The notes under the pieces are model-generated. The model made no database searches, was not told where the DNA came from, and saw nothing but the letters and a program-made list of their open reading frames with translations. Both the position numbers and the translations under genes were made by a program. A stretch of 64,000 nt of DNA from an uncultured Rickettsiales bacterium (GTDB lineage Bacteria; Pseudomonadota; Alphaproteobacteria; Rickettsiales; UBA1997): assembly GCA_944392135.1 (NCBI GenBank), contig CALXVQ010000002.1, positions 49,825-113,824 of the forward strand, written 5' to 3'. This document shows, piece by piece, positions 1 to 64,000 of this stretch. The number at the start of each line of letters is the position of its first letter. Position 1 is the first letter of the stretch.

Positions 1-129
1 TCAGAAAAAACCTACAGTGGAACTGGATATATTGTTCTAAGCAGTGAGGGAAGCAAAAAACAGGGAGAAAGTCAAAGCGATACATTTGACCTTGTATGCC
101 AAACTGGAAAATTATCAATTACTTCGTAA
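1..129 (+). CDS. 3' end of probable phage tail tube protein (truncated by window edge)
   Basis: Frame 1 open from base 1 to TAA at 127-129 (SEKTYSGTGYIVLSSEG...KLSITS*); lies directly upstream of the tail chaperone and tape measure genes. Confidence 0.55.
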   Translation, partial: SEKTYSGTGYIVLSSEGSKKQGESQSDTFDLVCQTGKLSITS

Positions 130-175
130 TTGAATTGGGAATTAAGAATTACAACAAATATCAAAGGAAAAAACC

Positions 176-655
176 ATGTCAAACCAAAACCAAAACAATA
201 TAGAAGTCATAATGACAGAAGAAGAAGCAAATAAATATCTAAACTCCTTTAAAGAAAAAATGGGCTATAAAGATATCTCGCTAATTCTAAAATCAGAAGC
301 ATTAAATAATAATGATGAAGAAGACAAGGAAGAATTAAAGAAATTAAAAACTATCAGAAACAAGCTAATAGAGGGTATAAGAATTGGAATAATATTTTTT
401 GATGAAGAGATAAAAGGTATAACTCAAAAACTTCTATATCCATTTGAATACAATGGAAATAAAGTAGAAGAAATATGCTTTTTTAAAAAGCTAAAACTAA
501 AGGACATTAAGAACATCAGTCAAGGTAAAGAAGCAGAAATTTTAATAAAGAATATTGCCACCATGACAAATGAGAAAGTAGAAAAGATAGAAGAGCTTGA
601 TACAAATGATTTTGACTATACAAGTTCTATCTATGCTTTTTTACAAAAGAAGTAA
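176..655 (+). CDS. phage tail assembly chaperone (TAC, gpE/gp41-like)
   Basis: Position before the tape measure gene; C-terminal IEELDTNDF motif typical of TACs; slippery site at its end. Confidence 0.75.
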   Translation: MSNQNQNNIEVIMTEEEANKYLNSFKEKMGYKDISLILKSEALNNNDEEDKEELKKLKTIRNKLIEGIRIGIIFFDEEIKGITQKLLYPFEYNGNKVEEICFFKKLKLKDIKNISQGKEAEILIKNIATMTNEKVEKIEELDTNDFDYTSSIYAFLQKK

Positions 656-795
656 TTGCAAATATTGAGTATTATTCGCAGTTGCTTCTTTTAAACAATT
701 ATGAAACTTTAACTAATCTTTTAAATCTTGATATAAAATTTATTGTTGATTATGGTGCTATATGCGAAGCACACATAAAAAGACAAAATAAATAA
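637..795 (+). other. programmed -1 frameshift site (T TTT TTA, 637-643) and 50-codon extension (gpE'/gpGT-like)
   Basis: In-register heptamer just before the TAC stop; -1 frame open to TAA 793-795 (TKEVIANIEYYSQLLLL...RQNK*). Confidence 0.75.
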
Positions 796-797
796 AA

Positions 798-842
798 ACA
801 ACTATCAACTATCAACTGTCAACTTTCAACTATTAATTATCA
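798..842. repeat. heptamer (CAACTAT-like) tandem array
   Basis: caactat caactat caactgt caacttt caactat; same unit at 11051-11087, 11441-11474 (inverted) and 11601-11672. Confidence 0.7.
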
Positions 843-851
843 AGTAATTTT

Positions 852-2819
852 ATGTCAACAATATATTCAATTGCTCTCAAACTATCCCTTGACGGAGTCA
901 ATCAACTCAAAAACTCCTTCTCCATCGCCACACAGGAAATTAAAAAAGCTTCAACAGGCATAACGGGAATAGTGTCAAACTCTGCAATACAAATGAAAGA
1001 GCTTGCAAATAACAGCATAGTTCAGGCAGTTGGAGTTGGTGCGGTTGTTGCTGGAATGACAAAGGCCATTAATGTTGGTATAGAATTTGAAGATACATTT
1101 CTTCGTGCAACTGCAAAGATAAAAGGTGGAGTAAAACAAGGAAGTGAAGAATTTAACAAACTTGAATTATTGGTTCTTGAACTTGGAGCTAAAACAGAAT
1201 TCTCAACAAGTGAAGTGGCACAGGGTTTAGACTTTTGGGCTAAGGCAGGCAAGACCACAAATGAAATAATGCAATTGCTTCCAAAGTCTCTTGATATGGC
1301 CACTGCAAGCGGTCTTGATCTAGCAAGAGCAAGTGATATCATAAGTGATGCAATAGGTATATTTAATCTCAACAGTGCTGATATGAATGAATTATCTGCC
1401 AATACTGATAGAATTATGGATGTTATGTCAAAGACTGTTACTATGACAAATACAAGTATGGATGAACTATTTGAAACAAGTAAAATAGCTGGTGGTATAT
1501 TTACGACAGCAGGACAAAGCATAGAAACTTTTAATGCTTCGGTTGCCATTCTTGCAGATAATTCTATGAAAGGTTCAGTAGCGGGAACTAATCTAAGGGC
1601 AATTATGGCCAAGCTTGCAAGTCCAGTGGCACAGGCAAGGGAAGTGCTTGATAGTCTTGGTGTGTCTATATCCGATGAAGATGGAAACATGAGAGATTTT
1701 GCTGATATTCTTGATGATTTAAAAAATGCAACAAAAGATTTTGGAAATTCACAACAGCTTGCTATATTTAAAGTTCTTGCAGGTCAAGAAGCAATGAATG
1801 GTTTAAACTTTCTTGTTAAGGAAGGCGGAGATAAATTAAGGCAATATAGAACAGAACTTGAAAAATCATCAGGAAGCACAAAGGAACTAGCGGATTTATT
1901 TAGGACCGATACAAAGGCAGATTGGGACAACTTTACATCTGCAATAGAAGGTCTTGCAATTACATTATTTAAATATTTGCAGCCAACAATTAAAGTGGTA
2001 TTACAGGGTATAACATCACTTATAGATTTATTTAATGAAATAACAGGAGACTGTAAAACATTAAAGATTTTATTTATAGGCTTGGGTATTATTATATTAT
2101 CAACATTTGCTCCGGTGTCTGCTGCTATAATAGGAATTACTCTATTATTCGCAGGACTTGTAAGGGCATTTCAATACTGTTATAAAGAATTTGACTGGTT
2201 TAAGAATGGCATAGATAATGCAGTCAGCTATATCAAATATATATTCTTTAATACGGTAGATAATATAAAATCATTTATAAATAATGCCGTAAATACTTTT
2301 AAATCTTTTAGTGATGGATTTGGAACTGGTTTTTTAAATATATTGACACTAATCAATCAAGGATTATTTAAACTAATGATAACACCTATCAAATGGGCTT
2401 TAAAGGCCGTTAGTTATCTTCCGAAAAAGTTTGGTGGTGGATTGGCGGAAAATGCACTTAATGCCATTGATCAATATGAAAAAGATACTTTTAAATATTC
2501 TTTTAGCAATGATATTGATAAAAATAACAAAAAAGAAACAAATGAAATGGCTACACCAACGATGACAAAAATCCCAACTTCAAAAGATATAATACCAGCA
2601 GTTTTAGAAACCAAATTTGGAAATAACAATTTAAATAACAACTCAAACAATGGACAGCAGAATCAAACATCAATAAAACAATATCCTCAGCAAAACAATA
2701 GCAGCAATATAAAATCAACATTGGATATAAACATAATAGCACCAAAGAATTATAGCACAAACTACTCTTTAAATAATAGCCAAAATAGTTCGTTATTAAT
2801 TAATGTCGGAAACCAATAG
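852..2819 (+). CDS. phage tail tape measure protein (TP901-family core)
   Basis: Helical Ala/Ser-rich; motifs TEFSTSEVAQGL, KGSVAGTNLR, GNMRDFADIL; internal hydrophobic segment. Confidence 0.92.
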   Translation: MSTIYSIALKLSLDGVNQLKNSFSIATQEIKKASTGITGIVSNSAIQMKELANNSIVQAVGVGAVVAGMTKAINVGIEFEDTFLRATAKIKGGVKQGSEEFNKLELLVLELGAKTEFSTSEVAQGLDFWAKAGKTTNEIMQLLPKSLDMATASGLDLARASDIISDAIGIFNLNSADMNELSANTDRIMDVMSKTVTMTNTSMDELFETSKIAGGIFTTAGQSIETFNASVAILADNSMKGSVAGTNLRAIMAKLASPVAQAREVLDSLGVSISDEDGNMRDFADILDDLKNATKDFGNSQQLAIFKVLAGQEAMNGLNFLVKEGGDKLRQYRTELEKSSGSTKELADLFRTDTKADWDNFTSAIEGLAITLFKYLQPTIKVVLQGITSLIDLFNEITGDCKTLKILFIGLGIIILSTFAPVSAAIIGITLLFAGLVRAFQYCYKEFDWFKNGIDNAVSYIKYIFFNTVDNIKSFINNAVNTFKSFSDGFGTGFLNILTLINQGLFKLMITPIKWALKAVSYLPKKFGGGLAENALNAIDQYEKDTFKYSFSNDIDKNNKKETNEMATPTMTKIPTSKDIIPAVLETKFGNNNLNNNSNNGQQNQTSIKQYPQQNNSSNIKSTLDINIIAPKNYSTNYSLNNSQNSSLLINVGNQ

Positions 2820-2827
2820 CCAATATC

Positions 2828-4174
2828 ATGAGTTATATAGACAGACAGCATATAATCACTTGGACTTCCCCAAGTGGCAAATCATTTGAATTAAATAATA
2901 TCAATTCAATAGAATACTCTTTTAGACATTATGGAAACTTAACAACAATTATAAACAAAAAAGAAGAAGATAATTCGCTGGCGTTCCTAAAAAAAGAGAA
3001 AGGGAATAACAATTCAAGCAAGGGCGATATATTTGAAGATTTGGGGATCAGTGGAAGAACAATTCCTTTGCAAATAGTATTCTCCGGAAATAACCACGAC
3101 AAAGAGTCTGAATATTTTGAAAATGCCTTTAAAGAACTTGGAGAAAGCAGACTGCAGCTGCCATATGACAGCAGACCCATAAGAGTAAATGCTCAAACAT
3201 TAACTAAAAAGCAGGATCTTGTAAAGGATATAGCATCAACTATTATTGATGTAGAATTTATAGAAACAAAGCAGAATATTCCACTTAAAACATCAAATAA
3301 TAATTTAAAAAATACTATAAAGCAAAATATAGAAGAAGAGATACTTGAATTAGACAACAACTACAATAACTTTATAGAAACTACACCGGCAGAAAAACTT
3401 CAAAGTCTGCTTAATAAGTTTAATAAAGTTTTAACAAAAGTAAGTAATTCAATTAACAATATAGCAAATGGAAACATTGATGCAATATTAAGAGATATTC
3501 AAGCAAATCTATTGAACGGAAGCGATATAACTCTATTGCAGGAAACAAGCAAACTTATTGATGCTGGTTTCTCTACAATGAGTTCAGCACCATATATAAA
3601 AACTCTATTGGAAAATACAATAAATGATATTACAGGAAACGAGCTAAAAGAAAATAATAATAACAACAATGAAGATATTTTATATACAAACATAATTAGT
3701 CAAGATGATCTAACAACAAATGATTTTTTTATATCAAATATATTTCTATCTGCATGCAACAACATTCTTGATTCAATTGATACAATACAAACTAGAAAGG
3801 AAGCAACACAAATAGCTCTATCAATTCAGAATATATATACAGAATATAGAAAATATTACGATATAAAATATAATCTACTTGACTTGAATTTAAAAGATAT
3901 TAAGTCCAGCAATGCAAATATCAATATTAATATAAATTATATAATTCAAACAACACTTGGTATTTTAATTGAAGCATCATTTAATCTAAAAACAGAATTT
4001 AATATAATATTAAATGAAGATACAAATTTAATAGATTTTGCATATAAATATTATAAAAAAGATTTCAATGATAATCAGGAAGAGACAATAAATAAAATTA
4101 TAAAAACAAACAATATAAACAATGAAGAATTTATACTTATACCAAAGAATAGGAATATGATAATTTATCTATAA
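2828..4174 (+). CDS. Mu gp43-like DNA circularisation/tail protein
   Basis: WTSPSGKSF and EDLGISGR motifs, C-terminal LysM-like end; follows the tape measure gene. Confidence 0.7.
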   Translation: MSYIDRQHIITWTSPSGKSFELNNINSIEYSFRHYGNLTTIINKKEEDNSLAFLKKEKGNNNSSKGDIFEDLGISGRTIPLQIVFSGNNHDKESEYFENAFKELGESRLQLPYDSRPIRVNAQTLTKKQDLVKDIASTIIDVEFIETKQNIPLKTSNNNLKNTIKQNIEEEILELDNNYNNFIETTPAEKLQSLLNKFNKVLTKVSNSINNIANGNIDAILRDIQANLLNGSDITLLQETSKLIDAGFSTMSSAPYIKTLLENTINDITGNELKENNNNNNEDILYTNIISQDDLTTNDFFISNIFLSACNNILDSIDTIQTRKEATQIALSIQNIYTEYRKYYDIKYNLLDLNLKDIKSSNANINININYIIQTTLGILIEASFNLKTEFNIILNEDTNLIDFAYKYYKKDFNDNQEETINKIIKTNNINNEEFILIPKNRNMIIYL

Positions 4175-4299
4175 TAAAGTGTAAAAAACCTTGCTATTAA
4201 AATAAAAAGTATTAATATGATGTTGAAAAATATGATATGGATGCATATCGTATTATAATATAAAAAACATAAGAATAATAAAATAATAAAGGTAAAAAT

Positions 4300-4572
4300 A
4301 TGTTTAAAACAGATTTAATAGATACAATCGCCTCAAAGACTGGCAATACTAAAGTTGCTACTGAGTTATTTTTAGACTCATTTGTAGAAACTATATTGGA
4401 GTCATTAAAAAAAGGCGAAGATGTTTCTTTAATTGGCTTTGGCAGCTTTAAAGTTGTTGATACTAAAGCAAAAACTGGAAGAAATCCTAGAACCGGCAAA
4501 GAAATTAAAATACCAGCAGGCAAAAAGGTAAAGTTTACTATTGGCAAGGCTCTAAAAGATTCAGTCAAATAA
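4300..4572 (+). CDS. hup: HU-family DNA-binding protein (prophage moron)
   Basis: GFGSF and TGRNPRTGKEIKIPA signature, 90 aa. Confidence 0.95.
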   Translation: MFKTDLIDTIASKTGNTKVATELFLDSFVETILESLKKGEDVSLIGFGSFKVVDTKAKTGRNPRTGKEIKIPAGKKVKFTIGKALKDSVK

Positions 4573-4621
4573 TAACTAATCATATAGCAACCAATCATAT
4601 AATAATTTTATTAATAATACT

Positions 4622-4647
4622 GACCATCAATTATGATGGTCTTTTTT
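4622..4647 (+). terminator. intrinsic terminator after hup
   Basis: GACCATCA-atta-TGATGGTC followed by T6. Confidence 0.85.
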
Positions 4648-4661
4648 AGAGATTAATTTTT

Positions 4662-5882
4662 ATGTATAAACCAATACTCAAAAACACTTCTTGGGAGAAT
4701 ATTTCAAGGGCAGAATATGGAACAACCAGTCAAGCCAATAATCTTCAAAAACTAAACAATAAAAAAGACAATGGCGAAGTTATTGTTTATAGGGAAACGA
4801 ATTATAGTAGCGCCAATAGTGCAGAAAAGTTGAATCTAACAAACAACCAAGATATACATATTGAAATTAACAATTCAGAAATAGGACAGTTTATATCAAT
4901 AGATTTAATCCATTCAATTACAACAATTAAATCTGCTATATTATGCCTGTATAGAATTGATGATATAAAAATATTTGACAGCTGCAATATATATTATGGT
5001 AATAATAAAAATGCTAATAATCTCTTTTTAAAAGGCTATATTAAAAATATAATACCAACACTCAATTCAGAAAATAATTCATATATAGTTCAAATAAAGT
5101 CATATGCAGGAATACTTGTTGACAGTATAGTTCCACAGGAATTTGAATTTATCAATTCTAATCTAAAAGAAATTATAGAGCAAATATGCAGTGTCTATAA
5201 TATTAAGGTAGAGTTTAATCAAAACAACAAATATGATAAAAGTATTATTGAATATAAAATAAACAACGAAATAGACAATTCAGCATCCGCAAAATTAAAT
5301 GAGACCTGCTGGAGTTTTATAACAAGATTATGCAATTCAATGGGACTATTGGTTCAGGACAACGGAAATGGATCAATATATATTGGATCAATAAATAAAA
5401 ATGCAACCCAAAACTCAAAATATTCCTTTATATTCGGAAATAGTTCAATCTATAATTGGCTGCCAATTTATAACTATGACAACCTTGCAAGATATTATGA
5501 AATATATTCTCAATTCAACAGTAATTCAAAGGAGCTTATAACATTAGAGGCAATAAAACTTCCTATTACAAAAAGGATAATAAACAATGAAATAAACGAA
5601 GGCATATTGAAAGAATACGGAAATTGGATAGTATGCAGAGAAATAGGCAAAGCAATAAAATTGCAGATAGATATAAATGGAACTTTAAACAATAAAAACA
5701 TAAAAGAATTAGAAGTTGGAAACACCATAAACATACAGAACAAACTAATAGGATTTGAGAAAGAAACAGAAATGCTGATTGAAAGCAAGATAATAAATTA
5801 TCCAAATAAAATTACTTTAATTCTAACTCTGCCATGCACATACAATGGAGTTATTCCGGAGAAACTGCCATTTATGAACTAA
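4662..5882 (+). CDS. baseplate hub protein (Mu gp44-like) with N-terminal LysM/gpX-like segment
   Basis: SWENISRAEYGT...LQKLN N-terminus; LKEIIEQIC and ETCWSFITRLC motifs; synteny. Confidence 0.7.
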   Translation: MYKPILKNTSWENISRAEYGTTSQANNLQKLNNKKDNGEVIVYRETNYSSANSAEKLNLTNNQDIHIEINNSEIGQFISIDLIHSITTIKSAILCLYRIDDIKIFDSCNIYYGNNKNANNLFLKGYIKNIIPTLNSENNSYIVQIKSYAGILVDSIVPQEFEFINSNLKEIIEQICSVYNIKVEFNQNNKYDKSIIEYKINNEIDNSASAKLNETCWSFITRLCNSMGLLVQDNGNGSIYIGSINKNATQNSKYSFIFGNSSIYNWLPIYNYDNLARYYEIYSQFNSNSKELITLEAIKLPITKRIINNEINEGILKEYGNWIVCREIGKAIKLQIDINGTLNNKNIKELEVGNTINIQNKLIGFEKETEMLIESKIINYPNKITLILTLPCTYNGVIPEKLPFMN

Positions 5883-5926
5883 AAAATATTAAAGAATATC
5901 AATAAAAAAATAAAAGAAAGAAATAA

Positions 5927-6469
5927 ATGATAAAACTAACGATACTTGAAACATTTATAAAAAATACATTTAGAATTATAAAAGGAGAAACCTATAAAGA
6001 CATAATCCACCATGCAAAACAATATAGCAGTGGCGGAGATGACTACAGCCCGCCAAAGAATACTGAATGCATAGCCTCAACACTCAACAATAATGATTGT
6101 GAAACAGTTGTTATTCTATACAATGATAAAACAGCAAGAATATCTCAACCCGGAGAAAAGAGAATTTATTCAACAGACGAAAACGGAAAAGAAATAAAAG
6201 CAACAATACATCTAAAAAACAATGGGAATATTGAAATAACAGCAAATAATAATATTACAATAAATGCAGAAAACATAAATGCAACAGCAAAAAATATTGA
6301 GGCCACAGCAGAAAACATTAATATAAATTCAGAATGCAACATAAATGGTAATTGCAATCTTGGCGGAAGCGGCGGAATGCCGGTATTAACAACAAATACA
6401 GTAATATTGGATAGTTTAGGCAATCCCTGCACAATAACAAATCCAGCAATAAAGGTAAAGGCGGTATGA
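5927..6469 (+). CDS. baseplate spike protein (Mu gp45/gpV-like)
   Basis: PGEKRIYS motif, beta-helical INAENINATAKNIEATAENININ repeats. Confidence 0.8.
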   Translation: MIKLTILETFIKNTFRIIKGETYKDIIHHAKQYSSGGDDYSPPKNTECIASTLNNNDCETVVILYNDKTARISQPGEKRIYSTDENGKEIKATIHLKNNGNIEITANNNITINAENINATAKNIEATAENININSECNINGNCNLGGSGGMPVLTTNTVILDSLGNPCTITNPAIKVKAV

Positions 6470-6470
6470 T

Positions 6471-6875
6471 ATGGATTTTAAAATATACGAACAAGGAGAC
6501 GGCGGAGAACTCAACATTATTGGCGGAGATATAGAACCAGAAAATACTCTTTCAAACTCAATATATCTAAGTTTATTCAGCGGGGATGTTTGGTATAACA
6601 TATTTGAAGAATCTGATTCTTTAAAAACAAATGATGCTGTTGAACAGCTTTTGAATGAATTTGTTATTTCAACAAAGAACCTTAGAAAGTTAGAAGCATT
6701 AATAAATGAAAGCCTAAATTGGCTGATAGAAGAAGGCATTATAGAATCAATAGAAACATCTGCAATGCCATCATTTGAAAGCATAAAAATTTCAATAACT
6801 ATAAAAGAACCAAATAATACAGATAAAAAATATATAATTATATGGAATAATCAAAAAGCAATTTTAAAAGAATAA
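6471..6875 (+). CDS. baseplate wedge protein (Mu gp46-like)
   Basis: LSNSIYLSLF and LNWLIEEGI motifs; position before baseplate J. Confidence 0.75.
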   Translation: MDFKIYEQGDGGELNIIGGDIEPENTLSNSIYLSLFSGDVWYNIFEESDSLKTNDAVEQLLNEFVISTKNLRKLEALINESLNWLIEEGIIESIETSAMPSFESIKISITIKEPNNTDKKYIIIWNNQKAILKE

Positions 6876-6896
6876 ATAATAGCAGCAAAAAATAAA

Positions 6897-8192
6897 ATGA
6901 CTAGTTTTAAAAAACCCACAATTCAAGAAATCTATAATACAATAATAAATGACTACAAAACAAGAACAAATGTAAAAGTTCCAATATTAAAAAGATCATT
7001 GATAAAATGCTTTGCATATGCAATAGCTGGCATAGTATCTTTAATATGGAACTTCGCAGAATGGCAATATCTTCAAATATTTATTGAAACCTGCGACTTT
7101 GAAGCATTAAAAAGATGGGGAAATCTTGTAGATGTAAATTATAGATTAGGAACAAAGGCAGTTCTAAAAATAAAACTAGAAAATGCAACTAAAAGCGAAA
7201 TAACCGCAGGAACTGCATGGAAGAATCTTGACAATGGATTAATATATAGATCATTAACTACAATAAATACAAACATAAGCACAAATACAAATACAAACAC
7301 AAGCGCAAATACAGCAAAAGGCAATACACCAACAGATATATTTATAAATGTTGAATGCTCAGTTAGTGGAGAAATCGGAAACATGCTGAATGATTCAAAA
7401 CTAAATCTAATAAATCCAGTTGCAGGACTTCCGGAAACTGCTATTGTATATTCAACAGAAATCATTGGAACAGATAATGAAAACATTGAAGATTACAGAA
7501 TAAGAGTTTTAAACAGATACAAAAGAAAGCCTCAGGGCGGTGCTGCAATAGACTACTATAATTGGGTGACAGAAGTTGCAGGAATAGTTGACTGTCTCCC
7601 ATATGTTTTACAAAATGGACTGATTACTCTTTATATAGTTGCAAACGGCAGTGGAACAAACAGAACACCAACGGGAAGCATAGAACCAAATATATTTCCC
7701 CAATGGCAAAATGGACAGATGTTGGATATTGTTGGATATGGGCAGTTTTTAAGTGTGGCAAATAGTATAAATGGAGACAATGCAAACAATGCAGCAAGCA
7801 ACAGCACAAGCAGCAGCACAAACAACAGACGGCCAATGAATGCAAGAGTTCAGCTATTGCCGCCAAACTATACAGAATACAAAATAAAAATAGAAGACCT
7901 AAATCCAATTAATGAATCTATAATTCAAAATATAAAGAATAGCCTAATAGCCGAACTTGATAAAAAACGACCAAATATCAAAGCAATAGGCTATTCCGTA
8001 AACAATGCCACAATAAATAGCAATCAATTAAATTCAATAGTTCAAAATATTATTGATTCAGTAGATGGCAGCTATACCAAATTTACATTAAAGAATCAAG
8101 ACAACGAAATAATACTTAATGATATTCTTGATATTGGATGTCTTGCTTATCTTGGAGAATTAAAGATTAACAACCTAATAATTGATTTATAA
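6897..8192 (+). CDS. baseplate J/gp47 protein
   Basis: GTDNENIEDYRIRVL...PQGGAAIDYYNW signature. Confidence 0.9.
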   Translation: MTSFKKPTIQEIYNTIINDYKTRTNVKVPILKRSLIKCFAYAIAGIVSLIWNFAEWQYLQIFIETCDFEALKRWGNLVDVNYRLGTKAVLKIKLENATKSEITAGTAWKNLDNGLIYRSLTTINTNISTNTNTNTSANTAKGNTPTDIFINVECSVSGEIGNMLNDSKLNLINPVAGLPETAIVYSTEIIGTDNENIEDYRIRVLNRYKRKPQGGAAIDYYNWVTEVAGIVDCLPYVLQNGLITLYIVANGSGTNRTPTGSIEPNIFPQWQNGQMLDIVGYGQFLSVANSINGDNANNAASNSTSSSTNNRRPMNARVQLLPPNYTEYKIKIEDLNPINESIIQNIKNSLIAELDKKRPNIKAIGYSVNNATINSNQLNSIVQNIIDSVDGSYTKFTLKNQDNEIILNDILDIGCLAYLGELKINNLIIDL

Positions 8193-8211
8193 ATATATAA
8201 ATAAATATAGT

Positions 8212-8997
8212 ATGATAAATGATAAGCTTTTTAAAACATTCAAGCTTCTTCTTGGCAAAGGTAGAGCTTTTAACCTTCAAAGCCATAATATTCAAAATAT
8301 CTCAAAATCTATTCTAAAACCCTTTGAAGAATTAATAAGGATATTTCACAGAATAGCATTAACCACATTTCCATCAGAGAATAGCTATTATTCAAATAAC
8401 AATGAAAAACTGGAAGATATAAAAAATCTTGAAGCACAATTTAATATAGATTCAAATTCAATAGATAATAATAAATCACTAAATAAAGCTACAATAGAAG
8501 AAAGAGCAAAAAATATAGAAGCACAATTTGGAATAGTAGGAGGCCAGAGTTGGAAATATCTTCAAACCAGTATTCAAAATATAGGAATAGATGCAAGAGT
8601 TGTAGAAAACATACCGGCAAGAGATCTGCTATCCGAGAATATAATGCAGTATGGACTAAAACAATATGATGCAAAGGATGAAAATGGATTGCAATATGCC
8701 ATGTATGGCAAAAGCGGTTATTTATTATTAGGAAACGGAACTATTCAAATAAAAGAAATAATAAAAGAAGGCAAGAAAGATGAGAAAGACGAAGAAATAG
8801 AAACAAACAAAGAAAAATATAAAATAGTAAATAAAGATCCAATAACAATAGAAGGCAATACAAATCTATTTCTTATTGAAAATATAAATGGAGGACCAAT
8901 TAAAATAACAGCAGGACAATTAAATCTATTAATAGATTTAATATTGAGAATAAAACCACTGGAACAGGTGGCTTTGTTGAATATAGTTTTAATCTAA
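8212..8997 (+). CDS. baseplate protein (Mu gp48-like)
   Basis: LLGKGRAF, GGQSWKYLQ, LILRIKP motifs; ATG 8212 preferred over TTG 8182. Confidence 0.7.
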   Translation: MINDKLFKTFKLLLGKGRAFNLQSHNIQNISKSILKPFEELIRIFHRIALTTFPSENSYYSNNNEKLEDIKNLEAQFNIDSNSIDNNKSLNKATIEERAKNIEAQFGIVGGQSWKYLQTSIQNIGIDARVVENIPARDLLSENIMQYGLKQYDAKDENGLQYAMYGKSGYLLLGNGTIQIKEIIKEGKKDEKDEEIETNKEKYKIVNKDPITIEGNTNLFLIENINGGPIKITAGQLNLLIDLILRIKPLEQVALLNIVLI

Positions 8998-9066
8998 TTA
9001 AACAATATGATATAAAATATAATATAAAACATAATTTAAAATTTTAGCAATAAACCAAATCAACAT

Positions 9067-10524
9067 ATGAGAAAAATGTCAGACTATGTGGATACAAATC
9101 CACCAACAACCGATACACCCAATGGAACATTCAAGAATGAAACCCAGCCCAATGCTTGTGATGGAACTGATATAAAGGCGGAGCATATGCAGGATCCCTA
9201 CTATGCCCTGTATCAAATACTTCAGCTTGCAGGAGAAATACCAAATGGAGAATTGGAAAATGGAAATAACAGCAGACAGTTTTTAAAAAGTTTATCAAGC
9301 ATTGGCTGGTTCAAATATGACAGCAAACTTGAATATAAAAAGAATGCTATTGCAATTTATACCATAGACTCCACCACAAAACTTTACAGATCAGAGAAAG
9401 ACAATAATAATGCACCATTAACAAATACGGACTATTGGGTTAATATATTAACAATAAACAGCGATAATACAATAGAACTCAATTCAACATCAATGGATAA
9501 TGCAACAGTTTTTATTGGTGCATTTATGTACGGCATAAGAAATGATACTCCGGAAGGATGGCTAAGATGTGATGGAACTGACAAACCAGCAAAGGCATTT
9601 ATGAGCTTTATAAATAATTATCTTTTAAGTGGTAAAATACCCTATAAGAATTTAACAGACTGGCAGACAGAATATAATGCAAATAATGGAAATTGCGGAT
9701 ACTTTGGCTATCAGGAAGAAATACTGCAATATGAAGAAGATGAAGACAATGAAGATGAGACTAGCAACAATGCAGAAAATAAGAACAATAAAGATAAAAC
9801 ACCAGTTCTTGATGAAGATGGCAATCCAATAGTAATACAGGAAGGCATATTAAGGATGCCATGCTTTCAGGACAGAGTATTTATAGCGCAGGCATTAAAT
9901 AGCGGGAATATATCAAAGTTTAATTTAGACCAGATTGTCAATATAACGGGAAGTTTTTGCGGTGTACAAAACAATACAAAAAATACATCATCCGGAGCAT
10001 TTGATGACTCGGCAAAAATTTCTGGCTATGCTGTTGGCGGTCTTGTTTCTGTTTATGCTGGTCTTGAAACTTTTAGTGCCTCAAGAGTTGTTAGAACCGG
10101 AGATAGAGTTCAACCGCAGCATATACAATATCCTATATTTATCTGTGTAAGCAACAAAGCAGTTCCAGTAACAGAAATACAATATAATGAGTTTTTAAAA
10201 TCAATAAAAGACCTAAATAACAAAATAAACATTAGCGGTTCAAATATCACGGATAATTTTTATAAAAAATTATTGCCGAACTATAATGCCATAATTTCAA
10301 TTGCTTCAAACTATACATCGGAAATAAACGGAATAATCTTCGGCTATGTGAATACATCCAGAGGAGCATATCAATTGCTTATTAATGGCATAAGAGTCGC
10401 CTATACAGTTTTTACAGGCGGAAACTATGGAGGAATAAATGGAACTTACTATGCATTGATAAAAAAAGGCGATATAATTCAAACCAGCTATCCAGAGAAT
10501 TATGTATGCCCATTTTATGATTAA
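9067..10524 (+). CDS. tail fibre protein with collar domain
   Basis: N-terminal NETQPNACDGT attachment motif, collar motif IGAFMY...PEGWLRCDG, NITGSF...FSASRVV...VQPQHI region. Confidence 0.85.
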   Translation: MRKMSDYVDTNPPTTDTPNGTFKNETQPNACDGTDIKAEHMQDPYYALYQILQLAGEIPNGELENGNNSRQFLKSLSSIGWFKYDSKLEYKKNAIAIYTIDSTTKLYRSEKDNNNAPLTNTDYWVNILTINSDNTIELNSTSMDNATVFIGAFMYGIRNDTPEGWLRCDGTDKPAKAFMSFINNYLLSGKIPYKNLTDWQTEYNANNGNCGYFGYQEEILQYEEDEDNEDETSNNAENKNNKDKTPVLDEDGNPIVIQEGILRMPCFQDRVFIAQALNSGNISKFNLDQIVNITGSFCGVQNNTKNTSSGAFDDSAKISGYAVGGLVSVYAGLETFSASRVVRTGDRVQPQHIQYPIFICVSNKAVPVTEIQYNEFLKSIKDLNNKINISGSNITDNFYKKLLPNYNAIISIASNYTSEINGIIFGYVNTSRGAYQLLINGIRVAYTVFTGGNYGGINGTYYALIKKGDIIQTSYPENYVCPFYD

Positions 10525-10557
10525 TGACAATTTTAATATTTAATAATATACAATACC

Positions 10558-11034
10558 ATGCTAAAATATGCAAAGATAATAAACAAAAAAACAAAACAAT
10601 GTCAAGTCGGCATTGGGACAGATGCAGAATACTATAAATCAATAAACTTCAAAGAGCTTGATGTTGAAAAAAGCTATGATGGAAATTGGTATCTAAAAGG
10701 CCATGCACCACATAAACCAATTGAAGAAGAATTGGAAGAATTAAAAGAAAATAAGAAAAAAGAACTAAAACAGGCAAGAGACAGCTATTTAAAACTTAAA
10801 AACTACAACCTAAGTGAAAATGATAAATTCAATATAATAAATTTATTAAATGATTATACCGAAGAAGACAGAAACAAATATGTTGAATTCCTTAAAAACG
10901 ATTTGATACCAAAATACAATAATTTTGATCGTCAAATAAACGAAGCCGATATTAATAGCATTGAAGAATTAAAAAAATTAGGATTTGACTTTATTGAAGA
11001 AATGGATTCTGAAGAAACAGATTCTAAAAACTAG
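10558..11034 (+). CDS. probable tail fibre assembly/chaperone protein
   Basis: DVEKSYDGNWYLKGHAP motif plus coiled coil; follows the tail fibre gene. Confidence 0.65.
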   Translation: MLKYAKIINKKTKQCQVGIGTDAEYYKSINFKELDVEKSYDGNWYLKGHAPHKPIEEELEELKENKKKELKQARDSYLKLKNYNLSENDKFNIINLLNDYTEEDRNKYVEFLKNDLIPKYNNFDRQINEADINSIEELKKLGFDFIEEMDSEETDSKN

Positions 11035-11050
11035 AAGACCAACCATTAAT

Positions 11051-11672
11051 TAGCAACTATCAACTATCAATTAGCAACTATCAACTAAAACCATGACCAA
11101 AACATTTGAAAAATATGAAAACCTCATATCAAGATTAGAAAATAAACTTGATGACAATATAGCAGCTACAAACGAAAGCATAAAATCAACCAATGAGAAA
11201 ATAGATAAAATTCTTGAAATACTCAATGAAAATCAAAGGGAACTAAACCGCCAGCACCATGATTTATATGGAAATGGAAAGAAAGGATTATTTGATGCAG
11301 TTGAAGAATTAAAGAATAATATAAATCAAAGAATATTGTCTATAAAAAAAGATGTAGACAATAATTCAAAACATATATGGAGCTATAGAGTTTTAGCAAT
11401 TTTTATAGCTTCAATATATCCAATAATTGAAATGGTTAAAAAGTTGATAGTTGATAGTTGACAATTGATAGTTAATTTAATTTTTTATAAAGTTTTAAAA
11501 TTATAAATTTTAAAACAAAAAATTAAAATTACTAAAATAAAAAAGTAAAAAAATAAAAAAAATAAAATAAAAAAATAATTGTCCGTAGGACATAATATAG
11601 AATTGTCAATTGTCCTTTGTCAATTGTCAATTATTAACTATCAACTATCAATTATCAACTATCAACTTTAAC
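11051..11672. repeat. heptamer arrays in opposing orientations around gene 11093-11461, with GTCC-GTA-GGAC mini-hairpin (11581-11591)
   Basis: caactat units at 11051-11087 and 11636-11672; atagttg units at 11441-11474; caattgt units at 11601-11631. Confidence 0.65.
11093..11461 (+). CDS. coiled-coil protein with C-terminal TM helix (lysis-region, XhlA/holin-accessory-like)
   Basis: Coiled coil, DLYGNGKKGL, single C-terminal hydrophobic helix. Confidence 0.5.
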   Translation: MTKTFEKYENLISRLENKLDDNIAATNESIKSTNEKIDKILEILNENQRELNRQHHDLYGNGKKGLFDAVEELKNNINQRILSIKKDVDNNSKHIWSYRVLAIFIASIYPIIEMVKKLIVDS

Positions 11673-11673
11673 T

Positions 11674-11901
11674 ATGTCAGTAGGATTATTCAAAGACACA
11701 GACGGCAGTATATCAAGCAGAATAGTGGCACTATTTGTAGTTATGGTATTTGATCTAATCATAATAGCATTAAGTACAATACTGCAAAAGGATATACCAA
11801 ACAATGCAAGCAATATATTGATTACAATAACCACATCTTGCATACCAGTGGCATTGGCAAGCCAGACCTATCAAAATATCAAAGAAAAAACTAAGGAGTA
11901 A
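11674..11901 (+). CDS. probable holin (2 TM)
   Basis: 75 aa, two hydrophobic helices, charged C-terminus, lysis context. Confidence 0.65.
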   Translation: MSVGLFKDTDGSISSRIVALFVVMVFDLIIIALSTILQKDIPNNASNILITITTSCIPVALASQTYQNIKEKTKE

Positions 11902-11904
11902 AAA

Positions 11905-12126
11905 ATGACAACAACAATTTGCATCTATTTAATAGCAAGTGCAGTTATAGCAATAACAAGCTATATATTAGGTTATACAAAAGGCAAACATTCCAAAGAG
12001 ATTGAAGTAATAAAAAATAACAACAATCTAAAAAGAAAATATGCAAACAATAGAAAATATAATAAAAAAGACTATATTAATAATTCTAATAGTCTTTCTA
12101 ACAAACTGCAGAACAACAAATATTAG
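11905..12126 (+). CDS. probable inner-membrane spanin (Rz-like)
   Basis: N-terminal TM helix then basic coiled coil; overlaps a lipoprotein gene in another frame. Confidence 0.6.
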   Translation: MTTTICIYLIASAVIAITSYILGYTKGKHSKEIEVIKNNNNLKRKYANNRKYNKKDYINNSNSLSNKLQNNKY

Positions 12127-12277
12127 CACAGCCTGTCCCGATATTCCGTTTTATAGCCAAGAAGAGCAATTGGAATTGGACAGAATCAGAAAGGAAGCAA
12201 ACAGCATGCTGCTTGATAAGGTTTTAATTGATTATGGAAACCTACGGGAAGATTTAAGAGAATGCAATAAAGAGTGA
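12041..12277 (+). CDS. probable outer-membrane spanin lipoprotein (Rz1-like)
   Basis: Signal peptide ending LTNC; ACP motif; overlaps preceding gene by 86 nt. Confidence 0.65.
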   Translation: MQTIENIIKKTILIILIVFLTNCRTTNISTACPDIPFYSQEEQLELDRIRKEANSMLLDKVLIDYGNLREDLRECNKE

Positions 12278-12295
12278 GAAATAACTAAAATAGTT

Positions 12296-12390
12296 AGGAA
12301 GAATATAAAGGTATAGAAATATAGCAATATAGGAATATAGGAACATAGAAGCATAAGAATATAGGAACATAAGAATATAGGATAGCATAT
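12296..12390. repeat. degenerate octamer tandem repeat (ATAGGAAT-like)
   Basis: atagaaat atagcaat ataggaat ataggaac atagaagc ataagaat ataggaac ataagaat. Confidence 0.7.
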
Positions 12391-12457
12391 AAACAAAAAA
12401 AGTGCTATATATAATATTGTATTATTATTTATAGCACCATAAAAAACTATACAGCAC

Positions 12458-12670
12458 TTATTCCATAAAAATAATATTGCTATTATCGCCTACCACTTTT
12501 AATAGATGATTGTAGTTGCCAGATTTAGCATCTTTTAGAAGCTTATCAATTTTTTTATTGGAAACTTTAGAATCCTTTAAATACTGTCTAAAAAGAGCTA
12601 AAATGTAGAAAGCATTTCCCTGCGGAGATTTAATGTCAACTACAATAGGTTCATTTATATTTTTAGTCAT
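12458..12670 (-). CDS. small conserved phage hypothetical protein (GNAF...SGxYxxLL family)
   Basis: SPQGNAFYIL and AKSGNYNHLLKVV motifs; AAGGTGA RBS; own promoter repeat. Confidence 0.75.
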   Translation of the reverse strand: MTKNINEPIVVDIKSPQGNAFYILALFRQYLKDSKVSNKKIDKLLKDAKSGNYNHLLKVVGDNSNIIFME

Positions 12671-12720
12671 TTTATTATCACCTTTACTTTTTATTAATAA
12701 TTTAAAAATACTTAATCTAA

Positions 12721-12803
12721 TTTAAACACCAACGAGATATTGAAACATATACCTCTAAGGTGTTTGTAGTATAACTTCAAAGGTTTCATTAGTCCAGTTA
12801 TTT
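12721..12803 (-). promoter_or_regulatory. repeat copy 1: sigma70-type promoter plus 5' hairpin
   Basis: TGGACT (12796-12791)-17 nt-TATACT (12773-12768), then AAACACC...GGTGTTT stem. Confidence 0.8.
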
Positions 12804-12896
12804 ATTGGATTAATCTTATACTTTTTAGAATTTTTTATTTGTTTTATTAATCTACATTAATTTAATTACTCATTAACAATCTTATAGGAGAAACTC

Positions 12897-13283
12897 ATGT
12901 TTAAATTCAGCACAAGATCAATACAACTGCTAAATACAGTTGATAAAAGATTGGGAATATTGGCAAATGAAGTATTAAAGATCAGCAAAGTTGACTTCGG
13001 AATAACAGAAGGATGGAGAAGCCAAGAACAGCAATTGAAATATTATAATCAAGGAACAAGCCAGTGCGATGGAATAAACAAAATAAGCAAACACCAAAAA
13101 GGAAAAGCAATAGATATAATATGCTATGACCCAAAGACAAACAAGCCAACCTATGATAAAAAAGAATTATATTATTATGTGGCAGGATTATTTGAAGGCA
13201 AAGCACGGGAACTTGAAATAGATATACAATGGGGCGGATGGTGGAGTTTGGAAGACTGCCCGCATTTTGAGTTGAAAGAATAG
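12897..13283 (+). CDS. endolysin, M15-family (L-Ala-D-Glu) peptidase
   Basis: EGWRS, SKH...AID and WGGWW..EDCPHFEL zinc-peptidase motifs; GGAG RBS. Confidence 0.92.
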   Translation: MFKFSTRSIQLLNTVDKRLGILANEVLKISKVDFGITEGWRSQEQQLKYYNQGTSQCDGINKISKHQKGKAIDIICYDPKTNKPTYDKKELYYYVAGLFEGKARELEIDIQWGGWWSLEDCPHFELKE

Positions 13284-13364
13284 GAAAAAGAATGAGAAAA
13301 AATAAAAAGAATAAAAAGAATAAAAAGAGAAAAAGAAATACAAAAAATAAAGATTTAAAAAATA

Positions 13365-13388
13365 AATGGGTCATATTAAAGACCCATT
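13365..13388. terminator. hairpin between convergent genes (probable terminator)
   Basis: AATGGGTC-8 nt-GACCCATT, A-rich on the left (U-rich on minus strand). Confidence 0.6.
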
Positions 13389-13408
13389 AACCTATATTTT
13401 AAATTGAT

Positions 13409-13660
13409 TTATTTATTTAAGTTATAAAGCAAAGTATCAATAGCCTCTTCAAGACTATCAAATAAATCTCCTTTTAAATTGTAACAAACACTAATAGAAC
13501 CATTATAGCTTCTAGAAACCATTTCTCTTATTATTCCAATAACTTCATTATCCTTTAATACTTCCATATCCTGTGATTTTATAGAATTGTCTTTAATTCT
13601 AACAATGCAATCACAGACATCATATTCATAAAATTTGTTTTCTTTATTATTATTTAACAT
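13409..13660 (-). CDS. hypothetical protein (83 aa)
   Basis: AGGTGA RBS and own copy of the promoter repeat. Confidence 0.65.
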   Translation of the reverse strand: MLNNNKENKFYEYDVCDCIVRIKDNSIKSQDMEVLKDNEVIGIIREMVSRSYNGSISVCYNLKGDLFDSLEEAIDTLLYNLNK

Positions 13661-13687
13661 TTTTTCACCTGATAATTATTATTAATT

Positions 13688-13770
13688 AAAAACACCTGCA
13701 AGACATTGATATTTATATCTCTAAGGTGTTTGCAGTATAGCTTCAAAGGTTTCATTAGTCCAGTTATTTC
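13688..13770 (-). promoter_or_regulatory. repeat copy 2: sigma70-type promoter plus 5' hairpin
   Basis: TGGACT (13762-13757)-17 nt-TATACT (13739-13734), same hairpin with G-U substitutions. Confidence 0.8.
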
Positions 13771-13805
13771 TATAACTTATTTAAGATTCTTTGGATATTT
13801 ATTTT

Positions 13806-13839
13806 TTAATGGGAACATCAAACTAGATATTCCCATTAA
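13806..13839 (-). terminator. 3' hairpin of the DUF3489 gene
   Basis: UUAAUGGGAAUAUC-loop-GAUGUUCCCAUUAA on minus strand; no clear U-tract. Confidence 0.45.
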
Positions 13840-13868
13840 TGTAAATTATAATTATATACTATTATATA

Positions 13869-14579
13869 TTATAAATTATTATCATCTTTATTATCGTCTT
13901 TATTATTATCTTTTTTACTGAACATATCATCTATTTTAAACAATGATATTAATGTATCATTTAAATCAAATTCACAATCCCTAATAAAATATCTAGTTTC
14001 TTTTTTAAAAGCCTTAGAACCATCATCTTTATTAAAAGCAGGCTTTGAAACATCAATGGTCAACAGACAAAATTCAAGTTCCTTTTGCATATTGGACATT
14101 ACCCCTCTTATTGATGCCCTTTTCCAACCAAGCTCTTTTTCTAATTCATCAAGAGTTGCACCTTCCGATCTTGACAGCATATCAAACAAAACAGAATTCT
14201 TTTTTACTTTCTTTTCTGGTTTAGCTTCTGCTTTACTTTCTTCTTTATCATCTTTTTTATCATCTTCTTTATTCTCTTCTTTATTTTCTTCTTTGCTATC
14301 TTCTTTTTTATTATCTTCAGAGAAATCTACATCAGCATCATCATTTAATTCAGTATCATTTAAAGTTGAATCGTTATCATCATTATCATCACCCAAAAAT
14401 TCACTACCGCACTCTTCAAGATAAGTTTCCATTTCTTCCTCATCAATATCATCATCTTCATTCTCAATATTAACATTTGAATTGATAGTCTTATTATTTT
14501 CTTCAACTTCTTTTAAATTAATTACTTCTTCATTATTGTTAATTTTTTCTAACATTTTTGAAAATTTGCTTCTAGCCAT
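13869..14579 (-). CDS. DUF3489-like winged-helix protein with long acidic N-terminal region
   Basis: MLSRSEGATLDELEKELGWKRASIRGVMS matches the DUF3489 motif. Confidence 0.8.
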   Translation of the reverse strand: MARSKFSKMLEKINNNEEVINLKEVEENNKTINSNVNIENEDDDIDEEEMETYLEECGSEFLGDDNDDNDSTLNDTELNDDADVDFSEDNKKEDSKEENKEENKEDDKKDDKEESKAEAKPEKKVKKNSVLFDMLSRSEGATLDELEKELGWKRASIRGVMSNMQKELEFCLLTIDVSKPAFNKDDGSKAFKKETRYFIRDCEFDLNDTLISLFKIDDMFSKKDNNKDDNKDDNNL

Positions 14580-14617
14580 TTTATTTACCTTTTTTTATTA
14601 ATAATTAAAATTTATAA

Positions 14618-14700
14618 TTTAAACACCAACGAGATATTGATATATCTATCTCTAAGGTGTTTGTAGTATAACTTCAAAGGTTTCATTAGTCCAGTTATTT
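14618..14700 (-). promoter_or_regulatory. repeat copy 3: sigma70-type promoter plus 5' hairpin
   Basis: TGGACT (14693-14688)-17 nt-TATACT (14670-14665), hairpin AAACACC-TTA-GAGATA...TATCTC-GTT-GGTGTTT. Confidence 0.8.
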
Positions 14701-14982
14701 CTTGCTTTTATTTCGCTTTTTATCCGATTTTTATATATCCAACAAACTCAATGTTTTAAAAGGATGGACGAATTATTTAGAAAAAAAGTATAAAAAAATT
14801 AAAAAAATAAAACAAAAATAGAATAAGAAATAAAATAAAAATAAGAGAAAAATAGAAAAAAATACAGCAAAAAACAATAAAATAAATATAGGAATATAAG
14901 TCAACAATATAAAAAACACAATAAAATATAATAAAAAAAATAAATCATAAAATATAAAAACATTTTAAAAAATAAAATTTAG

Positions 14983-15011
14983 TTGACTTTATAGGCAATA
15001 ATTGTTAAACT
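14983..15011 (+). promoter_or_regulatory. sigma70-type promoter upstream of cdiA
   Basis: TTGACT-17 nt-TAAACT. Confidence 0.6.
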
Positions 15012-15049
15012 TTAGGATGAATAACTATTAAAAGAACCCATAGTTATTT

Positions 15050-15310
15050 GAGGTGTAACGACCTTATTGCAGACGGTTCATAATATTTTGAGATTTATTA
15101 TATATGTATATATTTATATTAAGGTACATAAATAAAATAATATTCAAAACCGATAAAAATAACAAAGGTTTTTATTGCTGTTCTCACAGTGATAGAACCG
15201 GAGAGTGTGGCCATGTCCAGAACTCCGGTTTAATTACCTATTGTTTAAAATCCACTGACTGTTCTGCAACAGTATCGTTAACCTCCGGTTCACAGGGTTC
15301 TGAACCTTTT
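15050..15310 (+). promoter_or_regulatory. structured 5' leader of cdiA (candidate attenuator/riboswitch)
   Basis: GC-richer than flanks; AACCGGAG can pair with two CTCCGGTT copies; GGTTCA/TGAACC hairpin followed by T4. Confidence 0.45.
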
Positions 15311-15323
15311 GAGATATTATAAA

Positions 15324-18300
15324 ATGAACATTATAAAAGACAATCAACAGAATAACCAACAGAATAATAAAAATACTAATAAACATACCAATAAACTTAC
15401 AATATTTAAGCTTATAGAATCTTTGAAAACTTTTTTATCAAAAAATTGTATTTTTCTTGCATTTAACAAAAATTTAATATATCATATAATATATGTCTTT
15501 TTAGTTTTTACATCTATAATGCAAATATTTATTTTTAAATATTTTATATTTTTTTGTACAAAATTAAAGCATATTTTTAGTAAATATGTCTTTAGTAGAT
15601 ATATATTTAATAAAGGTAGATTTAATAAGTATCTTATTCTTTTAAAATCTTTTGGTTTTATTAACTTTTTAAATTCTAAAAAACTACTCTTAACAATTCT
15701 TTCCTATATCATAATATACTCCCAAATAACATTCTCCTTCATTATAACTCAATCAGTAGCCCAATCCATTATCTCAATAATATCTATAAAAAGAGCATAC
15801 GCCTTTAATGAGATAGTTCCCCCTCAAAACCTTCAAGATAACCCCATAAACCATATAACTCCCGATAACTCAATCAATATTCCCGGAACCAATAGCAACA
15901 CACACCTTGACCGTACTCAAAACGGCACTCCCGTTGTAAACATAAACAATGCTAATGCTGATGGTATAAGTGCAAACTACTATAAAGACTTTAATGTAAA
16001 TGAACAGAACCTTATATTAAACAATCATAAGGGTGAAAGTGTAAATACCCAATTAGGTGGAGTAGTATATGGCAACCCAAACTTCAATAATTCTAATGGA
16101 AGAGAAGCTGATATAATCCTAAATGAAGTTACCACAAACAGAGTATTCAATATAAATGGCTATATGGAAGTAGCAGGCAAGAGAGCGGATGTAATAATAG
16201 CAAATCCAAATGGTATTATGGTAGGTGGTGCAGGATTTATAAATACCAATAGATTAAGCATGATTACTGGAAAGTCTATTGATGGAACAACCAACTCATC
16301 CTTTAACCAAAACGGAGAACTAAACCCTTTCCTTCTCACCGACACCAACAAAAACCCCAACGCCATAATACAGGTAGTGGGTAGAAATATAACAGACAGT
16401 CAAGGAAGAAATATAGCCTATAATCTAGGTATAGATGCACAGGATGTTAGATATGCAGACCTTGTAAGTAGAGTAGTAAAGATAAATGGAAATATACACG
16501 GTGGAGATGGAAAGAACAATAAAAACAACATATCAACAGAAGTAAATATTAAAACTGGAAATGACAGAGCAGAATATAATAAAAAAGATGGTTTTAAAAT
16601 AAACAGTAGAGAAACCAAAGACCAATCTAAAAACACCATAAATGACCCACAGGATACAGATAGTACAGAAGAAGCCACTAAACCCGAATTCGCCATAGAC
16701 TCCACAGCCTTTGGCGGTATCTATGCAGGCAGAATCAACTTCATAGCCACAGAAGAAGGAGTTGGAGTTAGAACTAGAAGCGACCTTGTAGCAAGCACCG
16801 ATGATTTAAACTTTGATGTAAATGGAAATATTATACTTGAAGAAGAAGGGAGTTTGTATGCAAAGAACAATATAAACCTAAATAATAAAAACAATAATAG
16901 CAGTGAATCCAACAACCAGAACACCAACAGACAAATAGTAAATAACTCCTACATAGTTTCAGAAAATAACATAAATATAAACACAAATGAATTTATAAAT
17001 AGCGATGCAAATGCAAACACGAATCCCAACATCAAAAAACCATTAGTCTTTGCTGCAAACAATATAAATATTCAAGCGGACATAGCGGATAACTCAAATA
17101 CATTGATTGAAACAAACACAAACAACAATGAAACAGATATAAACAACAATAAAACAGACACAAACAACAATAATAATAACAACAGCAATTACTCCGGCAT
17201 AATCAGCAACAATGGAACAATAAATTTAAACATATCAAATACATTGAATAATAACAATGGAAATATACTTGGTAAAAATGTAAATATAAAATATATCTCA
17301 CCCATAGATAAAAAAAGCACTGCCCAACAGCAATTTCAAATTCAAACCAAATCACAAACTCAAAAATTATCAGATAAATCAATAAACCAAACAATAGTTC
17401 AATCAACAACCCAAACAGCAGACCAAACCACAGCACCATCTCTTCCAATATCAAATTATGGTGGAAACATTGTGAGTAATGATGATATAACAATAGATAT
17501 ATTGGCAGATTACATTATAACAGGAACAATATTCTCAAAGAATGGCAATGTAGACATAAATGCAAAGGATATAATAAACCTAAGTGATGTAATAGGTGGA
17601 AATAATATAACATTCACGTCCAACAATGGAAACATCTACAACGGAAGTGAAACAAATTCAAATGCAAATATAATTGCAATGAATGATGTAATATTTAATA
17701 TATTGAAGCAAGAAAATGATACTGGCAATCTCTACAACTACGGCAAAATCTCAGCAGGAAACAACATAGAAATAAATGCAGAAGACAGTGTCTATAATGG
17801 TCTAGCTACTGGAAGCAATGCAACCATCACAGCCAACAACAGCCTAACCATTACCGCAAACAACAGAATAATAAACAAAGGCTATATTCAAGCAACAGGA
17901 CTTACAGACCAAACCACAAGCAAAAAAATAGATGGAACGGGTAATTTAACATTAACCACAAAGGCAGAGATAAATAGTGATTATGAGCTAGGAAATAATA
18001 CTGCCAATGCAAATGCAAATACAAACACTAACCTTGATGATCTAAATAATAAAATCAACGGCAATGAAGATAAAACCCTATCGCCAGAAGTTCAATCTAA
18101 ATTTGACAATCTAAATAGTATAACCGATACAAATGAGCTATATGATCTAATACCACAGCTTAAAACAGAAGAACAATATTATCTTGTTAAAAACAGAATA
18201 CGAATATTAGCAATTAAAGAAACCCTAAATGATCTTGATGAACTTTATACATTTAATGAAGAGGACTGGAAAGATAAATCAGATGAAGAAATAAAAGAAC

Positions 18301-21300
18301 AGCTTCAAGGAATCTTTGGCAATAATTATGATGAAGAATTAGATAACAGTATAAATGGTGCATACAGCAATTATTTATCTCAAAGGGAAACAGAAATTGA
18401 TAATTTAATTGAACAACAGCTCATCAGAAAGCAAGAGGCAGAAGATAATAGCGAAGAATTTAATGAAACCCTATTGGACAAAAACAAACTAATGGCAGAA
18501 GCAGAGACAGAAGCCAATGCAAAGAAATTAGAAAAAATAAAAGATGAAATGGATTCTGAAAAGTCTAAGGTAAATAGATATCTAACCGACCTAAACAATA
18601 GCAACTGGGATTCCCTAACCAATGGACAGATTAATGAGAACCTTCAGGATATACTAAACAACAACTACATTGCTCAAAACTGGTCCATACCAGAATATCA
18701 AGCTGTTGATAATATAACACCTATTACAAACGAATATCTAGGAAGCTTAAGAATAAATGATAAAGACCTAAACGACCAAAATAAAAAAAATAAAATGGAG
18801 CAAACCGGTATACACAACTATGGAAGAATCTATTCAAATAACGATATGGAATTAAATTCAAATAGTGTACTCCATAATAATAAAGGAGCATTGATATATT
18901 CAAACAACAACATAAATTTCAACATAAACAAAGTTCTTTTTAACAACGAGAATGCACTAGGACAGGGAATATTCGCAAACAATGATATTAACATAAGAGG
19001 CTATTGTGATAAAAATGATACAGCATGCCAAACCAACATAGATAAATACAGCCAACACCCCTCCCTTGAAAAGCTGATAAACTATGATGGAAGAATAGAG
19101 GCAAATAACAATATAGACATAAAAAGCAATGAAGTAATAAACTATGGAAGCGACAGCATAGATTTAAGCAAAGTTGATACGGAAATCAAACCCATATACG
19201 ACTATTACTACACAACAAAAAGTGGATTCAGAACAAAAAAAACCTACATAACCAAAGAAGAATACGAAAGCAGAATAGCAAGTGGAAACAACAAAGATAA
19301 TTACGGCAGAACAATCACACTCGGCAAAACTTTCAAATGGTATGGAGTAGAAGAAACACCAGAGCTATTGCAGGCATATGGAACAAACTATAACTTCATT
19401 CAAAATGCAGGGCTATACCAGACAGTTCTAAAAGCCTACGACACCGCCTACTCAAAGGTTATATCAAATGAATCTGTTATACAAAGCAACAATGGAAACA
19501 TAAACATAAAAGCAAACAATACCACAAACTACAACACTGTATTATTCTCAAAGAATGATATGGCGATAGATACTAAAAACCTTCTAAACAAAAACCTAGA
19601 ATTCAATGTAAATGCAAACCAGTACTACCAATACCACGGCAAGAAAAAAAAATGGACAGGCCATGCAAAGGAATACTATGATGAATGGACTAGCCATGTA
19701 GTTTTAAACATAAAAGGCAGTAAAACAGCAAAGATACTGGCAGGAAATGATTTAGTAATATCAGCCAATGCAATAGGCAATGGGACAGCACAATCAAATT
19801 CAGACTATTCAAATAATTCAAATAGATTACCCTACACCCAACAGACAACACCACAAACCACAATTGAGGACCTGCTATCCAGCGGCATACTAAACCCGCT
19901 TGACAGCACACAGCTCCCACAGGGCAACTACGGCATATTCAGACAACCGCAGAACCCAAACTCAAATTATCTATTTGAAACAGATCCCACACTAATTGAT
20001 ACAAACAGGTTTTTAGGAAGTAAATACTTCATGAACAGACTAGGACTAGATCCAGACACAATAGATTTAAAATTTCTAGGCGACAGTTATTTTGAACACG
20101 AACTCATCAGAAAAGCCATAGAACAGCAAAGCCTATCAACAAACACCCATTTAGACCCACAACAAATAAAACAGCAAATAGACAACCTCTACAACTCTAT
20201 GACACAGGAAAAGGCACAACAGCTAAACCTAACCATAGGAGAACCACTAACAGAACAGCAAAGAGCACAGCTTACAGAAGACACCATATGGTATGTCAAA
20301 CAGGAAGTACAACTACCAAACGGCGAAACCATAGAATCATTAGTTCCACAAATATTCTATTGCAACACAACACTTGCAAGACTAGAACAAGAAAGAATAT
20401 TGAACACAGCGGGAAGCATGCTTGCCGGCACAAATGTAATATTACAAACAAAGCCAAACAGCACAGACAACATAAACAATACAGACAACACAGACGACAC
20501 CATCTTCAACACCATCCTATCCAACAGCGGCACCATAACCGCCAAAAACACATTAGCCATAACAGGCTTTGACACTATATCCAACGTAACCTCATCCATA
20601 AGAAACGATGACATAAACTCACTGTCACAGGACAAATTCAACAACCAAGCCACTCTAACTGCTGGAAATACACTTATTATAGACACAGGAGTTAATGGAA
20701 CTGTAAATAATTTGAGTGGGATGATTGCACTCAACAACACGAATGACAACACTTCATCAACCCAAAACAGTTTATACGACAATCTTCTTTATATAAACAC
20801 CGGGACATTAAACAACATAACATTATCTCAACAGGAAACAGTAGAAAAGCAAACCCACAGCAAAAAGAACGATTACGAATTCAGCAAAACCTCAACCTAT
20901 ATTGGAGACACAGCTGCAATACAATCAAGCAACAACAATTCAAATATAATAATAAATGCCAATGAGGACATAAACATACTAGGGGGAGACATAAAAACAA
21001 CAATAAAAGAACAAGACAACTCCAACATAGTCCTAAATGCAGGCAACAACATCAACATAGCTGCAATACAGGACTATGAATACCAAAGACAATACATGAG
21101 GCGAAAAGGTGGAACATTTGGCGAAACCTTAACCAAAGAGAACATAGACCAATCAGTTACCAATATACAATCCAATATATCAGCAGGAAACAATCTATCC
21201 ATAGCCACAGGAAATGATCTTAACTCCATAGGAACTAACTTTACTGCAAACAATGGAGATATAGATCTAAATATAAAAAATGATTTAAATCTTTATAATG

Positions 21301-22409
21301 CAATGGACTATGTATATGATTACGATTATACAAAGAGAGAATCATTTGACCTAGCATCCGCCATAGTTAATGTAGCAAGTGCAGTTGCAGTTGGAGCATT
21401 AACAGGAGGAGCAGGTGCAGCAGTTATGGCAGGAATAAGTGCAACAAGTAATGCAGCCGGTATGACCAAAGGATCAATAGACATAGAAACAAATTATGAT
21501 GAAACAATAGTTGCAAATAATATAACAGGAAATAATATTAATATAAATACAAATAATAGCCTCAACTCCATAAGTACAAAAATGAATACAGAAAACACCA
21601 TAAATTATAATATAGGAGGTAATTCATTTATTAGTGAGGCACAAGAAAGACATGAATATAAAATAACACATGAGGAATTCGGTGGAAATATAGGTAGGGC
21701 AGTATTAGGTGGTGCTATCACTGGTGCTATGAGCGGTTTAGGATTAAATGGAGGCAAATACTTAGGTAATTTAGCTAGTAGCTCTATTACTGATGGCATT
21801 TTAAATGCTAGCATTAATGGGGCAGTTCTTACTTCTGTAAATGCATATAGTTCATCAATAGGATCTGCGATGTCTCAAACTATATTAAATGGAGGAAGCT
21901 TTAAAGATGTATTAAAAGCAGGAAGAGATAGCTCAATAAGTCGTAATACATTAATGAATACTATGATTGGTGCCGTTATTGGTGCTACTGGCGGAGCTTT
22001 GGGTAAAGTTATTAAGGATGTAAAAGCTAAATATAATAGTTCTCTAACACAAGAACAAATACAAAATAAAATGACTGAAATACCAGTTGGGGAATCTAAT
22101 TTAAAGATTGGTAATCTAAATAATAATAAAGTCGGTATAAATTCTTATATTAAAGATGGAAAAATAATACAGGCTGGAACACTTAATATAAATGTTAATT
22201 ATTTTACAAGTAATCAAAACATATTTTTTAAGGCTTTTAATTTTTTACCTGGTTCGCCATCTTTTGCAGATTTTCACGATGCTTTGAATATAAGTGGAAT
22301 TTGGAATCAATTATCTATCCCATATGCTTATATGATAAGTCAATTTAATGCCCTATATCCATATTATCCATCACTTATATATTTTAACAATACGAAGGAA
22401 AACAAATGA
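15324..22409 (+). CDS. cdiA: TpsA/CdiA-like filamentous haemagglutinin exoprotein with C-terminal toxin domain
   Basis: TPS domain (NPNF, IIANPNGI), FHA repeats, YLFETDP...FLGS.YF region, Gly zipper, compositionally distinct C-terminus; start uncertain (TTG 15309/ATG 15324). Confidence 0.9.
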   Translation: MNIIKDNQQNNQQNNKNTNKHTNKLTIFKLIESLKTFLSKNCIFLAFNKNLIYHIIYVFLVFTSIMQIFIFKYFIFFCTKLKHIFSKYVFSRYIFNKGRFNKYLILLKSFGFINFLNSKKLLLTILSYIIIYSQITFSFIITQSVAQSIISIISIKRAYAFNEIVPPQNLQDNPINHITPDNSINIPGTNSNTHLDRTQNGTPVVNINNANADGISANYYKDFNVNEQNLILNNHKGESVNTQLGGVVYGNPNFNNSNGREADIILNEVTTNRVFNINGYMEVAGKRADVIIANPNGIMVGGAGFINTNRLSMITGKSIDGTTNSSFNQNGELNPFLLTDTNKNPNAIIQVVGRNITDSQGRNIAYNLGIDAQDVRYADLVSRVVKINGNIHGGDGKNNKNNISTEVNIKTGNDRAEYNKKDGFKINSRETKDQSKNTINDPQDTDSTEEATKPEFAIDSTAFGGIYAGRINFIATEEGVGVRTRSDLVASTDDLNFDVNGNIILEEEGSLYAKNNINLNNKNNNSSESNNQNTNRQIVNNSYIVSENNININTNEFINSDANANTNPNIKKPLVFAANNINIQADIADNSNTLIETNTNNNETDINNNKTDTNNNNNNNSNYSGIISNNGTINLNISNTLNNNNGNILGKNVNIKYISPIDKKSTAQQQFQIQTKSQTQKLSDKSINQTIVQSTTQTADQTTAPSLPISNYGGNIVSNDDITIDILADYIITGTIFSKNGNVDINAKDIINLSDVIGGNNITFTSNNGNIYNGSETNSNANIIAMNDVIFNILKQENDTGNLYNYGKISAGNNIEINAEDSVYNGLATGSNATITANNSLTITANNRIINKGYIQATGLTDQTTSKKIDGTGNLTLTTKAEINSDYELGNNTANANANTNTNLDDLNNKINGNEDKTLSPEVQSKFDNLNSITDTNELYDLIPQLKTEEQYYLVKNRIRILAIKETLNDLDELYTFNEEDWKDKSDEEIKEQLQGIFGNNYDEELDNSINGAYSNYLSQRETEIDNLIEQQLIRKQEAEDNSEEFNETLLDKNKLMAEAETEANAKKLEKIKDEMDSEKSKVNRYLTDLNNSNWDSLTNGQINENLQDILNNNYIAQNWSIPEYQAVDNITPITNEYLGSLRINDKDLNDQNKKNKMEQTGIHNYGRIYSNNDMELNSNSVLHNNKGALIYSNNNINFNINKVLFNNENALGQGIFANNDINIRGYCDKNDTACQTNIDKYSQHPSLEKLINYDGRIEANNNIDIKSNEVINYGSDSIDLSKVDTEIKPIYDYYYTTKSGFRTKKTYITKEEYESRIASGNNKDNYGRTITLGKTFKWYGVEETPELLQAYGTNYNFIQNAGLYQTVLKAYDTAYSKVISNESVIQSNNGNINIKANNTTNYNTVLFSKNDMAIDTKNLLNKNLEFNVNANQYYQYHGKKKKWTGHAKEYYDEWTSHVVLNIKGSKTAKILAGNDLVISANAIGNGTAQSNSDYSNNSNRLPYTQQTTPQTTIEDLLSSGILNPLDSTQLPQGNYGIFRQPQNPNSNYLFETDPTLIDTNRFLGSKYFMNRLGLDPDTIDLKFLGDSYFEHELIRKAIEQQSLSTNTHLDPQQIKQQIDNLYNSMTQEKAQQLNLTIGEPLTEQQRAQLTEDTIWYVKQEVQLPNGETIESLVPQIFYCNTTLARLEQERILNTAGSMLAGTNVILQTKPNSTDNINNTDNTDDTIFNTILSNSGTITAKNTLAITGFDTISNVTSSIRNDDINSLSQDKFNNQATLTAGNTLIIDTGVNGTVNNLSGMIALNNTNDNTSSTQNSLYDNLLYINTGTLNNITLSQQETVEKQTHSKKNDYEFSKTSTYIGDTAAIQSSNNNSNIIINANEDINILGGDIKTTIKEQDNSNIVLNAGNNINIAAIQDYEYQRQYMRRKGGTFGETLTKENIDQSVTNIQSNISAGNNLSIATGNDLNSIGTNFTANNGDIDLNIKNDLNLYNAMDYVYDYDYTKRESFDLASAIVNVASAVAVGALTGGAGAAVMAGISATSNAAGMTKGSIDIETNYDETIVANNITGNNININTNNSLNSISTKMNTENTINYNIGGNSFISEAQERHEYKITHEEFGGNIGRAVLGGAITGAMSGLGLNGGKYLGNLASSSITDGILNASINGAVLTSVNAYSSSIGSAMSQTILNGGSFKDVLKAGRDSSISRNTLMNTMIGAVIGATGGALGKVIKDVKAKYNSSLTQEQIQNKMTEIPVGESNLKIGNLNNNKVGINSYIKDGKIIQAGTLNINVNYFTSNQNIFFKAFNFLPGSPSFADFHDALNISGIWNQLSIPYAYMISQFNALYPYYPSLIYFNNTKENK

Positions 22410-22780
22410 AAGAGTTAAAAAAATTTAAATTTATTATAATTTTGCTATTATTGGCAGGCTGTAATGGTTGGACGAAAACGTGGTTTTATGAAGAATATAA
22501 TAATAACATTCTTTCAAATGAGATAAGAAAAATAGATTGGAAGCAGAACGGTAGTGAATATAAACAGTATTGTGTTTATTCGTTATCATATTTTTTACCA
22601 TTAAATTTTTGGAATGTAAAATTTTCCAATGAACAGTACGTAAAAAAAGCCATTAAAGATCTAAATAAAGATGGATTTAAAGGAGATAATATGAAGAATA
22701 TTTATATTAATAGTGAAGGTTTAGGAACACCTTTATATTCTTATTATTGTATAAAAATAAGTGGAGAAATAGTTGAATAA
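22406..22780 (+). CDS. candidate immunity lipoprotein 1 (TRL-like)
   Basis: Lipobox LAGC; ATGA overlap with cdiA stop; C...C-I-K-I-S-G end resembling TRL-like lipoproteins. Confidence 0.7.
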   Translation: MKELKKFKFIIILLLLAGCNGWTKTWFYEEYNNNILSNEIRKIDWKQNGSEYKQYCVYSLSYFLPLNFWNVKFSNEQYVKKAIKDLNKDGFKGDNMKNIYINSEGLGTPLYSYYCIKISGEIVE

Positions 22781-25700
22781 TATATCTATTATATCCATAA
22801 ATACAATAAAACCTCTCACCCCAACCCCTATCCCTCAAGAGGCGAGGGACTCTGACTTAGCAACAAACATTAACCTCAACATAGGCGGCAACATATCCAT
22901 AACAGAAACAGAGGAAAGACATGAATATCAAAAAACCCATGACACTTGGGGCGGAGATCTCGGTATGGCAGCATTGGGTGGAGCTATGACTGGACTTGCC
23001 GGTGGTTTAGGCATGGGTGCAGGAAATATGATTGGCGGTACTTTAAGTGGACTAGCCTTGTCAGGAGCATCAGCCTTTGGCTCTTCTAATGTAGGTGCAG
23101 TAATTTCAGAAAACAGGAAAGGAACATCAAACGGAACTTATACAACAAATCAAATAGGCAGTGATATAATAGCCTTAAATGATATTAATATAACCACAGA
23201 CAATAATTTAAATATAGTTGGAAGTGATTTGACATCCCTAAACAACACAACACTAAACTCAAACAATGGCAGTGTAAACATAACAACAGCAGTAGAAACC
23301 CAAACAACAGAACAAACCAAAACAAAAACCAACTGGGGAGGAATAGACTTTACACATACGAATAGTAGTGTGGGGGTTGGAGCAAGTATAGAAAGAAATA
23401 CCACAAGCAGCACAGCCACAACCCAATATGCAAAAAGCAGCAATATTCAAAGTGGAAACAATATTGCCATAAGTAGTGGCAATAATAATTCAAATAACAG
23501 TACAGACACTAATACCAAAAACAACAACCAGCAACAGGACATCAACATCATAGGTTCAAATATCTTGGCAGAAAACGACATAAAACTCAATGCAAATGGA
23601 GATAATGGAAATATTAAGATTATAAGTCAAGAACTTCTTCAAAACAAACTTGACAAGCAAAAGACTGAGGCTATTACGGCGAGTGTAGGGATAACAAACT
23701 ATTGGGCTAAAACCGCCGATCAAACACATAATCTGATAGACAATTCAAAAGGCGGTGCAAGAGACAGCAAAGAGGGCTATACAAACACATTCTTTGATTT
23801 AGGCAATATTGGCATATCAGTAATGAATGCTGCCGGCAGTCCATTAGGCTTTGGTATAAGTGCAGACATAGGCTATAATCTTATAGAAACAGAGACAGCC
23901 CAGAACAATACCTACAATCAAGAAAGTTCTATTGTATCAAACAAAGGCAGCATAGACTTAAATGCAGAGAACGATATAAATATCAAAGGTGCAGATATAA
24001 TTGCAAACAACGATGCACAAATAACTGCACAGAATGGCAATATAAACATTGATACAATAGAAGACTATAACTATAAATACCAGCATGCTGAAAGAAGCGG
24101 CGGAACATTTGGAACTACAAAAACTATGGATTCAATAGATGAAAGCAACAAAAACATTGGAAGCAATATTGTATCAAACAATGGAAGCCTGCACCTACAG
24201 GCAAATAGTTCAAACAACAGCACAAACAAAAACCTACAAACAGCAGGAAACATAAATATAAAAGGCTCAAATATAATGTCTGAAACTGGCGCAAATCTTG
24301 TGGCTGAAAATGATGTGAATGTATTTAGCAGTATTGATGCCAATAGAACCTACAGAAAAGTAGAAGAAGACAATAAATTTACAGGTGGAGAACTTGATAT
24401 AAATGAGAATATCACCAATACCAACAACTCCTCAAACATAATTTCAAACAATGGAGATCTAAACATAATATCAGGCAGAAATACAAACATAGTAGCAAGC
24501 AATCTGGTAACTGATGAAAGCGGAGACATAAACATTCTTGCTGGCTATATTGTAGACAAAAATACTGGAAATATAGTTCAAAAAACAGATAAAGATGGAA
24601 ACATAACAACAGGCTCTATAAACATCCTATCAGCCCAAGATCTTGAGAAGAACTATTCAAAGCACGAAGAATGGGGTGGAGTCTTTGACATGCTGACCAA
24701 CTTTGACATAGACTTTGATAAAGGCGGACTAACCCTAAGCACCAGCTACGAAGAAGAACTTGATGAGAACACCACACTTACAAAAACCGCAAAAACATCA
24801 AACCTAGAAGCTAGCAACGGAAATATAAACCTAAATGCTACAGAAAATATATTAAGTGTTGGTACTCAAATATATGCGAATAAAGACATAAACCTCAGTG
24901 CTGGCTACACTGAAACTAAAACAGATGAAGATGGAACCACAACTCAAATCAAACACAATGGCAACATAATTCTAGCATCAGCAGACAATAGTCAAACAAT
25001 AGACTCAAAACACGAAGAAACTACAGTAACTATTGGAGTTAAGGTTGGCAATAGCTTTGTGGATGCGGGATATGCAGTGGATGCAGTAGTAAAAGCCGGC
25101 GAAGAAGTAAAACATGCAAAGGATGAACTAAGTAGAATGAAAAAACTAAGAGACGAAGGCAAGGCAAGTGATAATGCCGTAAAGGATGCAGAAGTAAATC
25201 TTGCAATGGCTACTGCTAACCTTGCTAATTCAACACTTGGTATGGCAACTGCCATGGGAAGTGCAGCCGTAAGTACTCCAACAGGTGGTTTTTATGGAAG
25301 TGCATTCACAAACTATGATACGACCACCACAACATCAAACGAACAATCAACTTGGCAAACACAGGGCAATCTCATATCAAATAGCGGCAATATAAATTTT
25401 AACACCACAAATGATATGACACAGGAAGGAACTAACCTATATGCAAGCAATGATAATGGAACAGGAACAATAAACTACAATATAGGAAATGATTTAACAA
25501 TACAAGCAAGTAAAGATACCTACAAGGCGAATTCAAAAACAGAAAACACAAATGTTAATGCAAGCATAGGTACAAACGGATTTAGTATTGGCGGCGGTGG
25601 TGGCAGCTCAAAGAGTAGAACAGATAGCACGACCTATAACAATAGTGAAGTGCTTGCAAATAACATCAATATAAACACAGAAAACAATGCAAGCATAAAA

Positions 25701-27341
25701 GGTGCCAATATAGAAGCTACAAATGATATTAATATGAACATAGGCAACAACCTCAACATAGAGTCATTACAGGATACATATTATAGCAAATCAAACTCAA
25801 ACAATGCAAATATAGGAATAGGAAGCAGCAGTATAAGCGGAGGCTATAATACAGAAAAAAGTTATACAGATAGTAGTTGGGTAAACAATCAAACAAGCAT
25901 TATAGCAGATAACAAAGTAGATATAAAAGTAGGCACAAAAACTGATGATAATGGAAACAATATAGCAGAAGGAAACACAAACATAAAAGGTGCTTTAATA
26001 GCTTCAAACTCTGATAATTTAAATTTAGAGACAAACACACTAACCTATCAAGATATAAAAGACACCTACTACACAGAAACAAAAGGATCTGGCTTCAATA
26101 CCACAATAGGAACAGATCCAGACAAAGGCAAAGCAAACATAGCACCTATGGGAAGCACCACTATAACAATGAAAGATACAGGAGAAGAAAAAGAACAGAT
26201 TACAAAATCTACAATAGGCAATGGAAACATTACAATAGGCGGACAAACTCAACCGGAAGACAGTAGTATGCTTGCTGGACTTAACAGGAATGTGACAGAC
26301 AGCCAAGAGATTACAAAAGATATGATTACAGGTGCATTGGATGGAAGTGTAACAATAGACAATAGACTATTATTTGGCTTCATAGAGCAAAATGTCTATG
26401 AAAGAGATGAAAATGGCAAAATAATAAGAGATAAAGACGGAAAAGCAATAGTAAAAACAGATGCGAATGGCAATCCAATAACTACTAATGGTTATCAGAG
26501 TATATATAGTGATGTGAGAAACTTTGGAACAAATACAGCAGGAGCATTAGTTGGTGCAATGTCTGAAGCAGAAGAAATCGCAGAATTTGGAAGAGAAAAT
26601 TTAGAAAAAGGTGGAAAAATTGGTATTGTAGCATCACAGCCATTTAGTGCTGTTGAAGGATTCTTTGATTATTTTGTTGAAAATGATAGTAAGGCTTATC
26701 TATACGATAAAGATGGTGGTTATAAAGAAACAAATAATATAAAAGATGGTAAAAATTATTATACAAATGGTATAATGAATACAGTTAATAAGGATGTAAA
26801 AGAATATTTATCTAACAATCAAGATTCAGTAGTTCGCTATAATCCAACAAGTGGATTTATTGGCGATTTAATGGAATCAACACTTGGAAAGTTATTGAAT
26901 TGGAATGGCTTGACTGCTCAATTGGGTTCTATGAATAGAATTATAGCAAATGATTTAACCGAAAGAAAAGATATGCAATATTCAAGCAATAATTTCCATA
27001 GTCAAGGAACAATTAATGGAACTGGAGCTATGAACATATTAGCTAAAAATGATATAAAATTAAATGATACTCAAAGTTTAAATGCAAAAGGTCCTGCTGT
27101 TTATAATAGAACTTGGGATAATACAGCTTCACAAGTTTTAGATAGAAAAACCTATGTTGCAGCCGATGATGGTGGACTTGGTAAAAAGGGAGATGTTTTA
27201 CATTCAAATATTACATATTCACATAATGAAAAAGACCCAGTAAGGTATTTAACAGCTCCAAGAACACCATTAGATATTTTTATTGGTCTTTATTATGGTG
27301 CGACAAATATGAAGGAACATAATATTGGTAGTTATAAATAA
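22773..27341 (+). CDS. orphan/displaced C-terminal half of CdiA (FHA-2 repeats plus lipase-like toxin)
   Basis: No signal peptide or TPS domain; haemagglutinin repeats; C-terminal YTNGIMNT, YNPT...DLME, FHSQG alpha/beta-hydrolase motif. Confidence 0.8.
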   Translation: MNNISIISINTIKPLTPTPIPQEARDSDLATNINLNIGGNISITETEERHEYQKTHDTWGGDLGMAALGGAMTGLAGGLGMGAGNMIGGTLSGLALSGASAFGSSNVGAVISENRKGTSNGTYTTNQIGSDIIALNDINITTDNNLNIVGSDLTSLNNTTLNSNNGSVNITTAVETQTTEQTKTKTNWGGIDFTHTNSSVGVGASIERNTTSSTATTQYAKSSNIQSGNNIAISSGNNNSNNSTDTNTKNNNQQQDINIIGSNILAENDIKLNANGDNGNIKIISQELLQNKLDKQKTEAITASVGITNYWAKTADQTHNLIDNSKGGARDSKEGYTNTFFDLGNIGISVMNAAGSPLGFGISADIGYNLIETETAQNNTYNQESSIVSNKGSIDLNAENDINIKGADIIANNDAQITAQNGNINIDTIEDYNYKYQHAERSGGTFGTTKTMDSIDESNKNIGSNIVSNNGSLHLQANSSNNSTNKNLQTAGNINIKGSNIMSETGANLVAENDVNVFSSIDANRTYRKVEEDNKFTGGELDINENITNTNNSSNIISNNGDLNIISGRNTNIVASNLVTDESGDINILAGYIVDKNTGNIVQKTDKDGNITTGSINILSAQDLEKNYSKHEEWGGVFDMLTNFDIDFDKGGLTLSTSYEEELDENTTLTKTAKTSNLEASNGNINLNATENILSVGTQIYANKDINLSAGYTETKTDEDGTTTQIKHNGNIILASADNSQTIDSKHEETTVTIGVKVGNSFVDAGYAVDAVVKAGEEVKHAKDELSRMKKLRDEGKASDNAVKDAEVNLAMATANLANSTLGMATAMGSAAVSTPTGGFYGSAFTNYDTTTTTSNEQSTWQTQGNLISNSGNINFNTTNDMTQEGTNLYASNDNGTGTINYNIGNDLTIQASKDTYKANSKTENTNVNASIGTNGFSIGGGGGSSKSRTDSTTYNNSEVLANNININTENNASIKGANIEATNDINMNIGNNLNIESLQDTYYSKSNSNNANIGIGSSSISGGYNTEKSYTDSSWVNNQTSIIADNKVDIKVGTKTDDNGNNIAEGNTNIKGALIASNSDNLNLETNTLTYQDIKDTYYTETKGSGFNTTIGTDPDKGKANIAPMGSTTITMKDTGEEKEQITKSTIGNGNITIGGQTQPEDSSMLAGLNRNVTDSQEITKDMITGALDGSVTIDNRLLFGFIEQNVYERDENGKIIRDKDGKAIVKTDANGNPITTNGYQSIYSDVRNFGTNTAGALVGAMSEAEEIAEFGRENLEKGGKIGIVASQPFSAVEGFFDYFVENDSKAYLYDKDGGYKETNNIKDGKNYYTNGIMNTVNKDVKEYLSNNQDSVVRYNPTSGFIGDLMESTLGKLLNWNGLTAQLGSMNRIIANDLTERKDMQYSSNNFHSQGTINGTGAMNILAKNDIKLNDTQSLNAKGPAVYNRTWDNTASQVLDRKTYVAADDGGLGKKGDVLHSNITYSHNEKDPVRYLTAPRTPLDIFIGLYYGATNMKEHNIGSYK
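22812..22850. repeat. REP-like palindrome at cassette junction
   Basis: CCTCTCACCCCAACCCCTATCCCTCAAGAGGCGAGGGA resembles the CCCTCACCCCAACCCTCTCCC...GAGAGGG repeat family. Confidence 0.5.
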
Positions 27342-27356
27342 TGAAATGGGAAAAGT

Positions 27357-28055
27357 ATGAAAAATATGAAAAAATATATTATTTTAAAAATCTTTGGTTT
27401 TTTATTAGTTGTCTTTATAATTTCGTCTTGTACTTATAGAGATTTTAAGCACGAATTTTTTGCTGGATATTTTGTCAAAGATTATAATTTTGAATGGGAA
27501 GGCAAACAATCTAGAAAGTTAAATACAAATGATAGATATTGTTTATATTATAATGGTAGAAATGAGAAGGATTTTAAAATTAAAGGCTATGATATGGAAA
27601 AAGCGAATCAGCAGTTAATAGATATTTTAAAAAATAAAGGTTTAAAAATAAAAGAAGAAGTTTTTAATTTTACAAATAGTAAAGCAGAAAAGGATGATAT
27701 AGAAAATAGTATAAAAAAACGAGAAATTGATAATAATTTTGAAAATTGCGATTATTTATTGACATACGAAATTGGAACACTTGAAAGATTTAAAGAAAGT
27801 TATATTGACATTCGCATATATAATATTGCTACAGATGATATGGTTTCATCATATACTGTTTATGGAAAAAAATCAACACTTATTTCTTATGTATTAATAA
27901 AACAACAAGAATTTATAAATAACGCTATTGATGAATTATTTAAATATCAAAATACTGAACAAGATAAAATGAAATTTAAATCTTTTGAATGTACTTCTAG
28001 TGGTTGTAGAACAATAAAATGTATTGGCGATAAGTGTGAGATAATAAATAATTAA
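27357..28055 (+). CDS. candidate immunity lipoprotein 2
   Basis: Lipobox ISSC; follows lipase-like toxin; C-terminal ECTSSGC. Confidence 0.65.
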   Translation: MKNMKKYIILKIFGFLLVVFIISSCTYRDFKHEFFAGYFVKDYNFEWEGKQSRKLNTNDRYCLYYNGRNEKDFKIKGYDMEKANQQLIDILKNKGLKIKEEVFNFTNSKAEKDDIENSIKKREIDNNFENCDYLLTYEIGTLERFKESYIDIRIYNIATDDMVSSYTVYGKKSTLISYVLIKQQEFINNAIDELFKYQNTEQDKMKFKSFECTSSGCRTIKCIGDKCEIINN

Positions 28056-28062
28056 ATAATTT

Positions 28063-28635
28063 ATGAAAAAATACATTATTTTAATTTTGACTATTTTAAG
28101 CTTGATATTTATAAATAAAATAGCTTTTGCTAATAAAGAATTTAATAAACAAACATTACCGATGCAGGATAAAATAGAAAAAGAACAAGACAATAATAAA
28201 ACTAATGATATTGCTAAAGAAAAAGAATTTGCAAAATATGCAGATTATCTGGATGATATGAGACAAGGTAAAAAATGTGAAGGTTATGATTTTGATCCAG
28301 AAAAGATTGTATTGATAAAGATTGTAAATCCAGAATACTATATTGAGTTAAGCAATGGTAAAAAATTTAGAATTGAAGCTTGGATGGGTGATTGCGGTTC
28401 AATAGATTTAAAAGGCAAAGATGGCTATAAACAACTACCAGATAGTTGTAAAATTTTAATAGGATCTACTTGTATTTCTCCGCCACCTTCTAATTGTAAA
28501 AAATTAATAGGAACGACTTGTTGGGACGAGAAAGTCAAACAGGATTATCAAGTGTTTCAATGGGAATGCACCAATAAAGGTTGTGAAAGAATGACAAACT
28601 TTACAGAATATGATCTGGATTTTTTTGAAGAGTAA
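28063..28635 (+). CDS. candidate orphan immunity protein (exported, Cys-rich)
   Basis: Signal peptide ending AFA; ECTNKGC; similar to 29918-30556. Confidence 0.6.
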   Translation: MKKYIILILTILSLIFINKIAFANKEFNKQTLPMQDKIEKEQDNNKTNDIAKEKEFAKYADYLDDMRQGKKCEGYDFDPEKIVLIKIVNPEYYIELSNGKKFRIEAWMGDCGSIDLKGKDGYKQLPDSCKILIGSTCISPPPSNCKKLIGTTCWDEKVKQDYQVFQWECTNKGCERMTNFTEYDLDFFEE

Positions 28636-28652
28636 AATAATATTATGTCAAT

Positions 28653-29921
28653 ATGTCAGTTGATGCAGAAGAAAGGATACATAACACAATAGAAAGCGAA
28701 GCAGTCGCAAAAAATATGGCAAACAGAGAAGTAGGTTATTACAATGCAATGGCATTTCTAACAGGTGGAAAGGGAATAGCTAGTTCTAATACATCAAATT
28801 CAAATAATGGTGGATTGAATGGTCAAATGCAATCAAACTGGAATGAGAAGTATAATACTAATACAAACCAGCTGTTGAATCAAAATACAATACTTGCAAA
28901 CAATGTAAAAAGTGAAGATAAGTTATATAGCACACACTTTGATAAAAATGGAAAAGCTGAATTTATAAATGATGGCGATTATAATGCATACAGAAAAAAT
29001 GAAGATGGTACTTTAAATTATGAAAATCAAATAACATATGCTGAAGGCTTTAATTTGAATATTGCAGATGATAAAAAAGAAGCATTTGAAGATCAAATGA
29101 AAACTAATGAAGTGCAGATGGATTTATTAAGACTGTTACTTATGGATTCAAATAAATCAATTACAGAAAACACTAAAGATCTAAATAGCCTTGAAACTCA
29201 ATATTTACTTGGTTTAAAAACACCAGATGGAACTTATTATTATAGTTGGAATAAATTTCTTGACAAGGACGGTACTAGAAGTAAAACAAACGAAGCATTA
29301 TCCAATGGAGCAGACGATTTTAGTTTGAATTATTTATATACAAATGACATATGGAAAACCATAGCCGACAATTCAAGTGGTATTTCCTATCCAACACAAA
29401 AAACAATGGGGGCTTTTGATATAAAGATTGATGAAAGTAGAACTATTATAAATCCAGCAGTTGGTCAAGAAGTTAGAACAAAAGAGAATGGAACTTGTAG
29501 GACTCCGGGATGTGGCGAAAAAGGTTCTTTGAGACCTGGTCATACGCATCAAGGAACTGATATTCTATTGAATGAAGGGGATTATGTCATAGCACCTATG
29601 GATGGAAAATTATATTATACTACGAGTAGTAAAGATAAAACTAAAGCATTAAACTCATTAGCTGTAGCTAATGATGATATAAGAATACTAATGCTATATG
29701 TTGATAAGAAATCTAATATAAAAATAAAGAAAAATGGTACAGATGTGGAAAAAGGTGGAGTAATTGGCAAAGGAACTTCTAATTCTGAATTTATAAGAGT
29801 TTACGGAAAAGATACTGCCCAGCATACACATGTGGAACAACAGAATGCAAACGATAGACTTGATAAAAAAGATATTCAAGGTGTATTATTTCCAAATCAA
29901 CAAAGGGAGTTAAAAAAATGA
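28653..29921 (+). CDS. orphan toxin module with C-terminal M23-family peptidase
   Basis: HQGTD, VIAPMDG, VEKGGVIG and HTHVE motifs; no signal peptide. Confidence 0.75.
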   Translation: MSVDAEERIHNTIESEAVAKNMANREVGYYNAMAFLTGGKGIASSNTSNSNNGGLNGQMQSNWNEKYNTNTNQLLNQNTILANNVKSEDKLYSTHFDKNGKAEFINDGDYNAYRKNEDGTLNYENQITYAEGFNLNIADDKKEAFEDQMKTNEVQMDLLRLLLMDSNKSITENTKDLNSLETQYLLGLKTPDGTYYYSWNKFLDKDGTRSKTNEALSNGADDFSLNYLYTNDIWKTIADNSSGISYPTQKTMGAFDIKIDESRTIINPAVGQEVRTKENGTCRTPGCGEKGSLRPGHTHQGTDILLNEGDYVIAPMDGKLYYTTSSKDKTKALNSLAVANDDIRILMLYVDKKSNIKIKKNGTDVEKGGVIGKGTSNSEFIRVYGKDTAQHTHVEQQNANDRLDKKDIQGVLFPNQQRELKK

Positions 29922-30556
29922 TTAAAATGAAATTATATATTGTCACAATATTTACTTTTTTTTATTGTGTTATTGGCTATTGTTTTGAATGGGAAAAATT
30001 AGAAAAAGTTGAAAAAAATTCAAAAATTCAAAGAGAAATTATTGGATATATGAGAACTTTTTATGTTGATGAAACAAAATACCAAGAAGTTAAAAATCAA
30101 GCTGATAATTTTAAAAATACAAAGTATATGGTATATGAAAATTTTGCACATAAAGATAATAATAAACTAACAGCTTGTAATCTAATAAATTTTAATCAAA
30201 ATTATATTACTGGGATATATTTAAAGAGAATGCCAAAAAATAAAGATATTAATTTGTATGATAATTTAACTTATGAAGAATCATATATTACATACAAAGA
30301 TGGACAAAAAATAAATATTAGAGATGCAGAATTTTTTAAATGTGGCGACCTAGATATAAAAGATTGCAATAAAACTGGAAATGATGGCATTGAATGTTTA
30401 AAACAGCTACCAAGTGAATGCGAATTTATTGTTTCTTCAAACAATGGCTCTTTTTGTATAGATTTAAAAAATGACGAAACAGCTTTAATTGAATATGGAT
30501 GTGATAGCAATGGATGCGCAGAATTAAATAATTTTGTTGAATATATTTATGATTAA
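29918..30556 (+). CDS. candidate immunity protein for the M23 toxin (exported, Cys-rich)
   Basis: ATGA overlap with toxin stop; signal peptide; GCDSNGC. Confidence 0.65.
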   Translation: MIKMKLYIVTIFTFFYCVIGYCFEWEKLEKVEKNSKIQREIIGYMRTFYVDETKYQEVKNQADNFKNTKYMVYENFAHKDNNKLTACNLINFNQNYITGIYLKRMPKNKDINLYDNLTYEESYITYKDGQKINIRDAEFFKCGDLDIKDCNKTGNDGIECLKQLPSECEFIVSSNNGSFCIDLKNDETALIEYGCDSNGCAELNNFVEYIYD

Positions 30557-30737
30557 TGTAGTTAGTTATTGATTTTTGGAGCTTTAAAGTTGTCAAAATA
30601 TTAGTAAAATTATTATTTTATGGCATAATATAGTTTATGGAAATATATTTAGATAGATATATTCATATATAATAAATAAAACATTAACTAGTGAAAAATA
30701 TATAATATATTTATTTTTAAAAAATAGTATAATAAAA

Positions 30738-33269
30738 ATGATTTTATATAAAATGCAAAGCATAAATTTCAAAAACACTAAAACACATACAATTGCAAAA
30801 CATCAAACACTATTGCAAATATTTATAGTAATACTCACACTTTTTGTTATTGTTTTATCAACCACCTCGCCCGCCTATGCCATCACCCCCCAAGAGCAGC
30901 AACTCCTCAACCAGCAGCTAATCCTTCAACAGCAGCAGGAGCAGAGAAGACAACAAGAACAGAATAGATTGCAGATAGATGATATTGAAAATATAAGAAG
31001 AACTAGGGTTGGAAGTGATGGTATTGAAAGTATTGATGGAAATGATGGAGTTGGTGGTGGTGCTAATGGTAATGAGGCTGGTGGTTCTTCATCTGCTTCA
31101 AGTTGTATTAAATTCAATAGAATAGAATTAATCGGAAATACTATATATTCAACAAAATATTTACAGAGAAAAGTATTAAATAAATATATAGATAGATGTA
31201 TCAATAAAAAGAATATAGATGATATAACTAATTCTTTAATGAAGATATATATTGATGATGGCTATGCTACAACTAGGATATATTTTGATATAGGTAAACT
31301 TAAATCAGAAAATATATTTATATTTGTGATTGATGAAGGAAAGGTTAATGATATTATATTGAATAATATATATCCAGAAAAGAAGAGCAACAAGAAATTG
31401 AATAAAAAAGAAGAAAGTAAAAAAGAAAGCAAGAATACAGAAAATAAAAAAGATAAAGATAAAAACAAAGATAAAACAAATAAAGAACACAATACAATAA
31501 ACAAAGAACAGAACAAACCAAAGGAAGATAAAACTTCCTTTCTTGATAAATACAAATCATTTCGTCTAAAATCTCAAACCTTCTTCGCATTTCCATTTCT
31601 TAAAGGCAAAGAGTTTAATTTAAGAGATTTTGAACAGGGACTTGATCAGTTGAATAGATTACAGAGTAATAATGCCACACTTGATATAAGAGCAGTACAA
31701 GAAATTAAAAATGAAGAATTAGGAATTAAGAATGAGCCTTCGGCAGAGAATCAAAGAGACAAAAATAAATCAAACAAAGCTAAATCCAACAAATCCACCT
31801 TAACCAAAGCCAAACCCAACAAATCCAAAACCTCTTCCAAAATTAGCGATGATCTAATATCGGCATCAGACATAATAATCAACAATCAAAAATCTTCCCC
31901 CATATCTTTCAGTATAGGACTTGATAACAGCGGCAATAAAAGCACAGGAGAAAATCTTGCTAATATAAATTTAAGTGTAGACAATCTAATAGGTATAGAT
32001 GATAACATATATTTGAAATATACACAGGATACAGATACAGAGAATAATAAAAGATACAATAAATCATTTTACAGCAATCTATCATTTCCATTGGGCTATT
32101 GGACATTCAATACAAGTATAAGCTATTCAAAATATCTCACTACCATTAACGGATACTATACAAGCTTCCATACAAGCGGAAATACATTAACACAAATGTA
32201 TAATATAGACAGAGTATTATTTAGAAGACAACTATTTAAAATAAATGCCGGAACAAATCTAACAGTAAGAGATACAGAAAGCTATATTAGAAATTTAAAG
32301 AGTATTACAGGAAGTAGAAAATCATCAAATATCAGTCTATACCTAAACAACATTATATACACAAAACTAGGAACAATAATTATAAAGCCATCATATCAAA
32401 AAGGGCTAGACTGGTTTAATTCAAAAAAAGATGATAGCCATAACCTAATGCTAAGAACAGAACCAAAACTACAATATGATATGGTTAAACTATATGTATA
32501 TTACAACACAAGAATAAATCTACCATTGTTTACAAAGACACAGGTAATAGATCCAAATACAAACCAACCAATAATGGTGGAAAGAGAAATTAAAAATGTA
32601 AAATTAAAAATTAAAAATGAAAAGTTAAATAAAAAAATTAAAAATAAGCCTTCGGCAGAGAATCAAAGAATAAAAAACAAAGAAAGCAACAAAGAACCAA
32701 CAACCCAACTAGTCCTACTCAAAGTCAGAAACAAAATCAATCTCAACTACACCCTAACATTTGACAGCCAATACTCTTGGGACACACTATACGGAACAGA
32801 TCAATTCAGTATCGGTGGAGAATACACAGTCAGAGGATTTAGAGAAGGAACCATAAGCGGAGACAATGGCTACTACATAAGAAACGATCTATCAATAAAT
32901 CTACAACAGCTATTCCCAAAATTTATACTGAATTCAAAAATTATGAGCTATGGAAGCAATACAAATATAAGCATAAAAGGTAAAAATTTAAGACTATTCC
33001 TAAACGACTTTCTAAGCAAAGCATACATCTCCATATTCTACGACTACGGCTATGTACAAGACAAATACAGTGATGATAGCGACACAATCTACAACTCCCA
33101 AAGCGGATACATGGCAGGCGCAGGCATTGCATTAAACTACTACGGACAATACCTAAACTGGTCCTTAACCTACGCAAAGGCGCTACATGCACCTAACTAT
33201 CTACAATCAAGAGATGGCATAAAAAAAGAAGGACATAGTGTGTATTGGAGGATTGGGGGAAGGTTTTGA
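30738..33269 (+). CDS. cdiB: TpsB/CdiB (ShlB/FhaC/HecB) outer-membrane transporter
   Basis: POTRA motifs YIDDGYATTR and LRDFEQGLDQLNRL; LDNSG, IGGEYTVRGF, C-terminal Phe; carries Lys-rich insertions. Confidence 0.93.
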   Translation: MILYKMQSINFKNTKTHTIAKHQTLLQIFIVILTLFVIVLSTTSPAYAITPQEQQLLNQQLILQQQQEQRRQQEQNRLQIDDIENIRRTRVGSDGIESIDGNDGVGGGANGNEAGGSSSASSCIKFNRIELIGNTIYSTKYLQRKVLNKYIDRCINKKNIDDITNSLMKIYIDDGYATTRIYFDIGKLKSENIFIFVIDEGKVNDIILNNIYPEKKSNKKLNKKEESKKESKNTENKKDKDKNKDKTNKEHNTINKEQNKPKEDKTSFLDKYKSFRLKSQTFFAFPFLKGKEFNLRDFEQGLDQLNRLQSNNATLDIRAVQEIKNEELGIKNEPSAENQRDKNKSNKAKSNKSTLTKAKPNKSKTSSKISDDLISASDIIINNQKSSPISFSIGLDNSGNKSTGENLANINLSVDNLIGIDDNIYLKYTQDTDTENNKRYNKSFYSNLSFPLGYWTFNTSISYSKYLTTINGYYTSFHTSGNTLTQMYNIDRVLFRRQLFKINAGTNLTVRDTESYIRNLKSITGSRKSSNISLYLNNIIYTKLGTIIIKPSYQKGLDWFNSKKDDSHNLMLRTEPKLQYDMVKLYVYYNTRINLPLFTKTQVIDPNTNQPIMVEREIKNVKLKIKNEKLNKKIKNKPSAENQRIKNKESNKEPTTQLVLLKVRNKINLNYTLTFDSQYSWDTLYGTDQFSIGGEYTVRGFREGTISGDNGYYIRNDLSINLQQLFPKFILNSKIMSYGSNTNISIKGKNLRLFLNDFLSKAYISIFYDYGYVQDKYSDDSDTIYNSQSGYMAGAGIALNYYGQYLNWSLTYAKALHAPNYLQSRDGIKKEGHSVYWRIGGRF

Positions 33270-33275
33270 AAATTG

Positions 33276-33356
33276 AAGCACGAAGCCGAAACAAACGAAG
33301 CTTGCTTCGGTTTGTTAACCTGTTGGTCGGCGAAGTGTCAGCTGAGCGAAGCGAAG
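33276..33356. repeat. structured repeat copy A
   Basis: AAGCAC.AAGCCGAA...GAAGCTTGCTT...TAAC.TGTTGGTCGGCGAAGTG shared with 37045-37121; followed by GAAAATT-like heptamers. Confidence 0.75.
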
Positions 33357-33456
33357 ATGAAAATGAAAAATTGAAAATTACAGAAATTAAGAATTAAAAA
33401 TTAAAGATTAATTAAAAAGATTGGAAGACTAACATTAATTAAAAATTAAAATTAAT

Positions 33457-35607
33457 TTATATATTTAACATTCTCCTTTGTTCACTCCAATTTACTTCAT
33501 TTGCACATTTATACAAATCCAACAATGTAATTCCAAGTCCTGCCTGTCCCGATAATATAGCTTTTTTAATATCTGGTGCAAGGAATGATAGATTTAAAAT
33601 TCTTGTAATATAGGTTATGGTTTTATTCTCTCTTTTTGAAATATAGGAAATATTTATATATTTAGTTTCATTTTCATTTTTCCAAGCCTCTGCCTTTATT
33701 ATTGCACTAATTACAGCTAAATCATTTTGATTGTAGTTTGAAATTCTTTTAGTGCCAGCTTCTATAATTGAAATGTCTTTGCCTGCTGGAGTAGTTATAA
33801 AAGATCTACCAGCTTTATATCTAAAATCAACAGGTATATTAACCTCATGAGAGTAATTGCTGATTTTATTTTTGTTGTTAATTTTATTATTTTTATTATT
33901 ATTTAATTCAACATTTAAAACATCTTCAAATCCATTAATATTATTGTTGTTATTAATATCATTACTATTGATACTATTGCTATTTAATTTTGAAATATCA
34001 ATCATACCAGCATCAATTAATAGGTCAGTGATATTTTGATTATTAAATATAATTTTAACATTGAATTCAGAAATGATGATTTCTTTAATTATAGCTCTGA
34101 CAATTTGCATTTGTTCCTTTGGAAAAAGTTCATTCCATACAACTTGAATATTCTTTAAATATTTTGTTATTTCTAACTCTGTAAAGTTTTCTATTGACGA
34201 ATTATCATTATTACAGCAACCATTATTTGTATTGTTTAATTCATCCGATCTTGATTCGTATAATTTTGATTCATTCAATTTTAATTCGTTTATTGTTTCA
34301 GCAACACCATTGATAATACTTGGAGAAGATAGAACATTATAGATTTGATTTAAAACTATATTCTCAATCTGTTCAGCAGGAATATTTCCAATTCTGCATG
34401 ATGTAGAATGCTTTATTGCTTTATTGGGTTTATAATACCTATACGAGATGCCGTTTTTTTTCTTGGTAGTAAATACTGGCGTTAGAATTGAATCGCAGCA
34501 CTCACATCTCATCATGCCTTTTAATAGATAAGGCATTTTACTATTTTTCTTGGGAAGATATTTTTTTATAGATTTAGTTGAATTATTATTGGTATTGTTG
34601 GCAGTATTATTAATATTGCCATTATTATCAACGACATCATACATCTTTGTATTTATACTTTCCTTTAATATTTCTTGAACTTGATTAAATAAGTCTTCAT
34701 CAATTATAGCTTCATGCAGTCCGTCAAAGACCTTATTGATAACTTTATTCTCAATTTTGCCAATATAAATTTTATTGTTAAGTATTTTATAGATGCTGCC
34801 ACGATTAAAATTAGTTCCACCTCTTGTAAAATTACTACTTTTTGAAATAAATAATTTTGTCTTAAAATTATTCTTATTTAGAACGTCAAGAACAGAATTA
34901 ATTGATTTTGTTTTATAATATGTATTGAATATAGTCTTGACAATATTAGATTCATATTCATTTATAATTAATTTTTTATCAACAACATCATAGCCAATCG
35001 GAGTTATACCACCAGTCCACATGCCAAGACTTTGCTGCTTTCTAATTTTTTCCTTTATACGATCGCTTGTCATTTCTCTCTCAAGTTGGGCGAAGTTTAG
35101 CATCATGCCAAACGAGAATCTGCCAATAGAAGTGCTTTTGTCAAATTGTTGGGTTGCAATTTCAATATCAACATTTTTTCTCTGAAGTATATCTGCAAGT
35201 TTATAATAGTCCATATTGGAACGGCTTATTCTATCTAATTTATAAATAATGATTTTGTCAATAAGTCCTAAATTAACATCATTCAATAATTCTTTAAGAG
35301 CTGGTCTGTCAAGATTACCACCGGAGAAACCGCCATCATCATATCTTTTATTTATAACAAACCAACCATCAGATTCATGATTTTTCACAAAGCTAGCACA
35401 TGCATCGTATTGATTTTCAAGGGAATTATATTCAAGATCTAGTCCATCTTCACAGGACTTTCTTGTATATATGGCGCATCTAATTTTTTGCAATGGAAAA
35501 TTGTTTTCCATGATAAAATCAGATAAACTAGTTTTATTTAAAATATTCTTGTTATTCTTATTGTTATTATTGTTATTATTTATAATTTTATTCATAAGAT
35601 GCTCCAT
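33457..35607 (-). CDS. large serine recombinase (prophage integrase)
   Basis: CAIYTRKS, YDDGGFSGG..DRPAL, YKLDRISR, FAQLERE, zinc ribbon CECC; C-terminal LSFLAPDI extension. Confidence 0.93.
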   Translation of the reverse strand: MEHLMNKIINNNNNNNKNNKNILNKTSLSDFIMENNFPLQKIRCAIYTRKSCEDGLDLEYNSLENQYDACASFVKNHESDGWFVINKRYDDGGFSGGNLDRPALKELLNDVNLGLIDKIIIYKLDRISRSNMDYYKLADILQRKNVDIEIATQQFDKSTSIGRFSFGMMLNFAQLEREMTSDRIKEKIRKQQSLGMWTGGITPIGYDVVDKKLIINEYESNIVKTIFNTYYKTKSINSVLDVLNKNNFKTKLFISKSSNFTRGGTNFNRGSIYKILNNKIYIGKIENKVINKVFDGLHEAIIDEDLFNQVQEILKESINTKMYDVVDNNGNINNTANNTNNNSTKSIKKYLPKKNSKMPYLLKGMMRCECCDSILTPVFTTKKKNGISYRYYKPNKAIKHSTSCRIGNIPAEQIENIVLNQIYNVLSSPSIINGVAETINELKLNESKLYESRSDELNNTNNGCCNNDNSSIENFTELEITKYLKNIQVVWNELFPKEQMQIVRAIIKEIIISEFNVKIIFNNQNITDLLIDAGMIDISKLNSNSINSNDINNNNNINGFEDVLNVELNNNKNNKINNKNKISNYSHEVNIPVDFRYKAGRSFITTPAGKDISIIEAGTKRISNYNQNDLAVISAIIKAEAWKNENETKYINISYISKRENKTITYITRILNLSFLAPDIKKAILSGQAGLGITLLDLYKCANEVNWSEQRRMLNI

Positions 35608-35650
35608 AATTAAAGTTATTAAAATTACTCAAAATATATATTAAATTAAA

Positions 35651-36280
35651 TTATTGCTTCAAAGTCTTTTTAAGTTTAAAGAATACATAACCATTCCAGC
35701 GAACACCTGTTATTTTAAATGCAACAGCAGATAAGCTTTTATAGAGATTACCGTCATATTCAAACATTGTAGAATTTGTGGAATTAATATTATTATCCGT
35801 ATTGCAAGAAACTACCTTTACAATATAATCCTGACCCTTATAGCAAGTTCTAATCACAGAACCAGCAGGTGGCAGTAGATTAACATTTTTAGCTTTACCT
35901 ATAATGCCATTATCAAATTGTTTATAGCCATAGCTAGATTTTGAAATTAATTTATCTTTTGCTATTTTAAGTGATGTTTGCAATTCATAATCAGAAACAT
36001 CACTCATACAGGCGAGAGATTGAATCTTATAGGCAATACCTTTTATTAAATAATTTCTACTTAAAATATTTGGAGCAGTTTTATATAATTCAAACCACTT
36101 TAATTTTAGCTCATTCAAAGTAAGATTATTTAGGTTAAATAATTGTCTTCTTATATTTTGAGTTTGAAAGGAAATATTTGTATTATCATTGTTATAATTA
36201 CTATTATTATAATTCTTGTTACTAGCAGAGTTACAAGAACTACTGTTATAAATTAAATTTAAATCATCATTAGCAAACAT
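35651..36280 (-). CDS. DUF2924-family protein
   Basis: AYKIQ, GSVIR, YKSLSAVAFKITGVRWNGYVFF signature; canonical position upstream of recombinase. Confidence 0.9.
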   Translation of the reverse strand: MFANDDLNLIYNSSSCNSASNKNYNNSNYNNDNTNISFQTQNIRRQLFNLNNLTLNELKLKWFELYKTAPNILSRNYLIKGIAYKIQSLACMSDVSDYELQTSLKIAKDKLISKSSYGYKQFDNGIIGKAKNVNLLPPAGSVIRTCYKGQDYIVKVVSCNTDNNINSTNSTMFEYDGNLYKSLSAVAFKITGVRWNGYVFFKLKKTLKQ

Positions 36281-36438
36281 ATAAAATCCTATATTTTAAA
36301 ATAAAAATAAAAACAAAAAACGTAAAATATAAAAATTTAAAAATTATAAAATTTATAAAGTTTATAAAGTTTAAAAGTTTATAAAATTTATAAAAATAAA
36401 TCATTCCAGTATTAAACTAACAAATACTATAATTCCAG

Positions 36439-36705
36439 TCATTTATCAAAAAGATACCTTGAATTGCTTGCAATATTGTTGGAACTATTATTAAGACGAT
36501 TATTGTTATTACTAGCATTGATTTTGCCATAATTACAATTGCAAGCATGATTGTTATTACAATAGTTATTATAATAGTTCTCACTATTTTTATAATACAG
36601 ACGAATTACGCCCAAAGAAATAATATTTATAATTTTATCATTGCCATCAAGTATATTTAAAATATCATTATCTTGATCAACACGAACATCTTTTAAATCT
36701 CTCAT
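36439..36705 (-). CDS. small hypothetical protein upstream of DUF2924
   Basis: IINIISLGVIRL resembles the short ORF commonly preceding DUF2924; Asn-rich tail. Confidence 0.45.
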   Translation of the reverse strand: MRDLKDVRVDQDNDILNILDGNDKIINIISLGVIRLYYKNSENYYNNYCNNNHACNCNYGKINASNNNNRLNNSSNNIASNSRYLFDK

Positions 36706-36963
36706 TATAGTAAAAAATTATTAGCTTACTATTTTAATAAAGATAAGATCAAAAAGTGTTACCTAACTTTTACCATGAGTTTAGTAAAAATTTTAAAATT
36801 CAATAAAAAGTATACTGAAAAAATATAAATAAAATATTAGAAAATAAATAATTATTGATAATTTAATTATTTCCAAAAAGAAATCATTTATAAAACACAT
36901 CAATATAGAAGTTTTTTTACTAACTATATTGAAGTTATTTAATAATACGATAGATTTAGAAAT

Positions 36964-37044
36964 GACTGTGTCCTTCGCACCGCCACTGAATTTACAACAA
37001 AATAATATGGAAGGGATGCAGAACCCGCGATTATCGCGGTGTTC
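36964..37044. other. candidate prophage attachment site (right boundary)
   Basis: GC-rich GACTGTGTCCTTCGCACCGCCA resembling a tRNA 3' end, followed by hairpin 37021-37044; host-type repeats begin right after. Confidence 0.35.
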
Positions 37045-37121
37045 AAGCACAAAGCCGAAGCGATGGAAGCTTGCTTACAATCGCTAACTTGTTGGTCGGC
37101 GAAGTGCGAAACGAACGAAGC
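37045..37121. repeat. structured repeat copy B
   Basis: Direct-orientation homologue of 33276-33356 with compensatory stem changes. Confidence 0.75.
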
Positions 37122-37470
37122 ATAAGAAATTGAAAATTGAAAATTGAAAATTAATATTTCATTTGAAATCAATTCTTTGACTTGATAAAAAATAGTGAAT
37201 TCTTTTTCTTTTTTGTTTTTGTATTAATTATTATAATTATATAATTATTCTATTGGTGAATTTTTTTTATTTTTTCTGTGAATAAATAAAATATCAGTAA
37301 TTTATGGATTGCTTCGCTTCACTCGCAATGACGAAAGGGGGGGGGTATAGATTGCTTTGCTTCACTCGCAATGACAGTATACACAAACTCGTCATTGCGA
37401 GAGTTGCTTGCAACTCGTGGCAATTTCGGGATGGGGTATTATGGTAGTCAAACAAAATTTTGTGGCAATC
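37122..37470. repeat. composite REP/RPE-like repeat cluster
   Basis: GGATTGCTTCGCTTCACTCGCAATGAC and GTCATTGCGAG...GGCAAT units; 37122-37228 is an inverted copy of 63381-63480. Confidence 0.8.
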
Positions 37471-37674
37471 TATAAGAAATTAAAATTAATATTGATAACT
37501 TTGTATATTAGTATTACACTTTACTGTATATATTATGACAATTATATAACAATATAGTTGAAAAATAAAAATTATTTTCTAGAATTATAAAGCATACATT
37601 AGTATATAAAAATTATACTAAAATATGCTATTATTTATAAAATATTATAATAATCTTAAATATAAGGAAACATA

Positions 37675-40600
37675 TTGGAAATATTGAGTGATTTTTTAAA
37701 AATATTTTTACAAAAAAGAGAATTATTGTATCCAAATGGTATGATGTTATATGCATATCAAATGAATAGGATGGAGTATAATGATTTACAAAATAGATTA
37801 AAACTTTGCTGTCAAAATTATTCTCTTACAATTTTATTAAAAAATGATTATTTTGCTCGTTGTTTTGTTCTTTATGCTTCTGAATGGTGGAGGCGAGAAT
37901 ATAAAGGTGGTTCGTGGGCATGGGAACCAATTTTTTCTTCCATTACAAATCAAGAGTTGAAAAATAATCAAATTGGAATAAGAAGTAATGCAATTATTAG
38001 TGCATTACAATATTGGAGATATCGTATCACATCAAGATCGGGCAAAAAATATTTAGGAGCTATTGTGGCAAATGGTGGTATTCCATCTAAATTCATTCAA
38101 AATGCTAATAAAAATACACCGCTTATAAAAATTTTACATAGCAGTATAAAATTTGCCACAGAAAATATATCAAACGAATATGAATTATTATCTTATATAA
38201 AATCTTTACAAAATATACTACCAGAACCCATTAGAAAAGAAGAAATTTACGAATTACTTACACATATAGTATTAACAATTATTAAACTTAAAGTAGATTA
38301 TCAGCTTCAAGATGATCAAAACCCAATTCAAACTTTGAATCAAAAATGTCCTAATTGGAAATTACAATTTCCGCTTTTAATGGAAGATGCATCGATTGAA
38401 AAAATGTTGAATGGCTTTGTTGAAATAGCTACTCATTCAACAGCTGAACGAGTAAATGGAAAAGTCCCAATAGTTGAAAGAATTATAGACTTTGATGATT
38501 CTAATGAGTTAAAATTTTCTTTTATATTTCCAAATAATATTAAAGCTAATTATTTTTCTAAATTTTTTGGCATAAAAGATATTAATATTTTACCACAAAC
38601 ATTTTATATAAATAATTTAGATAATGATAATACAACTGTTGCTGTTGTTAATTTAATATTAGGTTCAAAACAACAATATAGGATACGATATATAAATAAT
38701 AAATTAAATGTAATTAATTCTATTATTTTATATTTATCAAGCGCTGACAATAAAATACAATCAAATTATCTCACACTATTGTCATCTATAGATATTAACA
38801 AGCCATTAGTATTTATTAAAGATAAAAATGAGAGATTAATATTAAAAGGTAATGGAAATACATATTTAAAAGAAAATGAATGTTTTATAGCATATAATGA
38901 TAAAATACAAGATTATGGTATTTTTGGTGAATATATAGATAATATATTAGTAAATGATATTGAATTAAAGTTAATAAAGTGTCAAAAAGATATTGAATAT
39001 AATGATTTTTTTGTGTATTTAAATTCACCAAACTCATCAAATAATAAGTATTGCATTGATGGTGATATTATTCCATATACAACTATTCCTTTTATTGCCT
39101 ATCGTGGAATTCCAAAAATTGTATATTATGATGAAGAAGGACAAAAAAATATCGTTCCATCAAAATATATACAATATTACTATCAAGACACATTAATTCC
39201 TATTACTGATATTTATACATTTTTTGGTAATGTAGATATAAAATGTACTCATGGAGGTTTTGCAAAAACATTTCATTCAACCATTTTTCCAAATGATACC
39301 AGTTTTAATTTTAGTGTATCAAAAAATGATTTAAGTATTATTAAAATAAATAATATAAATAATATAAAAATTGAACCATTAATTCTAGATTCTATAAAAT
39401 ATACAGTTTACAATAATAATGAGTTTTATTTTGAAAAAACAAATTTTAACCAAGATAAAATATGTTTTAAAATATATTGGCATAATAATTCATCTTTAAT
39501 ATATTTACCATTTCCATCAATTGGAGTTAATTTTTTTGATGAATATCAAAAAAATATAAATTATACTAGTATTTCTCTTTTTCACTTAATAGGAAAAAGA
39601 ATAAGAATTTTTGATAATATAAAATTATCATCAAAGTATCAATTATTGTTAGAATTATGTCAAAAAGATAATATAGACAACGATATGGATAAACATTTAT
39701 CTATAACTCGCCATATTTATACAAATGATAAAATAACAGAAATAAAATTAGTAGATTTTGAAGATAATATAAAAAATTTGTTTGGATATTCTAAAAATGA
39801 AGATGATAGCATCAAAATTTCTATTATATCAAATAATAAAAATTTAGGTTTTATTAATATTTTAAGATATGATGCTCAACTATTAATAAAAGATAATCTA
39901 ATTTATTTTTCAGAAAATAATTCATGTATTTGTAGTAATATAGATAAATTAATTACAATAACTGCAATTAATTTAATAGATGCTGATTGCCAACATATAA
40001 CCATTAAACCTAATATTGATGAAGAAAATAAGACTATTTATTGGGGTACTGAACAACTTGATATAGAAAATAATTGTTATATTTTAATCTCAAATAAAGA
40101 ATCACAAATAAATATTAAACCATTAATTTTATATAGCGAAGAAAGTTATTCAAAATTACCAGAATCTTATAAATTAGTTCTTTCTGCAAATAATGCATCT
40201 TATAAAATAGCTAAAGATATTATTACAGACATTTTTTACAAAAATATGTCAAATTTTTCATCAACAATATGGAATGATATTGATATTCTTGAGGAAATTT
40301 TTATCAATTATGATATCTCGTTAACATCGTTAAAATTTTGGCAAATAATCTGTTCTAATGAAGAAATGTTATGCAGATTAATAGTGTATTCTTCATCAAA
40401 AAAATCTATGATTAAAAAAATTAAAGAAGAATTAATATCTATTCCAGCAACTATATCATTTTCATTATGGAAAAAAATTATAAAAGAATATTTAAGTTAT
40501 ATTACGGAAATTTTTGCAGATAAGCCAGAAATATATAATTTTCTGAAACAACAATTATCAAGAACAATTTTATACTTTATATACATTATTTCCTGAAATT

Positions 40601-41131
40601 GAATTAGCTATCTATTACTCTTTGTGGGATTTATTTCCTGATTTTTCAAATATTCTTGATATGAAAGAAATTATTCCACATATTTCAAATACAAATAATA
40701 AAAATATCAAAGAATTAAATGCAGAAATTTTTACAAAACAAACATTTGATGAGAATGGGGAAGTTATAGAATTGTCTTGGATGCAACAATTACAGGCACA
40801 AAATTCATTAAATGAAGATAATTGGATTTGTTTGCCATTTGACTCAATATATAATAATTTACAGATAAACTTTTCAAAGGAATTGTTAGAAATTGAAAAT
40901 TATTTATTTAAATTAAATACTTTTACATCTTTTATTACAGATGTAGTAAATTTTCCACAAATATGTGCATTTTACGCTTTTTATCAAACAAATAATTACA
41001 ATAATCCAGATATTGATAATATAATTAAATTTTCAATTAAAGATTTTATGAATTTTAATCAAAATTATTTCATTGAAGTGTATAAAATAGCAATGTCTAT
41101 AATATTAAAATATAATAATTCTAAGGTATAA
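37675..41131 (+). pseudogene. druH: Druantia type III DruH (STY4851/ECs_5259 family), split by a +1 frameshift
   Basis: FVLYASEWWRREYKGGSWAW and GGIP motifs; second frame open from 40547 overlaps first ORF; joined length about 1151 aa. Confidence 0.75.
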
Positions 41132-41132
41132 T

Positions 41133-44100
41133 ATGAAAAGAAACAGTTATAGTGAAATTTTAAAAATATTACCAGAGCAATCAAAAGATGCTATTATAAA
41201 TACTTTATCACTATTACCTCAAAATTTAATAGATTTTTTAAGAAATAAATTTTCAATTGAAGATGAACAATTTTTAGCAGATCCAGTATTTGAACCTATG
41301 TTTAGTTATAAATCATCAAATACTACTTTTGAAGAATTATCGCATACACTTTTAGATAAATCTTTTGTAAATGTTTTAAATAAAGCAAATAAATATAATT
41401 TTTCTAAAAAAATGAACCCATATGTTCACCAACTACAATCTTGGCAAATATTGTTAAATACTAATAATTCATTAGTTGTTTCAAGTGGTACAGGTTCTGG
41501 AAAAACTGAATGTTTTATGATTCCTATAATATCAGATTTAGTTAAACAATCAAAAATAAAATCAATGCCATTAGAGGGGGTGCAAGCATTATTTATATAT
41601 CCACTTAATGCTTTAATTCAAAATCAAAAAGAACGTTTTTCTGAATGGACAAAGCCATATAATGGCAAAGTTCGTTTTTGTCTTTATAACGGTTTATTAC
41701 CAAACAATATTCCAGTTCATGAACAAAACAACTCACCAGAAGAAATTCTTGATAGACAAAATCTTCATTCATCACCACCTCCACTTTTAATAACAAATAC
41801 TACAATGTTAGAATATATGCTTATTCGTGCGAATGATAAACAAATTATAGACAAATCAAAGGGAATGCTAAAATATATTGTTTTAGATGAAGCACATACA
41901 TATATCGGTTCGCAAGCAGCTGAATTGTCTTTACTTTTAAAAAGAGTTATAAATTCATTTGAAGTAGAAACACAAAATGTAAAATTTATTGCAACATCAG
42001 CAACAATTGGTAGTAAAAATGCTGAATTACAATTAAAACAATTTTTATCAAGTATTTCTGGTATTCAAGAAAATAATATAGATGTAGTTTTTGGTCAAAA
42101 GGAAATTTTAAATATTATATCTTGTAATACAAATAAAACCTTATCAGAATTACAAACGATAATAGATCCTGATATACTTATTAAAGAATTAAAAAATAAT
42201 AAATTTGCTTGTGAATTAAGATCTTTTTTTATTTCTAATGATGGTACATATTCTATTGCAAGAACTTTATCAGAAATATGTAATAAATTTAATATTTCTA
42301 AAGAAGAAGCCGCTCAATGGTTAGATTTATTATCTACTACACCACAAAATGAAACAGCTTTTTTACCTTTAAGATTACATTTATTTCATAAAACTTTTCC
42401 AGGTATTTGGGCATGTTGTGATAAAGATTGTAAATGCAAAGATAACATCAAGGATTGGAAATATGGAAAAATATATTTAAAAGAACGATATACTTGTGAT
42501 TGTGGAGCTCCTGTTTTTAGAGTAAAAGCCTGTTCTAATTGCGGAACACCATTTTTAGAGGCTAAAATAGCTGAAAATTATAATACAGGAAAAAGATACT
42601 TATATCCAACTATGTTTCAAGATATAGATGAATTTTTATTAGATGGTGATGAAAATGATATCATGGAAGAAGACAAACAAAGAGCAATAATTTTTAATTC
42701 TGAAGATAATTCATCATCAATTTATTTAGATATATCTGACAATTTATTATCTTTTGACAATAAAAATGGAGTAAAAATAAATGTTTTTGAAAATTATGAA
42801 GATATACATTGTTGTAATTCTCCCGAAGTTGAGCAATTTAAATCATTCTTACCAATACAAGGAGCACCATTTACTTTAAGTTATATTTTACCGACACTTT
42901 TAAATTATGCAGAGCCAGAAGATAAACCAGAAGAAAAGCCACACAAAGGACAAAAGATGATTTGTTTTACAGATAGTCGGCAAGGTACTGCTCGTTTAGC
43001 TACTCAACTGCAACAAAATTCAGAAAAGAATACTTTTAGAAGTATATTATTACATGTAATTGCATTATTAGAACAAAATAATATCAAAAGTGAAGAAAAT
43101 GATGTTAACAAGCTTTTTAAATTACAAAAATTATATGAACAAACAAAATCTCATATTATACTTGATATAATTAAGGAGCAAAGAGAGAAACAACAAAATT
43201 CTATTATTAAACAAAGTGATATTATAAAACAAATTTTAAGCGAATTTAACAATAACGATTTGAAATGGATATATAATTATTATCTTGATAAAGATTATAT
43301 TTTTGGTAGAGATGAAGGTAAAAATAATTTAGTAGAAATATTATTTGCTAGAGAATTATTGAGACGACCTAAAAAAGCAAATAATGTTGAAACTCTTGGA
43401 TTATTAGCAACAAATTATGATTTTAGTAATGTTATTAATGTACCAGAAACTATTAAATCTTATTTTAGTTTAGATGAATGGAAAAATTTTCTTAAAATAT
43501 TAATAGATTTTTATATTCGTGCTAATGGCTATGTTACATATCCTGAAAATTGGGATAAATGGGGAGCTATGCAAAAAAAGAGCAATCAATTAAAACGAGA
43601 AGACTGGCCTAAGGCTAAAAAAAAGAAAAACAGAAATATTATAAATTTATTATCTTATGCCCTTAACTTAGATGTAAATAATGATTTAGACTTGGATATA
43701 TTAAATCAAATTATGAAAGAGGCATGGAAAGCTTTAACTACTACCACAAAAATATTAGAAGCATCAACAAATCAAATATATAGCTTTGATATCAAAAAAA
43801 TGGGTTTAAAGAGACCGAAACAAATATATATATGTCCTATAACAAATAAAGCCTTAGATGTGGTATTAAAAGGTTATTCACCATATTCTTCAAGTAAAAA
43901 TACACCAAAATGTCAAAAATATGATTATCCTATTTATGATTTTAATAATGAGCTAGGAAAATCCTATGAAGAATGTATATTATTGCGACAAAAATGGCTT
44001 GAAACTGATCAAAATATTCAAAAATTAAAACAATTAGGTTTATGGAATAATGTGGCTAGCTCAATTATTTTAGGTAATAGATATTTTAGAACAGCAGAAC

Positions 44101-47100
44101 ATTCTGCTCAACAACAAAATGAAACATTAAAAAGATATGAAGATGATTTTAAAAGTGGTAAAATTAATGTGCTTAATTGTTCAACCACTATGGAAATGGG
44201 TATTGATATTGGTGGTATTACAATTACATCAATGAACAATGTACCACCTCATCCAGCTAATTATTTGCAACGAGCTGGTCGTGCTGGTAGAAGAAAAGAA
44301 ACAAAAGCTATAAGTTTTACTTTATGTAAAGATAATTCACATGATCAATATGTATTTACTCATCCAAAATGGGCATTTGAATCAGAAATAAAGGCTCCAT
44401 ATGTTGATAAATATAGTTTTATTATTTTACAACGTCATGTCAATTCTTTGCTATTATCATATTATTTTGATTCAATTAAAAGTGAAATAAATGATGCAAC
44501 AAAATTAAATATGGAATGGTTAATGTTGCCTAAAGAAAAAAATAGACTTACTCAGTTTAAACAATTTTGCAAAGATTCTATTAGAACAAATAATAAAGTA
44601 CAATTAGCTATCAAGTCTTTAATTAAAAATACACACTATCAATATATTAATTTTGACGATTTTGTATCGCAGTTAAGTTTTTTAATCGAAAATATGCAAA
44701 ATAAATGGTTTAATGAGTATGAATCAATTCAAGAGCAAAAGGCTAGGGAAAAAGATCATAAAATCAGTTTAATTGCTATTAAAAATGTAGAAAATAGATT
44801 AATTAAAGAATATTTATTAAAAGAATTAATTGAATATGGTATTTTACCACGATATGGATTTCCAATTAATATTGTTACATTTAATACAAATAATAGATAT
44901 AATGTAGAGAATTTAAATAATCGTATTAGTCGCAATCTTTTGAGTAGAGAAGATAATTTATTTAAATATCGTGAACTCCCATCAAGAGATATTTGTACAG
45001 CTTTAAGTGAATATGCACCAGGTAGTGATGTTGTTATAGATGGTTTAGTTTATAAATCGGCGGGTATTACATTAAACTGGCATATTCCTGCTTCTGAGGC
45101 AGAAGTTAAAGAAATACAATCAATTCGTTATTTATGGCGATGTAGTAAATGTGGTGCAAGTGGCACATCTACAAATTTACTTAACATTCATTGCGATGTA
45201 TGTGGGGAAGAAATTAATAAGAAAAATATTTGTAAATATATACAACCTGCAGGTTTTTCTGTTGATTTTAATACTCCTGTTAATAATAATGTTTCTATTC
45301 AGCATTTTATAAATTTATGCGAACCTTTGATTACAGCTCATAATGATTTAAATAATTATCTGGGATTATCATATATAAAATATAAAAGTGATAGAAATGG
45401 AAGTGTAATTAATTATTCAAATGGTGGAGGTAATGGATATATTCTTTGTTTAGAATGCGGTAGAGTTGTTGCTAATAATGATAAAAACAGAAAAAAATTT
45501 AAAAATTCTCATGATCGTTTGAGAAGTAGTAGTAATCTTAATAATAATAATTATAAAATCAAATGTGAACATTCACCATATGCAATTGTAGAAAATATTC
45601 TACTTGGAGTGGAAATGAAGACGGATGTTTTAGAATTTATTTTATCAGATATTCACAATGAAATAATTAAAGATAAAACATTAGCATATTCTTTAGCTGT
45701 GGCTATTCGTAGCGGTATTGCAAAATATATGAATATTGATGTAGATGAAATTGGGTGTATAGCAAAAGAAATTAAACTTGTTGGTTCTAATAAAAAAGGT
45801 TTTGCAATAGAACTTTTTGATAAAAATGCTTCGGGTTATTGCTCTTCGGAGGATATAATTAAAAATCTTAGCACAATACTCTTATATGCTAAGGATATTT
45901 TAACTTGTGATTGTATACAATCTTGTAATAAATGTATATTGCAAAATGATACAAAATATAATTATAGATATTTAGATAGACAAAAAGCTCTAGAATTTTT
46001 AACAGATGAATGGATTGCTAAAAATACATTATCGGATAATATGAAGATTTTTGGAGATACAACTATTATTACATCGGCAAGTATTGAAAGTTTAATTGAA
46101 GATACTCCAAATATTAAGGAATTATACCTTATTATTCCAGAAAAAAGTGATGATGACGATTTCTCAAATTCACCGTTATATAGATTAATAAATAGATATA
46201 ATGCAAAAGGTATTAATACGATAATTTGTTTTAATATTGAAACTATTACTAATGATACAAAAGAAATACTAACATTATTATCTAAATATAAAAATGTTTC
46301 TTTAAAAACAATTCCAACAAATATAGATAAAAATATAATGACTATTGTTCATAGTGGTGATAATTATTATGCTTATGGATCTCTTGATTGCGATGTAAAA
46401 AAACTTAATTCATATTGGGGTAGTAATATAAATACATCTATATTATCCGGATATCTATCAATAGATAAATTTAATTTTAACACTATTGAATTGAAAGAAA
46501 ATACAAATAATAATTTTGATAAGATGTATGATATTTCATTAGAAGTCAACGGCTTAGGTGTTTTATATGGACAAAATTTATTAAATATTTTAGCAGATAG
46601 TCTAGATAATGGAATTACATCTAATATCGTCAAAATAACATATAAAGATAGATATATAAAAAATCCATTATCATGTGGTTTATTTTTTAATTTTATAAAA
46701 GCATTAAAAGCTAGATATAAAAATATTTGGTCTTGTAAAAATATTACTTTATTAACATCTAGAAGTGATGATAATATAAAATATACACCCGGCAGATTTT
46801 ATGATGAATGGCCAAATGCAGATGATAAAAAAAATGTTTTAAAAGAACTATTTAATACCATAGATATAGAACTTGGCATTCAAGAAAAAAATAAAAAATA
46901 TCTAGAACATAATAGAATTTTAATAATAGAATTAGAAAATGGAGATATTATTAATTTAATTTTTGACCAAGGTTTTTCATATTGGAGATGTATTTCATCT
47001 AATTATTATGAAAATATGTTTCCTTTTGATGCTAATATTGATTTTCAAGTTCATAAGATTGCGACAGAATTACCAAATATAATTGGTGATATCTATCCAA

Positions 47101-47135
47101 CAAAAATTTTTTATAATAAGTCTTCTAAATATTGA
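41133..47135 (+). CDS. druE: Druantia DruE: SF2 DEAH helicase with DUF1998 domain
   Basis: SGTGSGKTE, DEAH, SAT, QRAGRAGR, FTDSRQ, several CxxC, CDC..SCNKC; directly after druH. Confidence 0.88.
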   Translation: MKRNSYSEILKILPEQSKDAIINTLSLLPQNLIDFLRNKFSIEDEQFLADPVFEPMFSYKSSNTTFEELSHTLLDKSFVNVLNKANKYNFSKKMNPYVHQLQSWQILLNTNNSLVVSSGTGSGKTECFMIPIISDLVKQSKIKSMPLEGVQALFIYPLNALIQNQKERFSEWTKPYNGKVRFCLYNGLLPNNIPVHEQNNSPEEILDRQNLHSSPPPLLITNTTMLEYMLIRANDKQIIDKSKGMLKYIVLDEAHTYIGSQAAELSLLLKRVINSFEVETQNVKFIATSATIGSKNAELQLKQFLSSISGIQENNIDVVFGQKEILNIISCNTNKTLSELQTIIDPDILIKELKNNKFACELRSFFISNDGTYSIARTLSEICNKFNISKEEAAQWLDLLSTTPQNETAFLPLRLHLFHKTFPGIWACCDKDCKCKDNIKDWKYGKIYLKERYTCDCGAPVFRVKACSNCGTPFLEAKIAENYNTGKRYLYPTMFQDIDEFLLDGDENDIMEEDKQRAIIFNSEDNSSSIYLDISDNLLSFDNKNGVKINVFENYEDIHCCNSPEVEQFKSFLPIQGAPFTLSYILPTLLNYAEPEDKPEEKPHKGQKMICFTDSRQGTARLATQLQQNSEKNTFRSILLHVIALLEQNNIKSEENDVNKLFKLQKLYEQTKSHIILDIIKEQREKQQNSIIKQSDIIKQILSEFNNNDLKWIYNYYLDKDYIFGRDEGKNNLVEILFARELLRRPKKANNVETLGLLATNYDFSNVINVPETIKSYFSLDEWKNFLKILIDFYIRANGYVTYPENWDKWGAMQKKSNQLKREDWPKAKKKKNRNIINLLSYALNLDVNNDLDLDILNQIMKEAWKALTTTTKILEASTNQIYSFDIKKMGLKRPKQIYICPITNKALDVVLKGYSPYSSSKNTPKCQKYDYPIYDFNNELGKSYEECILLRQKWLETDQNIQKLKQLGLWNNVASSIILGNRYFRTAEHSAQQQNETLKRYEDDFKSGKINVLNCSTTMEMGIDIGGITITSMNNVPPHPANYLQRAGRAGRRKETKAISFTLCKDNSHDQYVFTHPKWAFESEIKAPYVDKYSFIILQRHVNSLLLSYYFDSIKSEINDATKLNMEWLMLPKEKNRLTQFKQFCKDSIRTNNKVQLAIKSLIKNTHYQYINFDDFVSQLSFLIENMQNKWFNEYESIQEQKAREKDHKISLIAIKNVENRLIKEYLLKELIEYGILPRYGFPINIVTFNTNNRYNVENLNNRISRNLLSREDNLFKYRELPSRDICTALSEYAPGSDVVIDGLVYKSAGITLNWHIPASEAEVKEIQSIRYLWRCSKCGASGTSTNLLNIHCDVCGEEINKKNICKYIQPAGFSVDFNTPVNNNVSIQHFINLCEPLITAHNDLNNYLGLSYIKYKSDRNGSVINYSNGGGNGYILCLECGRVVANNDKNRKKFKNSHDRLRSSSNLNNNNYKIKCEHSPYAIVENILLGVEMKTDVLEFILSDIHNEIIKDKTLAYSLAVAIRSGIAKYMNIDVDEIGCIAKEIKLVGSNKKGFAIELFDKNASGYCSSEDIIKNLSTILLYAKDILTCDCIQSCNKCILQNDTKYNYRYLDRQKALEFLTDEWIAKNTLSDNMKIFGDTTIITSASIESLIEDTPNIKELYLIIPEKSDDDDFSNSPLYRLINRYNAKGINTIICFNIETITNDTKEILTLLSKYKNVSLKTIPTNIDKNIMTIVHSGDNYYAYGSLDCDVKKLNSYWGSNINTSILSGYLSIDKFNFNTIELKENTNNNFDKMYDISLEVNGLGVLYGQNLLNILADSLDNGITSNIVKITYKDRYIKNPLSCGLFFNFIKALKARYKNIWSCKNITLLTSRSDDNIKYTPGRFYDEWPNADDKKNVLKELFNTIDIELGIQEKNKKYLEHNRILIIELENGDIINLIFDQGFSYWRCISSNYYENMFPFDANIDFQVHKIATELPNIIGDIYPTKIFYNKSSKY

Positions 47136-47312
47136 TTGAAGGCTAATATTATAATTTAAAATAATAATATTAAATATAAAATATTTTATTTAATACATTT
47201 TAATTTTATTATAATAAAATAGAATATTTTCCCCCCACTTTCTCTTTATTTATCTTGAAAAATTAAATTGAATTAAGTAAATTTTGACTAATTAAATATT
47301 AAAAATTAAGGT

Positions 47313-49142
47313 ATGTCAACGGATTTAAACAAAATAAGAAATTTTGCGATTATTGCACATATAGATCATGGAAAATCAACACTTGCTGATAGGTTGATTG
47401 AGTATTGTGGCGGTGTGGAAAAAAGGGAGATGGAAGATAGAATACTTGATAGTATGGAACTTGAGAAGGAGAAGGGGATTACGATTAAGTCGCAGACTGT
47501 TAGGTTGAATTATAAGGCGGATGATGGAAATGATTATGTTTTGAATCTTATGGATACTCCGGGACATGTTGATTTTGGTTATGAGGTTAGCAGGTCGTTA
47601 GCTTCTTGTGAAGGAAGTTTGCTTGTTGTGGATGCGACACAAGGTGTTGAGGCACAAACTCTTGCTAATGCTTATCAAGCTATTGATAACAACCATGAAA
47701 TCATACCTGTTTTGAATAAAGTTGACTTGCCTTCTGCTGATGTTGAAAAAACAAAAAAGCAAATTGAAGAAATTATTGGGCTTAATACATCTTGTGCTGT
47801 TGAAGCTTCTGCAAAAACTGGAATTGGTGTTCATGAAATTCTTGAAAGTATTGTACATTTATTACCACCACCAAAAGGTGATATAAATGCTCCACTTAAA
47901 GTTTTAATTGTTGACAGCTGGTACGATAGCTACATTGGAATTGTTATTCTTGTTAGAGTTATTGATGGAAAATTAAAAAGGGGTGATAAAATTAAAATGC
48001 ACTCTACCCAAAACACATTTCAAGTTGATCAAGCTGGTATTTTTACACCTAAAAAGGTTAAAGTTGATGAATTAGGAGCTGGCGAAATTGGCTACTTCAC
48101 AGCTCAAATGAAAACTTTAAGCGATTGCAAAGTTGGTGATACAGTTGTTTATGCTGACGACATAACCACACAACCATTGCCTGGCTTTAAACCTAACATG
48201 CCAGTTGTTTTTTGTGGAATGTATCCTGTTGATGCCAGCGACTACGACAACTTCAAAGAAAGCATTGCAAAACTTCACCTAAACGATGCCAGCTTTGAAT
48301 ACGAGCCCGAAACATCTTCTGCCCTCGGCTTTGGTTTTAGATGTGGCTTTTTAGGGCTACTACACCTTGAAATCATACAAGAAAGACTTGACAGAGAATA
48401 CAATTTAGACTTAATAACCACTGCCCCATCGGTTATTTATAGAATATACACAAACACTACCAAAGGCTTCAAATTTGAAGAAGGCAAAGACTATCTTGAA
48501 ATTCACAACCCAGCTGATATGCCAGAACCGCAATACATTACAAAGATGGAAGAACCTTGGATTACCGCCACAATTATGACTCCCGACGAATATCTAGGTG
48601 ATGTCTTAAAACTTTGCACCGACAGAAGGGGCATACAAAAAAATCTATCATACATTGGCGACAGAGCAGTATTGACTTACAGACTTCCACTAAATGAAAT
48701 TGTTTATGACTTTTACGACAAACTCAAATCATACACAAAAGGCTATGCAAGCTTTGACTGGCAAGTTGACAGCTACGAAGAATCAAAACTCGTCAAAGTT
48801 GGCATACTCGTAAACGGCGAAAATGTAGATGCTCTTTCCCTAATCATGCATCAATCACAAGCCATCAAAAAAGGCCGACAACTCGTAGAAAAACTCAAAG
48901 AAGAAATACCACGACAAATGTTCAAAATCGCCATCCAAGCCTCCATGGACGGCAAAATCATCGCCCGAGAAGACCTCTCCGGCTACAAAAAAGATGTCCT
49001 TGCAAAATGCTACGGAGGCGACATCTCCCGAAAGAAAAAACTCCTCGAAAAACAAAAAAAAGGTAAAAAACGAATGCGAAGTGTCGGCAATGTAGAAATT
49101 CCACAAAGTGCATTCTTGGCAGTGTTGAAGGTGGGGGATTAG
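47313..49142 (+). CDS. lepA: translation elongation factor 4
   Basis: [39 protein letters not shown]. Confidence 0.99.
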
Positions 49143-49173
49143 AAATAGAAGATATTAATAATAGAGAAAAGAT

Positions 49174-51090
49174 ATGAAGGAAGCAAAAACAGATTTATGG
49201 GTTTATAATTTATTAAAAGATGCTAACATTGAATTAGAACCACAAGGTAGTGAAATAAAAGAAATAAATGAAGCTCTAAAAACAGCATCAAAAAAACAAA
49301 CAGGATATTCTGGTCGTCCTGAATATATTGGTATTGTTAATGATTTTGTTCTAATAATTGAAGATAAAGCGGATTTATCTAAACATATAAAAATAGATGA
49401 TGGTATTATTTCAAAAAATATTTCTGATGTTGTTAATTATGCTGTAAATGGTGCATTATATTATGCACAACATATAGCAAAAAATACAAGTTATAAAAAA
49501 ATAATAGCTTTTGGTGTTTCTGGTGATGAAAAAAGACATAGAATTACACCGATTTTTGTTGATAATACAACAGATTATAGAGAATTACAAGATGTTGAAT
49601 CTTTTATAAATTTCAATAATAAAAATATACAAGAATACTATATTCATGAAATTTTAAAAGAAGATACAAATGAAGAAAAAGATATAGAAGAAATATTGAA
49701 GGAAGCTAAAAATTTACATGAAGATTTAAGAAATTATGGAAATCTAACAGATACAGATAAACCATTGGTTGTTTCAGGTATTTTATTGGCATTAGATGAA
49801 ATCAAAAATGGAAATTTTTCTATTAATAATTTAACTGGTGATGCTTTTAAAACAGATGGGCAAAAAATTTATGAAGCAATAGAATCTAATTTAAAAAGAG
49901 TTAGAGTTTCACCAGATGTAAAAAGAGATAAAATTTTATCTCAATTTTCTATAATAAAAGATACTACAAAACTAAATGAAATAAATAAAACACTTAATAA
50001 AACACCATTAAAATATTTTGCAGAATTTCTTTATGATAATATTTTTAAATCTATAAAATATATTAAGTCTTCTGAAGATTATATAGGTAGATTTTATGGC
50101 GAATTTATGAGTTATAGTGGGTCAAATGCACAATCATTAGGTATAGTTTTAACTCCAAAACATATAACTCAATTATTTTGTGATTTAGCAAATATTCAAG
50201 TGGACGATGTTGTTTTAGATCCATGTTGCGGAACTGGTGGTTTTTTAATTGCAGCAATGCATAATATGTTTAAATTAGCAAAAGATAAAAATACTATTGA
50301 AAATATAAAAGAAAAACAATTACATGGTTTTGAATTACAACCATACATGTTTGCAATAGCTACTACAAATATGATTTTAAGGGGTGATGGCAAAAGTAAT
50401 ATTATAAATGAAGATTTTTTATTACAAAATCCAAAAAAACTACAAGAAAAAATGGCAACAATTGGTTTTATGAACCCCCCATATAGTCAAGGCTCTAAAA
50501 AAAATCCAAACTTATATGAAATATCTTTTGTTGAACATTTACTTAATTCATTGGTAAAAGGTGCTAAATGTATAGTCATTGTTCCACAATCTTCTATGAC
50601 AGGAAAAACAAAAGACGAGCAAAATATAAAAGCAAATATTTTAAAAAATCATACTTTAGAAGGTGTTATTACACTAAATAAAGATACATTTTATGGGGTT
50701 GGAACTATGCCTTGTATTGCAGTATTTACAGCAGGCAAGCCACATCAAAAAGATAAAATTTGTAAATTTATAAATTTTGAAAATGATGGTTTTAAGGTAA
50801 AGCCTCATGTAGGTTTAGTTGAAACAGAATCAGCAAAAGATAAAAAACAACACTTATTAGATGTATGGTTTGATAGAATTGAAGATACTACAAAATTTTG
50901 TGTAAAGACTACTATAGAAGATAGCGATGAATGGCTACATAGTTTTTATTATTTTAATGATGAAATACCTACAGATGAAGATTTTGAAAAAACTATAAAC
51001 GATTATCTAACTTTTGAATTTTCAATGATTATGCAAGGTAGAAAATATTTATTTGAAGAAAATAACGATGAGGTTGATAATGAATCTTAA
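49174..51090 (+). CDS. BcgI-like fused restriction endonuclease/N6-adenine methyltransferase
   Basis: N-terminal PE...IEDK nuclease motif and AVNGALYY; DPCCGTGGF; NPPY; 638 aa. Confidence 0.85.
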   Translation: MKEAKTDLWVYNLLKDANIELEPQGSEIKEINEALKTASKKQTGYSGRPEYIGIVNDFVLIIEDKADLSKHIKIDDGIISKNISDVVNYAVNGALYYAQHIAKNTSYKKIIAFGVSGDEKRHRITPIFVDNTTDYRELQDVESFINFNNKNIQEYYIHEILKEDTNEEKDIEEILKEAKNLHEDLRNYGNLTDTDKPLVVSGILLALDEIKNGNFSINNLTGDAFKTDGQKIYEAIESNLKRVRVSPDVKRDKILSQFSIIKDTTKLNEINKTLNKTPLKYFAEFLYDNIFKSIKYIKSSEDYIGRFYGEFMSYSGSNAQSLGIVLTPKHITQLFCDLANIQVDDVVLDPCCGTGGFLIAAMHNMFKLAKDKNTIENIKEKQLHGFELQPYMFAIATTNMILRGDGKSNIINEDFLLQNPKKLQEKMATIGFMNPPYSQGSKKNPNLYEISFVEHLLNSLVKGAKCIVIVPQSSMTGKTKDEQNIKANILKNHTLEGVITLNKDTFYGVGTMPCIAVFTAGKPHQKDKICKFINFENDGFKVKPHVGLVETESAKDKKQHLLDVWFDRIEDTTKFCVKTTIEDSDEWLHSFYYFNDEIPTDEDFEKTINDYLTFEFSMIMQGRKYLFEENNDEVDNES

Positions 51091-51577
51091 TAATAAAAAA
51101 TGGAAAGAGTTTGAGCTTTCTAGTATTTTTAGAAATTATCATGGAAAAAGATTAACAAAAGAAAATAGAAAAATTGGTAATATTCCATTATTAACTGCAA
51201 CAGAAAATATGCAAGGTATTAGTAGTTTTATTTCTAATACAAATATGAATACTTATATTGATTTTATATCTATAGATATGTTTGGACATGGATTTTATCA
51301 TAATTATTTATGTTGTGGTGACGATAATATTTATTTTTTTATTAATGATAAAATTTCAAAATTTAGTAAATTATTTATAGTATCTTGTATTAATAAAAAT
51401 TCAAATAATTTTTCTTATGGCAAACAATTTAGACAACATAATGCTGATAAAAATAAAATTCTTCTTCCAATAAATTCAAAAGGTGAACCTGACTATGAAT
51501 TTATGGAAAATTATATAAAAAACATTATGATTAAAAAATATAAAAACTACTTAAAGTATATAGAAAATGCAAAGTAA
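51080..51577 (+). CDS. R-M specificity (S) subunit, single TRD
   Basis: KWKEFELSSIF start and ILLPINSKGEPDYEFMENYI end; ATG 51080 has GAGG RBS; 165 aa. Confidence 0.8.
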   Translation: MNLNNKKWKEFELSSIFRNYHGKRLTKENRKIGNIPLLTATENMQGISSFISNTNMNTYIDFISIDMFGHGFYHNYLCCGDDNIYFFINDKISKFSKLFIVSCINKNSNNFSYGKQFRQHNADKNKILLPINSKGEPDYEFMENYIKNIMIKKYKNYLKYIENAK

Positions 51578-52235
51578 TAATGAGTTAATTTTAAAATTGG
51601 ATAAAATAATTAAAGATGGTAATGAATTATTAAAAACTAAATATCATAATGGGATAAGTATATCTTTAAATGAAGAAAAATCAACAAAATGGTATACTAA
51701 TCTTAAAATGTTTATTGATCAATATAAGAATTTTAGTTATTTATTAAATGAACCATTTTATGGATTTGATGCATCAAAACAAGTTAAAAAAATAATATAT
51801 AAATTAGAAGTTATAAAAGATAATATAAATAATAATATTATTGAAGAAAACAACAATATTAAAAATAGTTTTAATATAATGATAGATAAAGATATTTATA
51901 ATCACATAGAAAAATATTTAGAAGTTGAAGATTATTATCATGCTATTGAAGAAGCTTATAAAATTAATAGGGAAAAATTAAGAGAAATTGTTGGTGATGA
52001 AAAAGCAAATAATGCTTTTAAAGATGAAAATCTTGAAAAAATTTTTGGGCATAAACCAAAATCACAAACTGAAAAAGATTTTTTTGATGGTATTAAATTT
52101 TTACATATGTCAATACAAATGTTTAGAAATGAAAATTTTCATAATTTAGCTAAAAATTTAGATAAAAATCAAGCTTATCATTATATTGTTTTAGCTAGTT
52201 TAGCATATCAATTAATTAATAATAAAAATGAATGA
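51567..52235 (+). CDS. TIGR02391-family protein
   Basis: HAIEEAYK..REKLR, FRNENFH (Rx4H), LASL motifs. Confidence 0.75.
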   Translation: MQSNNELILKLDKIIKDGNELLKTKYHNGISISLNEEKSTKWYTNLKMFIDQYKNFSYLLNEPFYGFDASKQVKKIIYKLEVIKDNINNNIIEENNNIKNSFNIMIDKDIYNHIEKYLEVEDYYHAIEEAYKINREKLREIVGDEKANNAFKDENLEKIFGHKPKSQTEKDFFDGIKFLHMSIQMFRNENFHNLAKNLDKNQAYHYIVLASLAYQLINNKNE

Positions 52236-53175
52236 GATTAAAATATTATTTTTAAAAGATTTAAAAAATATTATAAAAGAAAGAATAGAAAAGATTATTA
52301 ATTATAATAATTTTTCTAAACCAAAAACTTTTGAAAAAGAAATAATAATGTTAAATACTAAAGATTTATTTAGTAAATATTGTATATTTTGCAATAGTTT
52401 AATTAATTCTTCATTTAAAAAACAAGTTTTTTTATCAAAAGAATTATTAACTAATCCATTGTATCGAAAATATTGCGATAAAATTCAACTAATCAAAACA
52501 AAATTAGAAAAATGCGAAAATGTAAATCATTTTTTAAGTCAAAATATAGAAAATATATTTATAAAATTTAATAAAACAGATAAATTATTATTAGAATGGT
52601 CAATATATCATTTACATTTTGATGAATTTTTATCAGGAATAAAAAATAATAATAGATCAAAGGAATTGTTATTTATATATATTGATCATAATAATGTATA
52701 TTTTTTAGATATATTAGAACATGATTTTGTTAATAAAAGATTATTAGAAATTATAGATAATAATTGGCCAGAAATATTTAATAAAAATTTTGTAATAGAA
52801 AATTATACTGGAACAGATTTTAGTCCAGAAGAAATAAAAAATTTTAGAAAAAATAATATTATATATTTAGATAAAATAAATAATAAAACTATTTACCCTC
52901 AATATATTTATAATATTAATTATTACGATGCTTTTTATGCTAATTTAATTACTTCTTTTAAAGATTTAAAAGAAACTATTATTAATAATTCAGATTATTT
53001 TTTACAAAAAATTAAATGTAATAATTGTCATATATCTTTAGATATATATAATAATAGATTAATAATATATGACAAAAATAATATAAAAACTTTAAATATA
53101 CTAAATGATAAAAATTTATTACAACATATATTAAAAATTAAAAAATATTTAAGTTTGTGTGGTCTTATATATTAG
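52228..53175 (+). CDS. hypothetical protein (defence-island context)
   Basis: Overlapping start; DKLLLEWSIYHLHF...RSKELLF...FLDILEH core. Confidence 0.7.
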   Translation: MNEIKILFLKDLKNIIKERIEKIINYNNFSKPKTFEKEIIMLNTKDLFSKYCIFCNSLINSSFKKQVFLSKELLTNPLYRKYCDKIQLIKTKLEKCENVNHFLSQNIENIFIKFNKTDKLLLEWSIYHLHFDEFLSGIKNNNRSKELLFIYIDHNNVYFLDILEHDFVNKRLLEIIDNNWPEIFNKNFVIENYTGTDFSPEEIKNFRKNNIIYLDKINNKTIYPQYIYNINYYDAFYANLITSFKDLKETIINNSDYFLQKIKCNNCHISLDIYNNRLIIYDKNNIKTLNILNDKNLLQHILKIKKYLSLCGLIY

Positions 53176-53328
53176 TCCATCCAATCCACAATCTCTTCAA
53201 AACTTCACCAATCCTTTCTTGACAGGCAAAAGTCTCTTGACTTGTTGGCTGTGGCGAAAAGGGCGGTGGAGGTTGCTGTTGAAGATGGGGAAGATGTGGC
53301 TCTTGGGTATATTGATAATAATTTATAG
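53176..53328 (+). pseudogene. relic C-terminus of an R-M specificity subunit
   Basis: Reads SIQSTISSKLHQSFLDRQKSLDLLAVAKRAVEVAVEDGEDVALGYIDNNL*; no start codon; much higher GC than flanks. Confidence 0.6.
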
Positions 53329-53880
53329 TCTTTTGTGGTAAATATTGAATATGAAGATATAGCTAGTTAATTGTATTTTGTATTGATAATAATTTATAGT
53401 TTTGTGTGGTAAATGATATAATATTAAAGATATAATTATTTGATTGTATTGATAATATTGTTTGTGGGGTGTGTAATATGTTTGTTTTGTTGTGTTGTAA
53501 AATGTCTAATTGGGGTTTGTGAGTTATAATAAATGTGCTGTGGTTCTGTGATGTGGCAACTTTGTAAAGTATTAATAATTTTTGTAATATTGTGGGGATG
53601 TTATAAAGCTTTGTTTTATTACATTAACTAAGTTATGGTGGATTTTTTTTATAATTTTTAGTATAAATTAATTTTTGTAATGATATTTATTGATAACATT
53701 TGATGTTATTTATCTAAATATTAAGTATAATATTGTATATTTTTGTTGATAAATTAATGTTTGTCAAATGAGTATTTATTGATTGAGAATTTAGAAAATA
53801 AATATAAAAATATTTATTCTAGTATAGTAAAAAATTTATGGAAGTATAAATTTAGTATTTTTGTTTATAATTTAAATTTT

Positions 53881-54140
53881 CTCAACCCCCTGCGATTTTG
53901 TTGCTTTCACCTTTATAAATGAAGGTAAGGAAAAAAGAATTTTGTCGCTCTCCCTTACGAAGGGAAGTAAAGAGAAGTGGATTTTGTCGTTCCCAATTAT
54001 AAATGGGGCAAAGGATGGTGAATTCTTTTTTTTGTAAAAGGATGAACTACTGGTTATTTGTGGATTGCTTCGTCGCCTTGCTTCTCGCAATGGCAGTATT
54101 CCTACATTGTCATTGCAAAAATCAAAGGTTCTGGCAATCT
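53881..54140. repeat. degenerate REP-like array plus RPE-like palindrome
   Basis: Three ATTTTGTCGCT..CCC...GGG hairpin units; GGATTGCTTCGTCG...CTCGCAATG and GTCATTGC...GGCAATC. Confidence 0.6.
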
Positions 54141-54277
54141 ATAAAAATTAGAAATAAAAAATAAAATTTGTATTTCCATAATTATTTTATTAATATATAA
54201 TTAAAAATTTTTGTAGAAATATTATAAATAAAAAAATAAAAATTATGAAATTTATTTATGTTTGAAAAATATACAAC

Positions 54278-54402
54278 AAAAAGGGGTTTTAAGGCCCCTT
54301 TTCGGATCAAGTCTCGTTATTATGCAGAAATAATTCTAGAGTTTATTTCGCTAACTACCACTACAATCATTCTTATTATAATATTTAAATTTTAATAATC
54401 AA
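54278..54402 (-). promoter_or_regulatory. candidate Ile/Val attenuator: promoter, leader peptide MIVVVVSEINSRIISA (54370-54320), terminator
   Basis: TTGATT-16 nt-TATAAT; 16-codon ORF with 4 Val and 4 Ile; GAAATAA/TTATTTC hairpin; GGGG/CCCC terminator with T5. Confidence 0.45.
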
Positions 54403-54505
54403 CTATTTGTATATATTTTTTATTAAATACAACTAAATATTTTATAAATATAATAATATAATATTAATTACTAAATTCATTTTTGTAATATGATTTATAA
54501 TATGC

Positions 54506-54543
54506 TATTATTGCAGTATTTGTTGATTAATACTGCAATAATA
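54506..54543 (-). terminator. secA terminator hairpin
   Basis: TATTATTGCAGTATT-8 nt-AATACTGCAATAATA perfect inverted repeat. Confidence 0.7.
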
Positions 54544-54565
54544 TGAGAACATTTATAAATATAAA

Positions 54566-57310
54566 TTATTCAAGTTTTCCACAACAATGTTTATATTTTT
54601 TGCCAGAACCACAAGGACAAGGGTCATTTCTTTTTACTTTGCCCCAAGTTGATTTATCGTTAGGATCTCTATCAATTGGATTTACCTTATTATGCATTGT
54701 TTCTTGTTTTACAATATTATTTTCTTGTGTTTTTTTATTCATTGTGTTTAAAAGTTCTGCTCTGTTGTATTGTAATTTATTTTGATTTGCATCCTGTTTT
54801 TCTTTTAAAAATTGTTCGTTTGTGTTTATGGTTTCTATATTAATAACTATATGGAAAAGTCTAATTAATAGCTCTTCATTCATGTTATATAGCAATTTTT
54901 CAAACAATTCAAAAGCTTCTCTCTTGTATTCTAATAAAGGATCCTTTTGAGCATAAGCTCTAAAATTGATACCTTGTCTTAATTTATCAAGATTATATAA
55001 ATGATCTTTCCAATATTTATCAATAGTTAATAAGAAAATTCTTTTTTCAATTTGTCTCATTACAGGGGCTGTATATAATTCTTCTTTTTTCTTATATAAT
55101 TCAGCAGTATATTGATTAATCTTGTCTAAAACATCTTTTGCTAATACATTATTGTTGTCAACATATTCTTGAATATCAAAACATTCACCATAAATTCTTT
55201 CAATTTCTGCTTGAAGTCCTTTAAGATCCCAATTATCAATATGTGATTTTTCAGGAATATATCTTTCTAAAATTTCCCTATTTTTTTCTTCTCTTAAATA
55301 GTTAATTTCTTCTGATACATCGTTCGCTTTAATAATATCCATTCTTTGTTCAAAAATAATAAGTCTTTGTTCATTTACAACATCATCATATTTAAGAACA
55401 TTTTTTCTCATTTCATAATGTACATTCTCAACTTTCTTTTGTGCTCTTTCAACCGATTTACTAATCCAAGGGTGAACTATTGCCTCTTCTTCTTCAAGTC
55501 CTAATTTTCCAAGCATACCACCTAATTTATCTGTACCAAAAATTCTTAATAAATCATCTTCAAGTGATAAGAAAAATTTAGACTTTCCAGGGTCGCCTTG
55601 TCTTCCAGATCTACCCCTTAATTGATTGTCAATTCTTCTACTTTCATGTCTTTCTGTACCCAATATATATAAACCACCAGCTTCCATAGCAATTTTTTTA
55701 TCTTCTTCAACTTTCTTTCTAATTTTATCTTCTTCAATTTTTCTTAATTCAGGATCTTCTACTTGTTGGTACATATCTTTAATTAAGAAATCAGCATTTC
55801 CACCAAGCATAATATCAGTACCCCTACCAGCCATATTTGTAGCAATTGTAACAGCTCCTGGAACACCAGCTTGTGCAACAATTTTCGATTCTCTTTCATG
55901 ATATTTAGCATTTAAAACTTGATGTGGAATATGCTTTTTTTCAAGTAAATTTGATAATAATTCCGACTTTTCAATACTAACTGTACCAATTAATACAGGT
56001 TGTTTCTTTTTGTAGCATTCTTCAACTTGATTAGCTATTGCTTTAAATTTTCCTTTTACATTTTTAAACACACAATCATCTTCGTCTAATCTTCTAATAG
56101 GTTTATTTGTAGGAATTTCAACTGTTTTTAAACCATAAATAAATTCAAACTCACTAGCTTCTGTTGATGCTGTACCTGTCATACCGGCTAATTTAGGGTA
56201 CATTCTAAAATAGTTTTGATATGTAATACTAGCTAATGTTTGATTTTCATTTTGAACTTCAACACCTTCTTTCGCCTCTAATGCTTGGTGCAAGCCATCA
56301 GAAAATCTTCTACCTTCCATAATTCTTCCAGTAAATTCGTCGACAATATAAACTTGTCCATCTTTTACTATGTAATCAACTTCATTTTTAAATAATTTAT
56401 GAGCTTTTAAAGCTTGATTTGCATGATGTATAATATCCATATATTTTACATCGTATAAATTATCATTTTCAGCAATTAGGCCAGCCTTTTTTAGTTCTTT
56501 TTCAAGCCATTCATTTCCTTCTTCGTTAAAGGATACTTGCTTATCTTTTTCATCTAAAATAAAATAATCATCGGGAATATTTTTTACAACATCATTAATT
56601 TTTCTATATAATTCAGAATTGTCATCAGTAGGGCCAGAAATAATTAATGGAGTTCTAGCTTCGTCAATTAAAATTGAGTCAACTTCATCAACTATTGCAT
56701 AATTAAATGGTCTTTGACACATTGATTCTAAACTATATTTCATATTGTCCCTTAAATAGTCGAAACCGAATTCGCTATTTGTACCATATGTGATATCGCA
56801 GTTATAAGCTGCTTTTCTTTGTGCATCGTCCATATTATGTAAAATACAGCCAACGGTTAGTCCTAAAAATCTATGAATTCCACCCATCCATTCAGCATCT
56901 CTTTTTGCTAAATAATCATTAACTGTAACAACATGAACTCCTTTTCCTTCAAGGGCATTTAGATAAGAAGGTAAGGTTGCAACAAGAGTTTTTCCTTCAC
57001 CAGTTTTCATTTCAGCAATTTCTCCCCTATGTAAAACAATACCACCAATCATTTGAACATCATAATGTCTTTGTCCTAAAACTCTTTTACTAGCTTCCCT
57101 AACAACAGCAAAAGCATATGGTAAAATATCATTTAAATTTTCACCGGCTTTTAATCTAGCTTTTAAAATATCTGTTTGAGCTCTTAAACCTTCATCACTC
57201 ATTTTTAAATAATTTTTCTCTAATGCATTTATTTTATCCACTATTAATTGCATTTTTTGAAGATGTCTTCTATTATTTGACGAAAAAACTCTTTTAACTA
57301 ATCCTAACAT
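54566..57310 (-). CDS. secA: preprotein translocase ATPase SecA
   Basis: MKTGEGKT, DEVDSILIDEARTPLIISG, QLRGRSGRQGDPG, C-terminal CPCGSGKKYKHCC. Confidence 0.99.
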   Translation of the reverse strand: MLGLVKRVFSSNNRRHLQKMQLIVDKINALEKNYLKMSDEGLRAQTDILKARLKAGENLNDILPYAFAVVREASKRVLGQRHYDVQMIGGIVLHRGEIAEMKTGEGKTLVATLPSYLNALEGKGVHVVTVNDYLAKRDAEWMGGIHRFLGLTVGCILHNMDDAQRKAAYNCDITYGTNSEFGFDYLRDNMKYSLESMCQRPFNYAIVDEVDSILIDEARTPLIISGPTDDNSELYRKINDVVKNIPDDYFILDEKDKQVSFNEEGNEWLEKELKKAGLIAENDNLYDVKYMDIIHHANQALKAHKLFKNEVDYIVKDGQVYIVDEFTGRIMEGRRFSDGLHQALEAKEGVEVQNENQTLASITYQNYFRMYPKLAGMTGTASTEASEFEFIYGLKTVEIPTNKPIRRLDEDDCVFKNVKGKFKAIANQVEECYKKKQPVLIGTVSIEKSELLSNLLEKKHIPHQVLNAKYHERESKIVAQAGVPGAVTIATNMAGRGTDIMLGGNADFLIKDMYQQVEDPELRKIEEDKIRKKVEEDKKIAMEAGGLYILGTERHESRRIDNQLRGRSGRQGDPGKSKFFLSLEDDLLRIFGTDKLGGMLGKLGLEEEEAIVHPWISKSVERAQKKVENVHYEMRKNVLKYDDVVNEQRLIIFEQRMDIIKANDVSEEINYLREEKNREILERYIPEKSHIDNWDLKGLQAEIERIYGECFDIQEYVDNNNVLAKDVLDKINQYTAELYKKKEELYTAPVMRQIEKRIFLLTIDKYWKDHLYNLDKLRQGINFRAYAQKDPLLEYKREAFELFEKLLYNMNEELLIRLFHIVINIETINTNEQFLKEKQDANQNKLQYNRAELLNTMNKKTQENNIVKQETMHNKVNPIDRDPNDKSTWGKVKRNDPCPCGSGKKYKHCCGKLE

Positions 57311-57443
57311 TTTTTTAAATTATTATTATTTTAATATACTATTAATGTAGTTTAAAAATATAAAATTAAAAGTCTATATAATATTTACTTTTAAACTTGT
57401 TTTTTTAAAAAGTATTATTAAGATTAAATAAAAAATCAATAAA

Positions 57444-58805
57444 ATGTTTAATAAAAAGTTATTTTTAAGTTATTTATTATCTTATTTATTTTTATTGTTT
57501 GCTAATTTATCTTTTGCTAATGCAACACAAAAAATAGATACAGAAACAGAACAACAAGAAAAGTTAAATTTTCAACAAATTCTTGAATACACATTTAATA
57601 ATAACGATTCTTTAAATGCAGAAAGAGAAAAAACAAAAGCAATTGAAACATTAAAATTTAAAACATTAGGTAAAAATGCTTTACCTGTTGTTGGTATTGA
57701 TTTAAATTATGGTTATACTGACTTTTATGAAAGTATGGGTAATGACACAATGAAATTTGAAATTGATACAGATGGTGAATTAATGAATAATTCAATTTAT
57801 TTAAGTCAACCACTTTTTAAGAGTGGTAGAACAATCACCCAATTAGAAGCGGTTGATAATCAAATATTAATTCAAAAAAGTAAATTATATCAAACAGAAC
57901 AAGAAATACTTTATAATACAATTTATGCAATAATTACATTATTACAAAACAAAGAAATACTTGATATATCAATACAAAATGAAGAATCTTTAAAAAAGAA
58001 TTATGAATATGTGAAAGCTAAAAAAGATGTTGGCAGAACTAGTATTGCTGATACCTCATTAGCAGAAGCTAGATATAGTGCTGCAAAAGCTGATACAACA
58101 ATGGCTAAAACCAATTATCTTAATGCCAAGTCTAATTTTTATAAAATTACTAAAATTAATGCTGATAATATTGATGTAAGTTATGATAAAATTTTTCAAA
58201 CAACATTCAATTACAATATAGATTACAATAATCTTTTAGAAAAAGCATTAACCAATAATCCACAATATCAAATGGCAAAATATAATTATGAAATGAATAA
58301 AAGTAATTTAAAATATGCTAAAACAAATTTTTTACCAGAATTATATTTGAATGCACAATATGGAAAACAAAAAACTTCTGATGTTATAGAACAAAATGCT
58401 GCTAGTGTTAGTTTAAATCTTAAAATTCCATTGTTTCAATCTGGTGTAGAATATGCAATACATAAAGAAGCTGGTTATTTATTAAATGAATCTAAATTTA
58501 CATTAAATGATGTAAAAGAAACTCTAATAAATCAAACTTCTACAACATATGATGATTTTATATCATCAAAAAGTGTGGTTGTTAGTACAAAATCTTATAA
58601 AGATGCCGCAAAAATTGCTTATGAAAACACTGTTGAAGCTGAAAGGGTTGGAAGATTAACAATAGTTGATGTTTTAAATAGAAGAAAAGAATATTATGAT
58701 GCTAGTATTTCTTTACTATATACAAAAACTAATAATATAATGTATTATTTTACATTAAAAATGCTTATGGGTGAATTAAATTTAGAAAATCTTTTTATAA
58801 AATAA
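57444..58805 (+). CDS. tolC: TolC-family outer-membrane efflux protein
   Basis: Signal peptide; LSQPLF, FLPELYL, LKIPLFQSG, VGRLTIVDVL motifs. Confidence 0.88.
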   Translation: MFNKKLFLSYLLSYLFLLFANLSFANATQKIDTETEQQEKLNFQQILEYTFNNNDSLNAEREKTKAIETLKFKTLGKNALPVVGIDLNYGYTDFYESMGNDTMKFEIDTDGELMNNSIYLSQPLFKSGRTITQLEAVDNQILIQKSKLYQTEQEILYNTIYAIITLLQNKEILDISIQNEESLKKNYEYVKAKKDVGRTSIADTSLAEARYSAAKADTTMAKTNYLNAKSNFYKITKINADNIDVSYDKIFQTTFNYNIDYNNLLEKALTNNPQYQMAKYNYEMNKSNLKYAKTNFLPELYLNAQYGKQKTSDVIEQNAASVSLNLKIPLFQSGVEYAIHKEAGYLLNESKFTLNDVKETLINQTSTTYDDFISSKSVVVSTKSYKDAAKIAYENTVEAERVGRLTIVDVLNRRKEYYDASISLLYTKTNNIMYYFTLKMLMGELNLENLFIK

Positions 58806-58815
58806 TGGGGGAAAT

Positions 58816-60921
58816 ATGGAAAATAATAAGGATAAAAAGAATAATACACTAGGAAGCTTGGGTAATATAGCTAATGTCAGCGAACAAATTTTTGATGGGA
58901 CAAATAACAATCAAATTGATGATTTAGATATCCCTCTTAATGATGATGATGATTTTTTAAATTTAGATGATGATAATACAAATGAAAACAACTTAACAGA
59001 TATATCAAATACAACAAATAACAATATAAATAATAATTTAGCAGATACACAAAATATAGTGAATAATGACTTAAATAATAATATAAATATAGATAATACA
59101 AAGAATGATACTAATAATAATTTAAGCAATAATAATAATATAAATACAACTAATACAGAAAACAATATTTATAATAATGCAAATAATGATTTAGATTTAG
59201 AATTAGAAGCAGAAAATGATGATGATTTTTTAAATAACAATACAATGCAATTAAATACATTATCTAATCAAAATACTAATAATTCTATACAAACAGAAAG
59301 TACTGATAATTTATCAAATAAAACTGTAATAACAGAAACAAATATACCAACTCAAACAGAAAATAATAAAAAAGAAGAAAATTTAGATTTAGATGCTCCA
59401 ATGGAAATAGAAGATGATGAGGATGCTATAAATTTAGATAATCAACCACAACCAGTACAGCCAATACAACCAATACAACCAATACAACAAGCACAGATAG
59501 CAAATAATGAAAATAAAAATTTGCAAAATGATTTAGTACAGAAAACAGAGACAACAATTGATAATACAGAATTAGCAAAAGAAAATATAGAAGAAAAAAC
59601 AAATTTAATGGATAACAATATTAATAATATCACAGATTTATCAACAAAATTAACAGAATCAGAAACAACAGCTAGTACAATAATTAATGATACAGATAAA
59701 ACAAAAGAAGAGATTAAAGAAAATAATATATCAATAGATAATAATAAGGTTGCCGAAGAAATATCAACACAAAATAATTCAACAGATAATAATATAGAGA
59801 CAACAATAAATAATATAGAAGAGGAAAAAACAATAGAAAATAATTCAAAAGAAGATACATTAATAAACAATATTAATAATAATATTGACAATAATATTCA
59901 AGATTTATCAAAAAAATCAATAAATGAAAAACTAACACTTGATAATGTTGAGTCAATAGCTGACAATACAGTCAATGACAACGATATCAAAGATGTAAAA
60001 GAAGATTTAACAATAAATAATGGTGATAATCTTGCTGATTTACAAAAAGAGTTAGATGAAATAGATTCTGAGAATAATACAGAAAATGTTGTAAAGAATA
60101 TTAGTTTACAACAAGAAGAGGAAAATATACAAAATTCAATTGATATGCAAAATCAAATCAATCAACAAAACAATAAACCAGACTACAATATGAAAAATGA
60201 AATTAAAAATATGATATCTCCTGATGATTTATTACAAGATTTAGAAGCAATAAATGATGATTTTGCACAAGAAATACAAGAAGAAAAAGAAAAAAAAATA
60301 TTAGAAGCACAAAAAAAAGCTGAAATAGAAACTGGTGAAACTAAGGAAGAAGAACAAAATGTTGAATTAGAAAAAATTGAGGATGATACACAAAATCAAA
60401 ATGATATTGCCAATTTAAATCTTGATAATATAGAGGAATATTTAAAAAATAATGCTAAAAATTTTAAAGAGAATGAAACTCATTTAAAAGAGACAACGGA
60501 TAGTGTTTTAAATAATAGTAAATATGCAAACAATGCAAAAACAGAAGATACTTCTATAAATAATTTAGACCATGATGATTTAGATGATGATTTAGATGAT
60601 GACGATTTAGATGATGATGATTTAAATGAGGATTTAGATGATGGTTTGAAAGATGATACAAACACTAATACAATAGATAATAATTATAATTTAGATAAAA
60701 ATAAAAATATATCTAATAAAAAAACAGCTAATAATTATATTTTAAATGACTATGAAAATACATCTTTTAAAAATATTCAATTAGATGATGATTTATGGAA
60801 AGAATTAAATTTACCAGATGATATAATGGATAAAATAAAAATTAGGGTAAAAATAGAAATTAAAACTTTTTTGAGAGAAGAATTATTGCCTATATTAGAA
60901 AAAATAATTAGAAGAATATAG
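58816..60921 (+). CDS. PopZ-like polar scaffold protein (very long acidic low-complexity region)
   Basis: Directly after tolC; C-terminal IKTFLREELLPILEKIIRRI resembles the PopZ/DUF2497 helix. Confidence 0.55.
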   Translation: MENNKDKKNNTLGSLGNIANVSEQIFDGTNNNQIDDLDIPLNDDDDFLNLDDDNTNENNLTDISNTTNNNINNNLADTQNIVNNDLNNNINIDNTKNDTNNNLSNNNNINTTNTENNIYNNANNDLDLELEAENDDDFLNNNTMQLNTLSNQNTNNSIQTESTDNLSNKTVITETNIPTQTENNKKEENLDLDAPMEIEDDEDAINLDNQPQPVQPIQPIQPIQQAQIANNENKNLQNDLVQKTETTIDNTELAKENIEEKTNLMDNNINNITDLSTKLTESETTASTIINDTDKTKEEIKENNISIDNNKVAEEISTQNNSTDNNIETTINNIEEEKTIENNSKEDTLINNINNNIDNNIQDLSKKSINEKLTLDNVESIADNTVNDNDIKDVKEDLTINNGDNLADLQKELDEIDSENNTENVVKNISLQQEEENIQNSIDMQNQINQQNNKPDYNMKNEIKNMISPDDLLQDLEAINDDFAQEIQEEKEKKILEAQKKAEIETGETKEEEQNVELEKIEDDTQNQNDIANLNLDNIEEYLKNNAKNFKENETHLKETTDSVLNNSKYANNAKTEDTSINNLDHDDLDDDLDDDDLDDDDLNEDLDDGLKDDTNTNTIDNNYNLDKNKNISNKKTANNYILNDYENTSFKNIQLDDDLWKELNLPDDIMDKIKIRVKIEIKTFLREELLPILEKIIRRI

Positions 60922-60923
60922 AA

Positions 60924-61619
60924 ATGAGAGAAATTTGCTTTGATACAGAAACGACCGGTTTAGACCCAAAAGAAGGTGATAGAATTATTGAAATTGGTTG
61001 TGTGGAAATAGTTGATAGAAAAATTACTGGTAATACTTTTAGAGAAATAATTAATCCAAATAGAAAAAATAGTGCTGAATCTATTAATATAACAGGTTTA
61101 ACTGATGAAATATTAAAAGATAAACCATTTTTTGAAGAAATTGCTGATAAATTTTTAGAATTTATAGGAGATAGTAAATTAATTGCACACAATGCAAACT
61201 TTGATATTAATTTCATAAATCACGAATTAGGTTTAATGGGCAAAGAACCATTAAAAAATGAAGTTGTAGACTCATTAGCATTAGCTAAAATTAAATTTCC
61301 TGGCAAAAAAAATAATTTAGATGTACTATGCGAAAGATTTAATATTGATAATTCTGCCAGAGACAAACATGGAGCTTTGCTTGATGCTGAATTATTAGCA
61401 GAGGTATATTTAAATTTAACGCAGGAAGAACAGGCACAATTTTTCAAAGATAATATAGAACAAAATACTTCCCTATCAATGGAAGATTTAATGAAATTAA
61501 TAAAAAATAATCCAAAAAGAGAATCGAGAAATTTTAAAATTTCCAATGAAGAAGAAGAATTGCATAATAAATTTATTGAAAAAAATGTTTCTAATTCTTT
61601 ATGGTCTCAAAAAAATTAA
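60924..61619 (+). CDS. dnaQ: DNA polymerase III epsilon subunit
   Basis: DTETTG, AHNANFD, HGALLDAELLAEVY. Confidence 0.97.
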   Translation: MREICFDTETTGLDPKEGDRIIEIGCVEIVDRKITGNTFREIINPNRKNSAESINITGLTDEILKDKPFFEEIADKFLEFIGDSKLIAHNANFDINFINHELGLMGKEPLKNEVVDSLALAKIKFPGKKNNLDVLCERFNIDNSARDKHGALLDAELLAEVYLNLTQEEQAQFFKDNIEQNTSLSMEDLMKLIKNNPKRESRNFKISNEEEELHNKFIEKNVSNSLWSQKN

Positions 61620-61771
61620 TTTAATGAAAATTAAAAATATTATTATTTTTTGCATATAATTCTAATAATATCAAATATTCAAGGTATATTTATAAAATAT
61701 AATGAATTTTTGTGTTGACTTTTAGTATTAAAATTTTATCATAGTATATTATTAATAATTATTTTTTTGAT

Positions 61772-62176
61772 ATGAAAAAAAGTTATATATATATTTTCTT
61801 ATGTTTATTAACACTTGTAAGCTTAAATGCAAATGCAGAACATTACCAAGGTCCAGTTGAAAATTCTTATCAAAAAGCTAGTGTTAATAGTCCTTATTTA
61901 GGTGCACAAAAATTAACAGTAAAAGATTTATCAAGTGAACATGATGATGATTATGTTATTTTGGAAGGTTATATTGTTAAAAAAATAAAAGGAGAAACTT
62001 TCTTATTCCAAGACTCAACCGGTGAAATTCAAATAGAAATTGACCATAAAAGAAATTACATTTTAGAAAATGTAAATGAAAAAACATTGGTTGAAATTTC
62101 TGGCGAATATGACAAAAATACATTCGAACCAGATGAAATTGAAGTAAAAAATCTTAAAATTATAAAACAAAATTAA
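61772..62176 (+). CDS. YgiW/YdeI-family OB-fold periplasmic protein
   Basis: Signal peptide; DDDYVILEGYI, FQDSTGEIQIEID. Confidence 0.88.
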   Translation: MKKSYIYIFLCLLTLVSLNANAEHYQGPVENSYQKASVNSPYLGAQKLTVKDLSSEHDDDYVILEGYIVKKIKGETFLFQDSTGEIQIEIDHKRNYILENVNEKTLVEISGEYDKNTFEPDEIEVKNLKIIKQN

Positions 62177-62199
62177 TTAATAAATACATTTATTAATTT

Positions 62200-62229
62200 A
62201 AAATAGCCTTATAAATTAAGGCTATTTTT
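62200..62229. terminator. intrinsic terminator
   Basis: AAAATAGCCTT-7 nt-AAGGCTATTTT. Confidence 0.75.
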
Positions 62230-62321
62230 ATAATCTTATAAAAATTGATAAACATTATAAATAAATCTTGCTAAATTAATAAAAGTAGTTATATTATAAA
62301 TATACAACTATAAATTATCTT

Positions 62322-62819
62322 ATGAAAAAAATTTTAACTATATTATTTCTTATTTGCGGATGTGCAAAAAATGAAATTCCACAAAACTTAATTATTCAAG
62401 ATTTTGATTCAAATAAATATTTAGGCACTTGGTACGAAATAGCTAGAATTGACAATAAGTTTGAAAAAAATTTAATTAATGTAAAAACTGAATATACCAT
62501 AAAAGATAATGGTAAAATAAAAGTTATAAATAGTGGTTATAATACTGAAAAGAAAGAAAATAAATCTATTGAAGGTGTAGCTTATATTGTTAAAGAAGGA
62601 GTGGGACAATTAAAAGTATCATTTTTTAGACCATTTTATGCATATTATAATATACTTATATTAGACACAAATTATGAATATGCTGTTGTAGCCGGTGGAA
62701 ATTATGAATATTTATGGATTTTAAGTAGAAATCCACAAATGCCTAACACACTATACAATGAGTTAGTAAATAAGATTTCTAAAATGGGTTTTGATACATC
62801 AAAAATTTTAAAATTATAA
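62322..62819 (+). CDS. blc: bacterial lipocalin
   Basis: Lipobox ICGC; YLGTWYEIAR, LKVSFF, YLWILSR. Confidence 0.92.
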   Translation: MKKILTILFLICGCAKNEIPQNLIIQDFDSNKYLGTWYEIARIDNKFEKNLINVKTEYTIKDNGKIKVINSGYNTEKKENKSIEGVAYIVKEGVGQLKVSFFRPFYAYYNILILDTNYEYAVVAGGNYEYLWILSRNPQMPNTLYNELVNKISKMGFDTSKILKL

Positions 62820-62869
62820 TAATAAATATAGTTTGGTATAATATTACTAATATTATTAAATGCTGAAAT

Positions 62870-63760
62870 TATGACGAGTTGCAAAGCAACTCTCGCAATG
62901 ACAACTTTTTTTTCGTCATTGCGAACGAAGCGAAGCAATCTATAAACCATTGACAGTAAATATAAAAACAAAAAAGAAAAAGAATTCTCTGCTACTTAAT
63001 TCATAATCACATCTCACCCCCATTCGTTATTGCGAGCAAAAAACAATCTATAAACACTATTCACCCACCCCCTTCGTCATTGCGAGCGAAGCGAAGCAAT
63101 CCACAAACCATTGGCAGTTAATACAAAAACAAAAAAGAAAAAGAATTCCATGAATGATTAATTGTATCCCATACTGAGATTGCCACAGGCTTTTCAAGCC
63201 CTCGCAATGATGGTTCTATAATTGCAATGACGATGTGTAGGTGTTGGCTTTCCAATGACAAGCTTGGGTTGTGTGTAGTGGTTGCCATACTGAGATTGCC
63301 ACGAGTTCTACGAACTCTCGCAATGACAACTCTTTTTTCGTCATTGCGAGCGAAGCGAAGCAATCCATAAACCATTGGCAGTTAATACAAAAACAAAAAA
63401 GAAAAAACATTCACTGTTTTTTATCAAGTCCAAGAATTAATTTCAAATGAAATATTAATTTTCAATTTTCAATTTCTTATGGATTGCCACGGCTTTTTCA
63501 AAGCCTCGCAATGACAGGCCAAGAATAAACGAGATTGCCACGAGTTGCAAGCAACTCTCGCAATGACAACTCTTTTTTCGTCATTGCGAACAAAAAGCAA
63601 GCCGCAAACACCACTCGCCCCCTTATTTTTGCGAACAAAAAGCAATCTATAAACCACGAACTGCCACCCCTTCGTCATTGCGAGGAGCAAGGCGACGAAG
63701 CAATCCATAAACCACCAATAATAAATATAAAAACAGAAAAACAAAAAAATAAAAGGATTT
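62870..63760. repeat. array of RPE/REP-like palindromes
   Basis: Many GTCATTGCGA...GCAATC and GATTGCCAC...CTCGCAATGAC units in both orientations with repeated spacers. Confidence 0.88.
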
Positions 63761-64000
63761 ACTAGTTGTATTGTATTCAAAAATAAAATAAAACTATTAT
63801 TTAAAATATAAAATTAATACCTAAATTTAAATTTAAGCCATCTCTTCCACCAATTCTATAACCAAGATTTGAAGATATATTAATATCTCTATTTAAAAGT
63901 TTTTTATCAAAACCAATATTAAATTCAAAATAATCTTTTAGCATAAAATCAATTAATTCAAAGGAATCAACCATAAAATTATTTGTATTATTTATATTAA

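Follow-up and report, generated by a model that had tools for sequence, protein, structure and literature searches.

A repeated, predicted promoter-leader module before three antisense accessory genes of an alphaproteobacterial prophage

The prophage locus and its antisense cassettes

The genome under study (G000) measures 1.19 Mb, and the window denotes the whole 64,000-nt stretch of this genome that was analysed. The locus lies in a temperate, contractile-tailed prophage extending from a tRNA-Ser to a module of genes for DUF2924 and a large serine recombinase. As a candidate attachment-site repeat between the tRNA-Ser side and 14.5–15.5 kb, one weak similarity (78% over 50 nt) was rejected, since it resembles AT-rich noise; the recombinase lies 19 kb to the right of that interval. 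The recombinase contains PF00239, PF07508 and PF13408 and is 50% identical to the recombinase of the related genome G005, and the DUF2924 protein contains PF11149. The prophage also encodes an ECF-like sigma factor. Three minus-strand cassettes, A, B and C, run antisense to the late/lysis operon of the prophage, and the features of the locus are as follows.

11905..12277, plus strand: overlapping i-spanin and o-spanin genes of the late/lysis operon (o-spanin gene, 12041-12277)
12400..12459, minus strand: 3' hairpin of cassette C, followed by U7 (-14.6 kcal/mol, z -2.3)
12458..12670, minus strand: 70-aa gene of cassette C; phrog_1933, function not named
12705..12805, minus strand: module copy C, covariance-model match of 104.4 bits (-35 at 12791-12796, -10 at 12768-12773, stem-loop at 12724-12765)
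12897..13283, plus strand: M15 endolysin gene, with an antisense cassette on either side
13365..13388, minus strand: terminator-like hairpin of cassette B, followed by a U-run; convergent with the endolysin gene
13409..13660, minus strand: 83-aa gene of cassette B; no convincing family match, one weak PHROG match (E 0.002)
13673..13771, minus strand: module copy B, covariance-model match of 105 bits (-35 at 13757-13762, -10 at 13734-13739, stem-loop at 13690-13731)
13806..13839, minus strand: 3' hairpin of cassette A, 14 bp, without a U-run (-20.7 kcal/mol, z -4.4)
13869..14579, minus strand: 236-aa gene of cassette A; acidic low-complexity N-terminal half and C-terminal DUF3489 domain
14602..14702, minus strand: module copy A, covariance-model match of 112 bits (-35 TGGACT at 14688-14693, -10 TATACT at 14665-14670, stem-loop at 14621-14662)
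33457..36280, minus strand: genes for the large serine recombinase (33457-35607) and DUF2924 (35651-36280)

Cassette C sits between the o-spanin and the M15 endolysin genes, and the original prediction that one cassette splits the spanins from the endolysin therefore applies to it. Its 70-aa protein is a homologue of cje0217, known from Campylobacter prophage and phage records (CGC-2007 series, PC10). Homologues of the 83-aa gene of cassette B are also found behind the module in the related genome G002 and the metagenome contig L027. In the case of cassette A, the DUF3489 domain of the 236-aa protein is assigned by PF11994 with 40.1 bits against a cut-off of 29.5, and members of the DUF3489 family give weak secondary matches to winged-helix families and to no others. 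Neither the DUF3489 domain nor the 83-aa protein had a match in GenBank phages by tblastn; the protein atlas placed the 70-aa and 83-aa proteins in unnamed phage clusters and nothing else; and searches of the PDB for function gave chance-level matches by sequence and none by profile. An AGGT-type Shine-Dalgarno sequence lies 6-8 nt 5' of the ATG in all three genes, and each gene is followed by a 3' hairpin, so that the ribosome-binding site and 3' hairpin proposed for each gene are present in all three cassettes.

The repeated element and its predicted promoter

An element of about 80-100 nt occurs in exactly three copies in the window, all on the minus strand and each 5' of one minus-strand gene; the three covariance-model matches confirm the triplicate element of about 83 bp that the original prediction had described. 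The 29-nt core of the element, TGGACT-N17-TATACT, lies on the minus strand at 12768-12796, 13734-13762 and 14665-14693, and no occurrence was expected in the window (100 shuffles) against the three found. Over a length of 91 nt, the same three sites are the sole matches across the whole genome. A search of Rfam across 11000-16000 gave no family match at E <= 1.

The core resembles a promoter of the sigma-70 type. Across the related copies described below, a conserved GAAATRACTGGACTAATGAA block spans the -35, and the -10 reads TATACT or TATTAT. The -35 hexamer is TGGACT in 11 of the 13 copies that cover this region, the exceptions being L027_b with TGGACA and the diverged copy of G006. Between the two hexamers there are no indels in the 13 copies with both, and the spacer keeps its length of 17 bp while its sequence varies among lineages in the alignment. 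In G000, just 9 of 12 hexamer positions agree with the consensus, and pairs of this quality are found at background frequency in such AT-rich DNA (40 against 29.8 expected); the promoter call rests on conservation rather than on the hexamer score for this reason. The ECF-like sigma factor of the phage was considered as a controller and rejected, since CTGGACT is absent before the plus-strand operons and the element is unlike ECF promoters.

The leader hairpin

Downstream of the predicted -10, the stem AAACACC...GGTGTTT forms a 42-nt hairpin at the stem-loop coordinates listed above, and its inner helix contains no G-U pair in copy A, two in copy B and one in copy C. The combination of spaced hexamers with a stem that keeps pairing through G-U swaps, as first read from this locus, is thus present in all three copies. 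The conservation of this structure in homologues, on which the original prediction depended, holds among 14 copies: 87.3% of the hairpin cells are paired against 32-53% in slid-partner controls. Furthermore, 5 of 13 hairpin pairs are altered on both sides, in 19 cells, and the covariation score is reached by 0 of 500 shuffles, in an alignment that was fitted to the structure and with compensatory changes stemming from about four to five lineages, since copies of one genome are not independent. At least four distinct sequences of the inner helix occur across lineages.

The outer stem is less regular, and at its pair 4 a mismatch, C.A or C.U, is present in 8 of the 14 copies. The full hairpin is more stable in the sense RNA than in the antisense RNA in just 7 of 14 copies, and the RNA beginning at the predicted +1 is so in 10 of 13. 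A role in RNA is not cleanly separable from a role at the DNA level, because of these outer-stem mismatches and the weak asymmetry between sense and antisense. Starting at the predicted A, the transcript would include just 3-4 bp of the outer stem, with stem energies of -8.6 to -9.4 kcal/mol in G000 and -2.1 to -14.1 kcal/mol in the other copies. The distance from the hairpin end to the ATG is 29-53 nt.

In copy A, the stem-loop is followed on its 3' side by an AU-rich spacer and then the Shine-Dalgarno sequence, and in the predicted fold the first five nucleotides of this copy are able to pair with the Shine-Dalgarno sequence instead of the stem. An anti-Shine-Dalgarno role of the 5' arm was rejected, given that the ribosome-binding site is paired in the minimum-energy fold of copy A only and in 0 of 11 other leaders.

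Such a hairpin could instead be an attenuator, acting as a promoter-proximal terminator that yields an RNA of about 40 nt unless antiterminated, or a stop for transcription arriving from upstream, as in the promoter-early stem-loop (PeSL) cassettes of T4-like phages. In an RNA beginning at the predicted A, GUUUAAAUU, GUUUUUAAU or AUUUAUAAAUU comes after the stem; the PeSL stem-loops have been shown to terminate, according to PMC2839356; and in the genome G004 the DUF3489 gene is preceded by a canonical terminator whose arms are the same (AAACACCG...CGGTGTTTTT). However, a terminator scan calls none of the three leader hairpins, the stems are weak when counted from +1, and their U-tracts, besides being short, contain interruptions. 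A distinct 3' hairpin, moreover, already closes each cassette shortly before the next promoter, and no antiterminator was identified. Attenuation or insulation of this kind is regarded as unlikely.

Distribution, insertion sites and probable exchange of the module

When the covariance model was run for further copies, as originally suggested, the element was located in 5 of the 126 genomes of the family, all belonging to a single genus, g1 (G000 and 4 of the 8 other g1 genomes). In total, 14 distinct copies were obtained from 5 of the 9 g1 genomes and the three metagenome contigs L027, L028 and L029, with one to three copies per genome. All 14 lie 5' of an ORF and are oriented with that ORF. 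The families behind the copies are DUF3489 and those of 83, 60, 70 and 111 aa; the downstream ORF comes from a family seen behind several copies in 13 of 14 cases, and the copy of G006 precedes a 35-aa ORF near the contig end. Scans of IMG/VR for further copies gave one chance match and then none, and the protein scan gave none. Among 15 loci from a scan of genome contigs, 13 were chance 18-mers on inspection and both real ones came from G002, while the weak blastn matches in G032 and G033 were judged to be chance.

This distribution bears on the simplest account of the repeat, a recent local duplication without function of its own. Just three copies exist in G000, all within 2 kb, and in the model alignment of about 100 nt they are 78-87% identical (A-C 87%, A-B 83%). 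Nevertheless, the module is present in five genomes and three metagenome contigs at identities down to 59-69% with the G000 copies, and its hexamers, spacing, pairing and distance to the ATG are maintained before different genes. A functionless duplication is disfavoured and appears highly improbable.

The sites occupied by the cassettes differ among relatives. In G002, the spanin is followed directly by the endolysin without an intervening cassette. In L027, one cassette separates the i-spanin gene from the o-spanin gene, whose G000 counterparts overlap, and a 111-aa cassette lies 3' of the endolysin. In L029, DUF3489 comes first in an operon that also holds two small genes, the only operon form seen, and this operon ends in a promoterless gene of the 70-aa family. 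In G005, a solo 60-aa cassette is found outside a prophage, beside an IS256-like transposase. Simultaneously, copies cluster by genome rather than by downstream gene: copy A is 81% identical to the orthologous copy of G002 and 61% to the copy of G005, and within-genome identity reaches 88% for G002_1-G002_2 and 84% for G005_1-G005_2. Because copies resemble each other by genome and not by downstream gene, the sequences point to recombination between module copies; the genome-wise likeness could alternatively come from selection by a lineage-specific binding factor. The gain and loss of cassettes, originally raised as a possibility at the repeats, is supported by the empty site of G002, the other site in L027, the solo cassette of G005 and the clustering by genome.

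In another reading, the repeats would be recombination sites, either folded single-strand sites of the attC kind or serine-recombinase sites, with an incidental resemblance to promoters. The single-gene cassettes are bounded by imperfect palindromes in which pairing is kept rather than sequence, and a large serine recombinase is encoded within the same prophage. On the other hand, the element lies 5' of genes at a fixed distance to the Shine-Dalgarno sequence and ATG, with conserved hexamers at fixed spacing; scans of prophage ORFs against PHROGs and Pfam showed no recognisable integron-type integrase; there is neither a repeat at the other cassette boundary nor a target duplication; and the solo cassette of G005 persists away from any recombinase. 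This is the least probable of the accounts weighed here, with very little chance of being correct.

DUF3489 and the question of host defence

The genes for DUF3489, DUF2924 and a large serine recombinase are all carried by this prophage. Among alphaproteobacterial DUF3489 genes, 31 of 59 are followed on their 3' side by a DUF2924 gene at a distance of up to 1 kb, and in 31 of 31 cases the two genes share a strand; this count takes in two matches from the unpublished genome G189, without which it becomes 30 of 57. In G000, the order is DUF2924, recombinase, DUF3489, with about 18.7 kb of two-partner-secretion genes in between, and DUF3489 lies 21.5 kb 3' of DUF2924 rather than directly 5' of it, which departs from the canonical order. 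In G005, the module that precedes DUF3489 lies about 150 nt downstream of the end of the recombinase gene. Because 31 of 59 such genes adjoin DUF2924 and the prophage carries DUF2924 together with a serine recombinase, DUF3489 looks, from gene neighbourhoods, like part of an integration or lysogeny module rather than a regulator associated with anti-defence.

The original prediction had instead placed the cassettes in a candidate anti-defence regulon with Acr/Aca-like control by DUF3489. In the form weighed here, the small proteins would inhibit host defences, and DUF3489 would bind the inverted repeat at its own promoter and at the sister promoters and shut them after an early burst. Several features are of this kind: a gene of HTH type and the small ORFans are preceded by the same predicted promoter with its palindrome, the genes lie beside the lysin near the integration end of the prophage, DUF3489 leads the operon with two small genes in L029, and the DUF3489 protein has a long acidic N-terminal half. 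In addition, hairpin type and DUF3489 type covary between lineages, which plain shared ancestry may explain. The genome itself contains a Cas9 array and a type I restriction operon.

However, the cassette proteins gave no convincing family match in the defence-system library of PADLOC, and in Pfam, NCBIfam and PHROGs they gave, besides DUF3489, only unnamed or weak sub-threshold matches. None of the 26 spacers of the C3 array has >= 23 identical bases in the prophage, and in the searched literature DUF3489 appears in one paper, which is not about defence. By the count given above, the family belongs to the core of serine-recombinase modules. What is retained in the inner helix is the pairing and not the sequence, a pattern that recognition of double-stranded DNA by a protein leaves unexplained; the conserved half-sites are about 35 bp apart; and no other AAACACC/GGTGTTT pair occurs in the prophage. 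The early timing, the anti-defence role and the control through DUF3489 are not borne out by these comparisons, and we consider such a regulon improbable.

Slightly less probable still is a reading in which the module would be a lineage-specific expression platform of a temperate phage family and the hairpin a cis-acting operator in RNA or single-stranded DNA, coevolving with DUF3489 or the ECF-like sigma factor. All cassettes would then belong to a single switchable regulon for superinfection exclusion or anti-defence, expressed from the prophage, and recombination at the module would capture new genes. If true, temperate phages would possess an equivalent of PeSLs or integrons that is governed by a dedicated regulator.

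A probable portable promoter-leader module and its relation to known systems

With moderate confidence, the three repeats are interpreted as a portable promoter-leader module that makes autonomous cassettes of the moron type, in the manner of PeSL cassettes; the idea of a shared promoter-leader unit before each gene is supported. Such a module would measure some 100-135 bp between approximately -60 and the start codon and comprise the promoter, the stem-loop, an AU-rich spacer and the Shine-Dalgarno sequence; the predicted start site coincides with the beginning of the stem-loop or is a few bases away from it. Host RNA polymerase would start about 7 nt past the -10, so that the hairpin would form the 5' end of the mRNA and may stabilise or insulate it. 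Each copy would make one small accessory gene an autonomous unit closed by its 3' hairpin, a moron, and the genes would probably be expressed from the prophage or early in infection while the opposing late operon is silent. Meanwhile, the shared 85-100 bp or so may act as a substrate for homologous exchange, through which cassettes would be duplicated, homogenised, moved or deleted.

Morons, of which lambda bor beside the lysis genes is an example, are single genes that bring their own promoter and terminator and split a pair of genes found side by side in a related phage; often they are oriented against the late operon, close to the lysis cassette. The present cassettes are similar in that 3' hairpins follow all three genes, with U-runs after B and C, and in that the insertions separate genes adjacent in a related phage (spanin and endolysin of G002; the overlapping spanins of G000 against L027). 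In contrast to classical morons, they share one repeated promoter-leader module. Taken together, this looks like an ordinary kind of phage accessory gene and not a new class of system.

The leader itself resembles the ompA-type 5' stabilisers, which are 5'-terminal stem-loops that stabilise bacterial mRNAs: the stem-loop is predicted at or near the 5' end and is followed by an unstructured AU-rich leader and a ribosome-binding site. Acr operons contain an Aca or AcrIIA1-type HTH autorepressor gene with small ORFans and a promoter palindrome, and the locus is similar in having an HTH gene and small ORFans by the prophage lysin with a palindrome at the promoter. There are significant differences, nevertheless: the G000 genes are each under their own predicted promoter rather than in one operon, DUF3489 is not a described Aca family in the searched literature, the palindrome takes the form of a 42-nt hairpin whose arms covary and which lies 3' of the -10, and no self-targeting spacer accompanies it. 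Integron cassettes are promoterless and have their attC site on the 3' side; here, the repeat lies 5' of the genes and contains promoter hexamers. Compared with the DUF3489-DUF2924-large serine recombinase modules of alphaproteobacterial mobile elements, all three genes are likewise in one element, whereas in G000 a separate promoter module precedes the DUF3489 gene, and the encoded protein is extended at its N terminus by a long acidic stretch, which sets it apart from the canonical DUF3489-DUF2924 modules.

The closest likeness in layout is to the PeSL cassettes of T4-like phages (Arbiol et al. 2010, PMC2839356; Comeau et al. 2014, PMC4122927). As defined in PMC2839356, a PeSL consists of a sigma-70-like promoter and a stem-loop and ends in the Shine-Dalgarno sequence and start codon of an ORFan; about 50 copies occur in phi1/RB49, concentrated in hyperplastic regions. 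Exchange between copies leads to insertions, deletions and replacements among related phages, according to both papers. The present module has the same composition before small ORFans, and its stem-loop just downstream of the -10 corresponds to one PeSL subclass (PMC2839356). Relative to the PeSLs so described, the differences are as follows: one to three copies per genome are found against about 50, well short of the many copies typical of PeSLs; the phage here is temperate and resides as a prophage in an uncultured genus of Alphaproteobacteria; the cassettes run against the late genes beside them, each with a 3' hairpin of its own; and the stem-loop shows compensatory changes and is probably contained in the transcript. 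The likeness is one of layout.

Because the host is an uncultured alphaproteobacterium with a small genome, the module is a candidate native promoter and 5' UTR for this group, and the families of 83, 70, 60 and 111 aa make a short list of prophage accessory genes that deserve tests. The varied insertion sites in the lysis operon and the homogenised copies within a genome provide comparative evidence, and the locus would offer a small, clean example, outside lytic T4-like phages, of the reuse of a promoter-leader unit that makes genes autonomous and exchangeable.

The predicted promoter–leader module

The element upstream of three minus-strand prophage genes is real and conserved; its sequence reads as a promoter–leader module, predicted to make single accessory genes autonomous and exchangeable along the lysis/integration arm in a family of temperate phages. 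The 29-nt core TGGACT-N17-TATACT has three minus-strand occurrences in the window against 0 expected (100 shuffles), and the 91-nt element has exactly three matches in the 1.19-Mb, 18-contig genome, the three window copies. A 42-nt hairpin starts two bases past the -10 and consists of AAACACC, a 3 × 3 internal loop, an inner helix of 6–7 bp, an 8–10-nt loop, and GGTGTTT; G-U pairs in the inner helix number 0 in copy A, 2 in copy B and 1 in copy C. A Shine-Dalgarno sequence and an ATG come 29–53 nt past each copy, and a 3' hairpin closes each of the three genes. The original prediction had described these elements, each with a minus-strand gene and a 3' hairpin, and its coordinates are correct to within 3 nt.

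Module features in the window
12768-12796, 13734-13762, 14665-14693, minus strand: core TGGACT-N17-TATACT
14621-14662, minus strand: hairpin A
13690-13731, minus strand: hairpin B
12724-12765, minus strand: hairpin C
13869-14579, minus strand: gene behind A (236 aa, DUF3489)
13409-13660, minus strand: gene behind B (83 aa)
12458-12670, minus strand: gene behind C (70 aa)

The 3' hairpins of cassettes A (13806-13839) and B (13365-13388) have the common arms AATGGG...CCCATT, and both are kept in the related genome G002; the cassettes may thus reuse this hairpin as a second shared part.

Trained on 11 copies, a covariance model detects the element in 5 of 126 family genomes, all of genus g1 (the window's genome, G000, and four of the eight other g1 genomes). 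A metagenome scan adds three contigs (L027–L029), giving 14 distinct copies; the IMG/VR scans yielded no module copies, and Rfam contains no match to the element. Each of the 14 copies precedes an ORF that runs in the same orientation.

Genes downstream of the 14 copies
DUF3489 protein: G000_A, G002_1, G005_1, L029
83-aa family: G000_B, G002_2 (behind an extra small ORF), L027_a
60-aa family: G005_2, G005_3, G003, L028
70-aa family: G000_C
111-aa protein: L027_b
35-aa ORF near a contig end: G006 (diverged copy)

Conserved blocks comprise GAAATRACTGGACTAATGAA, frequently with a second GAAATAA-like word before it, the -10, ACAAACAC, the loop word ATATCAAT, the 3' arm, and ATTATTAATAAAAA with the Shine-Dalgarno sequence. 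The -35 to -10 interval shows no indels among copies and its spacer sequence is lineage-dependent, as a functioning sigma-70-type promoter would show; the hexamers, however, score only 9/12 against the consensus, which is background quality in this AT-rich DNA.

Covariation of the leader hairpin

When the 14 copies are aligned by fitting to the model, an alignment that itself leans towards structure, standard pairs occupy 87.3% of cells, compared with 32–53% when partners are slid by 1–3 columns. Both sides change at 5 of 13 pairs (19 cells), the compensatory changes deriving from about 4–5 lineages, and the observed covariation score is attained in 0 of 500 shuffles. By lineage, the inner helices read GAGATA/TATCTC; TGGATA/TATTTA; CGAAG/CTTCG or GAAGCA/TGCTTT; and CCAG.CA/TG.CTGG. 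The 1 × 1 mismatch of most G005-type copies is paired in L027_b, and the fourth outer-stem pair is unpaired in 8 of the 14 copies. Pairing kept despite sequence change argues for a nucleic-acid structure over a protein-recognised duplex; it may form in RNA or in single-stranded DNA, and may act as a stabiliser or an attenuator. A comparison of strands for asymmetric G-U pairing gave a mixed picture: 7 of the 14 full hairpins are more stable as sense RNA than as antisense, against 10 of 13 when the RNA starts at the predicted A, 7 nt past the -10. That start would put the 5' end exactly at the stem base, consistent with a 5'-terminal stem-loop.

Leader A (14579-14662, minus strand) has a minimum-energy fold in which its five 5'-most nucleotides, ACCUU, are paired to the Shine-Dalgarno AAGGU rather than the 3' arm, a pairing absent in the 11 other leaders folded. 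In addition, a canonical terminator in genome G004 (L048:800-830, contig C9) has arms AAACACCG...CGGTGTTTTT identical to the G002-type leader hairpin; it precedes a promoter-like site and the DUF3489 gene of a different phage, after which a ParB-methyltransferase gene comes.

Mobility and probable homogenisation

In G002 the endolysin directly follows the o-spanin, without cassette C. In L027, an antisense 84-aa cassette splits the i-spanin from the o-spanin (230-1300), two genes whose G000 counterparts overlap; another cassette, of 111 aa, lies past the endolysin. L029 has the 70-aa family as the promoterless third gene behind DUF3489, and the L028 cassette adjoins a TpsA gene, as in G000. 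In G005 a lone 60-aa cassette, its module intact (L039:1298-1602, contig C115), lies between an IS256-like transposase and the asparagine-synthase-like asnB, outside any recognisable prophage.

Module similarity tracks the genome, not the driven gene. Identity within genomes is 87% (A–C) and 83% (A–B) in G000, 88% between G002_1 and G002_2, and 84% between G005_1 and G005_2; G000 copy A shares 81% with the DUF3489 copy of G002 and 61% with that of G005. Since the genes behind the modules have orthologues from genome to genome, such similarity suggests that recombination has homogenised the copies; alternatively, a lineage-specific factor may have selected for it.

Cassette proteins

In the 236-aa protein, an acidic, low-complexity N-terminal half precedes a DUF3489 domain at the C terminus, a domain matched by 45/45 collected family members. 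Their only recurrent secondary matches, all weak, are to winged-helix families (MarR_2, 9; HTH_IclR, 6; EarA, 5), which supports a predicted winged-helix fold. Among 59 DUF3489 matches in 201 alphaproteobacterial genomes, 31 (30 of 57 without the unpublished genome G189) lie less than 1 kb 5' of a DUF2924 gene, always on the same strand (31/31), and another 11 have DUF2924 at 1–25 kb. Passages of PMC11342252 and PMC10299305 describe DUF2924 as a RAMA DNA-binding domain of mobile elements, followed by a recombinase in a Wolbachia phage WO region. Together, the proximity counts and these accounts make DUF3489 a habitual partner of serine-recombinase modules.

The 70-aa protein is a phrog_1933 member with a homologue, cje0217, in Campylobacter prophage/phage records (CGC-2007 series, PC10); the phage PC10 homologue is two genes past a peptidase. 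Profile-family and sequence searches gave no informative matches for the 83-, 60- and 111-aa proteins.

Prophage surroundings

The genes around the three cassettes are otherwise all plus-strand and belong to a contractile-tailed prophage, with baseplate J, tail fibre, a holin-like ORF, overlapping spanins and an M15 endolysin, flanked by the 83-aa and 70-aa genes, within the window. Upstream of the window are an ECF-like sigma factor, replication initiator, three DNA methyltransferases, terminase, portal, protease, capsid and sheath, beginning about 750 nt past a tRNA-Ser. The minus-strand set comprises DUF2924, the recombinase, DUF3489, and the 83-aa and 70-aa genes.

33457-35607, minus strand: large serine recombinase, 50% identical to the G005 homologue
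35651-36280, minus strand: DUF2924, next after the recombinase

These two genes (33457-36280, minus strand) at the right end and tRNA-Ser(CGA) (L040:18542-18633) at the left point to a prophage some 57 kb long; its exact attachment sites were not found. In G005 the recombinase lies directly upstream of the DUF3489 cassette; in G000 about 18.7 kb of plus-strand two-partner-secretion genes separate it from cassette A. This cluster (about 18 kb, 15309-33269, plus strand) encodes a 2366-aa TpsA with a TPS domain, a 124-aa ORF, a 1522-aa hemagglutinin-repeat protein, an M23 peptidase and an 843-aa ShlB/FhaC-type transporter, a possible phage-borne contact-dependent-inhibition-like cargo.

The first plus-strand prophage gene (L040:19339-19962; G000:C2:29339-29962) encodes a sigma-70/ECF-like protein of about 190 aa matching TIGR02937 (E 4e-9, below cut-off), phrog_351 and phrog_1740. 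Short-period tandem repeats flank the cassettes and lysis genes (12312-12382, 13285-13351, 14781-14978 and 11601-11675), with units including TATAGGAA (×8.9) and AAAAAGAAT (×7.3); module A is preceded by long A-rich arrays and the holin-like ORF by 7-nt AATTATC/TCAACTA arrays, and comparable T-rich tracts occupy the corresponding place in G002.

Proposed anti-defence role and comparison with known systems

No test favoured or refuted the anti-defence or Aca-like role that had been proposed for the cassettes. In the genome's Cas9 array C3 (27 repeats, 26 spacers), 0/26 spacers share at least 23 identical bases with the prophage, and its early end contains neither a further AAACACC/GGTGTTT pair as operator nor a CTGGACT promoter word. 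The three methyltransferase genes (L041:3637-4782, 5108-6448 and 10691-11461), one fused to a ParB-like domain, are a more conventional restriction-evasion route than the small cassettes.

By analogy, the module would work like the promoter-early stem-loop (PeSL) cassettes of T4-like phages described in PMC2839356. It would also resemble classical morons, the autonomous accessory transcription units of prophages. From PeSL cassettes, for which many copies are a criterion, it differs in its low copy number of 1–3 per genome.

Follow-up and report, generated by a model that had tools for sequence, protein, structure and literature searches.

Genomic islands, plasmids and conjugative elements are known carriers of contact-dependent toxin systems. 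[quoted passage not shown] To our knowledge, toxin/antidote pairs acting outside the cytoplasm are well studied for type VI secretion and hardly at all for type V. The E. coli CDI operon has the order cdiB-cdiA-cdiI, while the Burkholderia-type CDI locus, bcpAIOB, reportedly described by Anderson et al. in 2012, places its B gene last. A literature search on this question returned no complete TPS/CDI operon described as mapped prophage cargo.

Toxin-type cargo of temperate phages has been described in other forms. MuF toxins, fusions with a head-morphogenesis domain, need no dedicated secretion machine (Jamet et al. 2017, PMC5576092), while the eukaryotic association module of phage WO encodes eukaryote-like domains, as given in the part of the paper that deals with it (PMC5062602). 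For polymorphic toxins, the relevant sections of the survey by Zhang et al. (2012, PMC3482391) place Tox-ABhydrolase-2/-3 as tips on filamentous-haemagglutinin-type proteins and name a single lipoprotein immunity family, Imm65.

The locus studied here lies in a stretch of 64,000 nucleotides from an uncultured Rickettsiales bacterium (the window). Among the sequencing runs listed as containing this stretch, none is recorded as RNA. The ORF list places eight genes at window 15309-33269, all on the plus strand, in the order TpsA, lipoprotein, 1522-aa orphan, two exported proteins, M23 orphan, exported protein and TpsB; the intergenic gaps are -8 to +17 nt, with 181 nt before tpsB. The structural claims of the initial annotation are supported and sharpened by our analysis: ORFs and Pfam matches of the flanking genes bear out an 18-kb locus between the lysis/DUF3489 genes and the DUF2924/serine integrase genes, and the three distinct C-terminal domains it had described correspond to CT1, whose fold is not recognised, the alpha/beta-hydrolase-like CT2, and M23. 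The features, in window coordinates, are as follows.

1..36985, no strand: the part of the prophage inside the window, set by Pfam phage genes and junctions
12897..13283, plus strand: endolysin (Peptidase_M15_4, Pfam E 1.9e-7), a late gene of the phage backbone
13869..14579, minus strand: DUF3489 protein (Pfam), the final backbone gene ahead of the cargo slot
14714..33437, plus strand: 18.7-kb cargo block making up 32% of the prophage, missing from the closest related backbone
15309..22409, plus strand: TpsA1, longest ORF 2366 aa, true start uncertain
15858..16835, plus strand: TPS domain of TpsA1 (PF05860)
22005..22406, plus strand: CT1, C-terminal domain of TpsA1, fold not recognised
22406..22780, plus strand: I1, 124-aa lipoprotein (lipobox LAGC), candidate immunity protein for CT1
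22773..27341, plus strand: Orph2, 1522 aa, without TPS domain or signal peptide
26661..27338, plus strand: CT2, putative alpha/beta-hydrolase (lipase/esterase-like) core at the end of Orph2
27357..28055, plus strand: I2, 232-aa lipoprotein (ISSC), candidate immunity protein for CT2
28063..28635, plus strand: I3, 190 aa, exported, Cys-rich, paralogue of I4
28653..29921, plus strand: M23 orphan, 422 aa, without signal peptide, M23 domain at about 29481-29858
29918..30556, plus strand: I4, 212 aa, Cys-rich, hydrophobic N-terminus, candidate immunity protein for the M23 domain
30738..33269, plus strand: TpsB, 843-aa outer-membrane transporter with K/N-rich insertions
33457..35607, minus strand: large serine recombinase (integrase) with Resolvase, Recombinase and Zn_ribbon_recom domains
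35651..36280, minus strand: DUF2924 protein (Pfam E 7.9e-24), partner gene of the recombinase
36980..36985, no strand: attR core CCGCCA, identical with the tRNA 3' end at attL

With bcpAIOB the locus shares a TPS exoprotein with a variable C-terminal tip, a small gene behind each tip and the B gene at the end; the likeness in gene order had been pointed out before, and the order A-I-orphans-B recurs in two further loci, L042 and L065. In contrast to bcpAIOB, the Nx(E/Q)LYN motif is missing, the partner proteins are exported where those of bcpAIOB are cytoplasmic, the tips are an alpha/beta-hydrolase-like domain, an M23 domain and a small domain of unrecognised fold where those of bcpAIOB are nucleases, and the locus is prophage-borne. 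E. coli cdiBAI likewise has a TpsA/TpsB pair, polymorphic tips and downstream orphan modules with a recombination junction. Here, however, tpsB comes last, the first orphan is a displaced gene end of 1490 codons and not a short cassette, and the immunity candidates carry signal peptides or lipoboxes. A motif scan found no VENN or [VIL][ED]NN in TpsA1, Orph2 or the M23 ORF, the toxin pieces scanned had no Pfam match to PF04829 (PT-VENN) or DUF637, and N..LYN occurs in none of the three toxin ORFs. Thus the description of the locus as CDI-like holds as an analogy of mechanism with CDI and Bcp systems, delivery by the CdiA mechanism included, and fails as an assignment to either CDI subfamily.

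The pairing of lipase-like and peptidoglycan-hydrolase toxins with exported or lipoprotein partners resembles that of the T6SS envelope effectors and, by analogy, implies action in the target periplasm; delivery would be of type Vb, and membership in the T6SS families is not seen at the sequence level (CT2 has no Pfam match). Like MuF toxins and the phage WO module, this is toxin-type cargo placed after the late genes and within the att sites of a temperate phage, yet unlike them it brings an entire bacterial secretion system, transporter included. Eukaryote-like domains were not found in the cargo by Pfam, the only matches being to bacterial TPS, haemagglutinin-repeat and M23 families. An alpha/beta-hydrolase tip recalls Tox-ABhydrolase-2/-3, and in contrast to the single lipoprotein family named in the consulted sections of Zhang et al. 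(2012), every immunity candidate here appears to be exported. The features of a polymorphic toxin system in the sense of that survey are all present: a conserved trafficking region, variable tips (here three unrelated ones that share a junction segment), adjacent candidate immunity genes and stand-alone cassettes.

With moderate confidence, we read the element as a temperate phage at the 3' end of tRNA-Ser(CGA) whose 18.7-kb TPS polymorphic-toxin cargo works in the following way. TpsB would export TpsA1 to the cell surface, and upon contact with a neighbouring bacterium CT1 would cross the outer membrane of the target and act in its periplasm or on its envelope, with the lipoprotein I1 protecting lysogens. 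Orph2 and the M23 orphan, which lack a secretion domain, are proposed to be stored alternative tips (CT2 with I2, and a peptidoglycan peptidase with I4 and a spare I3). Recombination could join them to tpsA1 through a junction segment that they share, made up of EERHEY and a Gly-rich stretch behind it. Meanwhile, the exported partners of the stored tips would keep the lysogen safe from relatives deploying those tips. Since the phage carries weapon and antidotes alike, becoming a lysogen would bring attack and immunity together.

The locus sits within an integrated temperate phage bounded by att sites. Its position inside a prophage had been given as apparent in the initial annotation, with mapping of attL and attR suggested as the check, and the mapping places it between the two. 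The prophage measures 58,176 bp (28634-86809 on contig C2 of the genome, G000), its left end lying 21 kb ahead of the window and its right end at window 36985. The left end is directly behind tRNA-Ser(CGA), found by ARAGORN, and homology with a prophage-free genome of the same genus (G007) stops at C2:28639, 6 nt past the tRNA. In G007 the site is empty with both flanks joined: the tRNA ends in CCGCCA and is followed by the sequence seen here after window 36985, the 30 nt beyond attR showing 1 mismatch to the sequence directly 3' of that tRNA. Pfam identifies tail and baseplate genes upstream of the locus, as well as a lambda-type terminase, a portal protein and capsid E, and all backbone modules are intact ORFs. 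The nearest named phage relatives of the recombinase include phage WO (37-38% identity), which makes the earlier comparison of the cargo position with that of phage WO a reasonable analogy. In a second genome, contig G001:C55 is 99.8% identical over window 31377-36985 and then runs into 42 nt of other sequence, within which 28 nt match the phage left arm at 93% identity. Such a junction may reflect a circle, but tandem or neighbouring prophages could also give rise to it.

The TPS locus is optional cargo: related prophages have nothing, or something else, in the slot between DUF3489 and the integrase. The alignment with G002:C177, at about 80% nucleotide identity, reaches up to window 14713 and resumes at 33438, and in this contig the slot contains a 406-aa candidate defence gene, PDC-S01. 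In G005:C110, the baseplate, fibre, endolysin and DUF3489 genes are followed after about 290 bp by the integrase and DUF2924, with no TPS gene; in these two contigs DUF3489 and the integrase are 0.3-1.7 kb apart. The endolysin is 73-81% identical in related prophages without the cargo, and the place of DUF2924 beside the integrase is conserved in relatives. In turn, tpsB adjoins the integrase in G001:C55, G003:C166 and G005:C51, the last with DUF637-bearing orphan tips upstream of tpsB. GC content is 0.33-0.36 in window 16001-26000, as against 0.22-0.26 in host DNA.

With the cargo, the phage genome measures 58.2 kb instead of about 39.5 kb (+47%), and given the lambda-like terminase, portal and capsid, packaging of the full element is doubtful. 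The element may no longer be transmissible, a TPS island having entered a prophage, or arisen inside one, that is now too large to package; the locus would then be inherited vertically, and any spread would go by recombination instead of virions. Two degraded copies would fit this: G006:C53 has a decayed form that lacks tpsB and keeps M23 remnants immediately next to the integrase, and in G003:C100 an integrase with two stop codons stands next to a tpsB fragment. Nevertheless, the intact backbone ORFs, the near-identical copy in a second genome with its right-end-to-left-end junction, and a tpsB-integrase linkage kept in copies diverged to 56-67% amino-acid identity, which indicates long co-travel, all speak for movement, and the packaged genome of phage WO is 65.7 kb with its cargo module, according to the part of the source that covers it (PMC5062602). 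We regard loss of transmissibility as possible, if on balance doubtful.

Returning to the reading of a functional toxin cargo, the secretion machinery is complete at the level of domains. The TPS domain of TpsA1 (PF05860, E 1e-29, 104.7 bits against a cut-off of 33.5) appears in Pfam only when the N-terminal piece is scanned alone; the scan of the whole protein gave 0 families, and the pieces covering 500-2260 had no Pfam match. It is the single TPS domain found by a genome-wide search (E 1.8e-30), leaving TpsA1 as the only toxin gene with a secretion domain. About 175 residues with hydrophobic stretches precede this domain in the longest ORF, whose start codon is uncertain, and full-length TpsA proteins from other loci align collinearly with TpsA1. 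TpsB matches ShlB (E 2.8e-71), POTRA_3 (E 9.5e-16) and POTRA_2 (E 4.5e-10) in Pfam. A search of 36 genomes from the same family found relatives of TpsB in 23, although CdiB-type transporters are reported as scarce in Rickettsiales in the passage of the source concerned (PMC9111745). Phage collections barely hold a complete TPS/CDI operon. TpsB matches 4 of 50,697 phage records, all of them contigs of 230-380 kb under one Acinetobacter name, and among 2.9 million viral contigs it matches six loci, each partially; in four the match is confined to a 41-residue piece of POTRA, and of the two better ones, one abuts the end of its contig. The CT2 alignment found no relative in the viral contigs.

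As for the tips, CT1 has 21 representative homologues with invariant N, PG and HD residues (alignment A5). It lies at or near the C-terminus in every representative longer than about 120 aa, the shorter entries being domain fragments, and one representative is a 3261-aa protein with a TPS domain, a distribution that marks CT1 as a recurrent TpsA tip. Its predicted structure (pLDDT 62, pTM 0.36) gave no Foldseek match better than E 6, and PDB sequence searches with CT1 and CT2 returned chance-level rows only. CT2 has 13 homologues. Its candidate triad is Ser1410, in FHSQGT, with Asp1488 and His1516 (Orph2 numbering); across 14 sequences these three residues are near-invariant, and among the 7 closest they do not vary (alignments A1/A2), and the 7-row alignment was used to scan the genome contigs. 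No Pfam family is matched by CT2, and its Foldseek match is weak (E 0.02). The AF2 model of the core (pLDDT 70-92) falls among alpha/beta hydrolases (VIA Z 9.0 with rmsd 3.7 over 176 aligned residues, then 8.2 and 8.1; range 9.0-7.0), the matches including venom phospholipase A1, lipoprotein and pancreatic lipases and, at Z 5.8, Tle3/Tli3. By its conserved residues and predicted fold, CT2 is thus a putative alpha/beta-hydrolase of lipase/esterase-like type. The M23 orphan exceeds the Peptidase_M23 cut-off only marginally (29.0 against 28.7 bits); it also matches LECT2, of M23 fold, at E 3.7e-5, and both zinc motifs are present (H299-x3-D303 and H391-x-H393).

Export of the partner proteins was judged by a crude rule-based check and not by a signal-peptide predictor. 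By this rule, I1 (LAGC) and I2 (ISSC) have canonical lipoboxes, I3 has a hydrophobic N-terminus ending in AFA, and I4 has a hydrophobic N-terminus with neither a canonical lipobox nor a cleavage site; the last point counts against the claim that all four small proteins are exported. A CT1-type end is followed by a lipobox ORF of 82-104 aa in all six metagenome loci (L061 and L062 carry the same genes). CT2 is followed by an exported small ORF in five of six genome loci, the exception being L038, where tpsB comes directly after the toxin with no small ORF between. Two of these partners are homologous to I2, which matches both lipoproteins after the CT2 orphans of G004:C12 (E 3e-22 and 8e-16). 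An M23-type ORF precedes a signal-peptide ORF in all three other loci, with one partner homologous to I3. In G004:C12, an M23-type ORF stands directly before the homologue of I3 (45% identity, E 3e-49), and I3 itself is 30% identical to I4 (E 5.5e-8); I3 probably belongs to the immunity family associated with M23, as an orphan gene. The five genomes reached via CT2 loci yielded no match to I4. A complex prediction for the CT2 core with I2 scored 0.02 against a mark of 0.32, was run without controls and was weighed neither way. The pairing of each toxin-tip family with an exported small protein, for which we infer an immunity function, is thus conserved across loci, and it suggests that the phage carries a weapon against the envelope of rival bacteria.

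The initial annotation gives the locus as cdiA-I-orphans-cdiB, and for the large orphan this calls for a correction. Orph2 matches Fil_haemagg_2 (Pfam E 6e-36), and the TpsA of L038 runs collinearly from TpsA1-like into Orph2-like sequence, as do those of L041 and L042; judged by these alignments, Orph2 is the displaced 3' 1490 codons of an ancestral tpsA and not a short CT cassette. TpsA1 and Orph2 have a junction segment in common that is 40-45% identical. Its motif, EERHEY and the Gly-rich stretch, is found in both, in a CT1-type orphan from a metagenome and at the start of the M23 orphan, where the match is short and weak.

Many TPS proteins are adhesins or cytolysins, and the bacterium, which we presume to live inside or on eukaryotic hosts, has a small genome of 1.19 Mb; with such a lifestyle it may or may not meet bacterial rivals often, which counts against an interbacterial weapon. 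TpsA1 could accordingly serve adhesion or target the eukaryotic host, as an FHA/ShlA-type adhesin or cytolysin, with CT2 as a phospholipase against host membranes and the small proteins as accessory factors or chaperones. The venom phospholipase and the lipases among the fold matches of CT2 would agree with this, as would the alpha/beta-hydrolase toxin domains that occur in endosymbionts without immunity genes, according to the pertinent section of Zhang et al. (2012, PMC3482391). However, the substrate of M23 peptidases is peptidoglycan, which points to bacteria, and the presence of a separate exported small-protein family for each tip family across loci, together with orphan modules sharing a junction, are the self-protection hallmarks of polymorphic toxin systems and argue against host effectors. 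We consider a host target unlikely. That Orph2 and the M23 ORF are translated and exported alone, or are handed to TpsB in some other way, so that three toxins are deployed at once, is very improbable: both ORFs are intact and tightly packed (-8 and +17 nt to the preceding gene) and longer M23-type ORFs exist (624 aa in G004:C12, 500 aa in G001:C112), but neither has a TPS domain, signal peptide or hydrophobic N-terminus, the start of Orph2 falls in a region internal to intact relatives, and the genome holds only the one TPS domain.

The locus offers three testable candidate toxin/antidote pairs that appear to act outside the cytoplasm. If the phage moves the locus, lysogenic conversion would add an interbacterial weapon plus its antidotes, which changes the view of how such weapons spread. 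Tentatively, and with less confidence than we place in the cargo itself, a WO-like phage might turn its lysogen into a contact-dependent killer armed with periplasmic toxins and so drive its own spread; with weapon and lipoprotein antidotes both being phage cargo, phage-free cells would be killed by carriers and left to be lysogenised or be killed. In that case CT1 would define a new family of small TpsA toxins that act in the periplasm and have lipoprotein immunity proteins of their own, and the EERHEY/Gly-rich segment would be a new tip-swapping junction in the role of VENN.

Similarity leads from the Atlas look-alikes, to be read as leads only, were DUF637 or PT-VENN at 0.83-0.84 for the CT1 piece and DUF900 on 17% of one cluster for CT2. 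The 10 kb to the right of the integrase were considered as part of the prophage and rejected, as att mapping sets the end at window 36985. A 973-aa neighbour, not found in five genomes of the same genus, is a defence gene outside the prophage. Finally, a related left arm in G003:C16 abuts a different tRNA-like 3' end (CCA), which by eye we read as that of tRNA-Tyr.

Eight ORFs, all on the + strand, occupy window 15309-33269, with intergenic gaps of -8 to +17 nt and one of 181 nt ahead of the last ORF. The initial annotation had claimed a locus in the order A-I-orphans-B in this region, and the organization proved real: a two-partner secretion (TPS) domain lies on the exoprotein TpsA1, and ShlB and POTRA domains lie on the terminal transporter, TpsB. 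The components are as follows, with predicted toxin ORFs lacking a TPS domain called orphans and the small downstream proteins, the immunity candidates, called I1 to I4.

TpsA1: + strand, 2366 aa by longest ORF, TPS domain PF05860 (E 1e-29)
I1: between TpsA1 and TpsB, 124 aa
Orph2: between TpsA1 and TpsB, 1522 aa, Fil_haemagg_2 (E 6e-36)
I2: between TpsA1 and TpsB, 232 aa
I3: between TpsA1 and TpsB, 190 aa
M23 orphan: between TpsA1 and TpsB, 422-aa ORF, M23 domain
I4: between TpsA1 and TpsB, 212 aa
TpsB: window 30738-33269, + strand, 843 aa, ShlB barrel (E 2.8e-71) and two POTRA domains, final gene of the locus

The TPS domain of TpsA1 is detectable in a Pfam scan of the N-terminal piece alone; whole-length TpsA1 gave no Pfam match, probably because of its Asn-rich composition. 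A genome-wide search found this domain as a single copy across the 1.19-Mb genome. TpsB exceeds the typical length of its family by ~250 residues, owing to Lys/Asn-rich low-complexity insertions, two of which carry the same short peptide; its relatives range from 573 to 893 aa.

The locus is flanked by phage genes.

Upstream on the contig: HTH gene, replication genes (HTH_36, DnaA_N) and three DNA methylases
Upstream on the contig: head genes (gpA-type large terminase, lambda-family portal, ClpP-type protease, capsid E protein)
Inside the window, before the TPS locus: late genes (tail chaperone, tape measure, gp44/gp46/J baseplate, M15 endolysin, DUF3489)
After the TPS locus, opposite strand: large serine recombinase and DUF2924 gene

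In the coordinates of this genome (G000), the window corresponds to C2:49825-113824. Homology between G000 and G007, which belongs to the same genus and lacks the recombinase, ends at C2:28639, 6 nt beyond a tRNA-Ser(CGA) gene at C2:28542-28633. A second CCGCCA occurs in G000 at C2:86804-86809 (window 36980-36985), and the ~30 nt directly after the tRNA-end CCGCCA in G007 are those found after this second copy. G007 thus joins the tRNA end to the right-flank sequence, which makes it the empty site, and the prophage spans 58,176 bp at C2:28634-86809. Mapping of the att sites, which had been named beforehand as a check, located both ends (attL at tRNA-Ser(CGA), attR at window 36980-36985), and the locus, previously described as apparently inside the prophage, lies between them.

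In another related genome, contig G001:C55 matches window 31377-36985 at 99.8% identity and runs on past the same CCGCCA for 42 nt, within which a 28-nt stretch matches the phage left arm at 93% identity. This attP-like junction may derive from a circular form, a concatemer or copies in tandem. In G003:C16, a related left arm adjoins another tRNA-like 3' end (CCA), which we read, from the sequence, as that of a tRNA-Tyr. Among the named relatives of the recombinase is that of phage WO (37-38% identity). Because the cargo adds 47% to a backbone of ~39.5 kb, packaging is uncertain; phage WO particles are described as carrying a cargo module, their genome reaching 65.7 kb (PMC5062602).

The TPS locus is optional cargo, as two related prophages are without it. 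In G005:C110, the baseplate, fibre, endolysin (73%) and DUF3489 (64%) genes are followed by ~290 bp and then by the integrase (45%) and DUF2924 (39%) genes. The DNA of G002:C177 is ~80% identical up to window 14713 and resumes at window 33438, so that the cargo is window 14714-33437 (18.7 kb, 32% of the element). The GC content is 0.33-0.36 over window 16001-26000, versus 0.22-0.26 in host DNA. The slot in G002:C177 holds 1.5 kb with one 406-aa ORF matching PDC-S01, which PADLOC lists as a candidate defence family (E 1e-151). Given that PDC-S01 sits in the same DUF3489/integrase slot, we regard this slot as a cargo hot spot for defence or attack genes. The candidate defence ATPase lies at 3250-4470 of that locus (L058), between DUF3489 and the integrase of the closest related prophage backbone.

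Elsewhere, tpsB and the integrase gene converge in three contigs (G001:C55, G003:C166 and G005:C51), with 56-67% amino-acid identity for TpsB outside G001. In G005:C51, two orphan ORFs and small ORFs precede tpsB; DUF637 is clear in one orphan and weak, below threshold, in the other. In G006:C53, M23 remnants immediately adjoin the integrase. This locus (L070, 1-2986) comprises, right next to an integrase fragment, an M23-type ORF, its signal-peptide partner and a 68-aa remnant that shares 76% identity with the end of the M23 ORF of the window; judging from these remains, it looks like a decayed cargo copy.

TpsA1 residues 2098-2190 and Orph2 residues 33-113 share 40-45% identity. Moreover, the TpsA of L038 follows TpsA1 1562-2197 collinearly and continues into Orph2 26-1505, and those of L041 and L042, both full-length, can be aligned to the TpsA1 N-terminus as well as to Orph2. 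We therefore consider Orph2 to represent the 3' end of an ancestral gene, from which it was displaced. A cassette encoding the C-terminal tip of TpsA1 (CT1) and I1 would have recombined into the ancestral tpsA, cutting the gene at a segment with EERHEY and a Gly-rich stretch. This motif also occurs in a CT1-type orphan of a metagenome and in the M23 orphan (residue 6), where the match is short and therefore a lead only.

The claim of three distinct C-terminal domains holds in that the three tips differ, the lipase-like one by its conserved Ser/Asp/His and fold matches and the M23 one by profile and zinc motifs. CT2, the end of Orph2 (core at residues ~1297-1522), has 13 homologues in a large protein collection; three residues hardly vary among them, namely the serine of FHSQGT, an Asp and a His (Ser1410, Asp1488 and His1516 in Orph2). 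Its AlphaFold model has a mean pLDDT of 62 (core 70-92). Foldseek returned weak rows (E about 0.02), mostly lipases and cutinases, while an exhaustive structure aligner gave Z scores of 9.0 (Obc1 hydrolase domain), 8.2 (venom phospholipase A1), and 8.1 and 7.6 (cutinases), with alpha/beta hydrolases the majority among the 50 matches listed. We read CT2 as a predicted lipase/esterase-like alpha/beta-hydrolase. The M23 orphan scores 29.0 bits for Peptidase_M23 against a Pfam cut-off of 28.7, matches the M23-fold protein LECT2 (E 3.7e-5) and keeps both H-x3-D (from His299) and H-x-H (from His391); its M23 domain covers residues ~277-402. CT1, the last ~130 residues of TpsA1 (~2233-2366), has 21 representative homologues; the match is at or near the C-terminus in every one longer than ~120 aa, shorter entries being domain fragments. 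The seven that were scanned include a TpsA of 3261 aa and three others with haemagglutinin repeats. N, PG and HD residues are invariant in the CT1 alignment; the structure model was poor, and a fold search with it gave no match.

All four small proteins had been credited with signal peptides or lipoboxes. By a rule-based check only, I1 and I2 have canonical lipoboxes and I3 a hydrophobic N-terminus ending in AFA; I4 is likewise hydrophobic at its N-terminus and lacks a canonical site. Similar pairings recur elsewhere. An 82-104 aa lipobox ORF overlaps or follows the CT1-type end in 6/6 metagenome loci, a count that includes L061 and L062, which share the same genes. A lipoprotein or signal-peptide ORF follows CT2 in five of six genome loci, the exception being L038, where tpsB comes immediately after CT2; I2 is homologous to both CT2-linked lipoproteins of G004:C12 (E 3e-22 and 8e-16). 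A signal-peptide ORF follows the M23-type ORF in all three other loci (G004:C12, G001:C112 and G006:C53). I3 shares 45% identity (E 3e-49) with the M23 partner in G004 and is a paralogue of I4. Hence, within an M23-linked immunity family, I3 looks like a candidate spare immunity gene and I4 like the candidate cognate one. We infer the toxicity, neutralization, export and target of the locus products.

The same-genus genome carrying G004:C12 (L053, 1-12000; also L039) has a parallel TPS locus of the same layout. Its TpsA is followed by a lipoprotein, a pair of CT2 orphans that are each accompanied by a further lipoprotein, an orphan of 948 aa, an M23-type ORF of 624 aa and four small ORFs for exported proteins, with TpsB last. 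A search of this contig gave no integrase match, and the locus is apparently chromosomal.

By analogy, the locus may work like contact-dependent inhibition (CDI), and we place it in neither the E. coli nor the Burkholderia subfamily. It shares its gene order with Burkholderia CDI, and the proposed resemblance to bcpAIOB was borne out, TpsB being the last gene. A motif search of TpsA1, Orph2 and the M23 orphan found neither VENN nor Nx(E/Q)LYN, the respective junction motifs of E. coli- and Burkholderia-type CDI, and Pfam PT-VENN and DUF637 were absent from the locus pieces scanned. The locus falls within the definition of a polymorphic toxin system. Published work describes alpha/beta-hydrolase tips on classical polymorphic toxins and a single lipoprotein immunity family (Zhang et al. 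2012, PMC3482391), as well as MuF toxins, which are phage-borne like this locus, yet are not TPS systems (Jamet et al. 2017, PMC5576092). Our literature searches found no mapped prophage with a TPS/CDI operon, and no paper on CdiA with 'M23 peptidase'.

CdiB is described as scarce in Rickettsiales (Verhoeve et al. 2022, PMC9111745). TpsB relatives were found in 26 of the 61 related genomes searched (own included) and in 23/36 genomes of the same family. Among 50,697 phage records, TpsB had four matches, each a large contig filed under a single Acinetobacter phage name, and the TPS domain also hit Moraxella phage Mcat25. IMG/VR yielded six TpsB loci, every match partial and four of them a 41-residue POTRA piece only; L045, one of the two better matches, adjoins the end of its contig. 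Sequence words sampled from window 31000-38500 occur in 20 public runs from 7 studies; the 12 runs that contain at least half of these words carry the labels chicken gut, gut, bird or plain metagenome, which is a lead only.

Relative to G007, the host flank has a 107-bp insertion of 51% GC at window 37016-37122 (C2:86840-86946), the last 23 nt of which occur >30 times genome-wide. Immediately right of attR, window 37675-47135 contains a type III Druantia defence system with DruE (2000 aa, 1887 bits) and DruH (973 aa, E 5.8e-73); a search of five same-genus genomes did not recover the latter protein. A 169-aa ORF in the Druantia locus weakly matches the C-terminal end of DruH, which suggests that the DruH gene may be split. 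Further on, after type I restriction-modification genes (HsdM, a half-size HsdS and a Hypoth_Ymh protein), a 315-aa ORF at window 52228-53175 matches the PADLOC family PD-T4-7 (E 9e-23).

Follow-up and report, generated by a model that had tools for sequence, protein, structure and literature searches.

Organization of the locus

The window (the whole 64,000-nt stretch of DNA that was analysed) contains a contact-dependent growth inhibition (CDI) locus of the two-partner secretion type, recognized by the TPS domain of ORF1, the Fil_haemagg_2 repeats of ORF2 and a ShlB/POTRA transporter further downstream (Table 1). The genes stand in the CDI order cdiA, cdiI, orphans, cdiB: ORF1 is followed by a candidate lipoprotein immunity gene, ORF2, three further immunity candidates together with an M23-peptidase toxin remnant, and cdiB, through whose product ORF1 is presumably exported. 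ORF1 and ORF2 both lie in frame 0, and the N-terminal part of ORF1 is collinear with long relatives; its start is likelier the ATG at 15324 than the TTG at 15309. Pfam detected neither FHA repeats nor DUF637 in ORF1, and no TPS domain in ORF2.

Table 1. Features of the CDI locus (window coordinates).
Feature	Coordinates	Strand	Basis
ORF1, putative current CdiA-like exoprotein	15309..22409	+	ORF list and translation; 2366 codons counted from TTG
TPS secretion domain of ORF1	15858..16835	+	PF05860, E 1.7e-29, residues 20-345 of the piece from 15801
Putative 5' homology arm of incoming cassette, inside ORF1	21252..21764	+	change point 21252; 45% identity to ORF2 33-103; alignment with uninterrupted relatives
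Short pretoxin stretch like the DUF637 start (AMSQTILNGGSFKDVLKAGRDS)	21765..22001	+	aligns with G004:C65 protein and P0019
ORF1 C-terminal toxin candidate (FADFHDA motif at 22263)	22002..22406	+	relatives at 42-45% identity
P0003, 124-aa lipoprotein, candidate cognate immunity protein	22406..22780	+	lipobox LAGC
ORF2, putative displaced distal part of a former long CdiA	22773..27341	+	1522 codons; Fil_haemagg_2, 5 stretches, E 6.3e-36
C-rich 16-codon insert (KPLTPTPIPQEARDSD) in ORF2 leader	22809..22856	+	not in homologues at that position
Junction copy 2, resident (ERHEY at 22914 and Gly-rich stretch)	22869..23072	+	filament-type third-position usage; continuation collinear with G017, P0006, P0009
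ORF2's own pretoxin motif (LNRNV..SQEITKD) and linker common to P0005	26280..26558	+	relatives' matches stop nearby
ORF2 C-terminal toxin candidate with FHSQGT, Asp, His	26559..27338	+	residue conservation; change point 26472
232-aa lipoprotein, candidate immunity protein against ORF2 toxin	27357..28055	+	31-32% identity to G004:C12 genes
190-aa secreted protein, candidate orphan immunity	28063..28635	+	45% identity to gene after M23-type orphan, G004:C12
Putative older displaced toxin remnant, M23 peptidase, 422 codons	28653..29921	+	PF01551
212-aa candidate immunity protein against M23 toxin	29918..30556	+	position, N-terminal hydrophobic signal, Cys-rich C-terminus
cdiB/tpsB outer-membrane transporter	30738..33269	+	ShlB PF03865 E 2.8e-71, POTRA_2, POTRA_3

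The genes between ORF2 and cdiB look like layered orphans. The M23 remnant is 97.6% identical to residues 916-1336 of P0005, a protein in which this C-terminus is attached to an ORF2-type body, and the G004:C12 genes matched by the 232-aa lipoprotein are those following both orphans with the ORF2 toxin type. By reading the sequences, the Cys-rich C-terminus of the 212-aa protein resembles that of the 190-aa protein.

A shared block in ORF1 and ORF2

An identical 15-mer (GAAAGACATGAATAT) occurs at 21645 and 22914, a spacing of 1269 bp (423 codons) that keeps the frame. By itself the 15-mer is within reach of chance; ORF1 and ORF2 have a second, unrelated 15-mer in common (16869/24822) and no common 16-mer. 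We nevertheless judge the repeat real because of the match at the protein level, within which it falls: the two 26-residue stretches quoted in the original prediction agree at 16 of 26 residues, and BLASTP aligned ORF1 2098-2153 with ORF2 33-103 over 71 residues (32 identities, 45%, E 2e-13). Likeness of the DNA in register is limited to about 21580-21759, where 113 of 180 bases (63%) are identical. With such identity, and a longest identical run of 15 nt, the suggestion that the change might be reversible is unsupported, and reversal through recombination is unlikely. Excision of the 1269 bp would take out the immunity gene too.

Arithmetically, and only so, removing these 1269 bp from the gene counted from the TTG at 15309 joins 2112 and 1475 codons into 3587. 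The predicted single ORF of about 3580 aa stands in this sense, whereas its "lipase-like" end is weakly founded: the label has as its basis only the FHSQGT/Asp/His pattern (F208 H209 S210 Q211 G212 T213, D288 and H316 are invariant in five sequences of this toxin type) and one weak Atlas lead (DUF900, at 0.85 only). Two structure models were both too poor for use.

In P0012 and P0031, the ORF2 leader and the ERHEY block are followed, after WGGDIG, by a switch to the ORF1-type Gly-rich/DUF637 path; because of this change of path, the block would seem to be a recombination joint.

Codon style and the incoming cassette

The AT skew, 0.3-0.46 in the filament, drops to values of about 0.0-0.13 over 21650-22850, in agreement with the compositional claim of the original prediction. 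Among synonymous codons ending in C or T, those ending in C make up a fraction of 0.50 in the body of ORF1, 0.43 in that of ORF2 and 0.39 in cdiB, whose codon style is that of the filament; between 21252 and the stop of ORF1 the value is 0.16, and all toxin or immunity units lie within 0.10-0.16. The maximum-likelihood change point (0.50 to 0.16) is nt 21252 (LLR 43.8), about 390 nt upstream of the 15-mer, and a second change point lies in ORF2 at 26472. Style thus does switch between the flanks, but being T-rich is the genome norm, and it is the filament and cdiB that are outliers; likewise, the incoming segment would start near nt 21,250, where the style changes, rather than at the 15-mer. 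The filament style is retained in the ORF2 junction copy and lost in the ORF1 copy.

The putative arm from 21252 comprises the final FHA-2-type repeat together with junction copy 1 (ERHEY at 21645) and a stretch rich in Gly. Beyond it, the pretoxin stretch of ORF1 can be aligned with the G004:C65 protein up to a point just short of that protein's Pfam DUF637 match. The ORF1 toxin candidate has relatives (42-45% identity) in G077:C69, where the relative forms the C-terminus of a 1862-aa frame, and in G017:C39, with small GC..GW lipoproteins downstream of each; in both, the order is a DUF637-like start, then the ORF1-type toxin, then the small lipoprotein. The AF2 model of the toxin candidate is poor. 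The proposal that the intervening piece is a toxin/immunity module is supported by these relatives, and the putative toxin and lipoprotein-immunity pair recurs as a unit in other genomes. The exchange had also been placed at an internal site rather than a VENN-type boundary. It is indeed internal to a long gene, but the site is not arbitrary, since the same junction block precedes the DUF637/VENN pretoxin domain in L016 and P0031. A short pretoxin-plus-toxin cassette appears to have become attached to a gene of the long type through a block common to both types.

ORF2 as a displaced distal part of CdiA

Uninterrupted homologues, in which an ORF1-like part runs into an ORF2-like part, were found in P0006, P0009, P0008, G016 and G017. 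For example, P0006 1-303 matches ORF1 1891-2190 (56%) and its residues 276-603 match ORF2 86-424 (52%, the query starting at ORF2 residue 25), and in the 3165-aa G016 gene, residues 944-1787 match ORF1 1368-2200 and residues 1696-2745 match ORF2 51-1195. P0009 follows ORF1 (1538-1697 and window 20415-21899), then ORF2 (window 22848-24050), then the ORF2 toxin type; in P0008 (2387 aa, TPS-domain sequence present), the junction block falls near residue 1417, and the G017 gene likewise crosses the junction. A word-based search for longer proteins gave no undivided close relative (above about 60% identity), and metagenome, genome-collection and viral scans gave nothing further. A genome of the same genus has the same layout as here: in G004:C65, an ORF1-like gene runs on beyond the junction block to DUF637, VENN and an M23 toxin, and is followed by a gene of 227 aa and an ORF2-like remnant of 248 aa that contains a TAG.

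Because single relatives are collinear with ORF1 and then with ORF2, we consider it likely that ORF2 was the distal part of a formerly longer CdiA and was displaced when a cassette recombined into the middle of the filament; homology, compositional break points, recurrence of the cassette and the parallel layout in another genome point the same way. LNRNV is at ORF2 aa 1170 (the LNRNV..SQEITKD motif is also in P0005, P0006, P0008 and P0011), and about 1,120 residues separate it from the exchange site upstream; therefore filament length and toxin would both have been altered, as originally predicted.

Alternatively, ORF2 may be an independent gene, translated from the TTG at 22773 and coupled to the immunity gene, with a selected function or as a ready reserve. 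Its translation is possible given a GGAG 6 nt 5' of the TTG, which overlaps the P0003 stop, and no terminator-like site between P0003 and ORF2. The 1522-codon frame is fully open in a low-GC genome, which speaks against a remnant, where decay might be expected as in G004. The ORF2 start, moreover, recurs in P0004, P0005, P0012 and P0031, all of which conserve the 16-codon insert (a single genomic copy here); the exact ORF2 protein is on record from 8 contigs, the same-start alleles P0005 (1336 aa) and P0004 (1039 aa) are intact on 10 and 2, and these alleles still vary in their toxin domains. In P0005 the leader of ORF2 is combined with the M23 toxin, thus toxins were swapped on the ORF2-type gene either after the split or independently of it. 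The common start, however, may only reflect gene callers taking the first start codon after a stop. The N-terminus of ORF2 is homologous to the middle of uninterrupted relatives and, by reading, has no signal-like hydrophobic stretch, and lacking a TPS domain closes the CdiB route to ORF2. The candidate immunity protein for its toxin is a lipoprotein, which suggests an envelope target, beyond the reach of a cytoplasmic protein, and the G004 counterpart is a stump with a stop. On balance, we regard an independent gene as unlikely.

Somewhat less probable still is that ORF1 was always a short CdiA and ORF2 is a captured fragment of a foreign long cdiA, with no ancestral 3.6k-aa gene here. The junction copies are only 45% identical in protein, so no recent duplication occurred, and orphans of varied 5' extent are common in the family (e.g., G138:C22). 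Yet one unusual codon style is common to the ORF1 body, the ORF2 body and cdiB, and it is ORF1 that departs from it at 21252 while the ORF2 junction copy stays in it; one G001 protein is about 62% identical to ORF1 417-597 and ORF2 384-947 alike; and the orphan order fits the stepwise 5'-to-3' displacement described in PMC6336857. An assembly artefact, that is, a mis-join over repeats in a repetitive gene of an 18-contig draft metagenome-assembled genome, is very improbable, given that 8 runs from 2 studies (4 may be the source sample) contain 0.91-1.00 of the sampled 31-mers of 20800-23800, that 8 contigs carry the identical ORF2 protein with its start, that G004:C65 has the same layout independently, and that the repeat copies are too different in DNA to mislead an assembler.

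For the displacement of ORF2, we infer the following direction and mechanism. The ancestral long CdiA would have started with a TPS domain, filament, a first FHA-2 repeat block and an "E(R/K)H..H..(W/F)GG" block with its Gly-rich stretch, and ended with about 1,100 further FHA-2 residues, an LNR(N/D)V pretoxin motif and a toxin. The incoming DNA would have been a short cassette with its own last FHA-2 repeat and copy of the Gly-rich block, a short DUF637-like pretoxin start, the small FADFHDA toxin and the lipoprotein immunity gene. It may have crossed over by homology near nt 21,250 at its left end and joined without homology at about nt 22,773-22,870, within the resident copy of the block, at its right. 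The outcome would be a shorter active CdiA (ORF1) bearing a new toxin, with the old distal part (ORF2, 1,475-1,522 residues) and its immunity gene shifted downstream as an orphan, ahead of the still older M23-toxin remnant. ORF2 would then be an unusually large, silent-looking remnant, and the retained immunity genes would still guard against neighbours with older toxins.

Comparison with known systems

E. coli-type CdiA follows the plan TPS, FHA-1, RBD, YP, FHA-2, PT/VENN, CT (Ruhe et al., 2018, as given in PMC9086364). The locus shares with it the TPS domain, FHA-2-type repeats, a variable C-terminus preceded by a pretoxin part, and an immunity gene 3' of it, and the ORF1 relatives L016 and P0031 have DUF637 and VENN after the junction block. 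ORF1, in contrast, has no VENN, only a short stretch like the DUF637 start and no Pfam-detected FHA repeats, and the long relatives have a Gly-rich block in mid-FHA-2 and an LNR(D/N)V end in place of VENN.

In orphan Rhs toxins and meningococcal tpsA 3'-end exchange, silent downstream cassettes with 5' homology to the expressed gene can reportedly replace its end by recombination; these systems are said to have near-identical stretches in common, so that switching is observed. Here, in contrast, the copies of the common block agree at 63% of bases, and no identical run exceeds 15.

Orphan cdiA-CT/cdiI modules that follow the cdi locus are described for E. coli, Yersinia, Pseudomonas and Burkholderia (Poole et al., 2011, as given in PMC9086364) and have been read as displaced ancestral modules (PMC9086364, PMC6336857). 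Like those of PMC9086364, the module here is a putative toxin/immunity pair downstream of the active cdiA and cdiI, with a 5' end homologous to cdiA and no secretion domain, interpreted as displaced by a newer one; as in the Burkholderia-type loci of that source, it lies between cdiI and cdiB. Known orphans, as described there, typically begin at the pretoxin motif (VENN or equivalent) without a start codon; ORF2, unlike them, starts about 1,170 residues ahead of its own motif and retains a whole FHA-2 repeat block (1522 codons) and a TTG preceded by GGAG. The closest parallel in mechanism is the Acinetobacter type-II loci (De Gregorio et al., 2019, PMC6336857), where, as proposed here, repeated insertions push older cdiA remnants 5'-to-3' by 5'-side homology and an illegitimate 3'-side join; conserved short joints linking different upstream parts to the same toxin, cdiA "body" remnants or vestiges among the orphans, and switch regions are also alike. 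Those vestiges are described as gene remnants; an orphan that is intact over about 1,500 codons, or a swap of a long FHA-2 and LNRDV-type end for a short DUF637-type end, is not known from that account. Judged against these texts, displacement of orphan modules is already known, and the intact orphan of about 1,500 codons with the long-to-short end swap appears to be a new variation on it.

Layout of the CDI locus

From its domain content, the locus is predicted to be a two-partner-secretion locus of the CDI type, in the order cdiA, cdiI, orphans and cdiB (see the table below). ORF1, the current CdiA-like exoprotein, carries a TPS secretion domain (PF05860, E 1.7e-29); Pfam finds no TPS domain in ORF2, the large orphan frame, and matches Fil_haemagg_2 (PF13332) there in five stretches (E 6.3e-36). 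Pfam gives no FHA repeat match in ORF1; by BLASTP, ORF1 1876-2000 aligns to ORF2 390-522, both being copies of one repeat, and PF13332 matches a remnant frame in a second genome of the genus (G004:C65) in a stretch homologous to the ORF1 repeat region. ORF1 has neither VENN nor a Pfam match to DUF637 or PT-VENN, while DUF637 and VENN are both present in relatives (G004:C65 and the protein P0031). ORF2 has the pretoxin motif LNRNV..SQEITKD, common to its relatives and not recognized by Pfam. Before its TPS domain, ORF1 opens with ~165 codons (15309-15800) of very high AT content (GC 0.16-0.19), which encode an odd basic/hydrophobic stretch unlike the usual TPS signal peptide; the predicted start codon is uncertain.

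Features of the CDI locus and its surroundings, in window coordinates
Feature	Position	Strand or place	Length	Remarks
Phage tail genes	176-13283			tape-measure/minor tail protein, gp44-like baseplate hub, Baseplate_J, M15 peptidase
ORF1	15309-22409	same strand as ORF2	2366 codons	
P0003 frame	22406-22780	between ORF1 and ORF2	124 codons	lipoprotein, candidate immunity protein
ORF2	22773-27341	same strand as ORF1	1522 codons	
Lipoprotein		between ORF2 and cdiB	232 aa	like genes 3′ of two same-toxin-type orphans in G004:C12
Secreted protein		between ORF2 and cdiB	190 aa	like gene 3′ of M23-type orphan in G004:C12
422-aa frame		between ORF2 and cdiB	422 aa	M23 peptidase domain
212-aa protein		between ORF2 and cdiB	212 aa	candidate immunity protein
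cdiB transporter	30738-33269		843 aa	ShlB PF03865 (E 2.8e-71), two POTRA domains
Large serine recombinase	33457-35607	minus		
Helicase/methylase region	37675-51090			973-aa protein (no Pfam match), 2000-aa DEAD/ResIII helicase-domain protein, N6 DNA methylase

The CDI locus is flanked by the phage tail genes and the large serine recombinase, and all of it may belong to the cargo of a prophage or other mobile island. The helicase/methylase region may be a restriction or defence island, broken by lepA.

Undivided relatives of ORF1 and ORF2

The original prediction was that a CdiA of ~3.6k aa had been split by a toxin/immunity module. Uninterrupted homologues, with the N-terminal part of ORF1 contiguous with ORF2, were looked for and exist (proteins P0006 and P0009, and genes in the related genomes G016 and G017), and they support this core interpretation. 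ORF2 residues 25-424 were searched by HMMER against all 1.84 billion representatives (E <= 0.001). This full scan matched 23 proteins, in several of which the match lies deep inside a long protein: at 1417-1776 of P0008 (2387 aa), where an N-terminal TPS-domain sequence is visible, and at 1388-1776 of P0015 (2079 aa). Within the single polypeptide P0006, residues 1-303 correspond to ORF1 1891-2190 at 56% and residues 276-603 to ORF2 86-424 at 52%; P0009, also one polypeptide, matches window positions 19920-20399, 20415-21899, 22848-24050 and 26505-27287 in order, and its C-terminal end is an FHSQG-type domain, as in ORF2. P0009 is labelled “Elusimicrobiota bacterium”, and a contig of the window's own genus (L033) is labelled “uncultured Rhizobiaceae bacterium”.

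We also searched 41 genomes, namely the window's own and 40 of its family and order, 10 of which contain an ORF2 match. A G016 gene (3165 aa) aligns to ORF1 1368-2200 at its residues 944-1787 and to ORF2 51-1195 at 1696-2745, and a G017 gene runs across the junction. ORF1-like N-terminal and ORF2-like distal parts share one frame in a 3106-aa gene of G004:C12, in a G001 fragment, and in genes of G023, G021 and G016:C8. Past the junction, ORF2 carries on as in these uninterrupted relatives. No undivided relative above ~60% identity was found in the HMMER scan or the 41 genomes. A word-based search for longer proteins with ORF2 1-500 returned none at E <= 0.001 among 2876 scored candidates (weak evidence, according to the tool); metagenome-contig scans with ORF1 1888-2112 and with a junction alignment (A1), and a viral-contig scan, gave no relatives; and a genome-collection scan with A1 recovered only the already known G004:C65 contig. 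Most sequencing runs that contain the stretch are gut metagenomes of chickens or birds, and the shares of it present in runs are weak support against an assembly artefact.

The junction repeat

The 15-mer GAAAGACATGAATAT occurs at 21645 and 22914, 1269 bp apart and in the reading frame of both ORFs, as first noted from the sequence. By itself it is unremarkable: ORF1 and ORF2 have a second, unrelated 15-mer in common (and no 16-mer). At the protein level, the two peptides originally quoted are alike at 16 of 26 residues, and BLASTP aligns ORF1 2098-2153 with ORF2 33-103 (32/71 identities, E 2e-13), making the 5′ end of ORF2 homologous to the upstream cdiA at 45% over 71 aa. In-register DNA similarity is confined to ~21580-21759, where 113 of 180 bases (63%) are identical. 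The common element, hereafter the junction block, reads E(R/K)H..H..(W/F)GG followed by a Gly-rich stretch.

Codon style and the boundary of the proposed incoming DNA

The change in composition claimed for the intervening DNA is there: AT skew collapses over 21650-22850, and the third positions of four-fold codons shift from A.55, C.22 and T.18 to C.05 and T.50. Its edges differ from those proposed. An inserted toxin/immunity piece is indicated, but it does not start at the 15-mer, since a single change-point fit to the synonymous C/T sites of ORF1 places the switch at nt 21252 (C fraction 0.50 to 0.16, LLR 43.8), ~390 nt upstream. ORF2 has a similar switch at 26472 (0.43 to 0.10, LLR 34.1), and its copy of the junction retains the filament codon style.

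The C-ending style is common to the ORF1 body, the ORF2 body and cdiB, with C fractions of 0.39-0.50 at 15801-21250, 22869-26471 and 30738-33266; most other genes of the window have 0.06-0.16, with intermediate values in LepA (0.38) and the phage tail genes (0.23-0.33). The T-ending style of all toxin/immunity units, and of ORF1 from 21252 on, is the usual style of the genome. The intervening DNA is thus T-rich as described, but T-richness is not the unusual style and was rejected as a mark of foreign DNA; if anything, the filament and cdiB are the outliers. The C-preference of this CDI core could reflect foreign origin or, because LepA also prefers C-ending codons, translational selection.

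Probable direction of the event and its reversibility

We consider it probable that the 3′ part of a resident long gene was displaced. This fits the filament style, which both ORF bodies and cdiB have in common, and which is kept in the ORF2 copy of the junction and lost in ORF1 from 21252 on. The left crossover would have been homologous, near 21,250, and the right join non-homologous, at the start of ORF2; we infer both this direction and this mechanism.

The further suggestion that the split might be reversible found no support. RecA-type recombination requires a minimal homology length; here no identical run exceeds 15 bases and the 180 bp of similarity are 63% identical, so excision by homologous recombination should occur very seldom. 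Excision would also remove the immunity gene, a loss that is harmful among siblings according to PMC6336857.

The proposed incoming cassette and the junction block as a putative joint

Past the block, ORF1 follows a 698-aa frame of G004:C65, which continues there with DUF637 (by Pfam), VENN and an M23 toxin. By alignment, ORF1 has only the first part of the DUF637-like pretoxin stretch, below Pfam detection, and then a 135-residue tail with an FADFHDA motif. At 42-45% identity, this tail has relatives in G017:C39 and, as the last part of a 1862-aa frame, in G077:C69; a second copy lies in a G077 orphan, and both G077 copies are preceded by the same short DUF637-like start. A small lipoprotein with a GC..GW start like that of P0003, the candidate cognate immunity protein, follows the G017:C39 copy and the first G077 copy; a different signal is found in the gene 3′ of the other G077 copy. 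Since the tail recurs with a small lipoprotein, the ORF1 tail and P0003 make up a recurrent cassette. Random truncation of ORF1 was rejected as the origin of the tail, given the same short pretoxin and toxin layout in both G077 copies and the same toxin type in G017:C39. The DUF637/VENN pretoxin type is frequent in the family, with matches in 39 of 126 genomes.

The event would therefore have given a gene of the long LNR(D/N)V type a short end of the DUF637 type, at a block present in both types, and we regard the block as a putative recombination joint inside FHA-2. P0031 (579 aa) and P0012, a shorter member of the same cluster, open with a nearly identical ORF2 leader and ERHEY block; after WGGDIG, both change to a Gly-rich stretch of the ORF1 type, then to DUF637, VENN and a different toxin. 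Two more orphan-like frames, P0018 and P0019, start near the block, and G004:C65 has the same layout as the window, with an ORF2-like remnant of just 248 codons and a TAG.

The G001:C136 contig, from the same genus, has one open frame, ORF1-like to ~ORF1 2019 and then ORF2-like from ~ORF2 384 (63%), which does not contain the junction block. This skip, together with the repeat copies common to ORF1 and ORF2, indicates that FHA-2 length also varies by internal-repeat recombination. The ORF2 leader contains a C-rich insert of 16 codons, KPLTPTPIPQEARDSD (22809-22856), with a 6-bp inverted repeat (TCCCTC..GAGGGA); it is single-copy in the genome and conserved at the head of the orphan-type proteins P0004, P0005, P0012 and P0031. 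A search of the genome for more copies of the C-rich leader found the original only, plus a 29-nt junction match.

The orphan stack and the state of ORF2

P0005 begins with the ORF2 leader (96% identity over 417 residues), and its C-terminus matches the 422-aa frame at 97.6% identity. These matches and those in G004:C12 (see the table) make the locus a stack of toxin/immunity units of different ages. P0005 shows that the toxin end of ORF2-type genes varies between close strains, so the three displacements could have taken place in more than one order. On G004:C12, three orphan frames follow the 3106-aa CdiA-like gene; they measure 426, 415 and 950 aa, and a small gene lies downstream of each. 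Further along there are an M23-type frame of 630 aa, a relative of the window's 422-aa remnant, and a 175-aa gene; two of the orphans on this contig have the FHSQGT toxin type of ORF2.

ORF2 lies downstream of an intact cdiA-cdiI, without a secretion domain, and starts 1,169 residues upstream of its own LNRNV motif rather than near a pretoxin motif. Whether it is silent can be argued both ways. The absent secretion domain, an N-terminus made of mid-filament sequence, a likely immunity protein that is a lipoprotein, and the decayed counterpart in G004 favor silence. Against it, no stop interrupts the frame, 8 contigs on record encode exactly this protein, two alleles that share its start are intact (on 10 and 2 contigs), a TTG at 22773 has GGAG 6 nt upstream, and no terminator-like site intervenes before ORF2. 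A promoter/terminator scan of 21000-23500 gave counts equal to shuffles.

Toxin and immunity candidates

The alleles P0004, P0005 and ORF2 diverge at the C-terminus. The locus thus appears to encode polymorphic C-terminal toxins with cognate immunity genes, the ORF1 type paired with a small lipoprotein and the ORF2 type with relatives of the 232-aa protein. Lipoboxes are present in P0003 and the 232-aa protein, and hydrophobic N-terminal signals in the 190-aa and 212-aa candidates, which suggests that the toxins are envelope-acting. At the end of ORF2, FHSQGT, an Asp and a His are invariant in five sequences, consistent with a candidate Ser/Asp/His hydrolase. The toxin identities are weakly supported: AlphaFold2 models of the ORF1 toxin (5-sequence alignment; mean pLDDT 38.4) and the ORF2 toxin (40.0) are too poor for fold comparison, solved structures searched with a profile from the alignment of the ORF2 toxin gave unrelated proteins (best E 0.027), and the best named lead from an Atlas search with the ORF2 toxin, DUF900 at 0.85, is carried by 17% of cluster members and is a lead only.

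Comparison with known CDI systems

CDI toxin exchange is usually placed at a VENN-type boundary, with small orphans left behind. FHA-2 is the part credited with moving the toxin through the outer membrane of the target cell, and exchange at a joint inside it also adds or removes ~1,100 residues of that region. It is possible, though we think it unlikely, that the junction block is a dedicated second exchange joint, swapping the whole target-entry apparatus along with the toxin, and that selection keeps large ORF2-type orphans intact, as a reserve or for a product made from their own start. If so, the gene would have two options, a long end (~1,100 aa of FHA-2, LNRDV pretoxin and toxin) and a short end (DUF637-type pretoxin and toxin). 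Exchange at the block in any case yields natural allele pairs, with the same secretion/filament part and a short or a long FHA-2 end, which could show how much FHA-2 is needed to deliver envelope-acting toxins. The locus further brings gut bacteria with small genomes, known from metagenomes alone, into the range of CDI orphan dynamics.

For cdi loci of Acinetobacter, PMC6336857 proposes the same model, a homologous left join and a non-homologous right join, and a review (PMC9086364) likewise reads orphans as displaced modules. The block common to ORF1 and ORF2 (45% aa, 63% DNA) is far less alike than the “identical tracts” described in PMC6336857. The locus is a variation on a known theme, orphan displacement, and brings no new principle; what is new here is an unusually large orphan, a joint in FHA-2, and a filament length that changes with the toxin.
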